The position numbers and the translations under genes were made by a program. From NCBI GenBank assembly GCA_042408215.1, contig JAYFMW010000007.1, positions 96,001 through 160,000 on the forward strand: a stretch of DNA of 64,000 nucleotides, written 5' to 3'. This stretch comes from Microcoleus sp. (GTDB lineage: Bacteria > Cyanobacteriota > Cyanobacteriia > Cyanobacteriales > Microcoleaceae). Below, piece by piece: positions 1-64,000 of the stretch (position 1 is the first letter of the stretch; every line of letters starts with the position of its first letter). The notes under the pieces are model-generated. The model worked only from the letters and a program-made list of their open reading frames with translations, had not been told where the DNA came from and did not search any database.

Positions 1-354
1 TTTGATAATTGGGTTGCCCAAAGGTTCAAAAATTGCTGTCGGGCCGGCCATTCTCCCCAATAGTCCCAAATTTTCGATATCTTGCGGTTGGGAAGTGGTT
101 TGAGTAAAGTAGATAGGGATTTCGCGGATTTCTGAAGTGACATCGCGCCTAACATTAACCGTTCCGAGGGGAGACAGCAATTCCTGTAATAAGTTTTTGG
201 CAAAGCGATTGTGAATCACTTCTGTCGCTGGTTTTTCTTGATTTATTTCCCCATCATTTGAATTGGTGCATTGATGAACATGAACCGTGCCGATGGTAGA
301 TAGTAAAGTTGTGAGATATTCTTTGGCAAAGCGATCGTGAATTAATTCTGTCAT
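1..354 (-). CDS. Conserved cyanobacterial hypothetical protein (HDxFAK family), 5' part; runs off the window
   Basis: Hand translation from ATG at 354 stays open to base 1: MTELIHDRFAKEYL...IHNRFAKNLLQELLSPLGTV...LGLLGRMAGPTAIFEP. Absent from the ORF track because it has no stop in the window. Confidence 0.65.
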   Translation of the reverse strand, partial: MTELIHDRFAKEYLTTLLSTIGTVHVHQCTNSNDGEINQEKPATEVIHNRFAKNLLQELLSPLGTVNVRRDVTSEIREIPIYFTQTTSQPQDIENLGLLGRMAGPTAIFEPLGNPIIK

Positions 355-392
355 TGGATTTGTGATTTGAGATTACTGCGGTATATCAATTA

Positions 393-490
393 AGCTGTTA
401 CGCATTTAAACCACTAACGAGGTCTGTAGGGTGCCACGGCTCGTAGGCGTAAGCCGGGGCGCAGCCATCGCTTACTATACAAGGGAAACG
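393..490 (+). repeat. 98-bp direct repeat, left copy (REP-like)
   Basis: agctgttacgcatttaaaccactaacg...caagggaaacg matches 35324-35421 with 3 mismatches. Confidence 0.9.
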
Positions 491-518
491 TTTGTTTTCC
501 GGTGTATTACCGCTCACA

Positions 519-551
519 AGCGAATTTCCATTTCAGAGTAGGAGTCAGGTC
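519..551 (-). pseudogene. Relic of a toxin-cassette homology arm
   Basis: Translates DLTPTLKWKFA versus DLTPTFQWQFA in the toxin; same junction with the PRP leader as at about 7091. Confidence 0.6.
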
Positions 552-558
552 AGAGGAT

Positions 559-603
559 GATTGTACTATAATTCAGAAGTTAAAATAATTGACTAGATAA
601 TTT
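559..603 (+). promoter_or_regulatory. Conserved PRP leader with TATAAT -10 box (also before 1627, 2650 and 7146)
   Basis: attgtactataattcagaagttaaaataattgactagataattt recurs nearly unchanged upstream of four PRP ATGs. Confidence 0.55.
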
Positions 604-1401
604 ATGAATGCTGAAGAATTACTAAGACGATATGCTGATGGTGAAAGAGATTTTGCTGAGGTTGATTTGAGCGGTGTCGATTTGAACAAGGCAAATCTCC
701 TTGATATCAGTCTCGCCAATGCCAATCTGATTAATGCTAACTTTAGTTATGCTGACTTGATTAATGCTAACTTGAGTGGTGCTAACTTGAGCAATGCTAA
801 CTTGAATTGTATTGACTTGAACGACGCTAACTTGAGCAATGCTAACTTGAGCGAGGCTCACTTGGATGGTGCTCAGTTGATTAATGCTAATTTTAGTGGT
901 GCTAACTTGAGAGAAGCTTGGTTGGAAGGGGCTGACTTGAGTGGAGCCAATCTAAGTAATGCCTGCTTGGAAAATGCAACTTTGCACTATGCTGACGCGA
1001 CTGATGCCAACCTCAGTGGAGCTAATTTGAAAAATGGTTTTTTATCTAGGCTCAACTGTGAAAATACTAACCTCACTGGAGCCGACCTCAGCGATGCAGA
1101 CCTCGGTGAAGCTGGTTTTGACAAAGCAACTCTAATTGGCGCGAATCTAAGTAACACCAAGCTGCATCAAACAGGGTTTGAAAATTCCGATCTTACTGGA
1201 GCTAACTTTAGTGGTTCAATTATGGATGAAACATCGTTTGATGGTTCAAATCTCAGTCACGCTAATCTGATGGGAGTTCAGCCAGAACCTAGTCTGATGG
1301 CAAAGAAGGTTAGGCTTATGGGAAAAGGGTTTGAAGAAGCTATCTTATGTAAGACTATCATGCCTGATGGTAGCATCCGCAATGATAATTGTACAGCTTG
1401 A
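604..1401 (+). CDS. Pentapeptide repeat protein (subtype A), candidate immunity protein
   Basis: A(N/D)LxG repeats, MNAEELLRRY..GERDF N-cap, CKTIMPDG C-cap. Confidence 0.93.
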   Translation: MNAEELLRRYADGERDFAEVDLSGVDLNKANLLDISLANANLINANFSYADLINANLSGANLSNANLNCIDLNDANLSNANLSEAHLDGAQLINANFSGANLREAWLEGADLSGANLSNACLENATLHYADATDANLSGANLKNGFLSRLNCENTNLTGADLSDADLGEAGFDKATLIGANLSNTKLHQTGFENSDLTGANFSGSIMDETSFDGSNLSHANLMGVQPEPSLMAKKVRLMGKGFEEAILCKTIMPDGSIRNDNCTA

Positions 1402-1626
1402 TTAATGCTAAACATTACTGAAAACATATCTACCTTCCGTTTGAAAATTCATCATATTTCTGTTTCGACCCACGTCTGATAAATTAATATAAATCCGCGT
1501 TAAATATCCTCTTTATAATTAACCTCAGCAGCGGTAATATGAAGTTGAGGGCGATCGCATTGGAATAGCAAAACAAAGAATAATTGTACTATAATTCAGA
1601 AGTTAAAATAATTGACTAGATAATTT

Positions 1627-2427
1627 ATGAACGCTGAAGAATTGCTCGAACGGTATACCAGTGGAGAAAGACACTTTGCTGGGGTTGACTTGAGCGGTGT
1701 CGATTTGAACAAGGCAAAGCTCATTGATATCAATCTCGCCAATGCTATTTTGATTAATGCTAACTTGACGAGTACTCATTTGAGTGGTGCTGACTTGAGT
1801 GGTGCTAACTTGAGCGAGGCTAACTTGGATTGTATTCACTTGACCGAGGCTAACTTGACCGAGGCTAACTTGACCGAGGCTAACTTGGATGGCGCTGAGT
1901 TGATTAAGGCTAATTTTAGTGGTGCTAACTTGAAAGGAGCTTGGTTGGAAGGGGCTGACTTGACGGGAGCTAATCTAAGTAATGCCTGCTTAGAAAACGC
2001 AACTTTGCACTATGCTGACGTGACTGATGCCAACCTCAGTGGAGCTAATTTGAAAAATGGTTTTTTATCTCGGCTCCACTGTCAAAATACAAACCTCACT
2101 GGAGCCGACCTCAGCGATGCAGATGTCACTGAAGCTGGTTTTTATAAAGCAACTCTAATTGGCGCAAATCTGAGTAACACCCAGTTGCATCAAACAGGGT
2201 TTACTAATTCAGATCTTACTGGAGCAAACCTCAGTGGTGCGATTCTAGAGGAAACATCATTTGATGGTTCAAATCTGTGCAATGCTAATCTGATGGGAGC
2301 TAGAGGAGAGCCTGAATATGGCCCAAATACAACAATCAATCTTTGCGGAGAATGGGAAGACGCTACCTTGTGCAATACTGTCATGCCAGATGGAACGATC
2401 CGAAACGATAATTGCCCAGAGCGATAA
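1627..2427 (+). CDS. Pentapeptide repeat protein (subtype A)
   Basis: Pentapeptide repeats; tandem paralog 1023 bp after 604. Confidence 0.93.
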   Translation: MNAEELLERYTSGERHFAGVDLSGVDLNKAKLIDINLANAILINANLTSTHLSGADLSGANLSEANLDCIHLTEANLTEANLTEANLDGAELIKANFSGANLKGAWLEGADLTGANLSNACLENATLHYADVTDANLSGANLKNGFLSRLHCQNTNLTGADLSDADVTEAGFYKATLIGANLSNTQLHQTGFTNSDLTGANLSGAILEETSFDGSNLCNANLMGARGEPEYGPNTTINLCGEWEDATLCNTVMPDGTIRNDNCPER

Positions 2428-2649
2428 ATGCTAAACATTGCTGAAAACATATCTACCCTCCGTTTGAATATTTATCATATTTCTGTGTCGATAGGCGTCA
2501 GATAAATTAATACAAATCCGCGTTAAATATCCCCTTTATAATTAACCGCACCAGCGCGACTAGGAGGTTAACTGCGATCGGATAGGACTAGCAAAACATA
2601 GGATAATTGTACTATAATTCAAAAGTTAAAATAATTGACTAGATAATTT

Positions 2650-3447
2650 ATGAACGCTGAAGAATTGCTCGAACGGTATACCAGTGGAGAAAGACACTTT
2701 GCTGGGGTTGACTTGAGCGGTGTCGATTTGAACAAGGCAAAGCTCATTGATATCAATCTCGCCAATGCTATTTTGATTAATGCTAACTTGACGAGTACTC
2801 ATTTGAGTGGTGCTGACTTGAGTGGTGCTAACTTGAGCGAGGCTAACTTGGATTGTATTCACTTGACCGAGGCTAACTTGACCGAGGCTAACTTGACCGA
2901 GGCTAACTTGGATGGCGCTGAGTTGATTAAGGCTAATTTTAGTGGTGCTAACTTGAAAGGAGCTTGGTTACAAGGGGCTGACTTGACGGGAGCTAATCTA
3001 AGTAATGCCTGCTTAGAAAACGCAACTTTGCACTATGCTGACGTGACTGATGCCAACCTCAGTGGAGCTAATTTGAAAAATGGTTTTTTATCTCGGCTCA
3101 ACTGCCAAAATACAAACCTCACTGGAGCCGACCTCAGCGATGCAGACCTCGGTGAAGCTGGTTTTTATGAAGCGACTCTAATTGGCGCGAATCTAAGTAA
3201 TACCAAGTTGCATCAAACAGGGTTTTGGAATTCTAACCTAAGTAAAGCTAACTTTAGTGGTGCGATTATGGATGAAACATCATTTGATGGTTCAAATCTG
3301 TGCCACGCTAATCTGATGGGAGCTAGACCCGATCCTGAATATGACGACTCAAATATAATCAATCTTTGCGGAAAATGGGAAGACGCTACCTTGTGCAATA
3401 CTATCATGCCAGATGGAACGATCCGAAATGATAATTGTACAGCTTGA
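2650..3447 (+). CDS. Pentapeptide repeat protein (subtype A), convergent with cassette 3641
   Basis: Pentapeptide repeats; 1023 bp after 1627, with a nearly identical N-terminal half. Confidence 0.93.
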   Translation: MNAEELLERYTSGERHFAGVDLSGVDLNKAKLIDINLANAILINANLTSTHLSGADLSGANLSEANLDCIHLTEANLTEANLTEANLDGAELIKANFSGANLKGAWLQGADLTGANLSNACLENATLHYADVTDANLSGANLKNGFLSRLNCQNTNLTGADLSDADLGEAGFYEATLIGANLSNTKLHQTGFWNSNLSKANFSGAIMDETSFDGSNLCHANLMGARPDPEYDDSNIINLCGKWEDATLCNTIMPDGTIRNDNCTA

Positions 3448-3514
3448 GGAATGCTAAACATTACTAAAAACAGATATTCATCTGATTTCTGTTTCAATAG
3501 GAGTCAGATAAATT

Positions 3515-3635
3515 AATACAAATCCGCGTTAAATATCCCTTTTATAATTAACCGCACCAGCGCGACTAGGGCCGAGAGGGAGATCGAGAGAGTTGGGGAA
3601 GAACATAAAGGGGATTTTAACGCGGATTCGGTATT
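3515..3635. repeat. About 30-bp inverted repeat between convergent genes (terminator or MITE remnant)
   Basis: aatacaaatccgcgttaaatatcccttttat ... ataaaggggattttaacgcggattcggtatt; the left arm alone recurs near 1487 and 2509. Confidence 0.7.
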
Positions 3636-3640
3636 ATTTA

Positions 3641-6600
3641 TTATTCCTCCTCAAGTTCCTCAGATTCACCCTCAAGCTCCTCAAGTTCCTCTTCCGGCTC
3701 TGTAGGGTCTTCGGGAAGTGGCGGTGGATTTGATTTCCAAGGAAGGCTAGCCCAAGTATCTCCAATAGATTCTTTACTGGGAAAGATGTATTTGATATCT
3801 TTGATATCTTGTTTTATTTCTTGAGGAAGAAGAGGGAATAGATCGTAGCCGATCTTGGTTTCTATTTCTTCAAGAGACCAGACAGGACGTTGAGTGAGAT
3901 CGTCAATCTTACTCCAATCCTTGTTTCTCCAGCCTTCGGCAATGTTACGGGGGTCTTGATTTGGATAATAAAAACCAACGGCATATACAGGAGTTGCGCT
4001 AGGGTCTGCACCCGGCTTATCCAAAACCACCATGACTTTCCATATATTTGCTGGAATTTGAATATCTTTACCGCCCGCATCCAAATTGTCCTTAATGCCA
4101 TCAATGCCATTAATGACATAGACTTCTTTACCGTTTAGCGCAAAATCTTGCCCGTAGTTTTCAAATTTCTCCCAAAAACTTACGCTATTATGTTTCGTCT
4201 GCTGTGGAACAATATTTGTTAGCAGATTGACAGCTTTACTGTCCTTGAGAGTAATACTGCGAGATGCCAGAGGTGTTTGATGACCTCCAACATAAGGAGC
4301 TCTATTTTTATAATCAGCGTTTGTCACTTGGTAAAAATCTGGTGGAAGGCTGCGATCGTTAGTGAAACCGCGCTTACTAGGATTTTGCTCTCCTGTCAAA
4401 TATATCGATGATTTATTGATCTGGAAACTCGCCCAGTTAGGTATATTTCCAGTACCGTTGTAAGACAGAGTATACTGCGGTTTTTCAAGCAGCAAGTTGT
4501 CTTTATAGAGATTCCCATCATAAGCAGCACCGCTATACCTTGCTGGACTGCTGCCATTCTTGGGTGTCGGTTCCCCAAATTTAAGAGAACTACTCTTGAA
4601 AAAGACATCATCTAAGTAAACCGCGTCGCTACCTTCCAATTCAAATTTGAGCGTCGCTGTTTTACCTCGGAACTTATCTAATTCTTTTTGTTGGGTTGAC
4701 CCTTGATAGAAAGTGTCAAATACATTAAAAGTTTCAAAACCTCTAGTCGCATATCCAAGTTTACGGGCAGCATCTTTTTCGAGATCGTTGTTGTAGAAAG
4801 AGTCTGATGTTCCTGTTAGAAAATTAGCTTCATCGAGAAGAATAATTTCAGTTATCTCTTCACCAGAAGCTACATCTTTTAGAGTAACTTTAAGCTTCCC
4901 ATGTCCATTAGCTGCTTCTTTGGGAACATGAATGTTGAACCGCAAAGACCCCCAATCTGGTACAACAAAGCGGTTGTGCGTCATGCTGTCACCACCCTTT
5001 AATTCCAGAGCATAGTTAGAGAAGTTAGGGTCATTACTATCAATACCCATCCTTTCTAGATAAGAGGTTCCAGGGATCTCATTGTTGTGTCGTAGGCTAC
5101 GTTGTTTGAGACTATCAATGGTACTCCAATTTACTAAATGCTTCGTGGGGTCTGCCAACTTTGATGTGGCACTATTGTGGAAAGACCACCCCGGAATTTC
5201 CTGAGAGATAGCATTCCGACCCAAATTTTCGGCAGCACTCTTATTAGGAATGTACTGGTCAAAATTCCCATTAAACAGAGTAGGAACCGCATAATCTCCC
5301 CGCATCCCAGCTTCAAGCGTATTATCAAAACTCACCGGAACGCGCCCAGTAGGGCTATACTGACGCTGCTCTTTACCTCCACCCAAAACAGAATAAAACC
5401 AACCCTCACCAACCCCTTCACCATTGCCATTATCATACCAAGGTTTAGCTGCCGGGAAATTCGGATCGAACATTTCGGGTAAACCCATTTTACCCAACAT
5501 ATCGTTAACTGCTTGAGGCTTCTCAGAAGCCTCCACATGAGGATACTGAAGTAAAACTTCCTCCAAGTCTAAATCAACTGTCCCCGCATACCATCCAAAT
5601 GCTCGCTTGTGCGTCCCTGCAATAACATCATCCTTAGTAAACCCAATCCGACTGTTTATCCGATCTGGTTCCTCCTCACGAGTACCGAGTAAAATCTCTC
5701 GGTCTGCCTTCCCTAAAGTAACACCCGACGCTTTAGGAAAATTCAGTCCAGCGGGTTTGGGATTCTTATCCAATTCCTCTTGTGGAAGTAGACCCAAAGC
5801 ACGACCATTAGGAGTAGCAGTACCACCATTCGGGTCAGCCACAGTTTGATAATAGTTATCAGCAAACGTAACATTATTCCAAACCTGAACCTTGGGTTCG
5901 TAGAAATCGCTGAAATTTGTTTCGATAAATTCCAGTAAATTTAATTTCAAACTAGGTTGGTAGAAATCGTGCGGGTCGATTGTTGTCATTTGGAGGTCTC
6001 GTGAGGCCATAGATTTGCCGCCCGCTTGGGGGAAAAAAGTCCCTAAACGCTGTACGATTTCGCTATTGACAACAGTACCCCGACTGAAACCCATGAAGTG
6101 CAGTGGCGAGTTGAACAAATCCCCCTGAGTGCGAATCAGGTTCCCTTGGCTGTCGTACAACCGCTTTAATTGATTGTTTTCATACTCTCCAACCTTACCC
6201 CCTAATGCCAGATCCAACTGCACCATAGAAGCAAACAAAGCATCAGCCGCGCCCTCAGAAAAGCCAACGTCAGGAATGACTGATTCTCTGTCCAACGACC
6301 ATTCATTCAGCAACACTAACGGTTTGTTATTGTTGAGGTATTTAATCTCCTTTCCATCTATAACCACACCTTTTTTTAACTTATTTGCCAAAGTTGATAA
6401 ATAAGCTGTTTCGCTGGTGTTAAGCCCGTCGGTCAACTCAGTTATTACCCGTCCCTGTAAATCTATAGGAATCCAGTTGCCTGTAGGCTTGTCGTAACGC
6501 ATAATTAACCCGCTGTTTTCCGGTGTATTGCCGCTAACAGTGGCAATTTTATTGGTCATTTGGAAAAAGGAATCAGGAATCCCAGACTGCACCGGCAAAA

Positions 6601-7091
6601 GTGTAAAACCATGAGTCAACACGCTCACGCTGCTGAAAGGACTGTTGCTAACAGGAAGTAAAGTTTTAAACTGCCCCAAATCTTTGGTCACAGCGCCGCT
6701 CTTACTCACAGCTTCAACAGCAAAATTGTAGTTCTGGCCCGCAGTAAGACTCCTCGGTAGCGTGAAGTTAGTGCTAGTATTTGCGGGGTCATTTAAAGGT
6801 TGGTCAAGAGGCGTAATCCCGTCGTGCCCGTACCACTTGCCAGTATCTTTCTTCCAAGTCGCCGTCAGAATCCGGTTGGGATTGAAGTCGTCATAACCGT
6901 TCCAAGGCTTGGAAAGAAGTTGACGCTTTTGTGTTTCCGAGAAGCCGGGAAGGAGTGCCGAATCTGATAAATCGACGACTTTATCCCAGGGCAATAAACC
7001 CTTGCCTTGCTCGAACGTACTGACAAAAAGATTGACCTCTTTCACATTCTCCCAACCAGGAGCAAACTGCCATTGAAAAGTAGGAGTCAGG
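3641..7091 (-). CDS. Orphan toxin C-terminal cassette: FN3-like, GxSxG hydrolase, NucA-like nuclease (VGGH) and acidic tail
   Basis: ORF 3641-7045; homology to the full-length gene continues upstream of the GTG to DLTPTFQW (about 7091); YVGGHQTP...TNIVPQ...N..FWEKFE. Confidence 0.85.
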
Positions 7092-7145
7092 TCAGAGGAT
7101 GATTGTACTATAATTCAGAAGTTAAACTAATTGAATAGATAATTT

Positions 7146-7964
7146 ATGAACGCTGAAGAATTGCTCCGACGGTATGCTGCTGGTGAGAGGAATTTTGCTG
7201 GGGTTGATTTGAGCGGTGTCGATTTGAACAAGGCAAATCTCCTTGAGATCAATCTCGCCAATGCCAATCTGATTAATGCTAACTTGAGTTATGCTGACTT
7301 GAGTGGTGCTGACTTGAGCAATGCTAACTCGATCAATGCTAACTTGCGTTGTATTGACTTGATTAATGCTAACTTGAGTAATGCTAACTTGAGCGAGGCT
7401 AACTTGGATGGCGCTCAGTTGATTAATGCTAATTTTAGTGGTGCTAACTTGAAAGGAGCTTGGTTGGAAGGGGCTGACTTGACTGGAGCTAATTTCAGTA
7501 ATGCCTGCTTAGAAAAAGCCAACTTAGGTCATACTGACTTAACTGATGCCAACCTCAGTGGAGTCAATTTAAAAAGTGGTTTTTTATCAGGAGTAAACTG
7601 TGAAAATACTAACCTCAACGGAGCCGATATCAGCGATGGAGATATCACTGAAGCCTACTTTGAAAAAGCGACTCTAATTGGCACGAATCTAAGTAATACC
7701 AAGTTGCATCAAACTGGGTTTTGGAATTCTGACCTAACTGGAGCTAATTTCAGCGGTGCAGTTCTCGATGAAACTTCGTTTGAAGGAGCCAATCTCAGCA
7801 ATGCTAATCTAAAGGGGGCTCAACCAGAACCTACTCTCCTCACACAGAGGATTAGGTTGATGGGGAAAGGGTTTGAAGAAGCTATCTTATGTAAGACTAT
7901 CATGCCTGATGGCAGTATCCGCAATGATAATTGTATGCCTGAACAATCCAATGAGCTAATATAA
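7146..7964 (+). CDS. Pentapeptide repeat protein (subtype A), convergent with cassette 8067
   Basis: Pentapeptide repeats; C-terminus like the 604 paralog (QPEP...RLMGKGFEEAILCKTIMPDG). Confidence 0.93.
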   Translation: MNAEELLRRYAAGERNFAGVDLSGVDLNKANLLEINLANANLINANLSYADLSGADLSNANSINANLRCIDLINANLSNANLSEANLDGAQLINANFSGANLKGAWLEGADLTGANFSNACLEKANLGHTDLTDANLSGVNLKSGFLSGVNCENTNLNGADISDGDITEAYFEKATLIGTNLSNTKLHQTGFWNSDLTGANFSGAVLDETSFEGANLSNANLKGAQPEPTLLTQRIRLMGKGFEEAILCKTIMPDGSIRNDNCMPEQSNELI

Positions 7965-7999
7965 AAATTTTCAGATCCAGACAATACAAAGTGGGGATA

Positions 8000-8033
8000 A
8001 AAAATCAGGCTTCTTGGAGAAGCCTGGTTTTTT
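8000..8033. terminator. Probable bidirectional terminator
   Basis: aaaaatcaggcttct-tgg-agaagcctggttttt hairpin with A and T tracts, between convergent genes. Confidence 0.65.
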
Positions 8034-8066
8034 GCTACATTACACTCATCGGAAAACCTCTATCAA

Positions 8067-11000
8067 TTATTCACTCTCAAGTTCCTCAGATTCCTCTTCT
8101 GGATCTGTAGGGTCTTCTGGAGGTGGCGGTGGATTTGATTTCCAAGGAAGGCTATCCCAAGTATCTCCAATAGATTTTTGCTTTGGAAAAATGTACTTGA
8201 TATCTTTGATATCTTTTTTGATTTCTTGAGGAAGAAGAGGGAATAGATCGTAGCCGATCTCGTTTTCTATTTCTTCCAAAGACCAGACAGGACGTTGAGT
8301 ACGATCGTCTATCTTACTCCAATCCTTATTTCTCCACTTTGTGGCAATCTTACCAGGGTCTTCATTTGGATAATAAAAACCAACGGCATAAACGGGAGTT
8401 GTGGTAGGATCTGCACCTGGTTTATCCAAAACCAGCATGACTTTCCACAAATTAGCAGGAATTTGAATAGTTTTACCATCGGCATCAAATCTATCCTTGA
8501 TTCCATGAATGCCATTAATGACATAAACTTCTTTACCTTCCTTGGCAAAATCTTGCCCGTAGTTTTCAAATTTCTCCCACAGTGGGCTGTTATTTTTAAT
8601 CTGTTGTGGAACGATATTAGTCATCAGATTGACAAATCTCTTGTCTTTTATCGTAATGCTGCGAGCTGCTAGAGGTGTTTGATGACCTTGAACGTAACCC
8701 AAGGGGACTGCGCTATCGTAATCATTACTACTTACCCGATTAAAATTGGGTGGAAGGCTTTTGTCTATAATAAAAGATCGCTCAGTAGGATTAGGCTCAC
8801 CTGGCAAATATATCGATGATTTATCGATCTGGAAACTAGCCCAGTTAGGTATGTTTCCAGTACCGTTGTAAGACAGAGTATACTGCGGTTTTTCAAGCAG
8901 CAAGTTGTCTTTATAGAGATTCCCATCATAAGCAGCACCGCTATACCTTGCTGGACTGCTGCCATTCTTGGGTGTCGGTTCCCCAAATTTAAGAGAACTA
9001 CTCTTGAAAAAGACATCATCTAAGTAAACCGCGTCGCTACCTTCCAATTCAAATTTGAGCGTCGCTGTTTTACCTCGGAACTTATCTAATTCTTTTTGTT
9101 GGGTTGACCCTTGATAGAAAGTGTCAAATACATTAAAAGTTTCAAAACCTCTAGTCGCATATCCAAGTTTACGGGCAGCATCTTTTTCGAGATCGTTGTT
9201 GTAGAAAGAGTCTGATGTTCCTGTTAGAAAATTAGCTTCATCGAGAAGAATAATTTCAGTTATCTCTTCACCAGAAGCTACATCTTTTAGAGTAACTTTA
9301 AGCTTCCCATGTCCATTAGCTGCTTCTTTGGGAACATGAATGTTGAACCGCAAAGACCCCCAATCTGGTACAACAAAGCGGTTGTGCGTCATGCTGTCAC
9401 CACCCTTTAATTCCAGAGCATAGTTAGAGAAGTTAGGGTCATTACTATCAATACCCATCCTTTCTAGATAAGAGGTTCCAGGGATCTCATTGTTGTGTCG
9501 TAGGCTACGTTGTTTGAGACTATCAATGGTACTCCAATTTACTAAATGCTTCGTGGGGTCTGCCAACTTTGATGTGGCACTATTGTGGAAAGACCACCCC
9601 GGAATTTCCTGAGAGATAGCATTCCGACCCAAATTTTCGGCAGCACTCTTATTAGGAATGTACTGGTCAAAATTCCCATTAAACAGAGTAGGAACCGCAT
9701 AATCTCCCCGCATCCCAGCTTCAAGCGTATTATCAAAACTCACCGGAACGCGCCCAGTAGGGCTATACTGACGTTGCTCTTTACCACCACCCAAAACAGA
9801 ATAAAACCAACCCTCACCAACCCCTTCACCATTGCCATTATCATACCAAGGTTTAGCAGCCGGGAAATTCGGATCGAACAATTCGGGTAAACCCATTTTA
9901 CCCAACATATCGTTAACTGCTTGAGGCTTCTCAGAAGCCTCCACATGAGGATACTGAAGTAAAACTTCCTCCAGGTCTAAATCAACCGTCCCAGCATACC
10001 ATCCAAATGCTCGCTTGTGCGTCCCTGCAATACTATCATCTTTCGTAAACCCAATCCGACTATTTATCCGATCTGGTTCCCCCTGACGAGTACCGAGTAA
10101 AATCTCTCGGTCTGCTTGCCCTAAAGTAACACCATTAACTGTCGGAAAATTCAGTCCCGCAGGTTTAGGATTCTTATCCAATTCCTCTTGTGGAAGTTGA
10201 CCCAAAGCACGACCGTTGGGAGTAGCAGTCAAACCATTAGGATTAGCCACAGTTTGATAATAGTTATCAGCAAACGTAACATTATTCCAAACCTGAACCT
10301 TTGGTTCGTAGAAATCGCTAAAATTTGTGCTGATAAAACCAGGTAATTGTAAATTCAAACTAGGTTGGTAGAAATCGTGCGGGTCGATTGTTGTCATCTG
10401 GAGGTCTCGGTTAGCCATAGATGTTCCACCAGCTTGGGGGAAGAAAGTTCCTAAACGCTGTACGATTTCGCTATTGACAACAGTACCCCGACTGAAACCC
10501 ATGAAGTGCATGGGCGAATTGAACAAATCCCCCTGCTGGCGAATCAGCTTCCCTTGGCTGTCGTACAACCGCTTTAATTGATTACCTTCATATTCTCCAA
10601 CCTTACCCCCTAATGCCAGATCCAATTGCACCATTGAGGCAAACAAAGCATCAGCAGCACCTTCGGAGAAGCCAACATCGGGAATAACTGACTCCCTATC
10701 CAGCGACCATTCATTCAGCAACACTAACGGTTTGTTCTTGTTGAGGTATTTAATCTCCTTTCCATCTATAACTACCCCGGCTTTTAACTTATTTGCCAAA
10801 GTTGATAAATAAGCTGTTTCGCTGGTGTTAAGCCCGTCGGTCAACTCAGTTATCACCCGTCCCTGTAAATCTATAGGAATCCAGTTACCTGTAGGCTTGT
10901 CGTAGCGCATAATTAACCCGCTGTTTTCAGGTGTGTTGCCGCTAACAGTGGCAATTTTATTTGCCATTTGGAAAAAGGAATCAGGAATCCCAGACTGCAC

Positions 11001-11660
11001 CGGCAAAAGTGTAAAACCATGAGTCAACACACTCACGCTGCTGAAAGGACTGTTGCTAACAGGAGGTATGGTTTGAAACTGCCCCAAATCTTTGGTCACA
11101 GCCCCGCTATTACTCACAGCTTCAACAGCAAAATTGTAGTTCTGCCCCGCAGTAAGACTCCTCGGTAGCGTGAAGTTAGTGCTAGTATTTGCGGGGTCAT
11201 TTAAAGGTTGGTTAAGAGGCGTAATCCCGTCATGGCCGTACCACTTGTTAGTATCTTTCTTCCAAGTCGCCGTCAGAATCCGGTTGGGATTGAAATCGTC
11301 ATAACCGTTCCAAGGCTTGGAAAGAAGTTGACGCTTTTGTGTTTCCGAGAATCCGGGAAGGAGTGCCGAATCTGATAAATTGACAACCTTATCCCAGGGC
11401 AATAAACCCTTCCCTTTATCGAAGGTACTGACAAAAAGATTAACCTCTTTCACATCCTCCCAACCCGGAGCAAACTGCCATTGAAAAGTCGGAGTCAGGT
11501 CACTTGTAGTTGCACCAGACCCCTTCAAATTCAGCCAGTCAGTCGGTGCAATGCTCAAATCCCGTAAATTTCCCCCAGTACCGATGGGTGCGCGTGTTGT
11601 ACCTGACGGCACCCCATAAGTAAACTGATTAGCAGGTCGGTTCTCCTGAAGAATCCCATA
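8067..11660 (-). CDS. Orphan toxin C-terminal cassette: GxSxG hydrolase, NucA-like nuclease (VQGH) and acidic tail
   Basis: ORF 8067-11612; homology extends upstream (YGILQENRPANQFTYGV) to about 11660; close paralog of cassette 3641. Confidence 0.85.
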   Translation of the reverse strand, partial: YGILQENRPANQFTYGVPSGTTRAPIGTGGNLRDLSIAPTDWLNLKGSGATTSDLTPTFQWQFAPGWEDVKEVNLFVSTFDKGKGLLPWDKVVNLSDSALLPGFSETQKRQLLSKPWNGYDDFNPNRILTATWKKDTNKWYGHDGITPLNQPLNDPANTSTNFTLPRSLTAGQNYNFAVEAVSNSGAVTKDLGQFQTIPPVSNSPFSSVSVLTHGFTLLPVQSGIPDSFFQMANKIATVSGNTPENSGLIMRYDKPTGNWIPIDLQGRVITELTDGLNTSETAYLSTLANKLKAGVVIDGKEIKYLNKNKPLVLLNEWSLDRESVIPDVGFSEGAADALFASMVQLDLALGGKVGEYEGNQLKRLYDSQGKLIRQQGDLFNSPMHFMGFSRGTVVNSEIVQRLGTFFPQAGGTSMANRDLQMTTIDPHDFYQPSLNLQLPGFISTNFSDFYEPKVQVWNNVTFADNYYQTVANPNGLTATPNGRALGQLPQEELDKNPKPAGLNFPTVNGVTLGQADREILLGTRQGEPDRINSRIGFTKDDSIAGTHKRAFGWYAGTVDLDLEEVLLQYPHVEASEKPQAVNDMLGKMGLPELFDPNFPAAKPWYDNGNGEGVGEGWFYSVLGGGKEQRQYSPTGRVPVSFDNTLEAGMRGDYAVPTLFNGNFDQYIPNKSAAENLGRNAISQEIPGWSFHNSATSKLADPTKHLVNWSTIDSLKQRSLRHNNEIPGTSYLERMGIDSNDPNFSNYALELKGGDSMTHNRFVVPDWGSLRFNIHVPKEAANGHGKLKVTLKDVASGEEITEIILLDEANFLTGTSDSFYNNDLEKDAARKLGYATRGFETFNVFDTFYQGSTQQKELDKFRGKTATLKFELEGSDAVYLDDVFFKSSSLKFGEPTPKNGSSPARYSGAAYDGNLYKDNLLLEKPQYTLSYNGTGNIPNWASFQIDKSSIYLPGEPNPTERSFIIDKSLPPNFNRVSSNDYDSAVPLGYVQGHQTPLAARSITIKDKRFVNLMTNIVPQQIKNNSPLWEKFENYGQDFAKEGKEVYVINGIHGIKDRFDADGKTIQIPANLWKVMLVLDKPGADPTTTPVYAVGFYYPNEDPGKIATKWRNKDWSKIDDRTQRPVWSLEEIENEIGYDLFPLLPQEIKKDIKDIKYIFPKQKSIGDTWDSLPWKSNPPPPPEDPTDPEEESEELESE

Positions 11661-11724
11661 GTTAAATATCCTAACCTTCTTTTACTCCTTTTTATAATAC
11701 CTAGAGAATTGTAGTATAATTTAT

Positions 11725-11836
11725 AAACATGAATGTTGAACTTCAAAATACCGGATTTAGGCACAACAAACTGATTGTGTGTAATGCTGTTATCAGATGT
11801 TAATCTCAAAGCATAGTTAGGTTTAGCTGGATCGTA
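11725..11836 (-). pseudogene. Degenerate toxin-cassette fragment
   Basis: YDPAKPNYALRLTSDNSITHNQFVVPKSGILKFNIHV versus YDPAQPNYALKLTSDDSITHNRFVVPDWGTLRFNLHV in cassette 13722. Confidence 0.8.
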
Positions 11837-11858
11837 GTAGAGATTTAGGAGGAGAGTT

Positions 11859-12800
11859 ATGGACAGAGAAGAATTACTGAGACGATATGCTAATCGGGAA
11901 AGAGATTTTTCTGGGAGCGATCTGACTAATGTTGATTTAACTGGCATTAACTTAAGTCACGCTAATTTTACAGAGTCTAACTTGAGAAATATCAACTTGC
12001 TTAATGCCAATCTCAGTCATGCCAATTTCTCGAATTCAGGCTGGGAAGAAAGCAATCTGCGGGGGGTGAATTTGAGAGGAGCCAACTTAGAAGGTGTTGT
12101 GATGAGAGATATTATTTTAGAGAACGCTGATTTAACTGATATTAACTTGAGCAATGCTGAACTCAATGAAGTTTACCTCATGGGTGCTAATCTAACTGGT
12201 GCCAACTTGAGTAATGCTTCTTTGTATATTGTGAGTCTTGCCTCTGCTAACTTGGAGCAAGCTATATTCCGCAATACTACTCTTGATGAAGTTAGTTTTG
12301 AGCCTCCAAATCCACGATATATAGAAGTTCGTAAATTGCTCGAACAGTACGCTGCTGGGGAGAGAAATTTTGCGGGAATTAAGGTTAATAACACTGCCCT
12401 GAGCGGGGTTGACCTAAGTGGAATCAATTTGAGCAAAGCCCACCTTATGACTCTCAATTTGAGCAATGCCAATTTGAGTAATGCTCACTTGCAGGGAGCT
12501 AGAATGCTTGGTACTAACCTAAGTGGCGCGAATCTGAGCGGGGCTAATCTAAGCAATGCCGACCTCAGCGGTACGAATCTGAGAAAAGCTAATTTGAACG
12601 ATGCCGACTTAAGAGATGCTATTTTGAGTGGTGCTGATTTGACCGAGGCTGACTGCGAGAGAACCAAAACTGAAAATGTTATTTTGGTGGCAACCAACCT
12701 GACAGGTGCCAAAGGTTTTGGCAGTGGGATAGGATCTTTTGTCTGCAAAACCATTGAACCAGGGGGAGAATTCGTAGAGGGACCCGATTGGATTGAGTAA
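11859..12800 (+). CDS. Pentapeptide repeat protein, two-module fusion
   Basis: Two N-caps (MDREELLRRY..RERDF and internal EVRKLLEQYAAGERNF); strong RBS aggaggag. Confidence 0.92.
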   Translation: MDREELLRRYANRERDFSGSDLTNVDLTGINLSHANFTESNLRNINLLNANLSHANFSNSGWEESNLRGVNLRGANLEGVVMRDIILENADLTDINLSNAELNEVYLMGANLTGANLSNASLYIVSLASANLEQAIFRNTTLDEVSFEPPNPRYIEVRKLLEQYAAGERNFAGIKVNNTALSGVDLSGINLSKAHLMTLNLSNANLSNAHLQGARMLGTNLSGANLSGANLSNADLSGTNLRKANLNDADLRDAILSGADLTEADCERTKTENVILVATNLTGAKGFGSGIGSFVCKTIEPGGEFVEGPDWIE

Positions 12801-12950
12801 ATAAACTTATAAATTTAATATTATACCAATATTAATTTAACAGTTTTGAGTAGCGATAGGAGACCAGAAATAATCAGAATTTTATTCATAAAAGGTAAGA
12901 GTGAAAGTGCGTGCTAATATGAAAGCATAAACAACTTGCATAAGAAAGCT

Positions 12951-13631
12951 ATGGACGTTGAAGAACTATATAGGCGTTACGCTGCGGGAGAGAGGGATTT
13001 CTCTGGAGTTGATTTAAGTCGTGCTAACTTAAACGTTGCTGACGTGACATACGTCGAAGACCTAGAACCAGGTCAAAATGACTTGAGCGGTATCAATCTC
13101 AGCGGTGCTAACTTGACTAAAGCAAATCTGAGTCTTGTTAATCTCAGCGGTGCTAACTTAAGCGATGCTCAACTTGATTGGGCTAAGCTAGCTGAAGCTG
13201 ACCTATCGGGGGTCAATCTTAGCAATGCTAGTTTATCTTCTGCCGAATTATGCCGAATCGATCTGAGTGGAGCTGACTTAAGTGGGGCAAATTTGGATTG
13301 TACTGACTCAACAGGAGCCAACTTAAGGGGAGCTAACCTCAGCGGGGCAAGTATAGCTGAAGCTATATGGGAAGCAACTGACTTGAGCGGTGCTAATTTG
13401 AGCGAAGCTAATTTGACACAAAGCGCTCTTTGCAATGCCAATTTAACAGGGGCTTGCTTAAGAGATACAAATTTAGAGGAGCCTTCGCTAGATGGAGCTA
13501 ATTTAACCAATGTAGACTTAAGTGAATCTTTCATCAATTTAGATATGGCTAACATTAACAGAATTAGGGGCGCAATTTTGTGTAATACAACTATGCCAGA
13601 TGGCAGTATTAGGAATGACCATTGTCAGTAA
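12951..13631 (+). CDS. Pentapeptide repeat protein (subtype B, N-terminal loop), convergent with cassette 13722
   Basis: ATG at 12951 gives the family N-cap MDVEELYRRYAAGERDF (the track starts at TTG 12936); CNTTMPDG C-cap. Confidence 0.9.
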   Translation: MDVEELYRRYAAGERDFSGVDLSRANLNVADVTYVEDLEPGQNDLSGINLSGANLTKANLSLVNLSGANLSDAQLDWAKLAEADLSGVNLSNASLSSAELCRIDLSGADLSGANLDCTDSTGANLRGANLSGASIAEAIWEATDLSGANLSEANLTQSALCNANLTGACLRDTNLEEPSLDGANLTNVDLSESFINLDMANINRIRGAILCNTTMPDGSIRNDHCQ

Positions 13632-13652
13632 ATAAGTTTTCTGTATTAAAAG

Positions 13653-13682
13653 TAGCGAGGAAGAATTGATTCGCCCTCGCTA
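13653..13682. terminator. Possible hairpin terminator between a convergent pair
   Basis: tagcgagg...cctcgcta inverted repeat. Confidence 0.45.
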
Positions 13683-13721
13683 GTTAAGCAATTATTGCCA
13701 AGTGTTAGCTACTACCAAAAC

Positions 13722-15331
13722 TTAGGTAACTACATTTGGAAAATCATTAACTGTCACTGAACCAATATAGGATCGGCTCTCCAATATATTTTCAATTTCA
13801 TCTGGGAGGTTGGAGAGAAGGTCAAGACCTGTAAGTTCTTCAATCCTGTCAACAGTAGTTATGTTTTCCGGATCAAACCACGGTATTCGCGTTGTACCGG
13901 GATAATTAGGAAAATTAGGTAGCATGACAGCTATTACAGGTGTATTTGCTGTTACATCTGCTATACCTTGTCCAGGTCTTAGAGGTACAATCACTTTCCA
14001 CATGAATTCAGGAAGATTAATGTTCTCTATATTGAGGGGGTTATCGGGTGGTAATTCGTCATTATACGATTCATATCCACCCGCAATGTTATACAATTCC
14101 CAACCACGATCCTTAACAATTCCCTTACTAAAGACTTCTAACGCTCGCCATGCTCCTCTTTGATTCTCCCCTGGTTCTTGTGGAAGTAAGTTCGTTGTCA
14201 GGAATGTAGCAAACTGATCTTTCTGAGTTCTTTGACGCTGTTCTCTAGCAGTCAAGTGACCTCGGTCAAAACCACTATTTCGGTATTCCCATCCCTCGGT
14301 TGTATCTAATTCACTGGGAAGTGCGCTATCTGACCTCCAAGGGAAAGGATCGTAAGGCTCTGCACCACCCCCCTGTGGTGATCCAAGATTGCCCAACCAC
14401 GTTTTGTTGAGCTGCCAACTCACCCAATTAGAACCTTTGTTACTCTCATTATAAGACAGCGAATACTGTGGTTTTTCAATCAAATAGTTGTTGGCATTAG
14501 CAGCGGCATTCGGTCTAGCTACTTGTCCGTTTAAAGTGGGATTACCAAACATGAGATGAGTGCTCTTAAAGAAGACATCATCAAGATAAACTGTATCATT
14601 CCCTTCCAACTCAAACTTAAGCTTAGCTGACTTGCCCCGCAACACTTCAGGTACATCAACATGGAAAGTTTCAAACCCTACATTACCATAACCAATCCGG
14701 TTAGTGTCAGTATCAGCATAGCCTGTAGGGTAAGCGATTTCTGCTAAATCACCTGGATTAACTCGACCATCGGCCACTCTCAAGTCAATATTACCTATGG
14801 GTTGATAATTTTCATAACCAGGTTCATCGCCTTGGATAGAAACCTTTAACGTGCCACCATTAGGATTAGGAACATGAAGATTAAATCGCAAAGTCCCCCA
14901 ATCAGGCACAACAAACCGATTGTGTGTAATGCTGTCATCAGATGTTAATTTCAGAGCATAGTTAGGTTGGGCTGGATCGTACCCTACCAGTGTCCTGTAA
15001 TTGTCAAGACTAGGAATATCCCTCCAATCAACTAACCTACTTGTCGGCGACGCAATATTTGACGTACCGCCGTGAAAAGACCAACCAGGAATCGCATCAG
15101 AAATCGCATTTCGGAACAAACTACGCGGATTAAAGACAGCATCAAAATTGCCACCAAAAAGAGTAGGAATCGCAAAATCTCCCCGCATCCTGCTTTCTGC
15201 TGTATTGTCAAAAGAAAGAGGCACGCGCTCCACATTATTAGTCGGTCGCAAATTAGCGATCGCACCCGTATTAGGATCTTTAGTCAAACCACCTCCAACA
15301 ACAGAATAGAACTAACCAGTACCAATACCCT
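13722..15331 (-). CDS. Orphan toxin C-terminal cassette: NucA-like nuclease (DRGH); homology arm carries an in-frame stop
   Basis: ORF 13722-15287 has FDRGHLTAREQR...ATFLTTNLLPQ; upstream arm reads GIGTG*FYSVVGGGLTKD (TGG>TAG at 15312-15314). Confidence 0.85.
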
Positions 15332-15397
15332 TCTTTCTAATCAAAAAATGAGGTATTATTAACAGCCTACAATGATTATAAACTAAGGACAAAAGTT

Positions 15398-15985
15398 ATG
15401 GATGCCGAACAATTACTAAGACGATACGCTGATGGTGAAAGAGATTTTGAAGGTGTTGACTTGAGAAGGGTTGATCTATGTAATGCCAATTTGAGCGGTA
15501 TTAATTTGAGAAATTCTTATATTGAAGAAAGTGGGCTGATACACATCAATTTGAGCGGTGCCAATTTAGAGGGTATTGATTTAAGGGATATTGTTTTGGA
15601 AAATGCCAACTTGAGTGCTGTGAATATGATCGAGGCTAACTTAAGTGAAGTCAATTTGATGTGTGCCAATATAACAGATGCAAATTTTAATGGTGCTTGC
15701 CTTTCTAATGTCCGCCTTCTCTACGCTAACCTATCGAGAAGTATATTCAGAAATACCAAGATGAATGAAGTTGATTTTGATGGTACTAACTTGGCCGATG
15801 CTGATTTTAGAGATGCTAAAGATGCTTATCTTGATGATATATACATCTTCGATCCCTACCTAAGATATGCTGCCGTTAAGCCTGTTAGCCCGAATCTTAT
15901 TGAGAGAGGAGGGGCTATTTTTTGTCACACTATTATGCCAGATGGGAGTATCTGTAATGACGGTTGCGATCGAATCAGATCGTGA
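15398..15985 (+). CDS. Pentapeptide repeat protein
   Basis: Family N-cap and CHTIMPDG C-cap; resembles the N-terminal half of 11859. Confidence 0.9.
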   Translation: MDAEQLLRRYADGERDFEGVDLRRVDLCNANLSGINLRNSYIEESGLIHINLSGANLEGIDLRDIVLENANLSAVNMIEANLSEVNLMCANITDANFNGACLSNVRLLYANLSRSIFRNTKMNEVDFDGTNLADADFRDAKDAYLDDIYIFDPYLRYAAVKPVSPNLIERGGAIFCHTIMPDGSICNDGCDRIRS

Positions 15986-16059
15986 AACCAGCCACCTATC
16001 CTATGGAGAACTACTAACAATAGGATCTATAATCGTAATAGAGATTTAGGAGGAGAGTT

Positions 16060-16539
16060 ATGGATGCTAAAGAATTGCTCGAGAGGTACGCTGCTGGAGA
16101 AAAAGATTTTAGCGGAGTTGATTTGAGTGCTGTAAACCTTGTCCGCGCCTACCTTCCCGAAATTAACTTGAGCAACGCCAACTTGAGAGGAGCTAACTTT
16201 GTCTGTGCTGAACTCAACGGAGCCAATCTTAGTGGAGCCGATTTAAGTAGAGCTGCTTTGAGCGGAGCGACCTTGGAAAATGCCGATTTGAGTAGAGCAG
16301 ATTTAACTGAAGCGAATTTAGCTGATTGTATTTTGGAGGGAGCAGATTTAACTGAAGCTGATTTGAGCAGAGCGAACCTTATCGAAGCTCCCCTTATTAA
16401 TGCAAATTTGACCAGAGCTATACTGGATGATGCTTTATTAGGCAGCCCTTTGCTTGAAGGAGCCAATTTGACCGGGGTTGATTTGAGCAAGGCCAGAATG
16501 GATGTCTTTCCCTACGGATATGAGTTCTTAGACACCTAA
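16060..16539 (+). CDS. Pentapeptide repeat protein
   Basis: N-cap MDAKELLERYAAGEKDF; same 21-nt leader (tagagatttaggaggagagtt) as 11859. Confidence 0.9.
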   Translation: MDAKELLERYAAGEKDFSGVDLSAVNLVRAYLPEINLSNANLRGANFVCAELNGANLSGADLSRAALSGATLENADLSRADLTEANLADCILEGADLTEADLSRANLIEAPLINANLTRAILDDALLGSPLLEGANLTGVDLSKARMDVFPYGYEFLDT

Positions 16540-16821
16540 ATTACTCGTTGCGATCCACGAAGAAATGAGGAGAAGGGAGAGAGAGGATTCATGCTTCAAA
16601 AAATGACTAGCCTTTCTAGTTGATTAGTTAACTCAATAGTTCTCACGTAAAGTTCACTAATACTCGTCATCTTTTTAGTTATTTCTAAGGAAGATTAATT
16701 GAAATTAATTCCTCAGTATTCAAAAGTGCAAATTAAATGCAGACAACTAGCATCAGACATTGGCAAAGTCTTGCTATATTGATAGTATAAACTGATATTC
16801 TAAATAGAGGGAGGGAAAAAC

Positions 16822-17310
16822 TTGAACGTTGAAGAACTATATAGGCGCTACGCTGCCGGAGAGAGGGATTTCTCTGGAGTTGATTTAAGTCATGCTAACT
16901 TAAACGTTGCTAAAGTGGGTGATATCAGAGACCTCCCACCAGGTCAAAATGAGTTGATCGGTATCAATCTCAGCGGTGCAAACTTGACCAGAGCTATTTT
17001 GAGTTTTGTAAATCTCAGCGGTGCAAACTTGAGTAGTGCAAACCTAGAATTTGCGATCCTATTAGGTACTATATTGACTGGTGCCAATCTGAGTCATGCT
17101 ATCCTAAATTATGCCGACGAGGTATGCGACCTAATTGATGTTGACTTGAGAGAAGCCAGTCTATTTTGTACGCGATTGCTTGGTTCTAACCTAACCAGAG
17201 CTAACTTGATGGGGGCAACATTGAAAATCGTACCAAAGGGTCGTTTGATTTTTAGTGATACCATCATGCCAGATGGTACTATTAATAATGAAGATGAAAA
17301 TTATGGTTAG
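16822..17310 (+). CDS. Pentapeptide repeat protein (subtype B), convergent with cassette 17485
   Basis: TTG start after gagggaggg; shares the ANLNVA...DLxPGQNxLxGINLSG loop with 12951. Confidence 0.88.
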   Translation: MNVEELYRRYAAGERDFSGVDLSHANLNVAKVGDIRDLPPGQNELIGINLSGANLTRAILSFVNLSGANLSSANLEFAILLGTILTGANLSHAILNYADEVCDLIDVDLREASLFCTRLLGSNLTRANLMGATLKIVPKGRLIFSDTIMPDGTINNEDENYG

Positions 17311-17484
17311 CCTAAATCATTTGTGCAATAGCGTGTAATAGTAATGCTTGCTGAAGCAGCTTTTCCGATATTTTTGCTTTGCACAACTCATTTAGGTTCG
17401 CTATAGTTCAATCTCATTAAAACCCAAGAGCCTGATAAGCCAAGTCAGCTTGACAGCAGGCTACTTTGTTTGTTGTCTAGATCA

Positions 17485-20400
17485 TCAGCCTCCTGATTCG
17501 ATTATTTCCTCAATCTCATCAGGAATATTTGAGAAGAAGTCAAGCCCAGTCAAAGCCTCGATTTCGTTAACAGTCAGCTTCCATGTTTGCCAATTTCTCC
17601 AAGCAGCTTTGTTTGGTATATCTGGACGACTTAACCCCAACAAAGCATTGAATGGGTGAGGAACTGATAGCGCAAAATCTCCATTATTACCTACTGTGCC
17701 ATTTGGATTAGCTGGTACGTGATCTGGTTCAACCTCGTTGGGTGTTAAAATGCCGTAAGTTGCAGCGTTAGCAATTGTGACACCAGCAGGAGTCAGTCCT
17801 GGTTGCTCTAAATCCAGTACAACCTTCCAAGTCCAACCAGGAATATTAATTCCTTTATTTATAAGAATTTGGGGATTTGTTAATGTGGTAGGTTCCGAGT
17901 AATGACTGAAACGCTGCGGATCGGGATTGCTGCCATAACCCCCAGCCACAACATAAAGCTCTTTTGGGGTCTCAGTAATTGGATCGCTCTTAGTAATCTT
18001 TTTAAGAAAATCGTCAAAACTTGTCCATACTGCACGATCTGGGATTTCTCCAGTAAACACCTCATTGTTATCAAAATGCTGTGGAATTACATTTGTCAAC
18101 AGAAAAGTAGCTATGTTGTCTTTTTCGCTATTAGTTCGGTGATCCGAAGGTAGCAGATGCCCCTTTCGATATTCACTGCCAACGTAGTCTTCATTTACGA
18201 TCCGACCCCAGCTTTCAGGAATACTTTGATCTTCAATAAAGTTGATTTTTGAACGAGGAGTTTCATCCAGCCACTTTTGATTCATTTGCCAACTTACCCA
18301 TTTAGGAGTTTTACTGCTGTCATTGTAAGCAGTCGCAAACTGTGCTTTCTCTAGCAAATAGTTATTGCTATCCGCAACATTAAGGTTAGTTGTATTCCTC
18401 GCATCTGAGGGATTTCCAAACAGTAGATGTTGACTTTTGAAGAATACATTATCTAAGTAAACAGTACCGCCACCAACAACTTCAAACTTGAGGGTTGCTA
18501 CTTGACCACGCAAATTGTCAGGTACCTCAAATTGGAAAGTCTCAAACCCTTGAATTCCATAATCAATCTTTTGAGTGTCTGCTAAGTAAGAACCTCGTGT
18601 GCGATTTGCTCGCGTCAAGTTGACCGATGATGAAACGCCTAAAGGACTTCCATCTGCTGCTTCTAAAGTGACCAAAACACTTCTTCCCGAACCCAGTTCT
18701 GCTTCTGGAACATGGAGGTCAAACCGTAAATTTCCCCAATCAGGTACAACAAAACGGTTGTGAGTAATACTTTTACCTGATTCTAGCTTCAGAGCATAAT
18801 TTTGTTGAGTGCGATCGACTCCAATTCTATCGAGTTCTGCGTGCAAAGCCGGAGCATCACTTGCAGATAGCTGATTCACATCAACGAGATTATTTGTAGA
18901 CACACTAGCCGATGTTTCATCATTATGAAAAGACCAGCCCGGAATCGCATCAGAAATCGCATTTCGGAACAAACTACCCGGATTAAAAACAGCATCAAAA
19001 TTGCCACCAAAAAGAGTAGGAACCGCAAAATCACCCCGCATCCGCCTTTCCGCTGTATTGTCAAAAGAAAGAGGCACGCGCTCCAGAGTATTAGTCGGTC
19101 GCAAATTAGTAATCGCACCCGTATTGGGATCTTTAGTCAAACCACCTCCAAGAACAGAATAGAACCAACCAGTACCAATACCCTCATTGGGAGCATTAGC
19201 AGCACCCAGAGAAAAGTTAGGTTGCCCGCTATATTTAGGCGTGTACCAGGGGTTGACACGAGGGTCTTGAGGACTTCCACTGAAAGAAAAGTCTCTGTCA
19301 AACAGTTGCTCGTAATGCCCATCACCCCGACGCCGCGAGATCGGGTCAACAGGTTGCGTACTAGAAGAATTTTGGCGATACTCAGTTAGTCCCAGGTCAG
19401 CAGTCCCCGCATACCACGTCAGGACTCGCCCGTGCGGCCCCCCAGCGAGATCGTCTTTCGTAAACCCCGGCAAACTATTTTCATAACCATCAGCATTGCG
19501 TCGAGTACCCAAGAAAACCGTTTCGTCAGGTTTCCCTAGAAGTTCCCCCGCACTGTTTCTGGGAAATTTGAGACCTGCTCTAATCTCTGTTCGCAGAGCA
19601 TCGGGCCCGCTCAAATTGGGAATGTCTCGACCCGCAGGTGTCAGCGTAGGAATTTGTGGAATGCCTTGGTCTAGCCTGGGTACCGTTTGGTAGTAGTTGT
19701 CGGCAAAAGTCACATTCTTCCAAACCTGAACCTTCGGTTCGCGGAAATCTGCAAATCCCGCTTCTCCTAGAAATGGTAACTGTACCGAAAAACTTGGTTG
19801 GTCAAAATCATGGGGATCTAATGTAGTCATCTGGAGGTCGCGAAACAGAGAATTCTCCTTCCCGCCAGCTAGAGGGAAGTAAGTCCCTACACGCTGAATC
19901 ATTTCGCTATTGACCACAGCCCCCCGACTGAAGCCAACAAAGTGCAGTGGCGAATTGAAAATTGCCCCCTGAGAGCGAACAAAATTCCCTTGGCTGTCGA
20001 ACTTAGCACCACCTCCGAGCGACTGATCTAGCTGCACTAGCGAAGCAAAGAAACTATCTGCTGCTCCCTCCGTGAAGCCAGAATCGGGAATAGCTGACTC
20101 ATTATTTTGAGACCAGTCAGGCAGAAGCACTAATGGTTTGTTGGCTTGGAGGTAGGGAGCTATATAGCTCGACAAAGCAGTACGATAACTGGGAGCGGCT
20201 TGGTCAAAACCATTAGGAAAATAAGTTGAATTACTAAAGAAATCACCCAAGACTTGCCCGTATTTATCGACCGGAACCCAGTTACCTGTGGGCGAGTCGT
20301 AGCGCATGAGCAATCCTTCACCCCCAGTAGTAGCAATGCTGTCAGCCATTTTGTAGAATTCGCTGGGAATCCCTGGTCCGGTAATGACCGGAGGCTTAAA

Positions 20401-23400
20401 ACCGTGGGTCAGTACAGTGACGCTGCTGAAAGTGCTGTTGCCGTTGAGAGCAGGCGGTGGCGATGTTTTGAACTGCCCAACATCGAGATTTCGCTTTCCA
20501 TCCTTGCTCAAAGCTTCAACAGCCCAATGATAAGTCTGACCAGCCGTCAGAGTCCGATTATCGGGCAGTGTGAACTGGGTATTGGTGTTTGAAGGGTCAA
20601 GGGGTAGACCACCAAGCCCCACCCAGCCTTGACCGGGCTTCCAAGTCGCTGTCAGGATGCGGTTGGGGTTGTAGTCATAAGTACCGAACTGGGAGTTCCA
20701 TTTTGCTAACAAGTTTTGCTGCTGCTGTGGGCTGAGATTATTGAAGTTTGGATTTTGGATATTGGCGAGATCCTCCCACCTATCCTCTGGCAACAAACCC
20801 TCCCCTTTATCGAAGGTACTGACAAAAAGATTAACCTCTTTCACATCCTCCCAACCCGGAGCAAACTGCCATTGAAAAGTCGGAGTCAGGTCATTTGTAG
20901 TTGCACCAGGCCCCTTCAAATTCAGCCAGTCAGTCGGTGCAGAACTCAAATCCCGTAAATTGCCTCCAGTACCGACTGGTGCGCGTGTTGTCTGCGGCAG
21001 CACCCCATAAGTAAACTGATTAGCAGGTCGATTCTCCTGAAGAATCCCATAGTCAGCAGCAATACTAATAGCCGGATTTATATCATCAATAGGAACCCTT
21101 GTGAAATCAGCCGCAGTCACAGACTTCGCCGTAGTAGCATTGAAGAAAGGAGACTTAACACCCCTGTCAAGGCTGTCAATTTGGAATTGACCAGGATTGT
21201 CCAGGGTTTTGATGATCTCCTCGACATTAAAGGTATAAACCCCCCCAGCACTACCAGGAGCCGGGTAAGAAGAAAATAGGGATTTATTGTCATTCGATAG
21301 TACCAAATCGTTCGTCAGCCCCCCAGGAATCGGTCTGGTAGCAGCTACTAATTGAGGATTCGGTCCCAAGGGGTCTTTGATAATACCAATGTTGCTCCCA
21401 GAGCGCGGATCCGCATAGGGGTTGACATAATTTCTATAATTGCGACCCGCAACGAACGCATATCGCCCGTCACGCATTACCGTTACAGAAACTCCCTCGT
21501 TGACATCAAAGTAATCGTTGGCAAAACCCAACCCTAAAGGAATATAGCGGACAGCGGTAGCAAAATTGAGGGGGTCATCAGACGTAATTTCCAGCACGCC
21601 AAAGCCCTTGCTGTCATCCTGAAGGGGTAGAAAATCGGTTTGTATGCTAGCCAATCCGTTGGTGAAAACCATTTTTCGGGGGTCAGCGGTAGCTGCTATC
21701 CCCTCTGTCTCTGAAGCGGTGGCAATTACTCCAATCTGCTGGTGCCACTTCCGCTCGTTAGAACCCTCAGCGATCGGTTTGTCGCGAGGGTCAATGTTGA
21801 CCGCATAAATGCTACGGTTGCGTACTCGTTCATTATCGTCGGAACCCGTAGCGAAGAGCTTGCGCCCGTCGCTGCTGATGGCCAACTGGCTCAGTCCCAG
21901 TGGCGATGTAACGTTAATGGTTTGAACAACAGTGTGATAGGTTGCTGAGAAGGGGTCGATGTCGAGGACGTAGATGTTGGGCCGATCGCGATCGGCAATG
22001 TAAGCATAATTATCCTTGGGGTCGATCGCGATCGACTTAGGTTTAGCCCCCGCTGGTAGAACAATAGGATTGACACCCGGAGTATTGGGCTGGGTGTCCA
22101 CTTGTCGCAGTACCATCGGATCGACCATCGCGACGCCGCCTGATTCCCTTAAGACTACATAAACCCTCGTGCCGTCGCTAGTCACAGCGCTCGCTTCTGC
22201 GGCATCAGTAGACTTGTCGCCTACGGGGATTCTGGAAATTAACAAGTCCTTGCTTCTGGTAGCTTCTACCACTGCTTTTGGATTAGAACCCTGAATAACT
22301 ACCAGTTCGCTCAAACTTTTGGGGTTGATTGGGGGGAAGTTCTGGGTTGCAAAAACGTACTCTGCCCCCTGTGGCAGACGTATTGGATTGCTGCTGTACT
22401 CAATAGGTTTATACACCGGTGCCGTGCCGTTTTGCTCGACCAACTGATTTTGCTTCCTGGTCAAAACTATGCCGGATGCACCCAGGGGTAAGGTGTTGGG
22501 AACTTGTACGGCAACTTCAAACTGGTTGCCCCCAACAGAACGGCTGCGGTTGGGCAATATCGTTCCAGGGTACACCTGATTCCCGACCTGAAATTCCACA
22601 ACCAAGTCCTCAAACCGACTGCCTTTAGAGTCGCTGGCATTGTTGACCAGAATGTTGCCCCCCGTTAGGAAAAGAAGTGGTTCGCCTTTCTCAAATTGCT
22701 GGTTGTTCTCATCCTTGAATTTCAATTCAGCTTTTTGGAGGACAGGAGGTGTTGTGGGGTCAGAGGTGGTTGGGGCTGGCATATTCAAAGCTGCCTTAAA
22801 TGTGGCGGTGCCGTCGTCGTTTCGCTGGACACCCACCTCTGTGACGACGGGAAGTCCCACCTTGGGGATTGCTACCACCTGCACTGAAGATATGTCGCGA
22901 GTTACGGTAAAGGCTGGAGTGGTAACGAATTTGTCCGGGTCGATTAACTGACCGATATTTCCCAGGGGGTCAATGATGCCAAAAAATGCTAGGGGGAAGT
23001 TGTAGTTGAGGGTAAGCTGACCTTTGACTAAGGTGGCGCTGCCTGTCGGACTGGCGTAGACTACTGCGTATTCGCCTGGTCTGACCACGCCTGGATAGGG
23101 AGGAGACTGGGTGCGAATGTTGCCGTCATCTCCGACTATGCCTGATTCTTCTTGCAGCCAAATCGGATTCCAAGTGCCGATTGCGTCAGGAATTGCTCCT
23201 TTTCGCAGGAAGTATGCCACAGTTCCTGGTGCTAATCCGGCTGGTGCTGGTATTGCTAACTGGGCGGGTATATTCAGGGAGTTATCGCTAAAGTTTAAGT
23301 TGAAGGCTCCTGCAAATTCAAATCCCGGTGGTAGTGGTAGGGACAAGTTTTGTTGGTTGACTGGGGCAATGCTGACGGTTGCATTCTGTTTGAGAGCGCC

Positions 23401-24483
23401 CGGAGGTATCATGACTGCTAGGGTTCCGTCGCTTGAGTTGATGATGCCACCGTCGGTTCCCAAGGCTGTTGTGCCGATTTTCGGTGCTTCGACTCGAACT
23501 GGAATGGTGGCGGATGCGGTTCCGTGAATGGCTGTGACGGTGGCATCGCCAATGCCGACTGCTGTAATGGTGCCGTCGGGACTGACGTTGAGGATGTTGC
23601 TGTTGTTGCTAAAGTAGCGCGTACCTGTGCTGGCTGCGGTTAAGTTGGCTTCGGTGAAGTTGGAGTTTAAGCTGAGGGAGAGTTTCCGCGTTGCGCCAAC
23701 AGATAGGGAGACGGCATCTGGGTAGGGGTCTAGTCCGTACATTTCGGCTAGTATCTGATGCAGTTGAGCGTCTGTTGTGGGTGCTGGCATCGTCCCAATT
23801 CGGATTGGGGTGACTGCTTGTAGGTTATTTCGACTTGCGCTCAAAACTGAAGTACCGTTGGTTAAACCTGTCACTTTCCCCGTTGGATCAATTGGTGCTA
23901 CTTCTGGATTTATTGAAGTGTAAGTTAGATAAGAATCTGGGAGCACTACACCTTTTTGGTCGGCAAAATCTCCGAGCACAATCAATTCCGTATTTTCTCC
24001 TGCATTGAGGCTCGGATTTCGCTTCACAAAATCTAGATTCAGCAGGGGAACATCGCTGACATTGACTGTCACGCGCGCGGGCGTTGAACTCCCAAAAGCG
24101 TCGCTGGCAAGGAAATCAAAGCTGGCAATTCCAGAGAAGCCGATTGCTGGTTTAAACGATGCTTTGTTCGTTAAGGGATTGAAAATTACAGTACCGTTTA
24201 CTGGACCCTGGACGCTAATTGTGAGAGGGTCGCCCTCTGCATCTGTGGCAAGATTGTCTAATGAAATAGTTGTCTCTAATTCTGTATAAGTCCGAGTGCT
24301 TGTCGGTGAAACAACGGGCGGATTGTTGTCAGAATTCGGGGGATTGGCTTCGGCGAGCAATTGTTGTCCTAAGGTCGTATTGCGCCATTCTTTGTCAGGG
24401 TTGATGACTGTATCTAGCAGCGGTGCGTTTCCTGTTGCGCCACTAATTTTAAAGATTAGGTCATTGTAATCTCTGTCTGAGTT
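17485..24483 (-). CDS. Long orphan toxin cassette: Ig/cadherin-like, ZU5-like, beta-propeller, GxSxG hydrolase, NucA-like nuclease (RKGH)
   Basis: ORF 17485-24360; homology continues upstream (NSDRDYNDLIFKISG) to about 24483 with no ATG before the stop at 24547-24549; YRKGHLLPSDHR...ATFLLTNVIPQ. Confidence 0.87.
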   Translation of the reverse strand, partial: NSDRDYNDLIFKISGATGNAPLLDTVINPDKEWRNTTLGQQLLAEANPPNSDNNPPVVSPTSTRTYTELETTISLDNLATDAEGDPLTISVQGPVNGTVIFNPLTNKASFKPAIGFSGIASFDFLASDAFGSSTPARVTVNVSDVPLLNLDFVKRNPSLNAGENTELIVLGDFADQKGVVLPDSYLTYTSINPEVAPIDPTGKVTGLTNGTSVLSASRNNLQAVTPIRIGTMPAPTTDAQLHQILAEMYGLDPYPDAVSLSVGATRKLSLSLNSNFTEANLTAASTGTRYFSNNSNILNVSPDGTITAVGIGDATVTAIHGTASATIPVRVEAPKIGTTALGTDGGIINSSDGTLAVMIPPGALKQNATVSIAPVNQQNLSLPLPPGFEFAGAFNLNFSDNSLNIPAQLAIPAPAGLAPGTVAYFLRKGAIPDAIGTWNPIWLQEESGIVGDDGNIRTQSPPYPGVVRPGEYAVVYASPTGSATLVKGQLTLNYNFPLAFFGIIDPLGNIGQLIDPDKFVTTPAFTVTRDISSVQVVAIPKVGLPVVTEVGVQRNDDGTATFKAALNMPAPTTSDPTTPPVLQKAELKFKDENNQQFEKGEPLLFLTGGNILVNNASDSKGSRFEDLVVEFQVGNQVYPGTILPNRSRSVGGNQFEVAVQVPNTLPLGASGIVLTRKQNQLVEQNGTAPVYKPIEYSSNPIRLPQGAEYVFATQNFPPINPKSLSELVVIQGSNPKAVVEATRSKDLLISRIPVGDKSTDAAEASAVTSDGTRVYVVLRESGGVAMVDPMVLRQVDTQPNTPGVNPIVLPAGAKPKSIAIDPKDNYAYIADRDRPNIYVLDIDPFSATYHTVVQTINVTSPLGLSQLAISSDGRKLFATGSDDNERVRNRSIYAVNIDPRDKPIAEGSNERKWHQQIGVIATASETEGIAATADPRKMVFTNGLASIQTDFLPLQDDSKGFGVLEITSDDPLNFATAVRYIPLGLGFANDYFDVNEGVSVTVMRDGRYAFVAGRNYRNYVNPYADPRSGSNIGIIKDPLGPNPQLVAATRPIPGGLTNDLVLSNDNKSLFSSYPAPGSAGGVYTFNVEEIIKTLDNPGQFQIDSLDRGVKSPFFNATTAKSVTAADFTRVPIDDINPAISIAADYGILQENRPANQFTYGVLPQTTRAPVGTGGNLRDLSSAPTDWLNLKGPGATTNDLTPTFQWQFAPGWEDVKEVNLFVSTFDKGEGLLPEDRWEDLANIQNPNFNNLSPQQQQNLLAKWNSQFGTYDYNPNRILTATWKPGQGWVGLGGLPLDPSNTNTQFTLPDNRTLTAGQTYHWAVEALSKDGKRNLDVGQFKTSPPPALNGNSTFSSVTVLTHGFKPPVITGPGIPSEFYKMADSIATTGGEGLLMRYDSPTGNWVPVDKYGQVLGDFFSNSTYFPNGFDQAAPSYRTALSSYIAPYLQANKPLVLLPDWSQNNESAIPDSGFTEGAADSFFASLVQLDQSLGGGAKFDSQGNFVRSQGAIFNSPLHFVGFSRGAVVNSEMIQRVGTYFPLAGGKENSLFRDLQMTTLDPHDFDQPSFSVQLPFLGEAGFADFREPKVQVWKNVTFADNYYQTVPRLDQGIPQIPTLTPAGRDIPNLSGPDALRTEIRAGLKFPRNSAGELLGKPDETVFLGTRRNADGYENSLPGFTKDDLAGGPHGRVLTWYAGTADLGLTEYRQNSSSTQPVDPISRRRGDGHYEQLFDRDFSFSGSPQDPRVNPWYTPKYSGQPNFSLGAANAPNEGIGTGWFYSVLGGGLTKDPNTGAITNLRPTNTLERVPLSFDNTAERRMRGDFAVPTLFGGNFDAVFNPGSLFRNAISDAIPGWSFHNDETSASVSTNNLVDVNQLSASDAPALHAELDRIGVDRTQQNYALKLESGKSITHNRFVVPDWGNLRFDLHVPEAELGSGRSVLVTLEAADGSPLGVSSSVNLTRANRTRGSYLADTQKIDYGIQGFETFQFEVPDNLRGQVATLKFEVVGGGTVYLDNVFFKSQHLLFGNPSDARNTTNLNVADSNNYLLEKAQFATAYNDSSKTPKWVSWQMNQKWLDETPRSKINFIEDQSIPESWGRIVNEDYVGSEYRKGHLLPSDHRTNSEKDNIATFLLTNVIPQHFDNNEVFTGEIPDRAVWTSFDDFLKKITKSDPITETPKELYVVAGGYGSNPDPQRFSHYSEPTTLTNPQILINKGINIPGWTWKVVLDLEQPGLTPAGVTIANAATYGILTPNEVEPDHVPANPNGTVGNNGDFALSVPHPFNALLGLSRPDIPNKAAWRNWQTWKLTVNEIEALTGLDFFSNIPDEIEEIIESGG

Positions 24484-24614
24484 CGCTGATGATGCGGGTG
24501 ATTGAGAAATGCTTGTAATTGCAGTAGTATTTGAATAAAAATAGTTTTAAACATACAAATACTCTTACCTGGGATTCTGGTTATTATTGTAAATAAATTC
24601 TAGGAGACAAAGTT

Positions 24615-25337
24615 ATGGAGAGAATAGATGCAGAAGAACTACTCAGACGGTACGCGGCTGGAGAAAGAGACTTTGCAGGCCTTGACCTAAGTGGAATTCT
24701 TTTGGGTAGACGTTACGCTGACGAGTTAATCAGGCGGTATCAAAGTGAAGAAAACACTCGAATTGGTGGAGTCAACCTGCGCGGTATAAATCTGAGTGGC
24801 GCTAATCTTGAAAAGGCTAACCTGGAAGCTGTTGATTTTATGGGAGCCAATTTGAGTGGAGCTAACTTGACTCGAGCTATATTGCAGGTGGCGAGGCTCA
24901 ATGAAGCTAACCTGAGCGGAGCTAACCTCAGAGAAGTTATCCTTAGCTCGGCTCGACTGCATCAAACTAACTTGAGTGGGGCTATTTTGGAAAGAGCAAT
25001 ATCCTATGATGCCGAATTCATAGGGACGATTCTGAAGCGAGCAAAGCTCAGGGGGGCTGGTTTGGAAACTTCTCGCTTTACTGGCGTTGACTTTACCAGT
25101 GCTGACTTAAGAGAGGTAGGTATGGGACCAGCTACCATTGAGCAATGCAACTTTACCAAAGCCAATTGGAATCGAGGGTGTATTCAACGGTGTACGTTTA
25201 TCGATTGCGATTTTACCAAGGCTAGCTTTAGCAAAGCCGGTGCAATAGAATCGAATTTTATTCGGTGTAATTTTACAGATACTAAATTGGAGAAAATGAA
25301 AATTTTTGATGCCTCTACAACAGATTCTATTTTTTAA
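24615..25337 (+). CDS. Pentapeptide repeat protein, convergent with the full-length toxin gene
   Basis: IDAEELLRRYAAGERDF cap, N-terminal insertion, pentapeptide repeats, RBS taggag. Confidence 0.92.
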   Translation: MERIDAEELLRRYAAGERDFAGLDLSGILLGRRYADELIRRYQSEENTRIGGVNLRGINLSGANLEKANLEAVDFMGANLSGANLTRAILQVARLNEANLSGANLREVILSSARLHQTNLSGAILERAISYDAEFIGTILKRAKLRGAGLETSRFTGVDFTSADLREVGMGPATIEQCNFTKANWNRGCIQRCTFIDCDFTKASFSKAGAIESNFIRCNFTDTKLEKMKIFDASTTDSIF

Positions 25338-25351
25338 ATAGTTAGAGTGAT

Positions 25352-25383
25352 AGAGGGTCAATAAATGTTGGATTTGACCCTCT
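25352..25383. terminator. Possible hairpin terminator between a convergent pair
   Basis: agagggtcaa...ttgaccctct inverted repeat. Confidence 0.5.
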
Positions 25384-25418
25384 GACTGACCTGGGGAATA
25401 AATCTCTAAATCATTCGT

Positions 25419-28400
25419 TTATGGCAAGCGCTCAAAGATTGTATTCTTAATCCGTTCTTTGCCTAAAGACTCTGGCAGATTAGACAAGAATTGGTATTGG
25501 GGAGATATACCTGGCAAATCTCCATTGAGCAAGTTTTCCAAGTTGTGGATCGATTGTTTTTGATACCCACTTCTTGCGTCGTTACCCAAATAGATACCAT
25601 AGTGAGCATACTGAGGGAGTTCGGTGTTTTTGTCTTTAGTCATAACTACTTTCCACAGACCGACTGGGAATTGGATGAGGGGATCTAAGTTTGAATTCTG
25701 CGAGATCCCCGTATAGGGACGCTGGCTGGGATTGTCGTAGTACCCATATCCCCCGGCAAACATATAGGTTTCTAGACCGCTTGAGTTAGGCGAATTAATT
25801 ACACCTCTGATTTGGCCTTCAATAGTCTCCCAAATTCCTCGATTGTTACTGCTCTCTTGAGGAAGTAAGTTCGTCGTTAAGAAAGTAGCATAAAGATCCT
25901 TAGCTGTCCTGCTTCTATCAGCAGCCGGAGCCATGTGACCCCGATCTATTCCGAGGATGGGAATGTAGTTCCCGTTGTCATCAATTTCAAAATCTACGTA
26001 CCCATCGGGATACCGATCGCCTTTTCGATTGTCTACTACTTGCCCATCTTTATCTTTGAGATAAAGCGCATCATAGTCACTATCTTTTACCGAATACCAG
26101 CTAGTTTTCACTAATTCCGGGTCTTGAGCAAAGCCCAAGAACGGCGGTCTTTTAATATCTCCTAACCACGTTTTATCTAATTTCCAACCAACCCAATTAA
26201 CGGTATTTTTGCTGCGGTTATAAGAAAGAGTGTATTGAGGCTTTTCAATCAAAAAGTTATTTTCAAACTGAAAATCGTTTCTGGCTTCAGTAGGATTCCC
26301 CCACTTCAGAACTTCACTCTTGAAGAATGCGTTGTCTATATACACAGGCTCCTCACCTTGCAATTCAAACGTGAGTTTGGCAACTTTACCTCTCAGGCTG
26401 GGAGGTACATCAATATGGAAAGTTTCAAAGCCAGATGAGCCGTAACCAATGGTATCCTTGTCATAGCCGTAATTGCCAGGTATATTAACCTCATATGTTT
26501 TGCGACTCCCATCTGGCTCTCGCTCTCTCAAGCTAGTTCTTGTGGCTTTCTCCGTTGTGGGTTCAGATTCTTCTAGCGAAATTTCTCCTATTTTTACATT
26601 TTCCGGCGAACCTACTTCCTCCAGATACACCTTGAGTCTTCCACCTTTGTTCAAAGATGACTCTGGAACGTGAATATCTAAACGCAATACTCCCCAATCC
26701 GGTACAACAAAGCGATTGTGCGTAATGCTCTCGCCCGCACCTAATTTTAGAGCATAATTGGGTTGATAATTTTGAGCTTGAGAGTTAATACCTAATAAGC
26801 TCAAGTAATTGGAAAAATTGGGAGATTGTTGAGCTATCTCATTCCACTCTACAAGGTTGTTGATAGGTGACACCAAAGTTGATGTGGCACTATTATGAAA
26901 AGACCACCCAGGAATTTCCTTAGAGATAGTATTCCGACCAAATTCTTCAGCCCCACTCTTATTCGGAATAAACTGGTCAAAATTGCCATTAAACAGAGTA
27001 GGAACCGCATAATCTCCCCGCATCCCAGCAGAAAGAGTATTATCAAAACTCACCGGAACGCGCCCAACAGAACTCAACGTCCGCTGCTCTTTACCTCCAC
27101 CCAAAACAGAATAAAACCAACCCTCACCAACCCCTTCACCATTGCCATTATCATACCAAGGTTTAGCAGCCGGGAAATTCGGATCGAACATTTCGGGTAA
27201 ACCCATTTTACCCAACATATCGTTAACTGCTTGAGGATTCTCAGAAGCCTCCACATGAGGATACTGAAGTTTTACTTCCTCCAGGTCTAAATCAACCGTC
27301 CCAGCATACCATCCAAATGCTCGCTTGTGCGTCCCTCCAATAACATCATCTTTTGTAAACCCAATCCGACTGTTTTCACGACCTGGTTCCCCCTGACGAG
27401 TACCGAGTAAAATCTCTCGGTCTGCTTGCCCTAAAGGATCGCCCTTAACTGTAGGAAAATTCAGTCCAGCGGGTTTCGGATTCTTATTCAACTCCTCTTG
27501 TGGAAGTAGACCCAAAGAACGACCATTAGGAGTAGCAGTCAAACCATTAGGATTAGCCACAGTCTGGTAATAGTTATCAGCAAAAGTCACATTATTCCAA
27601 ACCTGAACTTTTGGTTCGTAGAAATCGCTGAAATTTGTGCTGATAAAACCAGGTAATTGTAAATTCAAACTAGGTTGGTAGAAATCATGCGGGTCGATTG
27701 TTGTCATCTGGAGGTCTCGGTTAGCCATAGATGTTCCACCAGCTTGGGGGAAGAAAGTTCCTAAACGCTGTACGATTTCGCTATTGACAACAGTACCCCG
27801 ACTGAAACCCATGAAGTGCAGTGGCGAGTTGAACAAATTCCCCTGCTGGCGAATCAGCTTCCCTTGGCTATCGTACAACCGCTTTAATTGATTGCCTTCA
27901 TACTCTCCAACGCCACCCCCCAACGCCAGATCCAATTGCACCATTGAGGCAAACAAAGCATCAGCAGCGCCTTCGGAGAAGCCAACATCGGGAATAACTG
28001 ATTCTCTATCCAGCGACCACTCTGGCAGTAACACTAACGATTTATTCTGGTTAACATAGTTAGCCTGAATATTGTTAGTTAAAGTCCGAAAATAGTTAGT
28101 ATCTGTTGGTTGCAGTCCACCCGTTAAAGTTGTTAAAACTCCTCCATTTTTATCAATAGGAATCCAAGACCCGGTGGGTTTTTCGTAGCGCAAAATTAAC
28201 CCATCATTACCAGTTTTTGCAATACTGTCAGCTACCTCGTAGAAGGAGTCAGGAATTCCCCCTTGGCCGGGCAAAAGTGTAAAACCATGAGTCAACACGC
28301 TCACGCTGCTGAAAGGACTGTTGCTAACAGGAAGTAAAGTTTTAAACTGCCCCAAATCTTTGGTCACAGCGCCGCTATTGCTCACAGCTTCAACAGCAAA

Positions 28401-31400
28401 ATTGTAGTTCTGCCCCGCAGTAAGACTCCTCGGTAGCGTGAAGTTAGTGCTAGTATTTGCGGGGTCATTTAAAGGTTGATTAAGAGGTGTAATCCCGTCA
28501 TGGCCGTACCACTTGCCAGTATCTTTCTTCCAAGTCGCTGTCAGAATTCGGTTGGGATTGAAATCGTCATAACCGTTCCAAGGCTTGGAAAGAAGTTGAC
28601 GCTTTTGTGTTTCCGAGAATCCGGGAAGGAGTGCCGAATCCGATAAATTGACAACCTTATCCCAGGGCAATAAACCCTCCCCTTTATCGAAGGTACTGAC
28701 AAAAAGATTAACCTCTTTCACATCCTCCCAACCCGGAGCAAACTGCCATTGAAAAGTCGGAGTCAGGTCATTTGTAGTTGCACCAGGCCCCTTCAAATTC
28801 AGCCAGTCAGTCGGTGCAGAACTCAAATCCCGTAAATTGCCTCCAGTACCGACTGGTGCGCGTGTTGTCCCCGGCAGCACCCCATAAGTAAACTGATTAG
28901 CAGGTCGGTTCTCCTTAGTAATCCCATAATCAGCAGCAATACTAATAGCCGGATTTATATCATCAATAGGAACCCTTGTGAAATCAGCAGCAGTCACAGA
29001 CCTCGCCGTAGTAGCATTGAAGAAAGGAGACTTAACACCCCTGTCAAGACTATCAATTTTGAATTGACCAGGATTGTCCAGAGTTTTAATCATTTCCTCA
29101 ACATCGAAAGCATAAACGCTCCCAGCACTACTAGGAGCTGGGTAAGAAGAAAATAGGGATTTATTGTCATTCGATAGTACCAAATCGTTCGTCAGTCCCC
29201 CAGGAATCGGTCTGGTAGCAGCTACTAATTGAGGATTTGGCCCCAAGGGGTCTTTGATAATACCAATGTTGCTTCCAGAGCGCGGATCTGGCTCGAGAGC
29301 GACATTATCTCTATTGTTGCGACCTGCAACAAACGCATACCGCCCGTCACGCATTACCGTTACAGAAACTCCCTCGTTGACATCAAAGTAATCGTTAGCA
29401 GAACCCAGCGATAAATCTATGTAGCGGTTAGTGGCTGTAAAGTTAAGGGGGTCATCCGATGCGATCTCAAGCACCCCGTAGCCCTTACCGTCCGTAGTGG
29501 TGTTCCCACTAGTGAAAATCATCGCTTTGGGATTTGAGGTAGCCGTCAGCCCTGTAACTCCCAGCGGCCCTGTAGGTCCCAGCGGTCCTGCAACGGCTCC
29601 AATTTGCTCGTGCCATTTGCGAGGGTTAGAGTTAGGTTGGTTTGGTCGGTCTTTAGGGTCAATGTTGACCGCGTAAATGTAATTGTCGGACGCGGTAGCA
29701 AAAAGCTTGTGCCCGTCACTGCTAATTGCCAGATTACGCAGTTTGGTGGTGTTTGAGCCGAGGTTTATGGTTTTGATGACCTGATGGTACGTTGTTGAGA
29801 AGGGGTCGATGTCGAGGACGTAGATGTTGGGCCGATCGCGATCGGCAATGTAAGCATAATTATCCTTGGGGTCGATCGCGATCGCCCCCGGTAGAGCACC
29901 GGCAGGCAATGCAATGGGGTTGACACCTAGAATATCCGGCTGAGTATCTACCTGCCGCAAAACCATCGGATCTACCAAAACTACTTGACCTGATTGCCTT
30001 AAGGTCACGTAAGCCCGAGTGCCGTCGCTAGTTGTCGCGGTCGCCTCCGCCCAGCCACCCACAGGAATGCTTGACAGTAGCAAGTCACTGCTGCGAGCAG
30101 CTTCCACCACAGATTTGGGGTCCGTACCGTCCAAAACGGCCACCCGGTTAGCGCCGCCCAAGGCTGCAAAGACGTACTCGGCCCCCTCGGGCAACTGCAT
30201 GGAATTGCTGCTGTACTCCATTGCTTCGTACACCGGCGCCGTGCCGTTTTGTTCTACCAACTGATTTTGTTTCCGAGTCACAACGATGTGGGATGCCCCC
30301 AACGGCACGGTGTCGGGTACTCTCACCGCTACTTCATACTGATTGCCCCCGAGATTCCGGCTGCGGTTGGGCAATACCGTTCCCTCATACACGCGATTCC
30401 CAACCTGAAATTTCACAACCAAGTCCTCAAACCGACTGCCTTTGGAGTCGCTGGCATTATTGACTAAAATGTTGCCCCCCGTCAGAAATAAGAGGGGCTC
30501 ATTGTTCTCAAATTGCTGGTTGTTCTCATCCTTGAATTTCAGTTCAGCCTTTTGGAGGACAGGAGGTGTTGTGGGGTCAGAGGTAGTTGGGGCTGGCATA
30601 TTCAAAGCTGCCTTAAATGTGGCAGTACCGTCGTCGTTTCGCTGCACGCCCACCTCTGTGACTACGGGAAGTCCCACCTTGGGGATTGCTACTACCTGTA
30701 CTGAAGATATGTCGCGAGTTACTGTAAAGGCCGGGGTGGTAACGAATTTGTCCGGGTCGATTAACTGACCGATGTTTCCCAGGGGGTCAATGATGCCAAA
30801 AAATGCTAGGGGGAAGTTGTAGTTGAGGGTAAGCTGACCTTTGACTAAGGTGGCGCTGCCTGTCGGACTGGCGTAAACTACTGCGTATTCGCCCGGTCTG
30901 ACTACACCTGGATAGGGAGGAGACTGGGTGCGAATCTTGCCGTCATCTCCGACTATGCCTGATTCTTCTTGCAGCCAAATCGGATTCCAAGTGCCGGTTG
31001 CGTCAGGAATTGCTCCTTTTCGGAGGAAGTATGCTACAGTTCCTGGTGCTAATCCGGCTGGTGCTGGTATTGCTAACTGGGCGGGTATATTCAGGGAGTT
31101 ATCGCTAAAGTTTAAGTTGAAGGCTCCTGCAAATTCAAATCCCGGTGGTAGTGGTAGGGACAAGTTTTGTTGGTTGACTGGGGCAATGCTGACGGTTGCA
31201 TTCTGTTTGAGAGCGCCCGGAGGTATCATTACTGCTAGGGTTCCGTCGCTTGAGTTGATGATGCCACCGTCGGTTCCCAAGGCAGTCGTGCCGATTTTCG
31301 GTACTTCGACTCGAACTGGAATGGTGGCGGATGCGGTTCCGTGAATGGCTGTGACGGTGGCATCGCCAATGCCGACTGCTGTAATGGTGCCGTCGGGACT

Positions 31401-34400
31401 GACGTTGAGGATGTTGCTGTTGTTGCTAAAGTAGCGCGTACCTGTGCTGGCTGCGGTTAGGTTGGCTTCGGTGAAGTTGGAGTTTAAGCCGAGAGAGAGT
31501 TTCCGGGTTGCACCGGGTGTCAGGGAGACGGCATCTGGGTATGGGTCTAGTCCGTACATTTCGGCTAGTATCTGATGCAGTTGAGCGTCTGTTGTGGGTG
31601 CTGGCATTGTCCCAATTCGGATTGGGGTGACTGCTTGCAGGTTGTTGCGACTCGCGCTCAAAACTGAAGTGCCGTTGACCAAACCTGTCACTTTCCCCGT
31701 TGGATCAATTGGTGCTACTTCTGGATTGAAAGAAGTGTAAGTTAAATAAGAATCTGGCAGCACTACACCTTTTTGGTCGGCAAAATCTCCGAGCACAACT
31801 AATTCCGTATTTTCTCCTGCATTGAGGCTCGGATTTCGCTTCACAAAATCTAGATTCAGCAGCGGAACATCGCTGACGTTGACTGTCACCCGCGCGGGAG
31901 TTGAACTCCCAAAAGCGTCGCTGGCAAGGAAATCAAAGCTGGCAATTCCAGAGAAACCGGTTGCTGGTTTAAACGATGCTTTGTTAGTTAAGGGATTGAA
32001 AATTACCGTGCCGTTTACTGGACCCTGGACGCTAATTGTCAGAGGGTCGCCTTCTACATCTGTGGCAAGATTGTCTAATGAAATAGTTGTCTCTAATTCT
32101 GTGTAAGTCCGAGCGTTTGTCGGTAAAACAACGGGCGGATTGTTGTCAGAATTCGGGGGATTGGCTTCGGCGAGCAATTGTTGTCCTAGGGGAGTATTGC
32201 GCCACTCTCTGTCAGGATTGATGACTGTATCTAGCAGCGGTGCGTTTCCTGTTGCGCCACTAATTTTAAAGATTAGGTCATTGTAGTCGCTGTCAGAGTT
32301 AGGAGGCGACATATCTTCCAGGGCAAAGGTGTTGCCGCTGCCGGTAATGTCGGCTATTTGTAGCAGATGAGCGGTATCGTTGGGATTGGCTGTGGCGATA
32401 CTGAATAAGGGGCGGTTTTCGGGGAACAAATTTCCCGAATATGAGGATTGGAAGGATGATTGTATTGTAGCGTTGGGGACTAACATGACGGCAAAGGTGT
32501 CGCCTGGTAGCATGGAGAAAGTTTTGATACCCTGATATTCGCCGCTGCCCCAATCCCCGTCGAAGGGCATCGCACCGGTGAATTTTGCTCCTTCTGTACT
32601 GTCGCTGATGACAATATGTCCGTCGGTGGAATTGCTTAAAACTCTACGGGATGCTTCGGCGATAAATTCTGGAGTTCCGGGTGTGAATGCGGACATTCCC
32701 GCAAGGCTGAAAATGCCGACTTCGCCTTGAAAGTAGCCGCCGTCAAACTGATAGTCAAATTTGACTTGTCCTTGGTCATCTACAAGGAAAGTGCCACTGG
32801 GTGAATTGGCTGCTGCTGTTATTGAGAGATTTGTTGGGGAATTGGTATTGGTTTGGAAGTCGCCTGTACGCTGTGTTGAATTGGGTTGAGTGTCTGCAAT
32901 ATTGTCTGAAAATTGAGCAGAGTTTTCGGTCGCTGATGGCTGCAAACCGCTTGTTATATCTGCGGATTTTGGCGCAATTTCGGTATCGGAATACGCGGGT
33001 AGGACGGCGACAGTTTCTGTGGGATTTGAATGGCTATTATGATTTTTTGAATTGGGTTCTGGTTCGAGAGAATTAACAGCAACTGGCAGGGTTTTCTCGG
33101 TTTCTAATTCGGCTGCTGTGAAGGAAACAACGATGTCCCGTTCGATTGTATCAGCAGTGAATTCTGCTGGTTTTAGCAAATCGGTTTTTGTTGGCAATTG
33201 TTCGGTTTCAAGTTCTCCTGTTATTTCAGCGACCGGGATGTCCAGAACCACCGTGCCAGAATTGATTTCTGCGGTAATAATCGACTCGTTTTTTGTGGGC
33301 AATTCTTCGGCTGTGGTAGAAACATTGGAGTGGGTTTCTTTTGGTGATTGTTCGCCCACATTAGAGCTGAGTAAGTCTGTTTTTGCAGGAGAATTTTCTG
33401 CAAGTGGAGCGATAATTGACTCTGTTTCTGCGGGAGGTTTAGAAATGCTTGCAGTTACAGTTGTGTCGGTTTTGATTAATTCAGCATCTGCTGATAGACT
33501 GACAATAGATTCTGTTTTAACTGGCTGTTTAATTTCCGAAAGTGAGTCAGTATTGTTCGGAGTTTTTTCTGGGGTTTTAACTGCTGCTGTTGCTGTCGTC
33601 ACCGCTACATTTTCACTGGCTGCTGTTTTTGGTGTTGCAGCAGGTTCGGTTTTTAATGGGTCTATTTTTCCTGAATCATTCGGTTTGTCAGTTAAAGATT
33701 GAGTAGCGGTTTGTACTGGATTTTTTAAATCTGTTGATTTGACTTCTTCTCTGATATTAACGTCAGGTGAAACTGGGTTAGATGTGGCCAGAATTAATGG
33801 GGCTGTTGCGGGCTGTGTTGTTGGTTGTTGAGAATTTGAAGTGGGTTTTTCGGTCGCTATTGCATCGACTGTTGGCGATTGTTTTTCGGAATCTATCTTG
33901 TCATCAGTTTTGGTAACTGGCGACTGTTTGTCTGTAGAGGTTTTATCAGTCGAGGGTATGTTTGGGCTAGCTGCAACTGTTTGGGTTGAATTTGTTACTG
34001 CAATTTTATCGGATTCTTCTGATGAATTTGTACTGCGCTCTGGTATTATGGTTGATACAGTTGCAGGTGCTGTTTTGTTCGGTTCTAATTTATCAGTCGG
34101 TGATACAGTTGCGGGTGCTGTTTTATTTGGTTCTAATTTATCAGTCGGTGATACAGTTACAGGTACTGTTTTATTTGGTTCTAATTTATCAGTCGGTGAT
34201 ACAGTTACAGGTACTGTTTTATTTGGTTCTAATTTATCAGTCGGTGATACAGTTACAGGTACTGTTTTATTTGGTTCTAGTTTATCAGTCGGTGATACAG
34301 TTGCGGGTACTGTTTTGTTCGGTTCTAGTTTATCAGTCGGTGATACAGTTGCGGGTACTGTTTTGTTCGGTTCTAGTTTATCAGTCGGTAATACAGTTGC

Positions 34401-35003
34401 AGGTGCTGTTTTGTTCGGTTCTAGTTTATCAGTCGGTAATACAGTTGCAGGTGCTGTTTTGTTGGGTTCTGACTCGCTTTTTAGTGTAGCCTCTGAGGAT
34501 AAGGGTGTTTTTTTATCTTCGGGTTTTGAACTCGTTTCAGCGGTTGCGGGTAATGGTGTTTTGGGAGCAGCTTTTTCGCTTGTTGTGGATGTAGTTACAA
34601 CGGGTGAGATTATTCGATTCGGGTTGGTCAGGGGGTCTCCTAAATCCGAGTCGAGTTTACCAATTAGGGGGTCAATTTCAGAAGTTGTTGCATCCCTGGA
34701 GTAGCTGTTAGTTTTGGGATCGCTGGTTTGAGCAGAAGGTATGCTGTTAAAAGCGGAGGCTTTATTAATAATCAAAGCATCAGCCTTTGCTGCACTAAAT
34801 TCGTCTTTGGGCTGCGAAGCGGTTTCTATTAAGTTAGGTTGTTGGGAGTTTTCGGATTCGCCCGGAGTTTGATATAAGAAAGGTTTTGAGGTTTTAATTC
34901 CCGGCAGGAGCGCGGGCTTTGTCGGGGCTAGTCCGGGAATTAAGGATTCCAGTTCTTCTATTAAAGGTTCTCCAATCGGGTCTGTTAAAGGCACTCTTGG
35001 CAC
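25419..35003 (-). CDS. Giant multidomain putative polymorphic toxin (3194 aa) with a C-terminal DNA/RNA non-specific (NucA-like) endonuclease
   Basis: S/T/P-rich N-terminus; DUF4114-like (FALED...DSDYNDLIF); cadherin/Ig-like; ZU5-like (GGII...IPPGAL); YVTN-like propeller; THGF...GFSRG...IDP...H; IDRGHMAPAADR...ATFLTTNLLPQ...NNRGIW. GTG start is uncertain. Confidence 0.9.
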   Translation of the reverse strand: MPRVPLTDPIGEPLIEELESLIPGLAPTKPALLPGIKTSKPFLYQTPGESENSQQPNLIETASQPKDEFSAAKADALIINKASAFNSIPSAQTSDPKTNSYSRDATTSEIDPLIGKLDSDLGDPLTNPNRIISPVVTTSTTSEKAAPKTPLPATAETSSKPEDKKTPLSSEATLKSESEPNKTAPATVLPTDKLEPNKTAPATVLPTDKLEPNKTVPATVSPTDKLEPNKTVPATVSPTDKLEPNKTVPVTVSPTDKLEPNKTVPVTVSPTDKLEPNKTVPVTVSPTDKLEPNKTAPATVSPTDKLEPNKTAPATVSTIIPERSTNSSEESDKIAVTNSTQTVAASPNIPSTDKTSTDKQSPVTKTDDKIDSEKQSPTVDAIATEKPTSNSQQPTTQPATAPLILATSNPVSPDVNIREEVKSTDLKNPVQTATQSLTDKPNDSGKIDPLKTEPAATPKTAASENVAVTTATAAVKTPEKTPNNTDSLSEIKQPVKTESIVSLSADAELIKTDTTVTASISKPPAETESIIAPLAENSPAKTDLLSSNVGEQSPKETHSNVSTTAEELPTKNESIITAEINSGTVVLDIPVAEITGELETEQLPTKTDLLKPAEFTADTIERDIVVSFTAAELETEKTLPVAVNSLEPEPNSKNHNSHSNPTETVAVLPAYSDTEIAPKSADITSGLQPSATENSAQFSDNIADTQPNSTQRTGDFQTNTNSPTNLSITAAANSPSGTFLVDDQGQVKFDYQFDGGYFQGEVGIFSLAGMSAFTPGTPEFIAEASRRVLSNSTDGHIVISDSTEGAKFTGAMPFDGDWGSGEYQGIKTFSMLPGDTFAVMLVPNATIQSSFQSSYSGNLFPENRPLFSIATANPNDTAHLLQIADITGSGNTFALEDMSPPNSDSDYNDLIFKISGATGNAPLLDTVINPDREWRNTPLGQQLLAEANPPNSDNNPPVVLPTNARTYTELETTISLDNLATDVEGDPLTISVQGPVNGTVIFNPLTNKASFKPATGFSGIASFDFLASDAFGSSTPARVTVNVSDVPLLNLDFVKRNPSLNAGENTELVVLGDFADQKGVVLPDSYLTYTSFNPEVAPIDPTGKVTGLVNGTSVLSASRNNLQAVTPIRIGTMPAPTTDAQLHQILAEMYGLDPYPDAVSLTPGATRKLSLGLNSNFTEANLTAASTGTRYFSNNSNILNVSPDGTITAVGIGDATVTAIHGTASATIPVRVEVPKIGTTALGTDGGIINSSDGTLAVMIPPGALKQNATVSIAPVNQQNLSLPLPPGFEFAGAFNLNFSDNSLNIPAQLAIPAPAGLAPGTVAYFLRKGAIPDATGTWNPIWLQEESGIVGDDGKIRTQSPPYPGVVRPGEYAVVYASPTGSATLVKGQLTLNYNFPLAFFGIIDPLGNIGQLIDPDKFVTTPAFTVTRDISSVQVVAIPKVGLPVVTEVGVQRNDDGTATFKAALNMPAPTTSDPTTPPVLQKAELKFKDENNQQFENNEPLLFLTGGNILVNNASDSKGSRFEDLVVKFQVGNRVYEGTVLPNRSRNLGGNQYEVAVRVPDTVPLGASHIVVTRKQNQLVEQNGTAPVYEAMEYSSNSMQLPEGAEYVFAALGGANRVAVLDGTDPKSVVEAARSSDLLLSSIPVGGWAEATATTSDGTRAYVTLRQSGQVVLVDPMVLRQVDTQPDILGVNPIALPAGALPGAIAIDPKDNYAYIADRDRPNIYVLDIDPFSTTYHQVIKTINLGSNTTKLRNLAISSDGHKLFATASDNYIYAVNIDPKDRPNQPNSNPRKWHEQIGAVAGPLGPTGPLGVTGLTATSNPKAMIFTSGNTTTDGKGYGVLEIASDDPLNFTATNRYIDLSLGSANDYFDVNEGVSVTVMRDGRYAFVAGRNNRDNVALEPDPRSGSNIGIIKDPLGPNPQLVAATRPIPGGLTNDLVLSNDNKSLFSSYPAPSSAGSVYAFDVEEMIKTLDNPGQFKIDSLDRGVKSPFFNATTARSVTAADFTRVPIDDINPAISIAADYGITKENRPANQFTYGVLPGTTRAPVGTGGNLRDLSSAPTDWLNLKGPGATTNDLTPTFQWQFAPGWEDVKEVNLFVSTFDKGEGLLPWDKVVNLSDSALLPGFSETQKRQLLSKPWNGYDDFNPNRILTATWKKDTGKWYGHDGITPLNQPLNDPANTSTNFTLPRSLTAGQNYNFAVEAVSNSGAVTKDLGQFKTLLPVSNSPFSSVSVLTHGFTLLPGQGGIPDSFYEVADSIAKTGNDGLILRYEKPTGSWIPIDKNGGVLTTLTGGLQPTDTNYFRTLTNNIQANYVNQNKSLVLLPEWSLDRESVIPDVGFSEGAADALFASMVQLDLALGGGVGEYEGNQLKRLYDSQGKLIRQQGNLFNSPLHFMGFSRGTVVNSEIVQRLGTFFPQAGGTSMANRDLQMTTIDPHDFYQPSLNLQLPGFISTNFSDFYEPKVQVWNNVTFADNYYQTVANPNGLTATPNGRSLGLLPQEELNKNPKPAGLNFPTVKGDPLGQADREILLGTRQGEPGRENSRIGFTKDDVIGGTHKRAFGWYAGTVDLDLEEVKLQYPHVEASENPQAVNDMLGKMGLPEMFDPNFPAAKPWYDNGNGEGVGEGWFYSVLGGGKEQRTLSSVGRVPVSFDNTLSAGMRGDYAVPTLFNGNFDQFIPNKSGAEEFGRNTISKEIPGWSFHNSATSTLVSPINNLVEWNEIAQQSPNFSNYLSLLGINSQAQNYQPNYALKLGAGESITHNRFVVPDWGVLRLDIHVPESSLNKGGRLKVYLEEVGSPENVKIGEISLEESEPTTEKATRTSLREREPDGSRKTYEVNIPGNYGYDKDTIGYGSSGFETFHIDVPPSLRGKVAKLTFELQGEEPVYIDNAFFKSEVLKWGNPTEARNDFQFENNFLIEKPQYTLSYNRSKNTVNWVGWKLDKTWLGDIKRPPFLGFAQDPELVKTSWYSVKDSDYDALYLKDKDGQVVDNRKGDRYPDGYVDFEIDDNGNYIPILGIDRGHMAPAADRSRTAKDLYATFLTTNLLPQESSNNRGIWETIEGQIRGVINSPNSSGLETYMFAGGYGYYDNPSQRPYTGISQNSNLDPLIQFPVGLWKVVMTKDKNTELPQYAHYGIYLGNDARSGYQKQSIHNLENLLNGDLPGISPQYQFLSNLPESLGKERIKNTIFERLP
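34053..34469 (-). repeat. In-frame 48-bp tandem repeat (TDKLEPNKT[AV]P[AV]TV[SL]P), 8 full copies plus 1 partial
   Basis: Seen directly in the DNA (period 48) and in the translation. Confidence 0.95.
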
Positions 35004-35323
35004 TCCTGATTTGAGGGTTAATTTATTTTTAATTCATTATCTAGCGGTTAATAATTTTTATTATAGGTTGAATTCGATTTTAAACAAATTAGTGAAAGTA
35101 CAGAATTTTTGAGTTTTTTAGACTGTTGCTAGTCAGTTAAATCTATGTATATTTACTGAGAGTTCTTTAATTTCTGCTAAATCTTTATGAAAATAACTGT
35201 TTTCACGTAGGAAAATACTTCAATCATGTTGGAAAATACTTAAATTAACTCATCCACCGCCACGTCGCTTCCCGATCGCCCGTTTCCTCTAGCTCTGGAA
35301 TTCCTTCGATGTCGAAATGAGTT

Positions 35324-35442
35324 AGCTGTTACGCATTTAAACCACTAACGAAGTCTGTAGGGTGCCACGGGTCGTAGGCGTAAGCCGGGGCGCAGCCATC
35401 GCTTATTATACAAGGGAAACGCTGGGGGCTGACGCACCCTAC
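35324..35442 (+). repeat. 98-bp direct repeat, right copy, completed by a REP-like GTAGGGTGC...GCACCCTAC palindrome
   Basis: 35324-35421 matches 393-490; followed by ctgggggctgacgcaccctac. Confidence 0.88.
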
Positions 35443-35471
35443 AATTTTAAAGGTGCGATCGCCCATTCAAA

Positions 35472-37208
35472 CTAAAACCCCAGATCCATCTTAGCAGCTT
35501 CAGCCTCTGCAAATACATCTGCGTCGGGCATTTCTTGCCAATCAATATCACCAATTTCCCTATAAAATTGTTCATCATAAGGGCGAGTTTGCACAACCAC
35601 CGGCATCGGTACCGCGTGCCCCAAAACTAATGCTTGCTGTTTGGAATCTAGTTTAGCCAAAACCGATCGCAAACTTTGGCCTCCCGAAACACCAGTAAAG
35701 ATAGCATCAATGTCCTTATCGTCGTTGAGTAAAGCCGTGATGCGAGTGCCCACTTGCGACATGACTTCGCCGTCGATACCGGAGGGGCGTTGGTCTACAA
35801 TTAACAGGGTTACGAAGTATTTTCGCATTTCTCTGGCGATCGTACCGAAAATGGTCGATCGCACGATCGCCGGATCGAGAAAACGGTGAGCTTCCTCAAT
35901 GGTAATCACTAAGGGTTGCGGGCGATCGCAGGGATTTTTACTCTGCAAAAAATTCTCAGCTTTCCGCACATAAGCTTGGTGAATGCGGCGAGTAATCACG
36001 TTGGCTGCTAACATATAAGACAGCAAATCCGAGTGCGAACCAAACTCAATTACCACATTTTTGCCACCATCCAAACACTGCAAAACTTCAGTTACATAAT
36101 TTTTGGGACAGCGTTTGCGAATGTATTTTAAATCGTTTAATCGCTCTAGTTTTCGCTGCAAAGCCATAATCGAAGACTTATTTCCCCGCTTCTCTTCGCA
36201 AAACATTGAAATATCTTCATTGCTCATTTCCAGCAACTTATTGATCCAACCACTGCCCAACTCGTTTCGCAAAATAATCGCATTTTCGATACTAGCTTCC
36301 GACAGATTTAACTCCCGCTGGACCAGTGCTATGTCTTCCACTTCTATTTGGTCAAAACTCAGAAACAATTCTTGAGCGTCGCGGACACCTCGGCGTTTTG
36401 TCGATGCTGGATCGAGGGTATAAATCTGAATTTGACTGGGAAATAACTGCCGTAAACCTTTAACAGTGCTAAATTGTTTCCCTTCCGAAACCGCTTCCCA
36501 GCCGTACTCCGAGTGCATATCAAAAATTAAATTAACCGCAGCTTGTTTGCGAATAATTCCCGACAATAACAACCGCGTGAGAAAAGATTTTCCGGTTCCA
36601 GATTTGCCAAAAATTCCGTTGCTGCGTTCGACAAATCTATCTAAATCTAAGCATACAGGAACGTCCATGTCAATAGGTTTGCCGATCGCAAAATTGCGGC
36701 GGTACGGGTCATCTTCCCAGCCAAAAACTGCCCGAAAGTCGGTTTCTTTGGCATCAAATACCTGGGAAAAGTGGCTGGGAATGGTTTTAACTGGCAATAG
36801 TTCAATGTCAGCGCTGCTTTGTGGTTGTAGAGAAGCTAAGTTTTCGGCGCTGGATTTTTTACCGTTAGTTTTGTTGGAGTTGGGAGCGAAAATTGCCTGT
36901 TGTTTTTCTCGTTCCGCAGTCAGCATCAACATCGGCGCTAGTTCAATTGTACCGTAGGTGCTGCTACCTGCGAGCACTGCAATCATAAAATCGTCGTTGG
37001 GGTTGGGAGGATTTGATAAAATGCGATCGCTAGAGGTTCCTAGAGACACGTCGGTGAGCATACAGAAAAAGTGCGATCGGACCCCGCGCACTACTAAAAA
37101 TTTCCCTACTCTCATATCTTCTACCGAAACGTCGGCGTGCAGTCGCACTTCTAATCCCTTGCTGAGGGAACCTTGAATAACAGAGCCTAAAGGTTTGTCA
37201 GTTGTCAT
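35472..37208 (-). CDS. HerA/FtsK-like ATPase (DUF87), conserved cyanobacterial type
   Basis: Walker A GKSGTGKS, IFDMHSEY, Walker B ITIEEAHRF, DQRPS. Confidence 0.88.
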   Translation of the reverse strand: MTTDKPLGSVIQGSLSKGLEVRLHADVSVEDMRVGKFLVVRGVRSHFFCMLTDVSLGTSSDRILSNPPNPNDDFMIAVLAGSSTYGTIELAPMLMLTAEREKQQAIFAPNSNKTNGKKSSAENLASLQPQSSADIELLPVKTIPSHFSQVFDAKETDFRAVFGWEDDPYRRNFAIGKPIDMDVPVCLDLDRFVERSNGIFGKSGTGKSFLTRLLLSGIIRKQAAVNLIFDMHSEYGWEAVSEGKQFSTVKGLRQLFPSQIQIYTLDPASTKRRGVRDAQELFLSFDQIEVEDIALVQRELNLSEASIENAIILRNELGSGWINKLLEMSNEDISMFCEEKRGNKSSIMALQRKLERLNDLKYIRKRCPKNYVTEVLQCLDGGKNVVIEFGSHSDLLSYMLAANVITRRIHQAYVRKAENFLQSKNPCDRPQPLVITIEEAHRFLDPAIVRSTIFGTIAREMRKYFVTLLIVDQRPSGIDGEVMSQVGTRITALLNDDKDIDAIFTGVSGGQSLRSVLAKLDSKQQALVLGHAVPMPVVVQTRPYDEQFYREIGDIDWQEMPDADVFAEAEAAKMDLGF

Positions 37209-37273
37209 TTTTTAGATGTTGAACGAAGAGGGAAGTTCGGCAACGGATTTTGTAACGGATTTAACGGATGTAA

Positions 37274-37405
37274 CTCACATCTTGCATCATTCTCAAGAAT
37301 TTGTAGGGGCGGGTTCACCAATAGCCTTAAAGGCTGGAAACAGCTTAAATAAACCCGCCCCCACCCACGAAAAAGCCCCTTATTGACATTGGTGCAAGAT
37401 GTGAG
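37274..37405. mobile_element. 132-bp MITE with 16-bp TIR and 6-bp target-site duplication
   Basis: ctcacatcttgcatca / tggtgcaagatgtgag; ATGTAA on both sides; internal gtaggggcgggtt...aacccgcccc palindrome. Confidence 0.8.
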
Positions 37406-37446
37406 ATGTAACGGATTTTAGTCAGAAGGAAGTTCGGCAATGCCCT

Positions 37447-37652
37447 TCTTTGTGTCAAATTAACGCCAAACCTTGAGTCTATCTTGTTTGTATCAAAATC
37501 TAGATCCCCCCTAACCCCCCTTAATCAGGGGAGTAGGGGGTGGGACAAGAAATATGCTCAAAGTCCCCCTTATTAAGGGGGATTTAGGGGGATCTAGACT
37601 TCGCCTAAAAGCGACATTTATTATGGGTTTCAGTCTTAAGTTGACACCAATG
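37447..37652. mobile_element. MITE-like element, same family as 45901-46098, opposite orientation
   Basis: Right end ttaagttgacaccaatg, degenerate left end; internal tctagatcccccctaa...ttagggggatctaga. Confidence 0.65.
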
Positions 37653-37769
37653 CTATAAGGCCCGATGCCCGATGCTATAAGGCCCGATGCCCAATGCTAT
37701 AAGGCCCAAATGCTATAAGGCCCAAATGCTATAAGGCCCGATTACCAATTACCCATTACCAATTACCCA
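37650..37769. repeat. Short tandem repeats (atgctataaggccc x5; attacc[ac] heptamers)
   Basis: Seen directly, just downstream of the 37770 gene; resembles cyanobacterial STRR repeats. Confidence 0.8.
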
Positions 37770-39209
37770 TTACCATTCCGATTCCAGTGGCATTTCAAAG
37801 AAACTCGGACTCAGCTCTAGATCGGTCAAATCCGTTTCGCTCAAATAAGCATCAGTCAAAAAAACTAGCTTAAAATTTGCCCCTTTCAGGTTGGCACCTT
37901 TAAGATTAGCACCTCTAAGATTAACTCGAAATAAATGAGCATCGCTCAAATCTACCTCAGTCAAATCCGCTCCTTCTAAATTGACCCTCATTAAATCTGC
38001 TTTTCTGAGGTCGGCTGCGTTTAACTTAGCACCGCTGAGGTCAGCTTTTGTTAAGTCTACACCTCTCAAGTCGGCTCCGCTTAAATTAGCTAACAACAAA
38101 GTAGCCCCGGTTAAATCAGTCCCTCTCAAATCGGCCTCGCTCAAATTAGCGCCGCTGAGGTCAGCCCTTGTTAAGTCTACACCCCGGAGGTCGGCAGAGC
38201 TCAAGTTTACTTGGTGTAAAATTGCGCCACTTAAATCCGCTCCTCTCAAATCTGTTCCCTCCAAGTTTGCACCTTTGAGGTAAGCTTTTTTTAAGCTGGC
38301 TCTGCTGAGGTCTACATTTTTTAAGTTGACCGAACTTAAGTTAGAACCGCTCAAATTAGCTCCGCTTAAATCCGATCCGTTCAAGTCGGCTCCGGTTAAG
38401 TTTACCCCTTGCAGCGATACATTGGGAGCAATTAAATAAGCTCCGGCTAGGCTGGGGTCAATGCCTTCTGAAAATAATGTTTTGTTGCTGTAAACAGCTT
38501 TTTCTAAGATGGTGCCGCTCAAACTGGCTTCCCTCAAATCCGTGCCGCTGAGGTTGGCTCCTGCTAGGTTGGCCCGATCGAGTTTTGCTCCAAATAGAAT
38601 GGCTTTACATAAGTTTGTCCGCCGTAGGTCAGCTCCTTTTAAATCGGCTCCTGTTAAATCTACCATCATCAGATTTAATCCTGGGAGCGACGCATTGGGA
38701 GCTAGTAAAATTGCTCCCATTGCAGCGGGGTCAATACGATCGGGAAAGACTGTTCGGTTGTTGTAAACAGCTTTGTCTAAAATGACCCCGGTCAACTGGG
38801 AACCCCGCAAATCTGCCCCGCTCAGGTTGGCTCTGGTTAAGTTGGCTTCAGCTAGATTTGCTCCCACTAAATTGGCCTTGATCAAACTTGCTTGTTTGAG
38901 GTTGGCTTCTGTGAGTTCTGCTCCTACGAGAGTAGCTTCTCTAAGCACTGCGCCGGTCAAATCGGCTCTGGTGAGGTTGGCTAAATTGAGAAATGACTCG
39001 GCTAAATCCGCTCCGCACAGATTGGCTCCGGTGAGGTCTGCTTCTATGAGGTCTGCATACCTGAGAATAGCGTCACTGAGGTTGGTTTCTCTGAGGTCGC
39101 TGCCTCTGAGGTTGGCTCCCCTGAGTTCCGCACCGCTGAGGTTGGCGCCTTTGAGGGCCTGTCCCCTGAGGTCGAGCCTGTGGAGAAAGTCACCAACGTT
39201 CATTTCCAT
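37770..39209 (-). CDS. Pentapeptide repeat protein (479 aa), unrelated subtype
   Basis: Long A(N/D)LxG array with two KAVYxNxTxFxxxIDP modules; lacks the EELLRRY cap of the locus PRPs. Confidence 0.92.
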   Translation of the reverse strand: MEMNVGDFLHRLDLRGQALKGANLSGAELRGANLRGSDLRETNLSDAILRYADLIEADLTGANLCGADLAESFLNLANLTRADLTGAVLREATLVGAELTEANLKQASLIKANLVGANLAEANLTRANLSGADLRGSQLTGVILDKAVYNNRTVFPDRIDPAAMGAILLAPNASLPGLNLMMVDLTGADLKGADLRRTNLCKAILFGAKLDRANLAGANLSGTDLREASLSGTILEKAVYSNKTLFSEGIDPSLAGAYLIAPNVSLQGVNLTGADLNGSDLSGANLSGSNLSSVNLKNVDLSRASLKKAYLKGANLEGTDLRGADLSGAILHQVNLSSADLRGVDLTRADLSGANLSEADLRGTDLTGATLLLANLSGADLRGVDLTKADLSGAKLNAADLRKADLMRVNLEGADLTEVDLSDAHLFRVNLRGANLKGANLKGANFKLVFLTDAYLSETDLTDLELSPSFFEMPLESEW

Positions 39210-39255
39210 GTGAATTCGCCCTCTATTCCTGAACCTAGCTTGACATTTCGATGGC

Positions 39256-41046
39256 TTAATCGGGAATAGGTGTAAAACTGTAGATTTTTTGAGGTTCGAG
39301 CCGATCGCAAATTCCGACTAATTCCGACCAAGGGAATGGATCGCGATCGAGCTGCACTTGCAGGATTTTGAGCGGATCGGCACCGGAGGAAACCATTAAT
39401 TCTAATTTTTGTAAATCCGGCCAGGTGCCGATTTCGCCGAGAATTTGGGCGATCGCCTTGACATAAGGATGGTTTGGTTCTTTGTACCAGTCGGGGGCTG
39501 CAAGTCCAGCTTGGTCGAAGCCGAGGTGAACGATTAAGGAGTTTTGTCCGAACAGAGCTATTCCCACCGGCCTCGCTTCTTCTTGCAGTAATAAATGTTG
39601 GCTTGCAGCCAAATGCCGCAGTTTTTCCAAGTGTTCGTACCGATTGGCAATTCGAGATTGCAGTCCCGGAATTAAAACCTCTTCTGCTTCTTCCTTCTTC
39701 CCTGTTTGTCCCCTGAGCGTATTCGAAGGGCCTTCTTCCTTCTTCCCTCTGGATTCTTCCTTCGTTTCGTCCCATTGAATCGCCACTGTTACTAAATAAG
39801 TTTGCAGCAGCATATGACCGAGTTTTGCAGCTTTTGTTGCCAGATAGATAGAGTTATCATCTGTGGCTTCAATTAATAAGGGGACGCGATCGACTACTTC
39901 AATTCCGTAACCTTTCAACCCGGCGATTTTGCGCGGGTTATTGGTAATTAATCGGATTTTTTGCACTCCCAAATCGTTGAGCATTTGCGCTCCGACGCCG
40001 TAGTTCCGCAAGTCGGCGGGAAAGCCCAAGCGCTCGTTTGCTTCTACGGTATCGAATCCGATATCTTGCAGGGAGTAAGCTTTGAGTTTATTAACCAGTC
40101 CAATTCCCCGACCTTCTTGGCGCAAGTAAACTATGATGCCAGAACCGACATTTTCGATCATTTTCAGTGCTGCTTGCAGTTGCATCCGACAGTCGCAGCG
40201 CAGGGAACCCAAAGCATCGCCCGTCAAGCATTCGGAATGCACCCGCACCATGACGGGTTTGTCTTTAAATTCTGCTGGATCGCCCTTGACAACGGCAACG
40301 TGTTCGGAGTTGTCTTGAGTGTCGCGGTAGGCGTAAATCATAAACTCGCCGAATTGAGTTGGCAATTTGGCGACGGTTTCGCGGCGGACAAATCGATCGT
40401 GCTTCAGTCGGTAGCTAATTAAATCAGCAATGCTGATGATTTTGAGGTTGTGAGTTTTAGCGTACTCGATTAATTGCGGCAACCTCGCCATTGAACCGTC
40501 GGGGTTTTGAATTTCGCAGATGACACCGCTGGGATACAGCCCCGCGAGTCTAGCGAGGTCAACTGACGCTTCGGTGTGGCCGGCGCGTTTGAGGACGCCG
40601 CCATCGATCGCCCGCAAGGGAAAAATGTGACCGGGGCGGCGCAAGTCTTGAGGTTTGGTGTCCGGGTGGATGGAAACTTGGATGGTGCGGGCCCGGTCTT
40701 CGGCGGAGATACCGGTGCTGACACCGTTGACAGCATCGATGCTGACGGTGAAGGCGGTTTGATTGTTGTCAGTATTTTTACTTACCATGAGGGGTAATTC
40801 GAGTCGATCGAGCCGATCGCCCGTCAAGGCCAGACAAATCAAACCCCGCGCGTTCACGGCCATAAAATTGATGTTGTCCGGCGTGGCGAATTGGGCGGCA
40901 CAAATGACGTCGCCTTCGTTTTCGCGGTTTTCGTCATCGACTACTACCAGGATGCGACCTGCTTTGAGGTCTGCGAGGGCGCTGTCGATCGAGTCAAATT
41001 GAAAGGATTGTGTTGAGGTGTTGTTATTGGGCACTGAGAAGTTCAA
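39256..41046 (-). CDS. ribBA: Bifunctional DHBP synthase / GTP cyclohydrolase II
   Basis: VVDDENRENEGD, RAGHTEA, RVHSECLTGDALGSLRCDC, RQEGRGIGL, TNNPRK. Confidence 0.96.
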   Translation of the reverse strand: MNFSVPNNNTSTQSFQFDSIDSALADLKAGRILVVVDDENRENEGDVICAAQFATPDNINFMAVNARGLICLALTGDRLDRLELPLMVSKNTDNNQTAFTVSIDAVNGVSTGISAEDRARTIQVSIHPDTKPQDLRRPGHIFPLRAIDGGVLKRAGHTEASVDLARLAGLYPSGVICEIQNPDGSMARLPQLIEYAKTHNLKIISIADLISYRLKHDRFVRRETVAKLPTQFGEFMIYAYRDTQDNSEHVAVVKGDPAEFKDKPVMVRVHSECLTGDALGSLRCDCRMQLQAALKMIENVGSGIIVYLRQEGRGIGLVNKLKAYSLQDIGFDTVEANERLGFPADLRNYGVGAQMLNDLGVQKIRLITNNPRKIAGLKGYGIEVVDRVPLLIEATDDNSIYLATKAAKLGHMLLQTYLVTVAIQWDETKEESRGKKEEGPSNTLRGQTGKKEEAEEVLIPGLQSRIANRYEHLEKLRHLAASQHLLLQEEARPVGIALFGQNSLIVHLGFDQAGLAAPDWYKEPNHPYVKAIAQILGEIGTWPDLQKLELMVSSGADPLKILQVQLDRDPFPWSELVGICDRLEPQKIYSFTPIPD

Positions 41047-41438
41047 GCTATAAACAGTATTGTTATGGAAATAGAATCTATTTTTAATTGTAACCTTTTG
41101 TTTCGGGCACGGACCTGCGATCGAGATCGGTTTGTCACTATTTCTGACCTTGCCTACTATAAATATTGCAATTTGTCAACCTAAAATTACCCGAATATTT
41201 AATGAGCTTAGCTGATATTACAAAGATTTTAGGCAAACTGTACAATCAAGATTCTAATTAAACAATCATAATCTTGATTGTTTGCAGACCATGTGCGATC
41301 GGGCCAAAGCAATTTTGAAATTAGGGCGGATTAGTGCGAGATTGCGACTAATCGAGTAGATGATTTTTTGAGTCAGGCTGACATTTAAAAGCTCCGCCCG
41401 GTGGGACAATATTAATATCCCCTCAAATTATCCCAACC

Positions 41439-42791
41439 ATGAATAAATGGCCGAAATTCCTCCCCCATCCTACATCATGGGCGAGGGGGTTTGCCTTAAG
41501 CATTAGTTTTTGGTTGATTGTTTCTGTACTGTCGCCCAATGCTTACTACTACTACTATGGATTTAGCAGGACCTATTGGTACATCATCAGGAACTCTGAC
41601 TTTGAAGCCATAATGACATTTGCTTGGTTATCCCAAATCTGGTTATTTGCTTTCTATCACTGGGGAGTAACTAAGGTTGCCGAGTGGGTGGAAATACGGA
41701 GGAACAATCAGCAACCACCTGAAATATCTGCGTGGCAACACGGTCGGGAAGGTATGATCGCATTTCTGACGCTACCTGCTGCGATTTTGATGGGAATTCC
41801 GGCGATCGCAATTTTTATGCTACCTGTCAGAAGCTCTTCGGGCGCGCTGATTGCTTTAATTCTAGGAACTGCGATCGCATCTAGTTACCTCTATTATTTC
41901 CGCTTTGGACAACTGCTTAAAAATATCCTTCAGCCTCTCTGGAATTTTGTTGTAAACCTTCTCAAAATATTTGAACTGTTGTTAGTTCCAGTAGTAACTG
42001 GGACTCCATTTTTTATGCTCACTATTGCGACGGCCCAAATCATACCGCAACAGTTATTACCACTAACAACCTTCTGCTTAGTTGTTTGCATATTTCTGAG
42101 CGGAATAGTCGGATATGCAGCCTTGCAATATTGGTCAGCGCATCTAGTTAATTGGGCCGCGACTTGGTGGCCGGCCCAATCTCCTGGTTACAGCCACCTC
42201 CAAGCTAGAAAAGCTTGGAAACACAACAAAACAGTAACTAAGCAATCTTTTATTCGACACTCAACCAGTTGGCATTTAGCAGCTAACGACGCTACCAACC
42301 TGATCTATTTAAACCTGATATCGCTCATGCTCGGTTTTTTCGGTTATTTGCTGTTTGGAGATTCATCGAAGTGGACACAAATAGAAGAAGAGATTTTAGG
42401 ATTGGTGGCGGTGCTAGCTTGGATTGCGCCGTGGTATTTCTGGGGGTGGCCTCGCGAAGTAGAAATTGCCATCGGTAAGCGGGAGGCTAAGAAAACGCGA
42501 TCGCCCAATTCTAACTCACCGGCTCCAAACCCCATAGAACAAGAGCTAAATCAACTCAAAGCCGCAAGTGGAATGACTCGGATGAGGCCTGTGAGGCGAT
42601 CGACCCAGCCAACTCCTGAAGTGCCGGAATGGTATGTGTTTCGCAGCGGTGAAGCCAAGGGGCCTTACACTAAATTACAATTGTGGGAGATTCAGGAAAT
42701 CACAGCCCGAACGAAAGTGCGGCGCGGGGAAGCCGAGTGGCTGCGCGCGGGTGAAATTCCAGAATTGGCGGCGTACCTCACTCAAAAATAA
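41439..42791 (+). CDS. Multi-pass membrane protein with C-terminal GYF_2 (DUF4339)-like domain
   Basis: Many hydrophobic helices; EWYV..G...GPYT..QL......I...T.V...EW.RAGEIPEL. Confidence 0.7.
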   Translation: MNKWPKFLPHPTSWARGFALSISFWLIVSVLSPNAYYYYYGFSRTYWYIIRNSDFEAIMTFAWLSQIWLFAFYHWGVTKVAEWVEIRRNNQQPPEISAWQHGREGMIAFLTLPAAILMGIPAIAIFMLPVRSSSGALIALILGTAIASSYLYYFRFGQLLKNILQPLWNFVVNLLKIFELLLVPVVTGTPFFMLTIATAQIIPQQLLPLTTFCLVVCIFLSGIVGYAALQYWSAHLVNWAATWWPAQSPGYSHLQARKAWKHNKTVTKQSFIRHSTSWHLAANDATNLIYLNLISLMLGFFGYLLFGDSSKWTQIEEEILGLVAVLAWIAPWYFWGWPREVEIAIGKREAKKTRSPNSNSPAPNPIEQELNQLKAASGMTRMRPVRRSTQPTPEVPEWYVFRSGEAKGPYTKLQLWEIQEITARTKVRRGEAEWLRAGEIPELAAYLTQK

Positions 42792-42793
42792 AA

Positions 42794-42818
42794 AAAACCC
42801 TCAACTTGTGAGGGTTTT
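42794..42818. terminator. Bidirectional intrinsic terminator
   Basis: aaaaccctca-acttg-tgagggtttt between the convergent CDS and tRNA. Confidence 0.75.
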
Positions 42819-42822
42819 GCGA

Positions 42823-42895
42823 TGCCAGGAACGAGACTTGAACTCGTGACACATGGATTTTCAGTCCATTGCTCTACCAACTGAGCTATCCCGGC
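42823..42895 (-). tRNA. trnF: tRNA-Phe (GAA)
   Basis: GCCGGGATAGCTCAGTTGGTAGAGCAATGGACTGAAAATCCATGTGTCACGAGTTCAAGTCTCGTTCCTGGCA cloverleaf; CCA not encoded. Confidence 0.96.
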
Positions 42896-43029
42896 TTGTT
42901 TTTTCACGCTTAACTACCTTAGCAGACAAGTATGGATTTTAGCAAGTGGTTTTGCAAATTAATTTTTCGATCGCGCGATCGCCCCCCGCCTGTAAGCTAA
43001 AAGCTGCACGCCTAAAACCCAAAATCGCA

Positions 43030-45801
43030 ATGGCACACCAACATCGAGGTAATGGGGACAAGAGTCTGCTTGTCCTCGGCACAATTTGGCTGCTGGGGGC
43101 AATTAGCGATCGCCTCTGGTTTGCGTTCGATCGATCCGTACCCGCCTGGGATCAAGCAGAATACCTGACTGGAACCCTGAATTACTGGCAGGTGCTCCAA
43201 CATCCGCAGTGGTTATCCGGGGAATGGTGGACAAACTTCTGGCTGCTTTCGACTAAAATTCCGCCCTTAATTTTTATTGCTACAGTGCCGTTTTTGCGTG
43301 TATTTGGCACCGCGCCCGATCGGGCTACCCTAGTTCATTTATTATTTAGTGCGATTCTCCTCGCTTCAGTTTACAGTCTGAGCGTCCAATTATTTAATCG
43401 GCAAGTCGGTTTGTGGGCCGCTGCAATTTGTGTAGTTTTGCCGGGACTTTATCGGTTCCGCTTGCAATTTTTACTCGACTATCCCCTGACTGCTGCGATT
43501 ACTTTGACTTTCTTTTGTCTGACAATGTGGAATCAGGAATCAGGAAGGCACGACACTGATGTTGACACGGATACACGGATTAATTATCCACAAGGGAGAG
43601 AAATAAGGAAGAAGGAAGAGGGAAGGTGTGACACGGATTTTGACGCGGATACAGGGATGAATTATCGAAAAGAGGGAGAAATTATTTCTCTTTCTCTATC
43701 GTCTTACTTTTGGGCGATCGCCTTTGGCATCTCTCTCGGTTTATCAATCCTAGTCAAACACACTACCGTATTATTTCTATTTACCCCAATTGTCTGGTTG
43801 GCTGTCGGTACTTTTCGACAAAAAGCTTGGGGAAGATTAGCTCAATTAGCAGGTGCTTTGTTGCTGTCGGTGGCGGTATTTGGCCCTTGGGCAAAAACGA
43901 ATTGGCTGTTAATTTTGACAGGGGGAAAACGGGCAACTTTCGATTCTGCGATCGCCGAAGGAGATCCCGCCCTCAATACAATCAATGCTTGGATTTACTA
44001 CGCTCAGCACTTACCAGAACAGGTTTCTTGGCCGCTGTTACTCATTCCCTTAGTAGGATTGTTACTTTATTATTGGCGCAATCGGCAAGATAGTTTATCA
44101 AAATTGCATTTCAAATCCTGTCGGTGGCTGGCCGTTTTTTGGGTTGGAGCTTATCTAATTAATTCGCTGAATCTTAATAAAGATGACCGATATGTTGTGC
44201 CTTATTTGCCAGTAGTAGCAATTTTTTTGGCATACTGTTTGACGCTGTGGCCCCGCCAGTGGGGACAACAAATTCGCTGGGGTACAATGGGCTTAGCAAT
44301 TGCCGCGATGCTGTTCCATATGTGGCCGCTGGGAGGTGCTTTGGGAGATAATTTAGTCCAAATTGTTAGTCCCGGTAATTCTAGTTATCCTTACTTGGGG
44401 AAAGAGTGGCCGCACCGAGAAGTAATTGCAGAAATTATTGATACAGAACCTTATTTGCAATCTACTTTAGGCGTGTTACCTTCGACACCGGAAATTAATC
44501 AGCATAATTTGAATTATTATGGTGCTTTGGCGAATTTTCAGGTTTACGGGCGACAGGTGGGGACAAGTTTAAAAGAAGTGCCGCAAGATGTGCGATCGCT
44601 CTCTTGGTTTGTCACAAAAACAGGGCCCCAAGGTTCGATTCGCGAAGGGATTAAAAAGGCTCAAAATGCAGCGGTGGCGGCTATCGAAAAAGGCGACAAA
44701 TTTCAGTTGCAAAAAAGTTGGATTTTGCCCGATAATACTAATTTGAATCTTTATCGGAAGCGCTGGCGGGCTGTGGAAATCCAGCCTTTGAATGAAGTGC
44801 GATCGCAAGTACAATTAGAGCAAGTTACTTTGCCGGCAAAAGCTGTTCCTGGAGTTCCGATTCCGGTAACATATATTTGGTCTGGGCCTTGGCAGCAGTT
44901 GCAGTCGGGTTTGGTTTTGCTGACGTGGAAAAATCGCCTAGGTAGCGATCTTCAAACGGGCCAGACTTATCGGATTTTACACGATCGCGCGATCGCCCAG
45001 GCAACTTTGCATCCGGGGATTCTGGAAGCTGATAAATTTGCAGTCGGGTTTCGAGTAGTCGATCGCACGGCGATGCTTCCTCCTGCTAATATTGCACCGG
45101 GAAGTTACAATCTGGAAGCTACTTATCTGAATCGGAAAACCGGCGAAACCTATCCGATAAATGTGGCGGCAGTTAGTGTTAAAATCGAGTCAGAGCCTCT
45201 GAATCTGCGTTCCCAGACCCTGCCGGGGAACGAAAATGATAAAAAGTTTAAAATTAAGGCAAAGCCTCTAGATCTACCTTCCAAGGCTCTTCCTGGGAAC
45301 GAGGATAATGCTAATATCCCTGAGTTAGATTTGGTGACTCAGTTGCGGGTGATGGCTGCTAATTTACCGAAAGGATTGCCCGGTTTAGAACCAGTGTTCG
45401 AGCAGATTGGACGCATCAATCAGTACGATCCAATTCAAGATTATACCATACAAGCGGAACAAGCATTTGAATATCGGTTGAAGCAAGAACCAAACAATCT
45501 AGAATTAGCCTATGGGTTAGCATTTTCTAGGGCATTGCAACAAAATGTAAAAGGTGCGATCGCAGCTTTAGAAAAAGTCACTCAACTCGACTCAAAAAAC
45601 CCCTACGCCTATGCTTATCTAGCTTTTGTTAACCTTTATGGTTGGCATCCCAAAGCCGCTGAAACAGCCTTAAAACCTGCTCTCGCTCTCAACCCCAATC
45701 TACCAGAAATTAGAGTCTTAAATGGTGTAGCTGGACTCTTGCAAGGCAATCTCATCCAAGCATGGCAAGATTTACAATACTTGAAAAAACTCAAAATTTA
45801 A
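43030..45801 (+). CDS. GT39/PMT-like (phospholipid carrier-dependent) glycosyltransferase with C-terminal TPR
   Basis: PAWDQAEYL, KIPPL, FLLDYPL, NKDDRY and many TM helices; ATG 43030 preferred over GTG 42946. Confidence 0.82.
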   Translation: MAHQHRGNGDKSLLVLGTIWLLGAISDRLWFAFDRSVPAWDQAEYLTGTLNYWQVLQHPQWLSGEWWTNFWLLSTKIPPLIFIATVPFLRVFGTAPDRATLVHLLFSAILLASVYSLSVQLFNRQVGLWAAAICVVLPGLYRFRLQFLLDYPLTAAITLTFFCLTMWNQESGRHDTDVDTDTRINYPQGREIRKKEEGRCDTDFDADTGMNYRKEGEIISLSLSSYFWAIAFGISLGLSILVKHTTVLFLFTPIVWLAVGTFRQKAWGRLAQLAGALLLSVAVFGPWAKTNWLLILTGGKRATFDSAIAEGDPALNTINAWIYYAQHLPEQVSWPLLLIPLVGLLLYYWRNRQDSLSKLHFKSCRWLAVFWVGAYLINSLNLNKDDRYVVPYLPVVAIFLAYCLTLWPRQWGQQIRWGTMGLAIAAMLFHMWPLGGALGDNLVQIVSPGNSSYPYLGKEWPHREVIAEIIDTEPYLQSTLGVLPSTPEINQHNLNYYGALANFQVYGRQVGTSLKEVPQDVRSLSWFVTKTGPQGSIREGIKKAQNAAVAAIEKGDKFQLQKSWILPDNTNLNLYRKRWRAVEIQPLNEVRSQVQLEQVTLPAKAVPGVPIPVTYIWSGPWQQLQSGLVLLTWKNRLGSDLQTGQTYRILHDRAIAQATLHPGILEADKFAVGFRVVDRTAMLPPANIAPGSYNLEATYLNRKTGETYPINVAAVSVKIESEPLNLRSQTLPGNENDKKFKIKAKPLDLPSKALPGNEDNANIPELDLVTQLRVMAANLPKGLPGLEPVFEQIGRINQYDPIQDYTIQAEQAFEYRLKQEPNNLELAYGLAFSRALQQNVKGAIAALEKVTQLDSKNPYAYAYLAFVNLYGWHPKAAETALKPALALNPNLPEIRVLNGVAGLLQGNLIQAWQDLQYLKKLKI

Positions 45802-45900
45802 CAATCCCTTTTATTGTGGCACGGGCGTCCCGCCTGTGCTTCATGTCAATTCTGGTTGCATCGGAATTAATATAACCCGAAATCAGGACACAACATTGTT

Positions 45901-46098
45901 CATTGGTGTCAACTTAAGCTTGAAAGCCTTGATAAATCTCGTTTTTACCTAAGTCGAGATCCCCCTAAATCCCCCTGATTGTTGGGGGACTTGGAGAAGA
46001 ATCTTGTCCCCCCCGACTATCCGGGGGCTAGGGGGGAGCGAAATCTAAGAGTCAAACAGTAGACTGGTACTACGTTTTACGTTAAGTTGACACTAATG
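45901..46098. mobile_element. 198-bp MITE with 17-bp TIR and about 9-bp TSD, inserted in a REP-like palindrome
   Basis: cattggtgtcaacttaa / ttaagttgacactaatg; flanks aacattgtt / aacaatgtt. Confidence 0.8.
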
Positions 46099-46155
46099 AA
46101 CAATGTTGTGTCCCTACGAAATATCTGTTGTGTACCATTTTGTACCATAAAAATA

Positions 46156-46364
46156 AGGACACAACAATGTTGTGTCCCTACAGGAGATCTGTATTTCACC
46201 TGATATCAGATTAGATCTGTAGGGAAACGGCACTGTCGTGTCCGGGGCTTCGCGTTCATTGCCAGAAAAATCAGGACACAACAATGTTGTGTCCCTACAG
46301 GAGATCTGTATTTCACCTGATATCAGATTAGATCTGTAGGGAAACGGCACTGTCGTGTCCGGGG
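46156..46364. repeat. Two 92-bp direct repeats (period 117) of REP-like palindromes
   Basis: aggacacaacaatgttgtgtccctac...gtagggaaacggcactgtcgtgtccgggg twice. Confidence 0.85.
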
Positions 46365-46376
46365 TTTCTGCTATTC

Positions 46377-46985
46377 CTACTTGGCATCCGCCGGAATCAA
46401 AACCTTATCAATTACGTGAATCACGCCGTTGCTAGCTTTGATATCAGCTTTCACAACATTAGCACCCTCTACTGTCACCTTGCCACCGCTAACTACTACC
46501 TTCAGCGGGGTTTTTTCCACAGTTGGAACATCACCAGATTTCAGGCTAGTAGAGAGAACTGAACCAGACACAACGTGGTAAGTCAAAATCTTAACAAGTT
46601 TGGCTTTGTTTGCGGGTTTCAGCAAATCATCCAAAGTGCCTTTTGGTAAAGCTGCGAATGCGGCATCTGTCGGCGCGAAAACAGTGAAGGGGCCTTTTCC
46701 TTGTAAAGTTGGAACTAATCCTGCGACTGTCAAAGCCTTCGTCAGTGTCTTGAATTGAGCGTCGCCAGATGCAATAGCAACAATATCCTTAGCAGCGGCC
46801 ATTGGTGCCGGTGAAGCAGCGGTTTTCACATTTCCTGCAACTTGTTGAGTTTGAGTTGCACTAGCAACAGTGGTGTTGGAATTGATGTGAGCCCAAGCTG
46901 GGAAACCGATTAGGGCACTTGCGCCGATTACTCCTGCGAAACCTGTCAGTTGTTTCATCCAGCTAGGTAAATTTTGATTTTTCAT
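46377..46985 (-). CDS. Fasciclin (FAS1) domain protein with signal peptide
   Basis: [29 protein letters not shown]. Confidence 0.93.
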
Positions 46986-47135
46986 TACGCTTGTATTTCC
47001 TTATGACAATAAAACAATGGACTTGAATGCTGATGTTAGGGAAGTCTCAACAAAAAAATGTAAAGGGTAAATCCTTTTGTATTCTCTATCGACCTAAAAC
47101 TCTCTTACTATAGCGCAAGCTGGCGGATAACAAGC

Positions 47136-47918
47136 TCAACCTCTAAATTTGTAACTCAAAATCTCAATCACCGAACCGCTTTGTGGCAAATCGGTCGATC
47201 GCACCAAAAGTGTATCATTATTCAATCGACGCACCGGCGTGCCATCCATCAGCGCCAGAAATTCATCTAGTGTTACCAAATCGCAAGCAGCAGCATCAGC
47301 GGCTTGGGTTTTGAAATGTGTGGGAATCACCATCTTTGGTTTGAGAAGTTGCAAAGTTTGCTTCGCTTCCGCAGGAGTATAAGCTTTCGGGCCACCACCC
47401 ACGGGAATCAACACCACATCCGGGCGTCCGATTAAGATTTGTTCTTCAATGCCGATCGGGCCTGCAACTCCACCCAGATGTAAAATCTTAACACCAGCTT
47501 GCTGCCACAGCCAAGCCACATTGACCCCAAATCGCCGTCCTCCCTCACGGTCTTTTTGCGTCCGAATTCCTTGGAGCCGCAGCCCATTTGACTGATAAGA
47601 CCCCGGTTCGTACAAAAGACCCGGATTGCCCAAAAATCCATCTATCGCCCCTTCATCGAGCAACCGGCTGCTAATCAGAATCAAATCAGTAGCGACTTTA
47701 GGAGCTCTATAGCCCGCCGTACAGCCGATCGGGCGAAAAGGATTCACCAGCACCCTCGCACCGCCTCCTGTAAACAAAAAGCAAGTGTGCCCCAACCACT
47801 GAACCGACAAAGAATCAGCAGTTTGAGCAAGATAGCTTTCCCATCCAGATGACAAACCAGTTGCTAAAGCTGCCAATAAACTTGTCTGTGCGTAACGCAT
47901 TAATTGTCGCCGTTTCAT
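47136..47918 (-). CDS. MBL-fold metallo-hydrolase with Tat-like signal
   Basis: MKRRQL leader; WLGHTCFL, ILHLG, IPVGG, IPTHF. Confidence 0.85.
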   Translation of the reverse strand: MKRRQLMRYAQTSLLAALATGLSSGWESYLAQTADSLSVQWLGHTCFLFTGGGARVLVNPFRPIGCTAGYRAPKVATDLILISSRLLDEGAIDGFLGNPGLLYEPGSYQSNGLRLQGIRTQKDREGGRRFGVNVAWLWQQAGVKILHLGGVAGPIGIEEQILIGRPDVVLIPVGGGPKAYTPAEAKQTLQLLKPKMVIPTHFKTQAADAAACDLVTLDEFLALMDGTPVRRLNNDTLLVRSTDLPQSGSVIEILSYKFRG

Positions 47919-47989
47919 CTTGAGGTTCTGTTATCGGGTGTTAGTCGTATGTTGTTATAGCATAAATTCATCAAAAAACAATATTAAAC

Positions 47990-48618
47990 CAAGATCTAGA
48001 ATCCTGAGAAATCAGAATGATTCATGTATCACCCTCTTGACTCTGTGTTCTCTGCGCCCTCTGCGGTTAAAACATTGCAGTAAAATAGGAATTGAGCAAA
48101 GATCTAGAATCCTGAGAAATCAGAATGATTCATGTATCACCCTCTTGACTCTGTGTTCTCTGCGCCCTCTGCGGTTAAAACATTCCGGTAAAATAGGAAT
48201 CGATCAAAATATAGAATCCTGAGAAATCAGAATGATTCATGTATCACCCTCTTGACTCTGTGTTCTCTGCGCCCTCTGCGGTTAAAACATTGCAGTAAAA
48301 TAGGAATCGATCAAAATATAGAATCCTGAGAAATCAGAATGATTCATGTATCACCCTCTTGACTCTGTGTTCTCTGCGCCCTCTGCGGTTAAAACATTCC
48401 AGTAAAATAGGAATCGATCAAAATATAGAATCCTGAGAAATCAGAATGATTCATGTATCACCCTCTTGACTCTGTGTTCTCTGCGCCCTCTGCGGTTAAA
48501 ACATTCCAGTAAAATAGGAATCGATCAAAATATAGAATCCTGAGAAATCAGAATGATTCATGTATCACCCTCTTGACTCTGTGTTCTCTGCGCCCTCTGC
48601 GGTTAAAACATTCCGGTA
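47990..48618. repeat. 107-bp intergenic tandem repeat, about 5.8 copies
   Basis: tagaatcctg unit starts at 47997, 48105, 48212, 48319, 48426 and 48533. Confidence 0.95.
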
Positions 48619-48748
48619 CAAATCGGTTTCTCGTAATTCTGGAATTTGAGGCGAAGATGAGAACAAAAAACCGGGTTTTTCAGATTAATTCCTTAGCCAA
48701 AAACCCGGTTTCTCATGGTAATTGCTTTTTTTTCCTGACCAACAAACT

Positions 48749-49336
48749 CTAAAGCAGTTCCAAGAAATTGCGTAATAATTGTTTCCCCGAAGTCGTTAAA
48801 ATACTTTCCGGGTGAAACTGTACACCTTCAATATGCGGATATTCCCGATGTCGCACGCCCATAATCGTGCCATCCTCAACCCAAGCCGTAACTTCCAAAA
48901 CTTCTGGACAACTCTGCTTTTCAATTACCAAACTGTGATAGCGAGTTGCAATCATCGGCGATTCCACACCCCTAAAAACTCCGACTCCACTATGTTCAAC
49001 CTGAGAAGTTTTGCCGTGCATTAATATCGGTGCAGAAACAATTTTGCCACCGAATACTTGGCCGATGCTTTGATGTCCGAGACACACGCCTAAAATTGGC
49101 ATAGTCGGCCCCAATTCTTTGATTAATTCCAGAGAAATTCCCGCATCTTCCGGCCGCCCTGGGCCTGGAGAAATCACAACTGCTGCCGGCTGCAATCGGC
49201 GAATTTCTGCTAGGGAAATTTGGTCGTTGCGGTAGACTTGCACCTCTTTTGCTACTGGCAACTCAGCACCTAGTTCTCCTAGATACTGCACCAAATTGTA
49301 TGTAAAACTGTCGTAGTTATCGATGACTATAATCAC
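48749..49336 (-). CDS. trpG: Anthranilate / aminodeoxychorismate synthase component II (glutamine amidotransferase)
   Basis: IDNYDSFTYNL, ISPGPG, GVCLGHQ, RYHSL, QFHPES. Confidence 0.93.
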   Translation of the reverse strand: MIIVIDNYDSFTYNLVQYLGELGAELPVAKEVQVYRNDQISLAEIRRLQPAAVVISPGPGRPEDAGISLELIKELGPTMPILGVCLGHQSIGQVFGGKIVSAPILMHGKTSQVEHSGVGVFRGVESPMIATRYHSLVIEKQSCPEVLEVTAWVEDGTIMGVRHREYPHIEGVQFHPESILTTSGKQLLRNFLELL

Positions 49337-49516
49337 GGGTTAATTTTGATTTTAGGTTTGAGATTTTAGATTTTAGATTGACTCGCTGTCTGAAAGCAAG
49401 GGTTTGAAGATTTTAGATAGATGCCCAAGATAGAAATAGCTGTCATGTTTAATAATAGAACTAACAACCTCAAATTTACCATCTAAAACCTAAAATTTGC
49501 CTGCTGAATAATATAG

Positions 49517-50032
49517 CTAATTGGGGATGGCTAGTTGAACTGCTGTCAGCAAAGGAGGGAGCAAAAGTGCCACTGCGACGATCGCAGCCGCCATTGCTGA
49601 TACCAGCACCGCCCCAGCAGCGCAGTCCTTGGCAATTTTCGCGAGTTCGTGGTAAGATTGGCCCACAGTCAAGTCTACTAGGGATTCGATCGCCGTATTC
49701 AACAATTCCATTGCCAAAACTATGCCAATGGTAACGCCAATCACGGATATTTCCACAGGCTTCAGGTGCAAAAATATTGCCAAGCCGATCGCCAAAGCGC
49801 CAATAGCAGTGTGAATCCGAAAATTTCGCTGAGTTTCAAAGGCGTAAGTTATGCCCGCCCAAGCATATTTAAAACTGGTAGCTAAGCTAGATGCGATTTT
49901 CCATGACAGTTCTCGATTGTATTTTAAGGCTTTTTTCGACCCGTTGACTGTCTGATTGGAAGAGTCTTGCGGCATGGGTAGAAGCTGTGCAATATTTGAT
50001 ATTTTTGAGTATTGATCTAGTGTCATATACAA
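49517..50032 (-). CDS. dgkA: Diacylglycerol kinase family protein
   Basis: SFKYAWAG, NFRIH, ELLNTAIESLVD, AKDCAAGAV; start uncertain. Confidence 0.88.
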   Translation of the reverse strand: MYMTLDQYSKISNIAQLLPMPQDSSNQTVNGSKKALKYNRELSWKIASSLATSFKYAWAGITYAFETQRNFRIHTAIGALAIGLAIFLHLKPVEISVIGVTIGIVLAMELLNTAIESLVDLTVGQSYHELAKIAKDCAAGAVLVSAMAAAIVAVALLLPPLLTAVQLAIPN

Positions 50033-50211
50033 CCAACTTTAAGTGATAAAGACGAGTACATTTGAAGCATGAAAGATTGACTTCATTAAGTCTCGATAAC
50101 TTTCCTAGGTTTTTACCCAACTCTTACTGTAATTTCAGAAAATTATGTTTGACTTCCCATGATTTGTCAACTTACTCTCTACCCAGTCTATCCAATCTAA
50201 AATCCCTGTCA

Positions 50212-50745
50212 TCATGTCTGGATCACAATCCCTATTGCTTGCAGCAATGTTTCTTGTCGATCGAGCATTTGAGTTAGACTGTCTTCATCCGGGTGATCCC
50301 ACCCCAAAAGATGCAGGAAACCGTGGGCTGCAAGCCAAGCTAGTTCAGTCTTCAGGGGATGTCCTTGCTGCTGGGCTTGTCGGTGAGCTGTATCGATGGA
50401 AATCACGATATCACCCAAGTATAGAGGCTGAGATAACAGCATTTCATCTGGCTGAGGACAGTCTACCTCCAAAGCTGCAAAAGCTAGTACATCGGTCGAT
50501 CGATCCTGGTGGCGATACTGAGAATTCAGGGATTGCATCTCGTCATCCCCTGTGAGACGGAGACTGACTTCATAGCCAGGGGCCTCCGGCACATCCGCCG
50601 CCTGGTTTTCCAGCCAAACATTGAACCAAGTTTCCCAGTTTTCGGGTGAAATCTCCCCGCTGGCTGCACTCAGAGGTTGGTTGGAATCGTCAGCCGACTG
50701 TTGGGCTAGCCCGTAACAGTCTTCCACGTTCACCTCGATTAGCAT
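50212..50745 (-). CDS. ybeY: rRNA maturation RNase YbeY
   Basis: LN.QYR..D..TDVLAF, LGDIVIS, HGFLHLLGWDH. Confidence 0.95.
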   Translation of the reverse strand: MLIEVNVEDCYGLAQQSADDSNQPLSAASGEISPENWETWFNVWLENQAADVPEAPGYEVSLRLTGDDEMQSLNSQYRHQDRSTDVLAFAALEVDCPQPDEMLLSQPLYLGDIVISIDTAHRQAQQQGHPLKTELAWLAAHGFLHLLGWDHPDEDSLTQMLDRQETLLQAIGIVIQT

Positions 50746-51039
50746 TTTTTGATTCTCCTGTCAAGCATTTTTATATGTAATTTTTTGTACAATCTCAAAT
50801 TGGGCGATCGAGCTAACAGACTGGTTGCTTTTAGCAGGAACCATACAACAATCTGTTAAACATTGCAAGATGCCGGGACAACAATCAGCTTAACTCCCGA
50901 TTTGTGAAAAATCAAAATAGAAGCTAAAAAACCCGGTTTCTGGCGATCGTCCTCAACCTAAAATGACGCAATCACTACCAGAAACCGGGTTTTTGCGTCC
51001 AGGAATATGGAAATTATAAGCTGATTGTGGGAATCCCGA

Positions 51040-51258
51040 TTACGAATTGAAATAGCGATCGAGAAAAGCCAAACCAACGAGTACGCCCAAAAGTCCAGCA
51101 GCAGTCAAAGCAAAATGAAACAGAGAAGTCGCCCGCTTCCGCACCATATTCCGCATCGCTAGCTTGACATAACTCGGTGGAGGTGCATTGTTTGTCGGCG
51201 CTGTCGGGGTTTCGGCGACGGGTTCTTCGGATGTTGGGGCTGAGGGAGGTTGAGTCAT
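51040..51258 (-). CDS. Small cyanobacterial membrane protein (DUF3285-like)
   Basis: PSYVKLAMRNMVRK..TSLFHFAL motif; ATG start MTQPP preferred. Confidence 0.75.
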   Translation of the reverse strand: MTQPPSAPTSEEPVAETPTAPTNNAPPPSYVKLAMRNMVRKRATSLFHFALTAAGLLGVLVGLAFLDRYFNS

Positions 51259-51395
51259 ATTCGTTATTTTAGAAGGTTGACAGAGCACGCCACGATGTTA
51301 ACAAAAATGTAATATTTTGTGTAGGATTTTTTAGCTTTCACAGGACTTAAGCATGAGGCCCCAGCCCGCCCATAAAACGCCGAAATATCCCTCAA

Positions 51396-51647
51396 TCATT
51401 CCATCAATCCCCTCTCCCGCAACAAAGCATCCGCCCAAACAGCATCGGTTTCCGACGGCGCAGGTAGTAACTCAGCCGTATAATCGAGGGTAAAATCATA
51501 GGCGGCGCGATCGTACACAACTCGATATTTGGGTACCAGTTGGGGAACTAAAGCATCTGCGATCGCCACTATCAACCGATTATGAACTTCTGGCAAAAAA
51601 TCAGGACTTTCTCAATAGGGATTCATCCCCGGAAATGGATTAGTCAT
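51396..51647 (-). pseudogene. DUF4058-like pseudogene
   Basis: MTNPFPGMNPY*ESPDFLPEVHNRLIVAIAD: in-frame TGA, and far shorter than the family (internal deletion). Confidence 0.72.
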
Positions 51648-51863
51648 TGATTTAACTCCTATTAATTTACCTACTTCTACCAATTTTTTAGGCGGCTGCA
51701 TAGAATCTGATCCCCCCTAACCCCCCTTGGGAGAGGGGTGAGAGGGGGGGACAAGAGTTATTCTTTGCGATCGATCGGGAGCGTCATCAAAATCGGGGCG
51801 CAGATTAACAAAATTTTTGATTTTTTATGTAAAAGTTTTAATATCAGTTATCAACTTATTTTC

Positions 51864-53232
51864 CTAAAAATTACTCTTAATATGTGCTTTAAAAATAGAA
51901 TTTAGCTGAAATTTTGCTGGCTCTTTTCTGGGAACTTTTTCTACTAAACCGCGTCTGGTTAAAGATTGTAGAATGTGCAGAAATTTAGCTTGAGATACTT
52001 CCATATTAGCAGGTTTTTGGGAAATATCTATCGGTTCATCTTGATGGGCTAACCAGTCTATCACATTTGTTTCTAATTCTGATAACCGCTCTAACTGCGA
52101 TTCTAAATATAATTCTATATCACCTAAAAATAAGTCATCTTCATCTGTCAGAAAAAGGGAAACCCTCCCGTTAAATAACTCTATAATTGTTGAAGCAATA
52201 ATATTTAACCAAGCTGGATGACTTTGATATAGTGTTATTAATTCATCCCATTTTTCCTCATCTTGTAAATCTTTTTGTCTCAAGATTTCTTTGGCTTCTT
52301 CTCCTAATCCTTGAAGTTGTAATACTCTTGTGTGTTTGTTTTCTTTTTCTAAAGTCTCTATTTCTCCAGGTTTTTCCCAACTAATTAAAATTAAACAACT
52401 TTGATGAGATAAGGTAGCAATTTGCTGAAAAAATTTACAATAATCTTTATAGTCTGTTAAATACTGACCCGCAAAGTTACCAGTTTTAAAAATATTCTGC
52501 ACGTCATCAAGGATTACTAAACAACGAGATGAGCGAAAATAATCTATTATTTCTGGTAATGGAGTTGCGTGGGATTGAGAAAAAAACTGTTTAAGTTCAT
52601 CTTTAAGGTCGATCAGTTTAGGTAAATGCTCAAGACTGCGATAAATAATATAATCGAATTGTGTGTTAATTTCTGAGATTAATTTCAGGGTTAAAGCCGT
52701 TTTTCCTATGCCACTCAATCCATAAATTGTGATTAATCTAGTCTTATCTTCTAAAATCCATTCTTTAAGAGTATAAATTTCTGAATTACGCCCGTAATTA
52801 TAGTTCAATTCTGGTGCTGTTGTTAGCTCAATTACTGGGGATTTATTTTCGTCTTGGGGAGAGCGCGTTTCTATATCCTCTAAAGATTGAGGATTTTCCC
52901 TACAAATATTAACATGACTATTAATATAATTACTAATAGTGTGTGAAGCATTACCGAAATTATTGATAGTAGAACCAGCTTTATTTTCTAAAATAGAACG
53001 AACATTCTTTTGTTCAATCTCTTTTGAAAAAACATCGGAGAGAAGTTTCCATAATTTTGCTCCCTCTCTTTTAACATGATCGTAACTATAACCATTATTT
53101 CCTCGCAATTTTATGAAAATTTTGACGTTGTAAAACACTTTCTAATATAGATTTGTGTAAAGAATCAAGATGTTGTCCTGTTTTAGCGAATACCTGTTCA
53201 TCAGTCCATTTTGACAATTCTTGAATGTCCAT
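51864..53232 (-). pseudogene. NB-ARC/NACHT-like STAND ATPase, apparently frameshifted near 53100
   Basis: ATG 53232 gives MDIQELSKWTDEQVFAKTGQHLDSL...KIARK*, continuing in another frame as NNGYSYDHVKREGAKLWKLLS; Walker A GLSGIGKT, Walker B LVILDD. Confidence 0.72.
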
Positions 53233-53523
53233 ATATTTTTAACCTCACTCAATCTTTTTAGTTTAGCCACTAAAACCCACTTTTTGCCACTAAAAGTTAA
53301 GTTTTGTAAAAGATTACTAAAGATTAGCACCCAATGACACTATATCACACCAAATCCCACTATATCAATTTTGCTAGAAGATGCCACTCCAGTCTAAAAA
53401 TTAGAAAGTAAAATGTGAGATATTAAGTGAACAAGCATGAATTTGCTTGTTGGCTTGAGTAGTCATTATGATACCGCATTTTGCGGTGGAATTATCAAAG
53501 GATTATTCTTGGGAGGTTTTCTC

Positions 53524-53742
53524 ATGGCTGAATCATCTGAATCATACGGTAAAGAACTGGCGAAAGACATAGGAAAGACAGCCGCTAGATCCGTCACCCA
53601 AGCAGTGGTAGGCTCGGCTGTAGTCGGATTGATTGGCCTTGTCCTAACAGGTGGTAATCCGGCAGGGGCAGTCGCTGGTGCTAAGATGGAGGTGCTAGGG
53701 CATTGGGGCTGGATTCGGCGGAGCGGAGGATTTTCCTCTTAG
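53524..53742 (+). CDS. Small Gly/Ala-rich hydrophobic hypothetical protein
   Basis: ggagg RBS before ATG 53524; VVGSAVVGLIGLVLTGGNPAGAVAGA. Confidence 0.45.
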   Translation: MAESSESYGKELAKDIGKTAARSVTQAVVGSAVVGLIGLVLTGGNPAGAVAGAKMEVLGHWGWIRRSGGFSS

Positions 53743-54117
53743 TGAATTGTAAAGTGGGTAAAATGGCTAAAAATCTTATTCAAAAATCTGATAGAGATTA
53801 ATTCCGTTTTACCCATTTTGTATTTCTTGTTCAATTAAAGCAAGAAGTTGTAAAATATTCCTTGACTCACTAGCTTGAACAATTAACTCATCTCCGACAT
53901 GAACATGATGGGGAAAATTCGGTAAATCGGGAAAATGTTCTACATTATCCCAGCGTTTTTTTAATCCTTACGCAAAGAAACCGGGTTTCTATGAAAAATC
54001 GTCGGTTTGAAACTAAATATCTACGCAGAAACCCGGTTTCGAGTCTCCTCGTGCGTAAGTCCTGAACTCAATTATGATACCGCAAAATGCGGTGGAATCA
54101 TAGGTTAAGCATTAACA

Positions 54118-54300
54118 TTAGGAAAAAAATTCTATACTTTGCATCGTCCTTATTTTAGCAATGGTGGGATTCTTTGGTTTGTCTATAGTAGCAGGCATGA
54201 TTGTATTAGCCTCAATGCTACTAATTAGCAAGTGATGTACTTGAGGCCAAAAGTCAGGACTTTCTAAATAAGGATTCATCCCCGGAAATGGATTAGGCAT
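54118..54300 (-). pseudogene. Second DUF4058-like N-terminal fragment
   Basis: MPNPFPGMNPYLESPDFWPQVHHLLI, then unrelated sequence; same upstream leader as 51647. Confidence 0.65.
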
Positions 54301-54416
54301 TGATTTAACTCCTGTTAATTTACCTACTTCTACTTTAGCCGATCGATTAGAAAAACGCAGACAATATCAAACTATAATCTGCGTTAATCCCCGTGCATCT
54401 GCGGTTAAAAAATCTC

Positions 54417-56261
54417 CTAAAAATCCCCGTAACTACTAATAGCCCCCTGCAACCTCCGAATAACTTCATCAACCGAAATCGCCCCCAACTCGCCAGAAGC
54501 ACGAGTCCGAATATTCAAACTATTAGACTCAACCTCCTTCGCACCCACAACACCCATCACCGGAATTTTATCCTTCTCAGCATTGCGAATCAACTTACCC
54601 AAACGCTCGCTACTCTCATCAGCTTCCGCACGCATTCCTAGAGCCTTCATCTTCGCCGCCACATCCTTCGCAAACGGCAAAAACTCATTGCTAACAGGCA
54701 ACAAACGCACTTGAATCGGCGCTAACCACAGCGGAAAATCGCCTGCATACTGCTCGATCAAAATTCCGATCAAACGCTCCAAAGAACCGAAAGGAGCGCG
54801 GTGAATCATCACTGGGCGCTTGCGAGTGCCATCTTCGGCGACGTATTCCAGGTCAAAACGTTCGGGCAAATTATAGTCAACTTGAACAGTTCCTAATTGC
54901 CATTCCCTATCCAAGACATCTTGGAAAATGAAATCGAGTTTTGGCCCGTAAAAAGCCGCTTCCCCAATTCCTTCAAAATAATTCATTCCCAAAGTTTCCA
55001 CCGCGCGACGAATCGCACCCTGAGCTTTTTCCCAAGCTTCATCGGAACCGATATATTTATCTAAATTATCTGGATCGCGGAAACTTAAACGCGCTTTAAA
55101 ATTCTTGAGTTGCAAACTCTTGAATACTGACAGAATCAAATCCACCACACTCAAAAATTCTGCATCCAATTGTTCCGGTGTCACAAATAAGTGGGAATCA
55201 TCCACAGTAAAGCCGCGAACTCTGGTTAAACCGCCCAATTCTCCCGATTGTTCGTAGCGGTAAACTGTGCCGAATTCCGCTAAGCGCATGGGCAATTCTC
55301 GATAGGAACGTAGTTCGCTTTTGTAAATTTGAATGTGGAAAGGGCAATTCATGGGTTTCATCACAAAACCCTGTTCGTTTGCTGCGGCTTCGGCATCTTC
55401 TGCCATCAGCGGAAACATATCTTCTTTGTATTTCTGCCAATGTCCTGAGATTTTGAATAAATCGACTCTGGCGATGTGGGGAGTGACTACTTGCAAATAG
55501 CCGCGTTTGATTTGTTCTTGTTTCAAGAAATCTTCTAAAATACTTCTCAAAATCGTGCCTTTTGGTGTCCACAAAGGCAAACCTGGCCCAACTGCATCGG
55601 CGAAAATAAACAAGCCTAATTCTTTGCCTAATTTGCGGTGATCGCGTCTTAGGGCTTCTTCTTTGCGGTGTTTGTATGCTGCTAATTGTTCGGGGGTTTC
55701 CCAAGCGGTGCCGTAAATTCGCTGTAGCTGGGCTTTGGTTTCGTCGCCGCGCCAATAGGCTCCTGCTAGGCTTTCTAGTTCGATCGCCTTTGGATTCAAT
55801 TCACTGGTATTGTCTAAGTGAGGCCCAGCGCACAAATCCCACCATTCGTCGCCCAAATGGTAAAGAGTAATGGGTTCGATCAAACCTGCTAAAATTTCTA
55901 ATTTGTAAGGTTCGTTAATTGCCTGAATGCGTTGCTGAGCTTCCTCGCGGCTAACTTCTTCGCGAATTACAGGTAATTTGCGGTTGATGATTTTGATCAT
56001 CTCTTTTTTAATGGCTTTTAAATCCTGTTCCGTAAATGGTTCGGGAGTGTCAAAGTCATAGTAGAAACCGTTTTCAATCCAAGGGCCAATTGTGACTTGG
56101 GCCTTGGGGAATAACTTCTGTACCGCCATCGCCATGACGTGGGAGGTGGTGTGGCGAATTTTTTTGAGTGGCTCCGACTCGCTGGTGCGGGGTAACTCTA
56201 TTTTAGCGGGCTGTTCTGGAGCGGAAAGGGGTTCTGAGCTAGACATCGGTTGATTTAGCAA
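54417..56261 (-). CDS. thrS: Threonine--tRNA ligase
   Basis: HTTSHVMA, DLCAGPH, RDHRKLG, KPMNCP, YRYEQSG, MIHRAPFGSLER; start may be ATG 56246. Confidence 0.97.
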   Translation of the reverse strand: MLNQPMSSSEPLSAPEQPAKIELPRTSESEPLKKIRHTTSHVMAMAVQKLFPKAQVTIGPWIENGFYYDFDTPEPFTEQDLKAIKKEMIKIINRKLPVIREEVSREEAQQRIQAINEPYKLEILAGLIEPITLYHLGDEWWDLCAGPHLDNTSELNPKAIELESLAGAYWRGDETKAQLQRIYGTAWETPEQLAAYKHRKEEALRRDHRKLGKELGLFIFADAVGPGLPLWTPKGTILRSILEDFLKQEQIKRGYLQVVTPHIARVDLFKISGHWQKYKEDMFPLMAEDAEAAANEQGFVMKPMNCPFHIQIYKSELRSYRELPMRLAEFGTVYRYEQSGELGGLTRVRGFTVDDSHLFVTPEQLDAEFLSVVDLILSVFKSLQLKNFKARLSFRDPDNLDKYIGSDEAWEKAQGAIRRAVETLGMNYFEGIGEAAFYGPKLDFIFQDVLDREWQLGTVQVDYNLPERFDLEYVAEDGTRKRPVMIHRAPFGSLERLIGILIEQYAGDFPLWLAPIQVRLLPVSNEFLPFAKDVAAKMKALGMRAEADESSERLGKLIRNAEKDKIPVMGVVGAKEVESNSLNIRTRASGELGAISVDEVIRRLQGAISSYGDF

Positions 56262-56340
56262 TTAATTTAGTTGCACTGGCTTCTATCTTACTCAGTCCTG
56301 GGCACACCATAAACAGTCCTGGACGCAAGTGTCACAATTG

Positions 56341-56404
56341 GTAAGGTGCGTCAGATCCCAAACCCTCGATAATCCGTTCATAATCAAAGTCTGACGCACC
56401 CTAC
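56341..56404. repeat. REP-like palindrome
   Basis: gtaaggtgcgtcaga...tctgacgcaccctac. Confidence 0.7.
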
Positions 56405-56589
56405 AAGTTGATTGGAATGTGCCAGTTGCGTCCAGGACTGTCTTCAATCCAAAATCCCAAATCTCAAATCTCAAATCGGTCGATCGCCCCAGCCAATTTT
56501 TGTAAATAAATTGAATTTTTGTTAAAAGAATGTTACAATTTGTAAATAGCGTCTAAGATTAAAATAAATAAATAACCCGATTTTGATCC

Positions 56590-56919
56590 ATGCTTAATCC
56601 CAACTTGCCTGAAGCCGAATTGCTCAAATCCATACTGCAACCGCTGTTAGAGGATTTTCATTACTGGTTCGAGCGATCGGCCAACCTTTTAGAAACTGAG
56701 GAAATTGGCTTCATCAGCGCCGAAGAGCAAGCAGATTTACTGGCGCGAGTCAAACAGGCTCAGCAAGAAGTAAGTGCTGCGAGCGCTTTATTTCATGCAA
56801 CGGGAGGTCAAGTTGGGATTGAAACCGCAGCACTGATGCCGTGGCACAGACTGCTCGCTGAATGCTGGCAAGTATCGGCGCGATTTCGCTCATTACAGTC
56901 GGCGAAGCCTGGAAAATAG
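56590..56919 (+). CDS. DUF2605-like conserved cyanobacterial protein
   Basis: LLEDFHYWFERS...PWHRLLAECW; typical neighbour of thrS. Confidence 0.75.
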   Translation: MLNPNLPEAELLKSILQPLLEDFHYWFERSANLLETEEIGFISAEEQADLLARVKQAQQEVSAASALFHATGGQVGIETAALMPWHRLLAECWQVSARFRSLQSAKPGK

Positions 56920-57077
56920 TCAGGTGATTTCAAATTCAACCCGTCGTCAAATCCCAAACCAAGGAAATATCGGCGACAGAATTGACAACATCAAAAAGAT
57001 TTCCAGTTAATAATTTATTAATTGCTGAAACACATTTGTAAATTGCTGTGTGGCTGTTTAGCCCGGAGGAAAATATC

Positions 57078-57389
57078 ATGTTACACCTGCTTTATATCCT
57101 AGCTTTTACCGTTCTTGCCTTTCTGGCCGTCGGTAACTTAATCCGCAGCTTAGTCACGGTAGGTATGGAGTCCCAGCGCCCTCAACAATTTAGACCAAAT
57201 AATCGCTACGCATCCTATCCAGGCTCTCTTGCTGTACCGCATCCAGAACTTTTAGACGAATACGGAAATATTGTCAACGAGCCGCTGTTAGTGATGCGTT
57301 CGCTGACTGTACAAGATGCCCGCGAACAATTAGATGCTCTCTACAAATCATCTCCGGGCGGCAGCGACGAAGGTGGCGAGCTAGTCTGA
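57078..57389 (+). CDS. DUF2973-like conserved cyanobacterial protein
   Basis: MLHLLYILAF...HPELLDEYG...EPLLVMRS; ggagg RBS before ATG 57078. Confidence 0.75.
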   Translation: MLHLLYILAFTVLAFLAVGNLIRSLVTVGMESQRPQQFRPNNRYASYPGSLAVPHPELLDEYGNIVNEPLLVMRSLTVQDAREQLDALYKSSPGGSDEGGELV

Positions 57390-57570
57390 GTTTGGGAAAC
57401 GCAGAGTATTTATACTTACGGGCGATCGCCTGAAAAAAATAATTGGCCGTTAGTTTCTCACTAACGGCCAATTAATAGTGACTTTTGAGAGATACTAAGA
57501 AGGGATCGATCTAAACTTATTGTCGATCGCTCCCGTTTTGTCATCGGCAAAAATGCTCGCTTAAGGCTAG

Positions 57571-59559
57571 ATGATCGTTCCTATTTCGTTACTCGCAGAA
57601 CTTCTGCAAGCTTTGCCCCAACTGCGGGCACAAATTTATTTCAAATCTTCCATGACAGCGCTGTCTCACGCGATGGAAGACTTGGTTTTGGCGGGTTCTG
57701 ATGAACCTTTAGTCATTGCTAGCTTTCAGCGAGAGCGTTTCTACCGCCAGGAAGCTCACCGCTACCAGCGCATTTCCGATCGCTCATCTCAGGTATATGT
57801 GCTAGCAGCACCGGAAACTGAGTTTAAAAACTCTTCGGAGTGTCACGAAACTGTGGCGTTTGCACCGGAAGATGGGTTAAGCCAAGAGTGGCATTTAGTG
57901 GTGATCGGAGAAAACTACTCAACTTGTCTGATTTGTCACGAAAAAATTGTGCCCCTGGAAAATCAGGATGAGCGCGAGCCGCTGTTGATGGATCAAGCTC
58001 GTAGATTTGAGGGAATTTGGACTTTCGATCGGGAGGTAAGCTGCAAAGCCGCTGCATTGCTGCTCGATCGAATTGTCAAGTATCGGCCGGAATTGGCCGA
58101 AAAGATCGATCGAGCGCGAACAACTTACAAATTGGTCGCCGCACCGAAAAAACAGAGGAAATCGGCTAATTCCAAATCCGCACAGCCAGACAAAAATATA
58201 GGGAAACCCCCAAACATTCCCAATCCCAAATTGAACGACGCTTTTGCCGAACGCTTAGTGACATACTTGCAAGCAGGGCAGCACAAACTGCTGAAAGCAT
58301 ACGCTGCGATCGCCGCCCAAGAACGCAAAGAACGCCTCGTAAACTTAATTACAACGGCAATGCGGCAGTCTCTCAATCCCCAAGAAATCGTCGAAGTCGC
58401 AGTGCAAGAACTGGGAACTGCCCTTTCGGCTTGTCGCTGTTTGATTTATCGGTGCAAAGCCACAGATGCGACGGTGAAAATCGATCGCGAGTTTTTGTGC
58501 CGGGGCGCTAATTCCCTGCTAAATAAGACTTGGCCCTTGCAGGAAAATCCGATATTTCGTGATGCGGTGGTAAAGCAAGAGCGAGTTTACATCCAAGATA
58601 CAGCACAAGAGCCGCAGATTGTCAATACAAAATCGCTACAAGGGACTGTAAAACAGTGGCAAATTGTCTCCTGGTTAATGGTGCCTGTGCTTTATCAGGG
58701 GCGGGTTTTGGGTATGGTGGAAATGCACCAGTGTCGATCGACCTTGCCTTGGGAAGAAGACGAACTGGCTCTAGTTGAGGCGATCGCCACCCAACTCGGA
58801 GCAGCCTTAATTCAAGCAGAAACCTACGCACATTTAGAAGAGCTAAATCAACAATTAGAAGCCTTAGACCGCACTCGCAGCAATCTAATAGCCATCACAG
58901 GCCACGAACTCCGAACTCCCCTTTCCACTATTCAAGTGTGTCTAGAAAGTTTGAATACCGAACCAGATATGCCACCTGAATTGCGGAAAATCATGTTAGA
59001 AACTGCCCTGGGCGATGCCGATAGAATGCGGAAACTTGTGCAGGATTTCCTAACTCTTTCCCACTTAGAAAGCGGACGAGTTGCATGGAATGTAGAATCG
59101 CTAACCCTGCAAGAATGCGTGGATTTAGCCCTCAGCAGCGTTCGAGCTCGTGGTTACGACAAAAAGTTGCCGGAAATTATCGCCGAAGTATCCGCAGAAT
59201 TGCCTTTAGTACAAGCCGACGGCGAGTGGTTGGTAGAATTGCTTTCCAAACTACTAGACAACGCTTGCAAATTCACCAAACCCCAAGGAAGCGTGACTGT
59301 TCGAGCTAAATGTAATGGTTATAGGATGGTGGAAGTGCTTGTAGCGGACACGGGGAGAGGAATAGAGGCGAATAGTTTAAAAGTAGTGTTCGATCGATTT
59401 TATCAAGAAGAAGGAGCTTTGCGGCGCAGTGCCGGCGGTACGGGTTTAGGATTAGCAATTTGCAAACAGATTGTGGCTGGCTGGGGAGGCAAAATTTGGG
59501 TAGATTCCCCAGGAAAAGACAAAGGAAGTGAATTTCATTTCACTATTCCTACTCTATAG
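57571..59559 (+). CDS. DICT-GAF sensor histidine kinase
   Basis: YFKSSMTALSHAMED / SFQRERFY (DICT), GAF, HELRTPL, DNACKF, DTGRG, GTGLGL. Confidence 0.92.
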   Translation: MIVPISLLAELLQALPQLRAQIYFKSSMTALSHAMEDLVLAGSDEPLVIASFQRERFYRQEAHRYQRISDRSSQVYVLAAPETEFKNSSECHETVAFAPEDGLSQEWHLVVIGENYSTCLICHEKIVPLENQDEREPLLMDQARRFEGIWTFDREVSCKAAALLLDRIVKYRPELAEKIDRARTTYKLVAAPKKQRKSANSKSAQPDKNIGKPPNIPNPKLNDAFAERLVTYLQAGQHKLLKAYAAIAAQERKERLVNLITTAMRQSLNPQEIVEVAVQELGTALSACRCLIYRCKATDATVKIDREFLCRGANSLLNKTWPLQENPIFRDAVVKQERVYIQDTAQEPQIVNTKSLQGTVKQWQIVSWLMVPVLYQGRVLGMVEMHQCRSTLPWEEDELALVEAIATQLGAALIQAETYAHLEELNQQLEALDRTRSNLIAITGHELRTPLSTIQVCLESLNTEPDMPPELRKIMLETALGDADRMRKLVQDFLTLSHLESGRVAWNVESLTLQECVDLALSSVRARGYDKKLPEIIAEVSAELPLVQADGEWLVELLSKLLDNACKFTKPQGSVTVRAKCNGYRMVEVLVADTGRGIEANSLKVVFDRFYQEEGALRRSAGGTGLGLAICKQIVAGWGGKIWVDSPGKDKGSEFHFTIPTL

Positions 59560-59655
59560 AATCCATTTGAGATCTTGAGGGCAATCCCTCACAGCAGTCT
59601 ATCGGCCCCAAAAGCTCTTTTTTGAGATCGTTCTGTTTAAACAAGGAGAGAACTA

Positions 59656-59946
59656 ATGAAAATTCGGCAAATATTGCAAGAAAAACGAGCAGAAATTCTT
59701 CAACTTGCAGCCAAGCATGGCGCATTCAACGTGCGGATTTTTGGTTCCGTTGCGCGGGGAGAAGAACGGGAAGACAGCGACGTAGATTTTCTGGTAGAAA
59801 TGGAAACAGAAAGGAGTTTATTAGACCGTATCGGACTGATCCAAGATTTAGAAGATTTCCTAGGTAAAAAAGTCGATGTTGCTAACGTTAAAGGATTGCG
59901 GGAAGCTTTTCGAGAACGTATACTCCGAGAGGCAATTTTCCTATGA
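59656..59946 (+). CDS. MNT nucleotidyltransferase antitoxin (MntA-like)
   Basis: [16 protein letters not shown] (GSx10DxD). Confidence 0.9.
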
Positions 59947-60296
59947 CCGACGACCTGATTTATTTAGCCGATATCCTTGAAAGGATAGAACGCATTGAAA
60001 ACTACACTCAAGGGGGGAAAGTAGATTTTTTTCAATCTCCTTTGATTCAAGATGGAGTTATTCGCAGTTTTGAAGTCATCGGAGAAGCTGTTAAGAGACT
60101 TTCTCCTGAACTAAGACAAACATACTCCGAAATCCCCTGGCGTAAAATAGCTGGTTTCCGAGATGTCCTCATTCACGATTACATCGGAGTCGATTTAACA
60201 GAAGTTTGGAACGCAGTAGAACGAAACTTGCCTGAATTAAAACAACAAATTTTAACAATTTCCCAGGATTTCCGATCGTCAAGACATGAGAATTAA
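59943..60296 (+). CDS. HEPN/DUF86 RNase toxin (HepT-like)
   Basis: RDVLIHDY (Rx4HxY); ATGA overlap with the MNT gene. Confidence 0.9.
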
Positions 60297-60356
60297 ATAA
60301 TTACGTCAAAATTCATATTACCCACCGCCACGACGCGGCTTGAGAAACACCATACA

Positions 60357-63300
60357 CTAAATAGGAATACTAATTACAAACTCTGTTCCTTTCCCTAGGG
60401 ATGAAAAACATTCCAAAGTCCCCCCATGTTTTTCAGTTACTATCTGATGACAAATTGACAATCCCAATCCCGTCCCGTCGCCTTCTGCTTTCGTTGTAAA
60501 AAATGGAGTAAACAATTTTTCGATCACACTTTCCGGCATTCCCTGCCCGTTGTCAGCGATCCGAATCACCAGGGTGTCCATTATTTGCTGTTCTTTCTGG
60601 CAAACACCCAAAGTAGAAATTGTAATTGTATTGGGATTTTTATCAATTTTTGCATAAGTTTTGCCCGCATTAAATTCATCCAAAGCATCGATCGCATTAG
60701 CAATCAAGTTCATAAATACTTGATTCATTTGTCCCGGATAGCAGCGTAATTTTGGTAACTCACCGTAATATTTAATGATTTTAATTGCCGGTCGAGCCTG
60801 ATTTGCTTTGAGTCGGTGAGACAAAATCATCAAAGTAGTTTCAATTCCTTCGTGAATATCAACTGCTCTTTTTTCAGCAGTGTCGGTGCGGGAGTAGTTG
60901 CGGAGGGATTGCATGATATCGCGAATGCGATCGATTCCCAATTTCATTGATGCAGTTGTTTTGGGCAAATCTTCTAATAAGAATTCTAGTTCGATCGACT
61001 CAATTTCATCTTCAATTTTTTGTCCGGGTTCGGGAAAGTTTTCTTGATAAAGATTGAGCAAATTAATCAAATCACCAACATATTCTTGAACATGGTGCAA
61101 ATTCCCAGAAATGAAACCAACGGGATTGTTCACTTCGTGAGCAACTCCAGCAACCAGTTGTCCGAGTTGAGATATTTTTTCAGTTTGAACTAATTGTGCT
61201 TGAGTTTGTTGCAGTTCAATCACTGCGGCTTCTAACTGACGAGATTTTTCTTGTTCGCCAGCGTAGAGACGGGCATTTTCAATGGCAATTGCTGCCTGTG
61301 CTGTCAATATTTGCAACAGTTTCAATCGTTCGCTAGTAAACGCCCCCGCCACCAGATTATTTTCTAAATAAACTACACCCATCGACTTTCCTTGATAGAG
61401 AATAGGGGCGCACAAAATCGACTTTGGTTGAGTATTTTGAATGTAGAGATCCGATTGATAAATTGTTTGTTTGGCTGCATCTGTCAAGATCAGCGGTTGC
61501 TGAGTCATCGCTACATATTGAATTACAGAAATAGGAAGATCTGAACTATTTGTTAGCAAAGTTGATGGTTGAAATATGCTTGAATTGTGCTTGTTAGTAT
61601 CCAGCACTTCAATGCACAGTTGCCCATCTTGTTCTAGAATAATAGAGCCTTTTTGGGCCCCGGCATTTTCTAAAATAATATAGAGCAGTTTTTTTAACAA
61701 TTTTTCTAAGACAATTTCACTAGAAATTGTCTGGGAGGCTTTCATTACTGTTCCTAAATCCAAAATGTTGGCATCGGCGGAGGTACTCGCAGTTGTAGTC
61801 ACGGTTATTTGACGATCGCAGATTTTTTGAAACCAATCTGGATGAGATTGTTCTAATTGATTAACTTTGGCGGTTGCACCCCATTGGAGATAGCAAAAAC
61901 GGGCATCATTGAGATATATTTTGGCTGAATTGTACCGATTTTGTGCTAAATAAAATCGAGTAGCTAGTTCGTTTGCTAGGGCAGCATTTTGGATAAAGCC
62001 ATTTTCGATCGCAGAGGCGATTGACTGGTCATAATATTCTGCTGCTGCATAGTTATTTCCTGACAACCGCGCTATTTCTGCCTGAATTAATAAATATTTG
62101 TGCTGATAGTTAGCAGGGGAATGTTTCGCCAAATCTCGAAATTCTTCCAGGCTGATGTTGAGTTTTTCTCGGTATAGTTTACGATCGCTATCGCTGGCAT
62201 TTGTAAAAGCAGAAGCTAGGGCGATAGCGTGATGGAAACGAAAAACCGGATTGACAAAATGACCGGCACCACCTTTCAAAAACTCCGCGCCAGCTAGAGC
62301 ATATTCTAACGCTAGATTGACCTCACCAAACCAGTTAGCAACAGTCAGTCTGTAAAGATAAATTACAAAAATGGTAGTCAGATCTGCCGAGGATTCAGCA
62401 GATTTTAAAAGCGCTTCATCATCAATAAAAGTTTGAGGTATCTGGGCGGCTTCTAAGGTGCAGGTAAGTTGGGCGATCGCATTTTTGTTCAGCAAGTGAT
62501 AGGCTAACATATTGCGATCTATTTTTGACAACACAGGGATAAATTTATCAGCAATTTCTGTAGATTTTTGTAGCGATTCGTTGCCAAAAAAGCTGACCCA
62601 TAAATAATTAATGGAAGCATAACCAGACCACTGGTAAGCACCTGTTTCTATGCCGCTGTTAAAGGCTTTCAGCATAAAAGACTTGCACTCATCTATATAT
62701 TGAATGTAATGCAAGGTTAAAGCCCCCCACATATGGAAAATACAAGGGCCTAACTCTTTAATATTCCAACGTTCGTAGAGATTTAGCGATAGTTGTCCCG
62801 CTGCACAGCCAGCCTCTATTTCGCGATATTTTGTGATTAAAGTAAAGGCATACAAAGTGTAACCAAATGCGGAAATTCGGCAATTGCCGTACTCAATACT
62901 CGCTTGCACAAACTTCATGGCGCAGAGAAATTGAGCGTTGGGATTGGTAAAATAGGCAATGGGGAAAAGTTCTTTCAAAATCCGGTGGGCTGCGAGTAGC
63001 AGCGGATCGGTGAGTGTGGGTAAATCTGCCAAATCGGCGATCGATCCACCAATCATCGCTTTTGTCTTTGCTAATTCACTCGCTAAAAAATCATCATCCG
63101 GGTACGCTTCAAACTCCATACCCAAAGATTGTAATGTTTCAACACCCAGGTTATAAGCGGCAGATAAATCATTTTTCATCCGCAGACAAGTCATTTTTAA
63201 TTCATTAACTAAGCACTGTTCCAACAGAGTATGAGTCTTAGGAATAATCCTGTCAAAAATTGCTAAAGCTTCATCATTATTGCCATTCAAATATTCCGCT

Positions 63301-64000
63301 TCACCCAGATTTAAAGAGAGCGCAAAACTCAAGGGATAATTCTCCTCCCAACTTGGGGCTGGTAAAGTGTTGCACCCAGTTTGAAAAAAAGTCTTTGCAG
63401 CTTCAAAAGCCGAAGCTGCTTTAGCCATTTTACCTGCTTGTAAATTTAATTTTGCTAACTCATAAAGTTCTTCATAATTAGCAATCAACCCGCGAGCCAA
63501 GTTCAAATGATTGACAATATCAAAGATTTTTTCTTGGCGTTCAGCTTCATTGGTACTCTGCAACAACAAACGTCCTAACTTCAAATGAACTGGTTTTTTC
63601 TGGGCATCAGGAATCATGAGGTAAGCGGCTTGTTGCACTCGATCGTGCAAGAACTTGTAGCGCACTTTTCCGGCTATTTTGCCCAATTTTTCCAATTCCT
63701 GCGGCTCCAATACTTGCGGTAGTCGATAGGTGTTATCTACAGGCAAAATCAACCCTACTTGCAGTGCTTCCCACAAATCTTGTGCTGTTTCAGTCAAAGA
63801 TTCTTCGCTGGCGATCGACAAAATATCCAAAGTAAATTGATGGTCTATGCAAGCGGCTAATTGTAAAACTCTTTGAGTTGCAATTGACAATTTTTGAATT
63901 TTTTTCACCATCAAAACAACAACATTTTCGGAAATTTTCTGCTGCTGAATTTGTTGAATATTCCACTGCCATTCATCCGATTCTGGATGAAATTTTAGGA
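60357..64000 (-). CDS. AAA-ATPase/GAF/histidine kinase (trifunctional Ser/Thr kinase-type), C-terminal part; starts outside the window
   Basis: FLHDRVQQAAY, GAF (YLENN), HEVNNP, NAIDA, GTGLGL; frame stays open from 63914 to the window edge. Confidence 0.9.
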   Translation of the reverse strand, partial: LKFHPESDEWQWNIQQIQQQKISENVVVLMVKKIQKLSIATQRVLQLAACIDHQFTLDILSIASEESLTETAQDLWEALQVGLILPVDNTYRLPQVLEPQELEKLGKIAGKVRYKFLHDRVQQAAYLMIPDAQKKPVHLKLGRLLLQSTNEAERQEKIFDIVNHLNLARGLIANYEELYELAKLNLQAGKMAKAASAFEAAKTFFQTGCNTLPAPSWEENYPLSFALSLNLGEAEYLNGNNDEALAIFDRIIPKTHTLLEQCLVNELKMTCLRMKNDLSAAYNLGVETLQSLGMEFEAYPDDDFLASELAKTKAMIGGSIADLADLPTLTDPLLLAAHRILKELFPIAYFTNPNAQFLCAMKFVQASIEYGNCRISAFGYTLYAFTLITKYREIEAGCAAGQLSLNLYERWNIKELGPCIFHMWGALTLHYIQYIDECKSFMLKAFNSGIETGAYQWSGYASINYLWVSFFGNESLQKSTEIADKFIPVLSKIDRNMLAYHLLNKNAIAQLTCTLEAAQIPQTFIDDEALLKSAESSADLTTIFVIYLYRLTVANWFGEVNLALEYALAGAEFLKGGAGHFVNPVFRFHHAIALASAFTNASDSDRKLYREKLNISLEEFRDLAKHSPANYQHKYLLIQAEIARLSGNNYAAAEYYDQSIASAIENGFIQNAALANELATRFYLAQNRYNSAKIYLNDARFCYLQWGATAKVNQLEQSHPDWFQKICDRQITVTTTASTSADANILDLGTVMKASQTISSEIVLEKLLKKLLYIILENAGAQKGSIILEQDGQLCIEVLDTNKHNSSIFQPSTLLTNSSDLPISVIQYVAMTQQPLILTDAAKQTIYQSDLYIQNTQPKSILCAPILYQGKSMGVVYLENNLVAGAFTSERLKLLQILTAQAAIAIENARLYAGEQEKSRQLEAAVIELQQTQAQLVQTEKISQLGQLVAGVAHEVNNPVGFISGNLHHVQEYVGDLINLLNLYQENFPEPGQKIEDEIESIELEFLLEDLPKTTASMKLGIDRIRDIMQSLRNYSRTDTAEKRAVDIHEGIETTLMILSHRLKANQARPAIKIIKYYGELPKLRCYPGQMNQVFMNLIANAIDALDEFNAGKTYAKIDKNPNTITISTLGVCQKEQQIMDTLVIRIADNGQGMPESVIEKLFTPFFTTKAEGDGTGLGLSICHQIVTEKHGGTLECFSSLGKGTEFVISIPI

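Follow-up and report, generated by a model that had tools for sequence, protein, structure and literature searches.

A candidate polymorphic nuclease-toxin locus with pentapeptide-repeat partners in a Microcoleus-type cyanobacterium

Introduction

Why would a bacterium keep a giant gene that ends in a nuclease, several truncated copies of that gene with other nuclease ends, and genes for pentapeptide-repeat proteins (PRPs) behind every one of them? The question is raised by a stretch of DNA from Microcoleus sp. (GCA_042408215.1 JAYFMW010000007.1:96001-160000), 64,000 nucleotides long and referred to here as the window. We consider it probable that polymorphic toxins and immunity against them are what this locus of a Microcoleus-type filamentous cyanobacterium encodes, and weigh this reading below against the alternatives.

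Organization of the locus

The initial annotation described a 3194-aa gene, co-oriented copies with NucA-like tips and ten PRP genes on the opposite strand, and both the ORF list and Pfam agree. The minus strand holds the 3194-aa gene (N1) and four 5'-truncated copies (N2-N5), and a NucA-family nuclease domain forms the C-terminal end of 5/5 of these ORFs, each of which matches Endonuclease_NS (PF01223) with E 1e-28 to 2e-34 and 99-120 bits (curated cut-off, 23 bits). The ten PRP genes lie on the plus strand, interspersed among N1-N5, and 10/10 match Pentapeptide (PF00805; E 6e-23 to 1e-69).

25419-35003, minus strand: N1, intact full-length ORF, 3194 aa
ORF 17485-24360, cassette 17485..24483, minus strand: N2, 2291 aa, RKGH tip
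ORF 13722-15287, cassette 13722..15331, minus strand: N3, 521 aa, DRGH tip, PF01223 E 2e-34
ORF 8067-11612, cassette 8067..11660, minus strand: N4, 1181 aa, VQGH tip
ORF 3641-7045, cassette 3641..7094, minus strand: N5, 1134 aa, VGGH tip

The short copies lack the first 942 to about 2640 residues of N1. Their DNA homology, taken against N1 for N2 and N4, N4 plus N1 for N5 and N2 for N3, sets in abruptly at 24483 (N2), 15331 (N3), 11660 (N4) and 7094 (N5), which is 123, 44, 48 and 49 nt, respectively, upstream of the first possible TTG/GTG start. The copies had been called start-less; that they are 5'-truncated stands, but N1 itself starts with GTG and a non-ATG start is possible in each short copy, so "truncated" is the safer term. 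A scan of 7000-26000 gave no signal for promoter-like sites (29 vs 31.9 in shuffles) or terminator-like sites (20 vs 18.5).

Scaffold of the full-length gene

N1 runs from an N-terminal module through Ig-like, beta-propeller-like, lipase-like alpha/beta-hydrolase and beta-sandwich domains to the nuclease tip, with Pfam matches to DUF4114, Big_9, Big_2 and Endonuclease_NS.

32124..35003, minus strand: N-terminal module, N1 residues 1 to about 960, head kept in homologs
32256-32513, minus strand: DUF4114 (Pfam), within the N-terminal module
27072..28325, minus strand: lipase-like alpha/beta-hydrolase, N1 residues about 2227-2644, motif GFSRG
26319..27014, minus strand: pre-tip beta-sandwich, N1 residues about 2664-2895, ending in VY[IL]DNxFFKS
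25422..26309, minus strand: N1 nuclease tip, NucA/Serratia family, beta-beta-alpha-Me, DRGH, PF01223 E 1.2e-28

The head of the N-terminal module, MPLTDPIGEPLIE..., is conserved among homologs, and the module includes a Pro/Thr-rich spacer built of 8.7 copies of a 48-nt repeat (34053-34470). No classical signal peptide was recognised in N1, and no conserved secretion gene adjoins it among the homolog loci compared. A HerA-like ATPase gene just upstream was considered as part of the system and rejected, since it is not conserved beside homologs.

Residues 6-1409 of a 7069-aa Rhs protein from the same genome (G000:C30:1443-22652) align with the N-terminal module at 45-49% identity. That protein has RHS/YD repeats and the DPxGL core end, neither of which was found in N1 with Pfam, and its C-terminal end is a NucA/NucB DNase, behind which lies a non-PRP ORF of 388 aa. 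At E <= 0.01 Pfam likewise gave N1 no TPS, FHA repeat or LXG domain. The initial view that the scaffold is not Rhs, FHA or LXG is thus correct for the Pfam domains of N1, but the first ~960 residues are common to an Rhs toxin.

The model of the hydrolase domain is good (pLDDT 78.5, pTM 0.85), and in VIA-align it matches phospholipase A1 4qnn (Z 13.1), lipoprotein lipase (13.0) and the T6SS lipase Tle4 (9.6). The nucleophile column holds Ser in 37/61 homologs and Gly in 24/61. The ESM Atlas had given a weak lead to Abhydrolase_8 (score 0.78), with which VIA-align later agreed. The beta-sandwich matches CBM, MAM, reelin and Cry-domain sandwiches at Z 10-11 (Foldseek, VIA), and the junction motif VY[IL]DNxFFKS at its end is conserved ahead of nuclease tips and ART tips alike. 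The model of N1 residues 1113-2205, built with 13 sequences, is of too low a quality for structure searches (pLDDT 49.8, pTM 0.44).

Nuclease tips and their exchange

The NucA/Serratia assignment made from the tip motif is borne out by the Pfam matches of all five ORF ends and by the match of the N1 tip to the Anabaena NucA structures 2o3b and 1zm8 (E 4e-25). The DRGH motif is complete in N1 and N3; N2, N4 and N5 lack its Asp or Arg, which counts against a toxin reading. G-H and N are invariant among the five window tips, and in a set of 47 tips the His never varies and the Asn is at least 90% conserved. We take the conserved His to be catalytic and the Asn to bind the metal; both are kept in 5/5 window tips, in favour of the initial reading. 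In an 83-row tree the window tips are spread over four deep clades, and the small stand-alone nucleases linked to NuiA form a single (starred) clade separate from them.

Scaffold stretches across the copies are 93-100% identical. N2 begins at N1 residue 943, just past the N-terminal module, and shares 93-99% aa identity with N1 over residues 943-1500 of the latter, vs 27-36% in the tip. N5 and N4 are 100% identical across the 300 aa directly before the tip and 73-85% identical in the tip; dS in adjacent segments of this pair is 0.22, 0.01 and 0.48, the 0.01 being the identical pre-tip stretch, with dN/dS of 0.17-0.29.

Comparison with other species extends the pattern. In Tychonema sp. LEGE 06208 an N2-like scaffold is joined to an N3 tip (contig L017); the tip of this long gene matches that of N3 at 100% identity over 272 aa. 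An orphan on the same contig carries the N1-type tip (92%). L017 is collinear with two parts of the window, 9563-15331 (95.6%) and 18707-24483 (88%), the product expected of recombination in a 259-nt repeat (15073-15331 / 18926-19184). The same joint of N2-like scaffold and N3 tip recurs in two contigs, one from a DNA library and one from an RNA library. Tip swapping, as first suggested, is thus seen in both directions, a window orphan tip on a Tychonema long gene and the reverse, as a cross-species comparison rather than as events within a population. Tips also vary among homologs in other strains, and not only within the nuclease family: an ART-PolyVal tip lies past the same junction motif elsewhere in this genome (G000:C8) and in three other species, followed by co-oriented Cys-rich ORFs of ~73 aa instead of PRPs. 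In other words, at the level of sequence the locus behaves as a polymorphic toxin locus, with a near-identical scaffold and divergent, exchanged tips.

A different reading of the same features is that N1 is a secreted or surface nuclease which serves nutrition (phosphate or DNA) or remodels the mat matrix, with no antagonism involved. The PRPs would then act in self-protection only, guarding the cell until the nuclease is exported, much as NuiA guards against NucA, and the truncated copies would be leftovers of duplication. The domains of N1 are of extracellular type, no delivery machinery was found, and the part of PMC4890671 available here assigns the NucA family a nutritional role. Relatives in other genera (13/78 loci) hold the nuclease inside large PKD/cadherin/Calx-beta proteins, which fits a constant secreted enzyme and not a swappable toxin. 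We nevertheless consider this reading unlikely, given tips that fall into four deep clades and are shuffled across scaffolds and species, a scaffold that also bears an unrelated ART toxin, itself equipped with separate partner genes and orphan fragments, an N-terminal module in common with an Rhs toxin, and truncated copies that remain open reading frames at the dN/dS given above.

PRP genes and their linkage to the tips

Each nuclease tip of the window is followed by PRP genes, all matching PF00805:

24615..25337, plus strand: PRP10, convergent with the N1 tip across an 82-nt gap, 240 aa, E 1.6e-34
15398-15985, 16060-16539 and 16822-17310, plus strand: PRP7, PRP8 and PRP9, behind the N2 tip
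11859-12800, plus strand: PRP5, tandem fusion of two PRP units, behind the N3 tip
12936-13631, plus strand: PRP6, behind the N3 tip
7146..7964, plus strand: PRP4, convergent partner of the N4 tip
604-1401, 1627-2427 and 2650-3447, plus strand: PRP1, PRP2 and PRP3, tandem triplet behind the N5 tip

PRP1-3 are mutually 74-91% identical with an upstream region in common, and PRP4 is 71-80% identical to them. The nearest relatives of PRP10, PRP9 and PRP6 (92.5%, 80% and 86%) are in each case the first PRP behind the closest relative of the N1, N2 and N3 tip, respectively.

This genome has 66 PRP ORFs (HMM) in 7.36 Mb, yet 7/7 of its nuclease tips have a PRP within 200 nt of the 3' end, which excludes chance linkage; 14 of the 66 lie beside nuclease tips. 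The linkage, proposed from this strain, extends to many cyanobacterial genera. Across 78 loci, 44/49 assessable fused tips have a PRP no more than 1 kb downstream, where roughly 1% would be expected, and tips and PRPs are co-inherited (Mantel Spearman 0.43, with 0/2000 permutations as high), although related genomes are not independent and such counts and p-values overstate the case. The nearest PRP is convergent in 38 of the linked tips and at least one PRP in 42; five of the 49 have none within 1 kb. All 47 partner proteins (47/47) match PF00805, and among the 120 listed N3 homologs (proteins of 286-912 aa) no nuclease-PRP fusion was found (PF00805 in 0/120). Judged from these genomic comparisons, the PRPs track the type of nuclease tip and not the scaffold, and ART tips have other partners.

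The linked PRPs tend to be acidic, with a median net charge per 100 aa of -7.4 in the 14 vs -1.5 in the other 52. PRP10, the partner of the sole full-length gene, is not (net charge 0, pI 6.6).

PRPs are known to protect gyrase, and those of the window might likewise be gyrase-type protectors in the manner of Qnr or McbG, or else work with the toxin as its adaptors, chaperones or regulators, a role proposed for PRPs accessory to the T6SS, and not be nuclease inhibitors at all. PRPs serve as T6SS accessory proteins according to a reference in the part of PMC10933656 available here, and the neutral charge of PRP10 also speaks for such a role. We think it improbable, however, because the PRPs follow tip type instead of scaffold or N-terminal module, co-vary and move with the tip, occupy the position and orientation of nuiA, and stand in multiples behind single tips and orphans in the fashion of immunity genes.

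An intracellular suicide or anti-phage system, in which infection or stress frees the nuclease from PRP inhibition, would suit the missing signal peptide and the HerA-like gene directly upstream, and the accessible part of PMC7159879 describes NucA-centred conflict systems in multicellular bacteria. It is very improbable in view of the Ig, cadherin, DUF4114, PKD and Calx-beta domains, which are typically extracellular, the lack of conservation of HerA beside homologs, and the module in common with an Rhs toxin. Finally, the 86-92% identical repeats within the region could have been collapsed or joined into chimeras during assembly, but we give practically no weight to an artefact, since other species show similar arrays in assemblies made independently (one with only 6 contigs), contigs from two DNA metagenome runs cover 30/30 bins of 16000-26400, and metagenome contigs bridge the junction between the N2 5' end and PRP10.

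The RNA-library contigs X14 and X15 cover 11 and 10 of the 30 bins, mostly at 95-99% identity; they were set aside as proof of expression, as they come from relatives, consist of contigs only and may reflect DNA carry-over. A joint of 21053 to 16032 and loose contig ends at 24483 were rejected as rearrangements, both being explained by paralogous copies and the leader shared by PRP5 and PRP8.

Discussion

Rhs, CdiA and MafB systems, in the parts of the published descriptions available here, likewise join a constant N-terminal and central part to a variable C-terminal toxin past a conserved junction, with 5'-truncated orphan cassettes downstream and tip-specific partner genes. The four orphans, the abrupt homology and the shared stretches of up to 99-100% uphold the initial comparison with this layout. 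The locus differs from Rhs, CdiA and LXG systems in that the N1 body has no RHS, FHA or LXG parts, and from Rhs, CdiA and MafB in that its partner genes are convergent, unlike classical immunity genes, which are co-oriented with the toxin. Zhang et al. 2012 (PMC3482391), in the part of the text available here, list Tox-NucA as a toxin domain with the partners Imm36, SUKH and NTF2, but neither for cyanobacteria nor with PRP immunity, and the word "pentapeptide" is absent from that part.

The NucA-NuiA pair of Anabaena sp. PCC 7120 (1zm8, 2o3b) shares the nuclease family and a cytoplasmic partner gene that is convergent and directly behind the nuclease gene; small stand-alone NucA genes have a convergent NuiA (PF07924) in the same place at 6/9 loci tested. 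Here, in contrast, the partner is a PRP, and the nuclease forms the end of a protein of 3194 aa, where NucA is a secreted enzyme of ~270 aa. PF07924 has no match in this genome, a weak test, as it has none in 14 control genomes either.

McbG, AlbG, Qnr and MfpA are pentapeptide-repeat beta-helices that mimic DNA, some of them giving self-immunity to toxin producers, and their target is DNA gyrase. The window PRPs would share the role in self-protection, but the target proposed here is a nuclease, and they fall far below the NCBIfam equivalog cut-offs (PRP10, 49 bits vs 240 for Qnr and 48 vs 360 for MfpA). A nuclease-type toxin of the His-Me finger class adjoining a PRP gene has two precedents in the portions of the sources available to us. 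GH-E His-Me Rhs toxins adjoin YjbI-like PRP genes, to which Jablonska et al. 2017 (PMC5714182) give no immunity role in that portion, and Tsi6a is likened to a PRP-annotated antitoxin whose role is predicted only (bioRxiv 10.64898/2026.07.13.738213). Both, as described there, concern proteobacteria or actinobacteria with T6SS or T7SS, and the toxin family of the preprint is other than that of the NucA tips. In the literature, supplements aside, we found no published account of PRPs inhibiting NucA-type nucleases or of this scaffold, in keeping with the original impression that scaffold and PRP partners together form no described system.

We propose that N1 is a giant exported protein, whose N-terminal module of ~960 residues presumably directs export or surface display and whose last ~300 residues would degrade nucleic acid inside a recipient cell and so kill it. 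N2-N5, which have no N-terminal module, may be silent or weakly expressed spare cassettes, and homologous recombination in the near-identical scaffold stretches could give the expressed gene a new tip. Every tip is followed by one to three PRP genes that run on the other strand and have an upstream region of their own; we infer their presumably cytoplasmic products to be mostly acidic beta-helical DNA mimics that bind the nuclease and fill its substrate groove, and that would shield the producer and kin sharing the cassette. NucA inside cyanobacteria is lethal without NuiA, according to the part of PMC4890671 available here, hence the need for an inhibitor. DNA-mimic inhibition that confers immunity is the most likely function of the PRPs. 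More tentatively, and with slightly less than even confidence, we suggest that PRPs form a general and as yet unrecognised class of DNA-mimic immunity proteins against NucA-type toxins and that the shared N-terminal module marks a new route of export or delivery.

To our knowledge, a cyanobacterial genome typically holds dozens of PRP genes, almost none of them with an assigned function. The 14 linked PRP ORFs out of 66 turn this into a concrete hypothesis, testable in vitro, that PRPs are cognate nuclease inhibitors. If they are antidotes, a protein class long obscure in cyanobacteria would gain a function, and if such immunity is general, it would account for part of the large cyanobacterial PRP expansions. 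Inhibitor design may also gain a model in a protein that blocks non-specific nucleases by mimicking DNA. The known range of polymorphic toxins would grow to include filamentous cyanobacteria, and both the scaffold and the candidate immunity fold would be new. If our reading is true, the route marked by the shared N-terminal module would serve antagonism or kin recognition between filaments in mat-forming cyanobacteria. The locus would also give a handle on competition and recognition among Microcoleus strains living together in mats and soil crusts.

Structure of the nuclease/PRP locus

The array of nuclease-tipped ORFs (N1-N5) and pentapeptide-repeat protein (PRP) genes in this Microcoleus contig is a real and well-supported feature. 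ORF, Pfam and HMM results uphold the layout described in the initial annotation, in which one 3194-aa gene and four shorter nuclease-tipped copies alternate with 10 opposite-strand PRP genes. The nuclease-tipped ORFs, all within 3641-35003, and the genes next to N1 are:

25419-35003, minus strand: N1, full-length, 3194 aa
17485-24360, minus strand: N2, 2291 aa
13722-15287, minus strand: N3, 521 aa
8067-11612, minus strand: N4, 1181 aa
3641-7045, minus strand: N5, truncated, 1134 aa
35472-39209, minus strand: HerA-like ATPase, 578 aa (HAS barrel and DUF87), directly upstream of N1, then a 479-aa PRP
39256-41046: RibBA, after the HerA-like ATPase and the 479-aa PRP

All five N ORFs end in an Endonuclease_NS domain (Pfam, E 1e-28 to 2e-34), and among solved structures the N1 tip, meaning its C-terminal nuclease domain, is closest to Anabaena NucA (1zm8, 2o3b; E 4e-25). 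Each of the five tips keeps the G-H and Asn of the beta-beta-alpha-Me site; the DRGH motif is altered to RKGH in N2, VQGH in N4 and VGGH in N5. Among 47 related tips there is no variation in the G, H, K-D, N or W columns, and conservation in the R, Q, N and E columns is 90% or more. All 10 plus-strand ORFs between or behind N1-N5 encode PRPs (PF00805), and every N ORF is convergent with a PRP gene across a gap of 82-194 nt. An HMM built from the window's own PRPs finds only 66 PRP ORFs in the 7.36-Mb genome; 14 of these stand behind nuclease tips, and all seven tips in the genome have a PRP within 200 nt.

PRP5 (11859-12800) consists of two PRP units fused in tandem, closest to PRP7 and PRP8 respectively, each with an ELLxRYAxxERxF cap. 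Between the convergent N4 and PRP4 genes lies a GC-rich hairpin of 9 bp with a run of T (8006-8026, minus strand); no other gap between a tip and its PRP has a clear terminator-like site, and the scan overall did not rise above chance. In other species the HerA gene is not a conserved neighbour of the homologs.

The shorter copies had been proposed to be 3' pieces of the full-length gene, and their boundaries agree: DNA homology to longer copies starts abruptly at 24483 (N2), 15331 (N3), 11660 (N4) and 7094 (N5), in each case 5' of the first possible TTG/GTG start. Identity between the copies varies in mosaic fashion. For N1 against N2 it is 93-99% at N1 residues 943-1500, 45-95% in the blocks that follow, and 27-36% in the tip; for N4 against N5 it is 100% in the 300 residues preceding the tip and 73-85% inside it. 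Because dS between N4 and N5 is 0.22, 0.01 and 0.48 in adjacent segments, the pattern indicates gene conversion immediately before the tip. The dN/dS of 0.17-0.29 implies that the differences built up under purifying selection.

Exchange of tips between scaffolds

In an 83-row tree the window tips fall into four deep clades, and the nearest relatives of each are in other species. Exchange is seen in Tychonema sp. LEGE 06208 (L017, a 14,355-nt contig): over 272 aa the tip of its long gene is 100% identical to orphan N3, and the truncated copy behind the long gene bears an N1-type tip (92%). This contig is collinear with window positions 9563-15331 (95.6% over 5777 nt) and 18707-24483 (88%), and relative to the window it is without the N2 tip, PRP9, PRP8 and PRP7. 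A 259-nt repeat, 94% identical, lies at 15073-15331 and 18926-19184, and the Tychonema arrangement is what recombination between these two copies would be expected to produce. The same joint occurs in one DNA-library and one RNA-library contig from public metagenome runs; their loose end at 18926 is an exact match to window 15043-15072, and in the RNA-library contig the match continues to 19464. Tips of the N5 and N2 types are also found on other scaffolds. Tip swapping is thus borne out by comparison between strains, no event having been observed directly, and the expected variability of tips among homologs is evident both in the four deep clades and in an ART-PolyVal tip on the same body.

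PRP7 and PRP8 (15398-16539), which stand behind N2 here, are 95% and 98.7% identical to the third and second PRPs behind an N3-type tip in Microcoleus anatoxicus PTRS2 (L055, L056), and the cassette order has been reshuffled.

Scaffold and distribution

By Pfam, N1 contains DUF4114, Big_9/cadherin-like, Big_2 and nuclease domains. Its N-terminus (MPLTDPIGEPLIE...) is conserved among homologs, no classical signal peptide was found there, and next comes a Pro/Thr-rich stretch in which a 48-nt repeat is present in 8.7 copies. Residues 2200-2895, modelled from a 61-sequence alignment (pLDDT 78.5, pTM 0.85), form a lipase-like alpha/beta-hydrolase (VIA-align Z of 13.1 against phospholipase A1 4qnn, 13.0 against lipoprotein lipase and 9.6 against Tle4, a T6SS lipase) and a CBM/MAM-like beta-sandwich (Z 10-11). 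The lipase-like domain may be structural in many members, since 24 of 61 homologs have Gly at the nucleophile position, where the other 37 have Ser. The motif VY[IL]DNxFFKS closes the sandwich, and tips diverge right after it.

The view that the scaffold is not Rhs, FHA or LXG stands insofar as Pfam finds no such domain in N1. The first ~960 residues, however, share 45-49% identity with a 7069-aa Rhs protein of the same genome, at its residues 6-1409 (G000:C30:1443-22652; L133, L134). After the shared module, that protein has Ig-like domains, DUF6531 and many RHS repeats, with two DUF4114 domains also present, and at its end are a DPSGL core motif and a DNase of the NucA/NucB type; the 388-aa product of the next gene is not a PRP by the window-derived HMM. 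The N2 truncation point (N1 residue 943) coincides with the end of this common module. The shared N-terminus occurs again at the ends of contigs C13 and C15, where the copies are cut off by the contig boundary.

A 1676-aa paralog on contig C8 of this genome (163000-176000, L024) has the propeller, lipase-like and sandwich body of N1 and the same junction (TVYLDDISFGKK), and its tip is ART-PolyVal (PF18760, E 8e-11). ART tips in three other species (L016, L022, L130) are each followed by one to three co-oriented small Cys-rich ORFs of ~73 aa, which in L130 alternate with ART-tip fragments. Further downstream are a nuclease-tip fragment and two PRPs. The partner gene therefore changes with the kind of tip.

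A 1701-aa scaffold query hits 21 of 36 further species in the genus and none of 24 genomes from the order's other families; a 296-aa pre-tip piece matches 33 of 79 genus genomes, this one counted. Several independent assemblies contain arrays in which long genes, truncated copies and PRPs stand together, and the C-terminal ~700 aa with the nuclease is present in many other cyanobacterial genera. In another species, a group II intron ORF (RT, maturase, HNH) lies inside the nuclease tip of a full-length gene, dividing it into two ORFs (L014:2423-4246, G025:C4).

The nuclease is internal in 13 of the 78 related loci. In seven of these (L039, L041, L042, L043, L058, L059, L065) the lipase-like/sandwich/nuclease block is followed by Big_9/cadherin and 2-8 PKD repeats; the hosts are Calothrix, Chamaesiphon, Rivularia, Dolichospermum, Desertifilum and a Pseudanabaenaceae genome, and two loci add DUF4114 (Desertifilum) or Calx-beta (Dolichospermum). 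Such domains lend support to a predicted extracellular location. The internal nucleases also feed the main rival reading, which holds that a constant secreted or surface-bound nuclease serves nutrition or mat-matrix remodelling, with PRPs giving self-protection before export and no antagonism involved.

PRPs as partners of nuclease tips

The polymorphic-toxin reading draws on the association of tips with PRPs. Among the 78 loci, 66 have fused or long tips, 49 of them assessable, and a PRP lies at most 1000 nt downstream in 44 of the 49, as the predicted linkage in other strains would have it. In 38 it is the nearest PRP that converges on the tip, and 42 have one or more convergent PRPs; the five tips with none within 1 kb are L063 (transposase inserted), L077 and three non-cyanobacterial loci. 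All 47 proteins in the partner alignment match PF00805. Small complete nucleases, one starred clade of 13 rows in the tree, are without a PRP in 10 of 12 cases, and the downstream ORFs tested at nine of these 10 include six convergent NuiA genes (PF07924, E 5e-29 to 8e-50). The PRP at fused tips therefore holds the place and orientation of the known inhibitor gene beside classical nucA.

Tip and partner identities are correlated (Mantel Spearman 0.43; 0 of 2000 permutations as high), and for N1, N2 and N3 the closest PRP relative (92.5%, 80% and 86%, respectively) is the first partner of the closest external tip. The window PRPs have no signal peptide; they have the N-terminal cap ELLxRYAAGERDF in common, and upstream regions of their own. 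Nine of the 10 are strongly acidic (pI 4.1-4.7) and PRP10 is neutral; median net charge per 100 aa is -7.4 for linked PRPs vs -1.5 for the other 52, paralogs not being independent.

A proposed mechanism

We think it moderately likely that the locus is a polymorphic toxin in which a NucA-type tip would be neutralised by a cognate, DNA-mimicking PRP, and in which tips on the main gene would be exchanged by recombination with downstream cassettes. Anatomy, conservation, tip exchange and PRP linkage are shown here; in this reading the giant protein would also be exported, its tip would be toxic, and the putative mimic would bind the tip. In the excerpted text of Zhang et al. 2012 (PMC3482391), the immunity partners of Tox-NucA are Imm36, SUKH and NTF2, whereas the window tips have PRPs; Tox-NucA is not given there for cyanobacteria, nor does the word 'pentapeptide' occur. 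An excerpt of Jablonska et al. 2017 (PMC5714182) describes PRP genes of the YjbI-like type as neighbours of GH-E Rhs nucleases and names no immunity protein, and one of a 2026 preprint (bioRxiv 10.64898/2026.07.13.738213) likens a putative T6SS immunity protein, by prediction only, to a PRP-annotated antitoxin. The literature searched holds no description of an N1-type scaffold or of PRPs inhibiting NucA-type nucleases, and public annotation of the homologs gives only 'DNA/RNA non-specific endonuclease', several marked 'partial'. The locus yields a testable and potentially general idea of PRP function.

Follow-up and report, generated by a model that had tools for sequence, protein, structure and literature searches.

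Organization of the locus

The window analysed here is a stretch of 64,000 nt from Microcoleus sp. (assembly GCA_042408215.1, contig JAYFMW010000007.1, positions 96,001–160,000 of the forward strand). On its minus strand are five genes whose products end in a NucA-type nuclease domain, the longest specifying 3194 aa and the other four being 5'-truncated copies; it also carries ten plus-strand ORFs for pentapeptide repeat proteins (PRPs). Using Pfam, we found Endonuclease_NS (PF01223) at the C-terminus of all five nuclease proteins (E 1e-28 to 2e-34; 99–120 bits against a cut-off of 23), and all ten PRPs matched PF00805 (E 6e-23 to 1e-69; 81–230 bits against a cut-off of 20.2). We refer to the C-terminal domains as tips and to the conserved part ahead of them as the scaffold, and genes are named by their first coordinate.

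The full-length gene (25419..35003, minus strand, 3194 aa), as delineated by Pfam, alignment and self-blastn, has a repetitive, Pro/Thr-rich N-terminal region, continues through DUF4114, Big_9, Big_2 and unannotated scaffold to the pre-toxin motif ...VYIDNAFFKS..GNP, and ends in the nuclease domain (approximately 25422–26369). A 5'-truncated paralogue (17485..24360, minus strand, 2291 aa) shares 86.5 % nucleotide identity with it over 20781–24483 (self-blastn) and bears a different nuclease tip at 17488–18426. A short orphan copy (13722..15287, minus strand, 521 aa) consists of the pre-toxin region and a tip at 13725–14564, which aligns end-to-end with Anabaena NucA (PDB 1ZM8/2O3B; residues 1–264, E 4e-40). 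The two remaining orphans, 8067..11612 (minus strand, 1181 aa; tip at 8070–8942, with an acidic C-terminal tail) and 3641..7045 (minus strand, 1134 aa; tip at 3644–4516), belong to tandemly duplicated units.

Residues G164/H165, N187, P190/Q191, N196 and W201 are invariant across the five window tips, and in an alignment of 35 tips G102/H103 and Q129 are invariant and N125 is at least 90 % conserved. We take the His of the (D)RGH motif to be catalytic and the Asn of TN..PQ to be metal-binding. Judging from the conservation of the catalytic GH and of the TN..PQ Asn, together with dN/dS values of 0.06–0.5 in the orphans, the nuclease tips look active. When 3641 was compared with 8067, dS was 0 in codons 601–800 and 0.87 in the nuclease domain. 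For this pair, and for the subtype-A PRP paralogues described below, dN/dS did not exceed 1 in any codon window or half (Nei–Gojobori, 0.06–0.61), and there is no gross signal of positive selection in either set.

Three tandem subtype-A PRP genes (604–1401, 1627–2427 and 2650–3447, plus strand) repeat with a 1023-nt period, the last being convergent with tip 3641 across a gap of 193 nt, and a fourth gene of this subtype (7146..7964, plus strand) is convergent with tip 8067 (102 nt). Further along the plus strand lie a double-module PRP of 313 aa (11859..12800), a subtype-B PRP with possible starts at 12936/12951 (12951..13631; convergent with tip 13722, 90 nt), a pair of PRPs recognized by Pfam (15398–15985 and 16060–16539), a second subtype-B PRP (16822..17310; convergent with tip 17485, 174 nt) and a PRP of a third type (24615..25337), convergent with the tip of the full-length gene 25419 (81 nt). 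Every tip stop in the window faces a PRP stop, and the gaps of 81–193 nt leave no room for a further gene. Contigs X1, X2, X3 and X7 from RNA libraries, which derive from relatives with 90–99 % identity, span 11847–15300 and include two PRPs and orphan 13722; as transcription, strand and level cannot be deduced from contigs, they were given no weight.

Counterparts of several of these PRPs were found in other genomes. A PRP 87 % identical to 24615 stands beside a tip with a bit-score ratio of 0.92 to tip 25419 (locus L070), and orthologues of 16822 (73–77 % identical) stand first after the matching tip type at three loci (L048, L062 and L064). PRP 11859 matches, at 73 % identity along its entire length, the first PRP after a different tip type (L031), and is a candidate immunity gene for which the Microcoleus locus has no cognate tip. 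Copies of 15398 and 16060 that are 95–99 % identical occupy the second and third places in the PRP array of two relatives (L002 and L003), and these two genes are likewise candidate extra or orphan immunity genes. NCBIfam labels the PRPs 'Alr5209 family' on the basis of a common N-terminal 95 aa; no connection with a nuclease is mentioned in the accessible text of the paper on Alr5209.

Duplication and co-variation within the window

A first-pass annotation of this DNA had proposed that PRP subtype co-varies with nuclease cassette, and that the PRPs are candidate DNA-mimic immunity proteins that would block the substrate cleft of their cognate nucleases. Its description of the first pair of cassettes was accurate: 3641 and 8067 are near-identical (92 % over approximately 1100 aa, with tips 79 % identical over the last 300 aa) and face PRPs of the same subtype, 2650 and 7146 being 71 % identical to each other and 604 and 1627 belonging to the same group (72–91 %). 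This pair is, however, a single tandem duplication of a PRP-plus-orphan unit, in which 3664–7094 matches 8069–11502 at 92 % and, in the PRP part, 2597–3439 matches 7093–7935 at 81 % (self-blastn). As the whole unit was duplicated, it counts as one event.

For the second pair, the two subtype-B PRPs, 12936/12951 and 16822, are indeed alike (64 % identical over 136 aa, with the ANLNVA...PGQN insertion in both), but the cassettes that they face, 13722 and 17485, cannot be called related as had been claimed. Their nuclease domains are 31–32 % identical, 13722 being nearer to 25419 (37 %), and their tip bit-score ratio of 0.24 is on a par with the background median of 0.23. Only the flanks are shared (12952–13162 with 16823–17033, 86 % nucleotide identity; 15073–15331 with 18926–19184, 94 %), and the two subtype-B PRPs have the N-terminal half in common although they face unrelated tips. 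The PRP facing the full-length gene is of a third type, as had been noted: 24615 is 37–43 % identical to the others and lacks the C-terminal T-x-x-P-D-G hairpin motif. Overall, the co-variation seen in the window alone is no more than would be expected from duplication and is weak evidence for partnership.

PRP genes adjoin C-terminal nuclease tips across genomes

We surveyed genomes for related loci and obtained 79; adjacency was counted for those C-terminal tips that had 700 nt or more of sequence downstream. A PRP ORF started within 1500 nt downstream in 39 of 39 such nuclease tips, and in metagenome contigs a PRP gene lay within 1.5 kb downstream of all 23 C-terminal nuclease tips. A PRP also adjoins one tip with 662 nt of room (L052) and one that is frameshifted (L019). 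PF00805 was passed by the first PRP at all 40 loci of the C-terminal-tip class, as well as by the PRP of the frameshifted locus. Of these 40 genes, 33 are convergent with the tip and seven co-directional; adjacency thus survives inversion. In the genome from which the window was taken, all six complete tips and one tip fragment have a PRP 11–193 nt away. PRPs occur in arrays of two to six divergent copies and are also found beside 5'-truncated orphans and nuclease fragments, and one locus (L107) consists of four tandem tip-plus-PRP units.

The same search supplied natural negative controls, which make the genomic support unusually clean. Where the nuclease domain is internal, being followed by PKD, Big_9 or Calx-beta, a PRP was found downstream in one of 17 proteins, and downstream of stand-alone NucA lipoproteins in none of nine. 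At six of these nine stand-alone genes, the downstream, convergent gene encodes instead the known inhibitor NuiA (PF07924, E 1e-35 to 4e-50), a position that resembles that of most tip-adjacent PRPs. The NuiA model matched only at these six loci and in none of the tip loci; nor did it match in the window, bearing out the first-pass observation that no NuiA gene is present there. A PF07924 search of the window's own genome (99.98 % complete) likewise returned no matches, although the control genomes were also silent in that search. For the internal-nuclease proteins, neither NuiA nor, with the one exception, a PRP was found in the fetched sequence; as these domains manage without either, an inhibitor is not obligatory for the nuclease domain as such.

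Cyanobacteria have dozens of PRPs per genome, and it is conceivable that the PRPs are simply co-inherited neighbours that do not interact functionally with the tips, the adjacency and the co-variation within the window being due to duplication and common descent of a single type of locus. In keeping with this, the first pair of cassettes in the window is one segmental duplication, and some of the genomes are related to one another, such that their loci are not independent and the adjacency counts exceed the true number of separate events. Against it stand the uniformity of adjacency despite nuclease domains that, over many genera, share 29–85 % identity with the reference tip, its persistence in the seven co-directional cases, and its loss with internal or stand-alone nucleases and, as described below, with another tip on the same scaffold. 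Furthermore, with 58 PRP-like ORFs in 7.36 Mb, the background in this genome is only ∼0.012 PRPs per 1.5 kb. We regard mere co-inheritance as the most improbable of the explanations considered here. As the tips are almost always flanked by PRP genes, the PRPs are probably their inhibitors.

Scaffold, alternative tips and delivery

Among the window copies, scaffolds are 86–92 % identical at the nucleotide level while tips are 26–37 % identical at the amino acid level. The same scaffold (41–46 % identical over approximately 1180 aa) also occurs with an ADP-ribosyltransferase (ART-PolyVal) tip, once in the window's own genome, once in another genome (G056) and at six metagenome loci. This tip is followed by small CxxC ORFs or by a gene for an OGFr_N protein, and never directly by a PRP. 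The partner gene follows the tip type, then, and not the scaffold. A scaffold-profile search in which six candidates per genome were scored, and which missed the ART copy of the window's own genome, placed the family in at least 16 of 401 genomes.

The family has the conserved scaffold with alternative C-terminal toxin domains that typifies polymorphic toxins, and orphan toxin-plus-partner cassettes lie downstream, in the form of four truncated copies that are each followed by PRPs. The adjacent partner gene depends on the tip type, as would be expected of immunity genes, although the convergent orientation of most PRPs is atypical for these. A recognized trafficking or secretion domain was not found: Pfam searches of 11 scaffolds returned only DUF4114, Big_9, Big_2, cadherin-like and weak beta-propeller matches, with no RHS, filamentous-haemagglutinin/TPS, PAAR, LXG/WXG, MafB or other known trafficking domain, and no clear signal peptide is present at the called starts. 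Since no export or delivery domain of a known type was recognized on the scaffold, delivery between bacteria is assumed. A HerA-like ATPase (35472–37208) was considered as a conserved secretion partner and set aside, since none of the fetched flanks, few of which reach upstream of a full-length gene, contains a homologue.

The PRPs might alternatively have an accessory role specific to their tips, for instance as chaperones, or as export adaptors, that hold the nuclease domain unfolded or load it on to a secretion machine, like the DUF2169/PRP genes of type VI secretion systems (T6SS). This would also explain why PRPs adjoin C-terminal tips specifically. A precedent for the arrangement exists in the YjbI-like PRPs of Jablonska et al. 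(2017; PMC5714182), whose genes adjoin His-Me-finger nuclease toxins (GH-E) in T6SS regions; in the accessible text of that paper no annotated immunity gene was found and no inhibitor role was proposed for the PRPs. That case differs from ours in nuclease family (GH-E as opposed to Endonuclease_NS), in phyla and in delivery system. A T6SS accessory role for DUF2169 and PRP genes is also cited in reference lists. In disagreement with such a role, however, is the observation that Pfam detects neither DUF2169 nor any T6SS component among the 32 ORFs of the window. An adaptor would, moreover, not be expected in arrays of divergent copies, nor beside 5'-truncated orphans and nuclease fragments, and the downstream, convergent place is the one that a known inhibitor, NuiA, takes at stand-alone NucA. 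As such, we consider an accessory function unlikely, and inhibition of the nuclease the better account of these PRPs.

Mosaic co-variation of tip, PRP and scaffold

In order to relate the tips to their PRPs more finely, we split the PRPs of 27 de-duplicated tip–PRP pairs into halves. The C-terminal half co-varies with the tip (r = 0.36, p = 0.0003; 0.34 as a partial correlation on scaffold) and the N-terminal half with the scaffold (r = 0.30, p = 0.007); the converse comparisons gave r = 0.02 for tip and N-terminal half, and a non-significant r = 0.15 for scaffold and C-terminal half. Whole PRPs correlate with tips at r = 0.27 in 37 pairs, falling to 0.16 (p = 0.07) after de-duplication (Mantel test), which is no stronger than the correlation of tip with scaffold (r = 0.50), a point in favour of plain co-inheritance. 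Individual cassette swaps are also visible: two loci (L011 and L013) compared with a third (L030) have scaffold ratios of 0.93–0.95 alongside tip ratios of 0.46–0.49 and PRP ratios of 0.30–0.31.

Co-variation of the tip with the C-terminal half would also result from mere physical contiguity in convergent loci. A single co-directional clade (L028, L039, L046 and L052), in which the C-terminal half is the more conserved one, neither confirms nor refutes contiguity as the cause.

PRP fold and resemblance to DNA mimics

A window PRP is predicted to adopt the fold of a beta-helix that is right-handed and quadrilateral. The AF2 model of PRP 12951–13628 is a canonical beta-helix (pLDDT 95.1, pTM 0.90) with an N-terminal helix, an extra loop at approximately residues 27–42 and a C-terminal beta-hairpin, and its top Foldseek matches are PRP structures (E ∼1e-14). 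The structurally closest PRPs are cyanobacterial, namely Np275/276-derived solenoids and HetL. The putative tip-linked subfamily is marked by an N-terminal ELLxRYAxGERxF helix and usually by the C-terminal T-x-x-P-D-G hairpin, and would comprise 14 of the 58 PRP-like ORFs of the genome, or about a quarter. Like MfpA, Qnr and AlbG, these PRPs are acidic, with a median pI of 4.56; as the tips are acidic too (median 4.96), bulk charge is uninformative. Membership of the Qnr or MfpA families was tested with NCBIfam models and rejected, the best scores of 21–74 bits lying far below the cut-offs of 240–500.

Of the mechanisms attributed to PRPs, only the mimicry of DNA towards gyrase is well established, according to the accessible text of a review (PMC8145042), and together with the acidity of the PRPs this raises the possibility that they protect without binding the nuclease, whether by substrate shielding or competition (for example, by coating DNA-handling proteins), by acting on gyrase as do Qnr and MfpA, or by mitigating DNA damage. 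Protection of gyrase would be no counter to a non-specific nuclease, however, and the Qnr and MfpA scores argue against it; a generic protector, furthermore, would need neither variable C-terminal halves linked to the tip nor arrays. Such indirect protection is, in our estimation, highly unlikely. The logic that we propose for direct inhibition is nonetheless akin to that of MfpA, Qnr and AlbG, in that a PRP would occupy the nucleic-acid-binding surface of a DNA-cutting enzyme, although the target would be a beta-beta-alpha-Me nuclease and not gyrase.

PRPs as putative immunity proteins

The explanation that we favour, and hold to be rather likely, is that these loci represent a family resembling polymorphic toxins, with PRPs in place of NuiA as the cognate nuclease inhibitors. 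That the PRPs are functional partners of the tips, as the first-pass annotation had suspected, is strongly supported by comparative genomics (adjacency, controls, the placement of NuiA, the change of partner with an ART tip, and the C-terminal half), although the argument from the window by which it was reached is weak. On this model, a long, conserved and probably exported scaffold would end at VYLDDVFFKS-HL-GNP and be followed by a C-terminal toxin that can be exchanged, in most cases a NucA-type nuclease predicted to be Mg-dependent and non-specific, while the 5'-truncated orphan copies downstream may serve as a store of alternative tips. The genes flanking the tips probably encode protective inhibitors of the nuclease domain; as cytoplasmic immunity proteins, these PRPs would bind and neutralize the cognate nuclease, filling the role that NuiA has at stand-alone NucA. 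It is chiefly the C-terminal half of the beta-helix that would determine specificity, and this half would be exchanged together with the nuclease domain, with the N-terminal half of the PRP and the pre-toxin region acting as conserved recombination flanks. The extra PRPs of the arrays might protect against tips of neighbouring strains.

Among the closest known systems is NucA/NuiA of Anabaena sp. PCC 7120, a secreted sugar-non-specific nuclease with a cytoplasmic inhibitor. The tips are close homologues of NucA that keep the catalytic residues, and in both systems a small partner gene lies just downstream. In contrast, NucA is a 270-aa lipoprotein whereas the nuclease here is the C-terminal tip of a 1000–3000-aa protein, and the partner is a pentapeptide-repeat beta-helix, occurring in variable arrays, whereas NuiA has an alpha/beta fold. 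The sharp pre-toxin motif on a conserved scaffold, the exchangeable toxin (nuclease subtypes or ART) with its adjoining tip-specific small gene, and the 5'-truncated orphan toxin-plus-partner modules downstream recall polymorphic toxins such as Tox-NucA, CdiA-CT/CdiI and Rhs orphan arrays; unlike these, the scaffold has no known trafficking domain and the partner is mostly on the opposite strand. For Tox-NucA, the immunity proteins given in the accessible text of Zhang et al. (2012; PMC3482391) are Imm-SUKH and Imm36, and the word 'pentapeptide' does not appear there. There is precedent for nucleases of the Endonuclease_NS type acquiring unrelated inhibitors, NuiA being one and EndoGI, whose carboxylates mimic DNA phosphates, another, according to the portion of PMC2790893 consulted. 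We found no literature tying PRPs to inhibition of, or immunity to, NucA or Endonuclease_NS nucleases in a search of the main text of freely available articles.

A more far-reaching possibility, which we advance tentatively and judge to be on the unlikely side, is that the tip-linked subfamily forms a modular class of DNA-mimic immunity proteins. The acidic beta-helix would then sit in the cleft with which NucA-type tips bind DNA, with C-terminal coils that set specificity and are swapped together with the nuclease, and these 14 PRPs would take part in interstrain nuclease warfare by way of an unrecognized export route.

The biochemical function of cyanobacterial PRPs is largely unknown according to the accessible parts of two reviews (PMC8145042, PMC7337050), and the present analysis provides a defined PRP subfamily with a specific and cheaply testable hypothesis, namely that each PRP inhibits the neighbouring NucA-type toxin tip. 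The joint, mosaic exchange of a nuclease domain and half of its partner gene would be an informative example of toxin–immunity recombination. If the hypothesis is true, the known nuclease inhibitors and immunity proteins would gain a new fold, PRP 'mimicry' would no longer be confined to gyrase, and filamentous, mat-forming cyanobacteria would be shown to have a polymorphic-toxin family.

Nuclease and PRP genes in the window

Within 604-35003 we identified five minus-strand ORFs ending in a DNA/RNA non-specific endonuclease domain (PF01223, E-values 1e-28 to 2e-34) and ten plus-strand pentapeptide repeat protein (PRP) ORFs (PF00805, E-values 6e-23 to 1e-69), with a stop-to-stop gap of 81-193 nt between nuclease ORF and PRP at all five nuclease ORFs. 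The full-length nuclease ORF (25419-35003, 3194 aa) encodes a Pro/Thr-rich repetitive N-terminal region, followed by DUF4114, Big_9 and Big_2 domains and ∼1800 aa without Pfam annotation. Judging by nucleotide alignment, the four shorter genes (17485-24360, 2291 aa; 13722-15287, 521 aa; 8067-11612, 1181 aa; 3641-7045, 1134 aa) are 5'-truncated copies of it; for example, 20781-24483 matches 28658-32300 at 86.5 % nt identity, and 5155-7094 matches 26873-28770 at 86 %. The GH, TN..PQ, N and W columns are invariant in all five C-terminal nuclease domains (hereafter tips), and tip 13722 aligned end to end with Anabaena NucA (PDB 1ZM8, 2O3B; E-value 4e-40), beginning exactly at the conserved S-x-HL-x-GNP, just after the scaffold motif VYLDDVFFK.

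The N-terminal region of the long gene contains at least nine tandem 48-nt repeats (33957-34532), each encoding a 16-aa Pro/Thr/Lys-rich unit (…PTDKLEPNKTVPATVS…). No signal peptide was evident at its called GTG start, nor did Pfam reveal a recognised trafficking domain on the giant scaffold. In tips 3641 and 8067 the nuclease domain is followed by a tail, Pro-rich at first and then strongly acidic (3641-3760 and 8067-8170; …PEEELEELEGESEELEEE), which the other tips do not have. Just upstream of the long gene, also on the minus strand, lie a HerA-like ATPase (HAS-barrel plus DUF87; 35472-37208), for which the flanks of other loci showed no homologue, and a 479-aa PRP (37770-39209). Environmental-RNA-library contigs from relatives (X2, X3, X7; 90-99 % identity) cover PRPs 11859 and 12936 as well as the orphan copy 13722 (11847-15300), hinting at expression without proving it. 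A STAND-type NTPase ORF (51864-53138, minus strand; weak NB-ARC, NACHT and AAA_16 matches), unrelated to the nuclease and PRP genes, lies where the GC content of the window is lowest (0.345).

Co-variation of tips and PRPs within the window

The first-pass annotation had proposed that PRP subtype follows nuclease cassette. Similar tips do face subtype-A PRPs (79 % identity between tips 3641 and 8067 over the last 300 aa, 71 % between PRPs 2650 and 7146); this pair, however, stems from one tandem duplication that took in the entire PRP-plus-orphan unit and therefore counts as one event rather than independent co-variation. The subtype-B PRPs 12951 and 16822 are indeed alike (64 % identity over 136 aa, with a common ANLNVA...PGQN insertion), but the tips that they face, 13722 and 17485, share only 31-32 %. 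With a bit-score ratio of 0.24, against a median of 0.23 across tip pairs of the family, these tips are no closer than random pairs, and the units are alike only in their flanks (PRP 5' part 86 %, pre-toxin part 94 % nt identity). The third PRP type at 24615 was confirmed, as was the absence of NuiA, the inhibitor of stand-alone NucA: its HMM had no match in the window, and PF07924 none in the 7.36 Mb genome, control genomes being equally silent. The first-pass observation thus holds in part, and its interpretation is supported in part: the co-variation argument within the window is weak, whereas the functional link between PRPs and nucleases draws strong support from adjacency in other genomes.

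PRP adjacency depends on the type and position of the nuclease

Using an alignment of the five window tips, we scanned one genome per species and obtained 79 loci, all cyanobacterial or from unclassified MAGs, which were sorted by the position of the nuclease match within its ORF. C-terminal tips were found at 42 loci, and in all 39 for which 700 nt or more of downstream sequence was available a PRP ORF started within 1500 nt (median gap ∼130 nt). The tip of L052, with 662 nt of room, also has a downstream PRP; L035 and L040 have only 0-1 nt of sequence beyond the tip. All 40 first PRPs passed PF00805, 33 on the strand opposite the tip and seven on the same strand, and a frameshifted tip (L019) is followed by a PRP after 102 nt. 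When metagenome contigs were then searched with the pre-toxin region as query, 33 loci were returned; a PRP lay within 1500 nt at 23 of 23 C-terminal tips that had 700 nt or more of sequence beyond them, and one locus (L107) carries four tip-plus-PRP units in tandem. The tips surveyed come from many genera and are 29-85 % identical to the reference tip, although related genomes are not independent and these counts thus overstate the number of events.

Within its own genome, the window accounts for five of seven nuclease matches; the remaining two are a sixth complete tip (contig C29) and a fragment (C8). All seven have a PRP at a distance of 11-193 nt, against a chance expectation of ∼0.012 PRP starts per 1.5 kb. 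Of 58 PRP-like ORFs, 14 are no more than 2.3 kb from a tip, and of the 12 PRPs that carry both the N- and C-terminal motif patterns, 10 are tip-adjacent. On contig C30 (L080, plus strand), two tandem genes (15033-16304 and 16724-17947) fuse PRP domains to a C-terminal RidA/L-PSP domain (PF01042), with a CheA-like hybrid kinase upstream of them and no link to a nuclease.

The other nuclease classes differ. At 27 of the 79 loci the nuclease domain is internal, with 400-2600 aa of PKD, Big_9, Calx-beta and cadherin domains after it, and a PRP was present in one (L042) of the 17 with enough downstream room. Proteins of this sister architecture (L006, L015, L017, L037, L069, L073 and others) range from 2400 to more than 5700 aa; two of the loci sit on Calothrix plasmids. 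True stand-alone lipoproteins (∼270 aa; nine loci) had no downstream PRP in any case; six (L043, L051, L058, L059, L065, L079) instead have a NuiA gene downstream on the opposite strand (PF07924, E-values 1e-35 to 4e-50; 130-136 aa), and L072, L075 and L078 have neither. The NuiA HMM had no match in tip loci, internal loci or the window; NuiA and PRP are alternative neighbours. Apart from L042, the internal-nuclease proteins stand without PRP or NuiA in the fetched sequence, which would argue that the inhibitor is not simply a pre-export safeguard and would fit a role of PRPs in protection from incoming tips.

A different tip on the same scaffold has different neighbours

Contig C8 encodes a 1339-aa protein (L082:6428-10447, minus strand) with the giant scaffold and pre-toxin region, 41-46 % identical to 17485 and 25419 over ∼1180 aa, in which ...VYLDDISFGK is followed by a terminal ADP-ribosyltransferase (ART) domain (ART-PolyVal, PF18760). 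The ORF downstream of it has an OGFr_N domain (L082:5229-5768) and is not a PRP; two PRPs lie only farther along, adjoining an orphan nuclease-domain fragment. The ART tip recurs in another genome (L099) and in metagenome loci L130-L135, where in L130, L131, L134 and L135 one or two co-directional CxxC ORFs (∼70-80 aa) directly follow it. The OGFr_N ORF and tandem CxxC ORFs are candidate ART immunity genes; that the adjoining small gene differs by toxin type is the pattern expected of cognate immunity genes.

Exchange of nuclease domain and PRP 3' half

Bit-score-ratio matrices were compared for 37 tip-PRP pairs (27 after near-duplicate removal). Over 37 pairs the tip correlated with the whole PRP (r = 0.27, p = 0.002), and more strongly with the adjoining 250 aa of upstream scaffold (r = 0.50). 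Dividing the PRP into halves was informative: the tip correlated with its C-half (27 pairs; r = 0.36, p = 0.0003; 0.34 as partial correlation on scaffold) but not with its N-half (r = 0.02), which followed the scaffold (r = 0.30, p = 0.007; 0.34 partial on tip); scaffold and C-half were not significantly correlated (r = 0.15). The subtype-B units behave in the same manner (N-half 0.74, C-half 0.21, tip 0.24). Synonymous divergence agrees: comparison of units 3641 and 8067 gave a dS of 0 for scaffold codons 601-800 and of 0.87 for the nuclease domain, and their PRPs gave 0.29 for the N-half and 0.72 for the C-half. Likewise, L011 and L013 compared with L030 give ratios of 0.93-0.95 for scaffold, 0.46-0.49 for tip and 0.30-0.31 for PRP. 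Taken together, the exchangeable cassette is the nuclease domain plus the 3' half of the adjoining PRP gene, with the pre-toxin region and PRP 5' half serving as recombination flanks. Contiguity alone could give this pattern in convergent loci, such that it is compatible with co-adaptation rather than proof of it.

In one clade (L028, L039, L046, L052) the PRP (165-179 aa) lies on the tip's strand, 19-32 nt after it; this single clade does not discriminate contiguity from co-adaptation. The PRP of this clade varies most in a loop that follows directly on the N-terminal GERNFAG segment, where subtype B has its insertion, and this loop is possibly a second specificity element.

Features of the PRPs

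Nuclease-adjacent PRPs have a common N-terminal ELLxRYAxGERxF segment and mostly end in T-(I/L)-(M/L)-P-D-G, with L6, R9, Y10, G13, E14, R15, F17, P216 and G218 conserved to at least 90 % across 46 sequences. The PRPs have a median pI of 4.56, and no signal peptide is visible in sequence. The AF2 model of PRP 12951-13628 (pLDDT 95.1) predicts an N-terminal capping helix and a regular beta-helix; the subtype-B insertion forms a loop (approximately residues 27-42), and a C-terminal beta-hairpin turns at the PDG motif. Foldseek ranked Np275/276-derived solenoids and HetL first, with Qnr, AlbG and MfpA after. Several array PRPs match PRPs standing first after other tip types elsewhere (PRP 11859 and the first PRP of L031, for instance, share 73 % identity over 313 aa), and in this the arrays resemble the poly-immunity arrays of other toxin systems.

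Proposed role and relation to known systems

We consider it fairly probable that the giant scaffold delivers a NucA-type nuclease and that the facing PRP neutralises it. The tip would be exported and delivered into other cells, and the PRP would bind and inhibit it in the cytoplasm. Orphans and extra PRPs would constitute a store of alternative toxin-immunity pairs, affording protection from neighbours. That the PRP acts as a DNA mimic in the substrate cleft, as the first-pass annotation had it, is plausible by analogy: PRPs mimic DNA towards gyrase (PMC8145042), and EndoGI carboxylates overlay DNA phosphates on a related nuclease (PMC2790893).

Polymorphic toxin systems are known to include Tox-NucA tips, for which Imm-SUKH and Imm36 serve as immunity proteins (PMC3482391); the word 'pentapeptide' is absent from the portion of that survey available to us. 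Jablonska et al. described YjbI-like PRPs beside GH-E toxins, for which an immunity gene was not found (PMC5714182), and a 2021 PRP review (PMC8145042) mentions no nuclease-inhibitor or immunity role. In the main text of openly available articles we found no published link of PRPs to NucA/Endonuclease_NS. The family here shares the logic of polymorphic toxin systems but differs in its partner-protein class, its mostly convergent genes and a scaffold without recognised trafficking domain. Set against these known systems, the nuclease/PRP family would thus represent a familiar toxin-system logic with a new class of partner.
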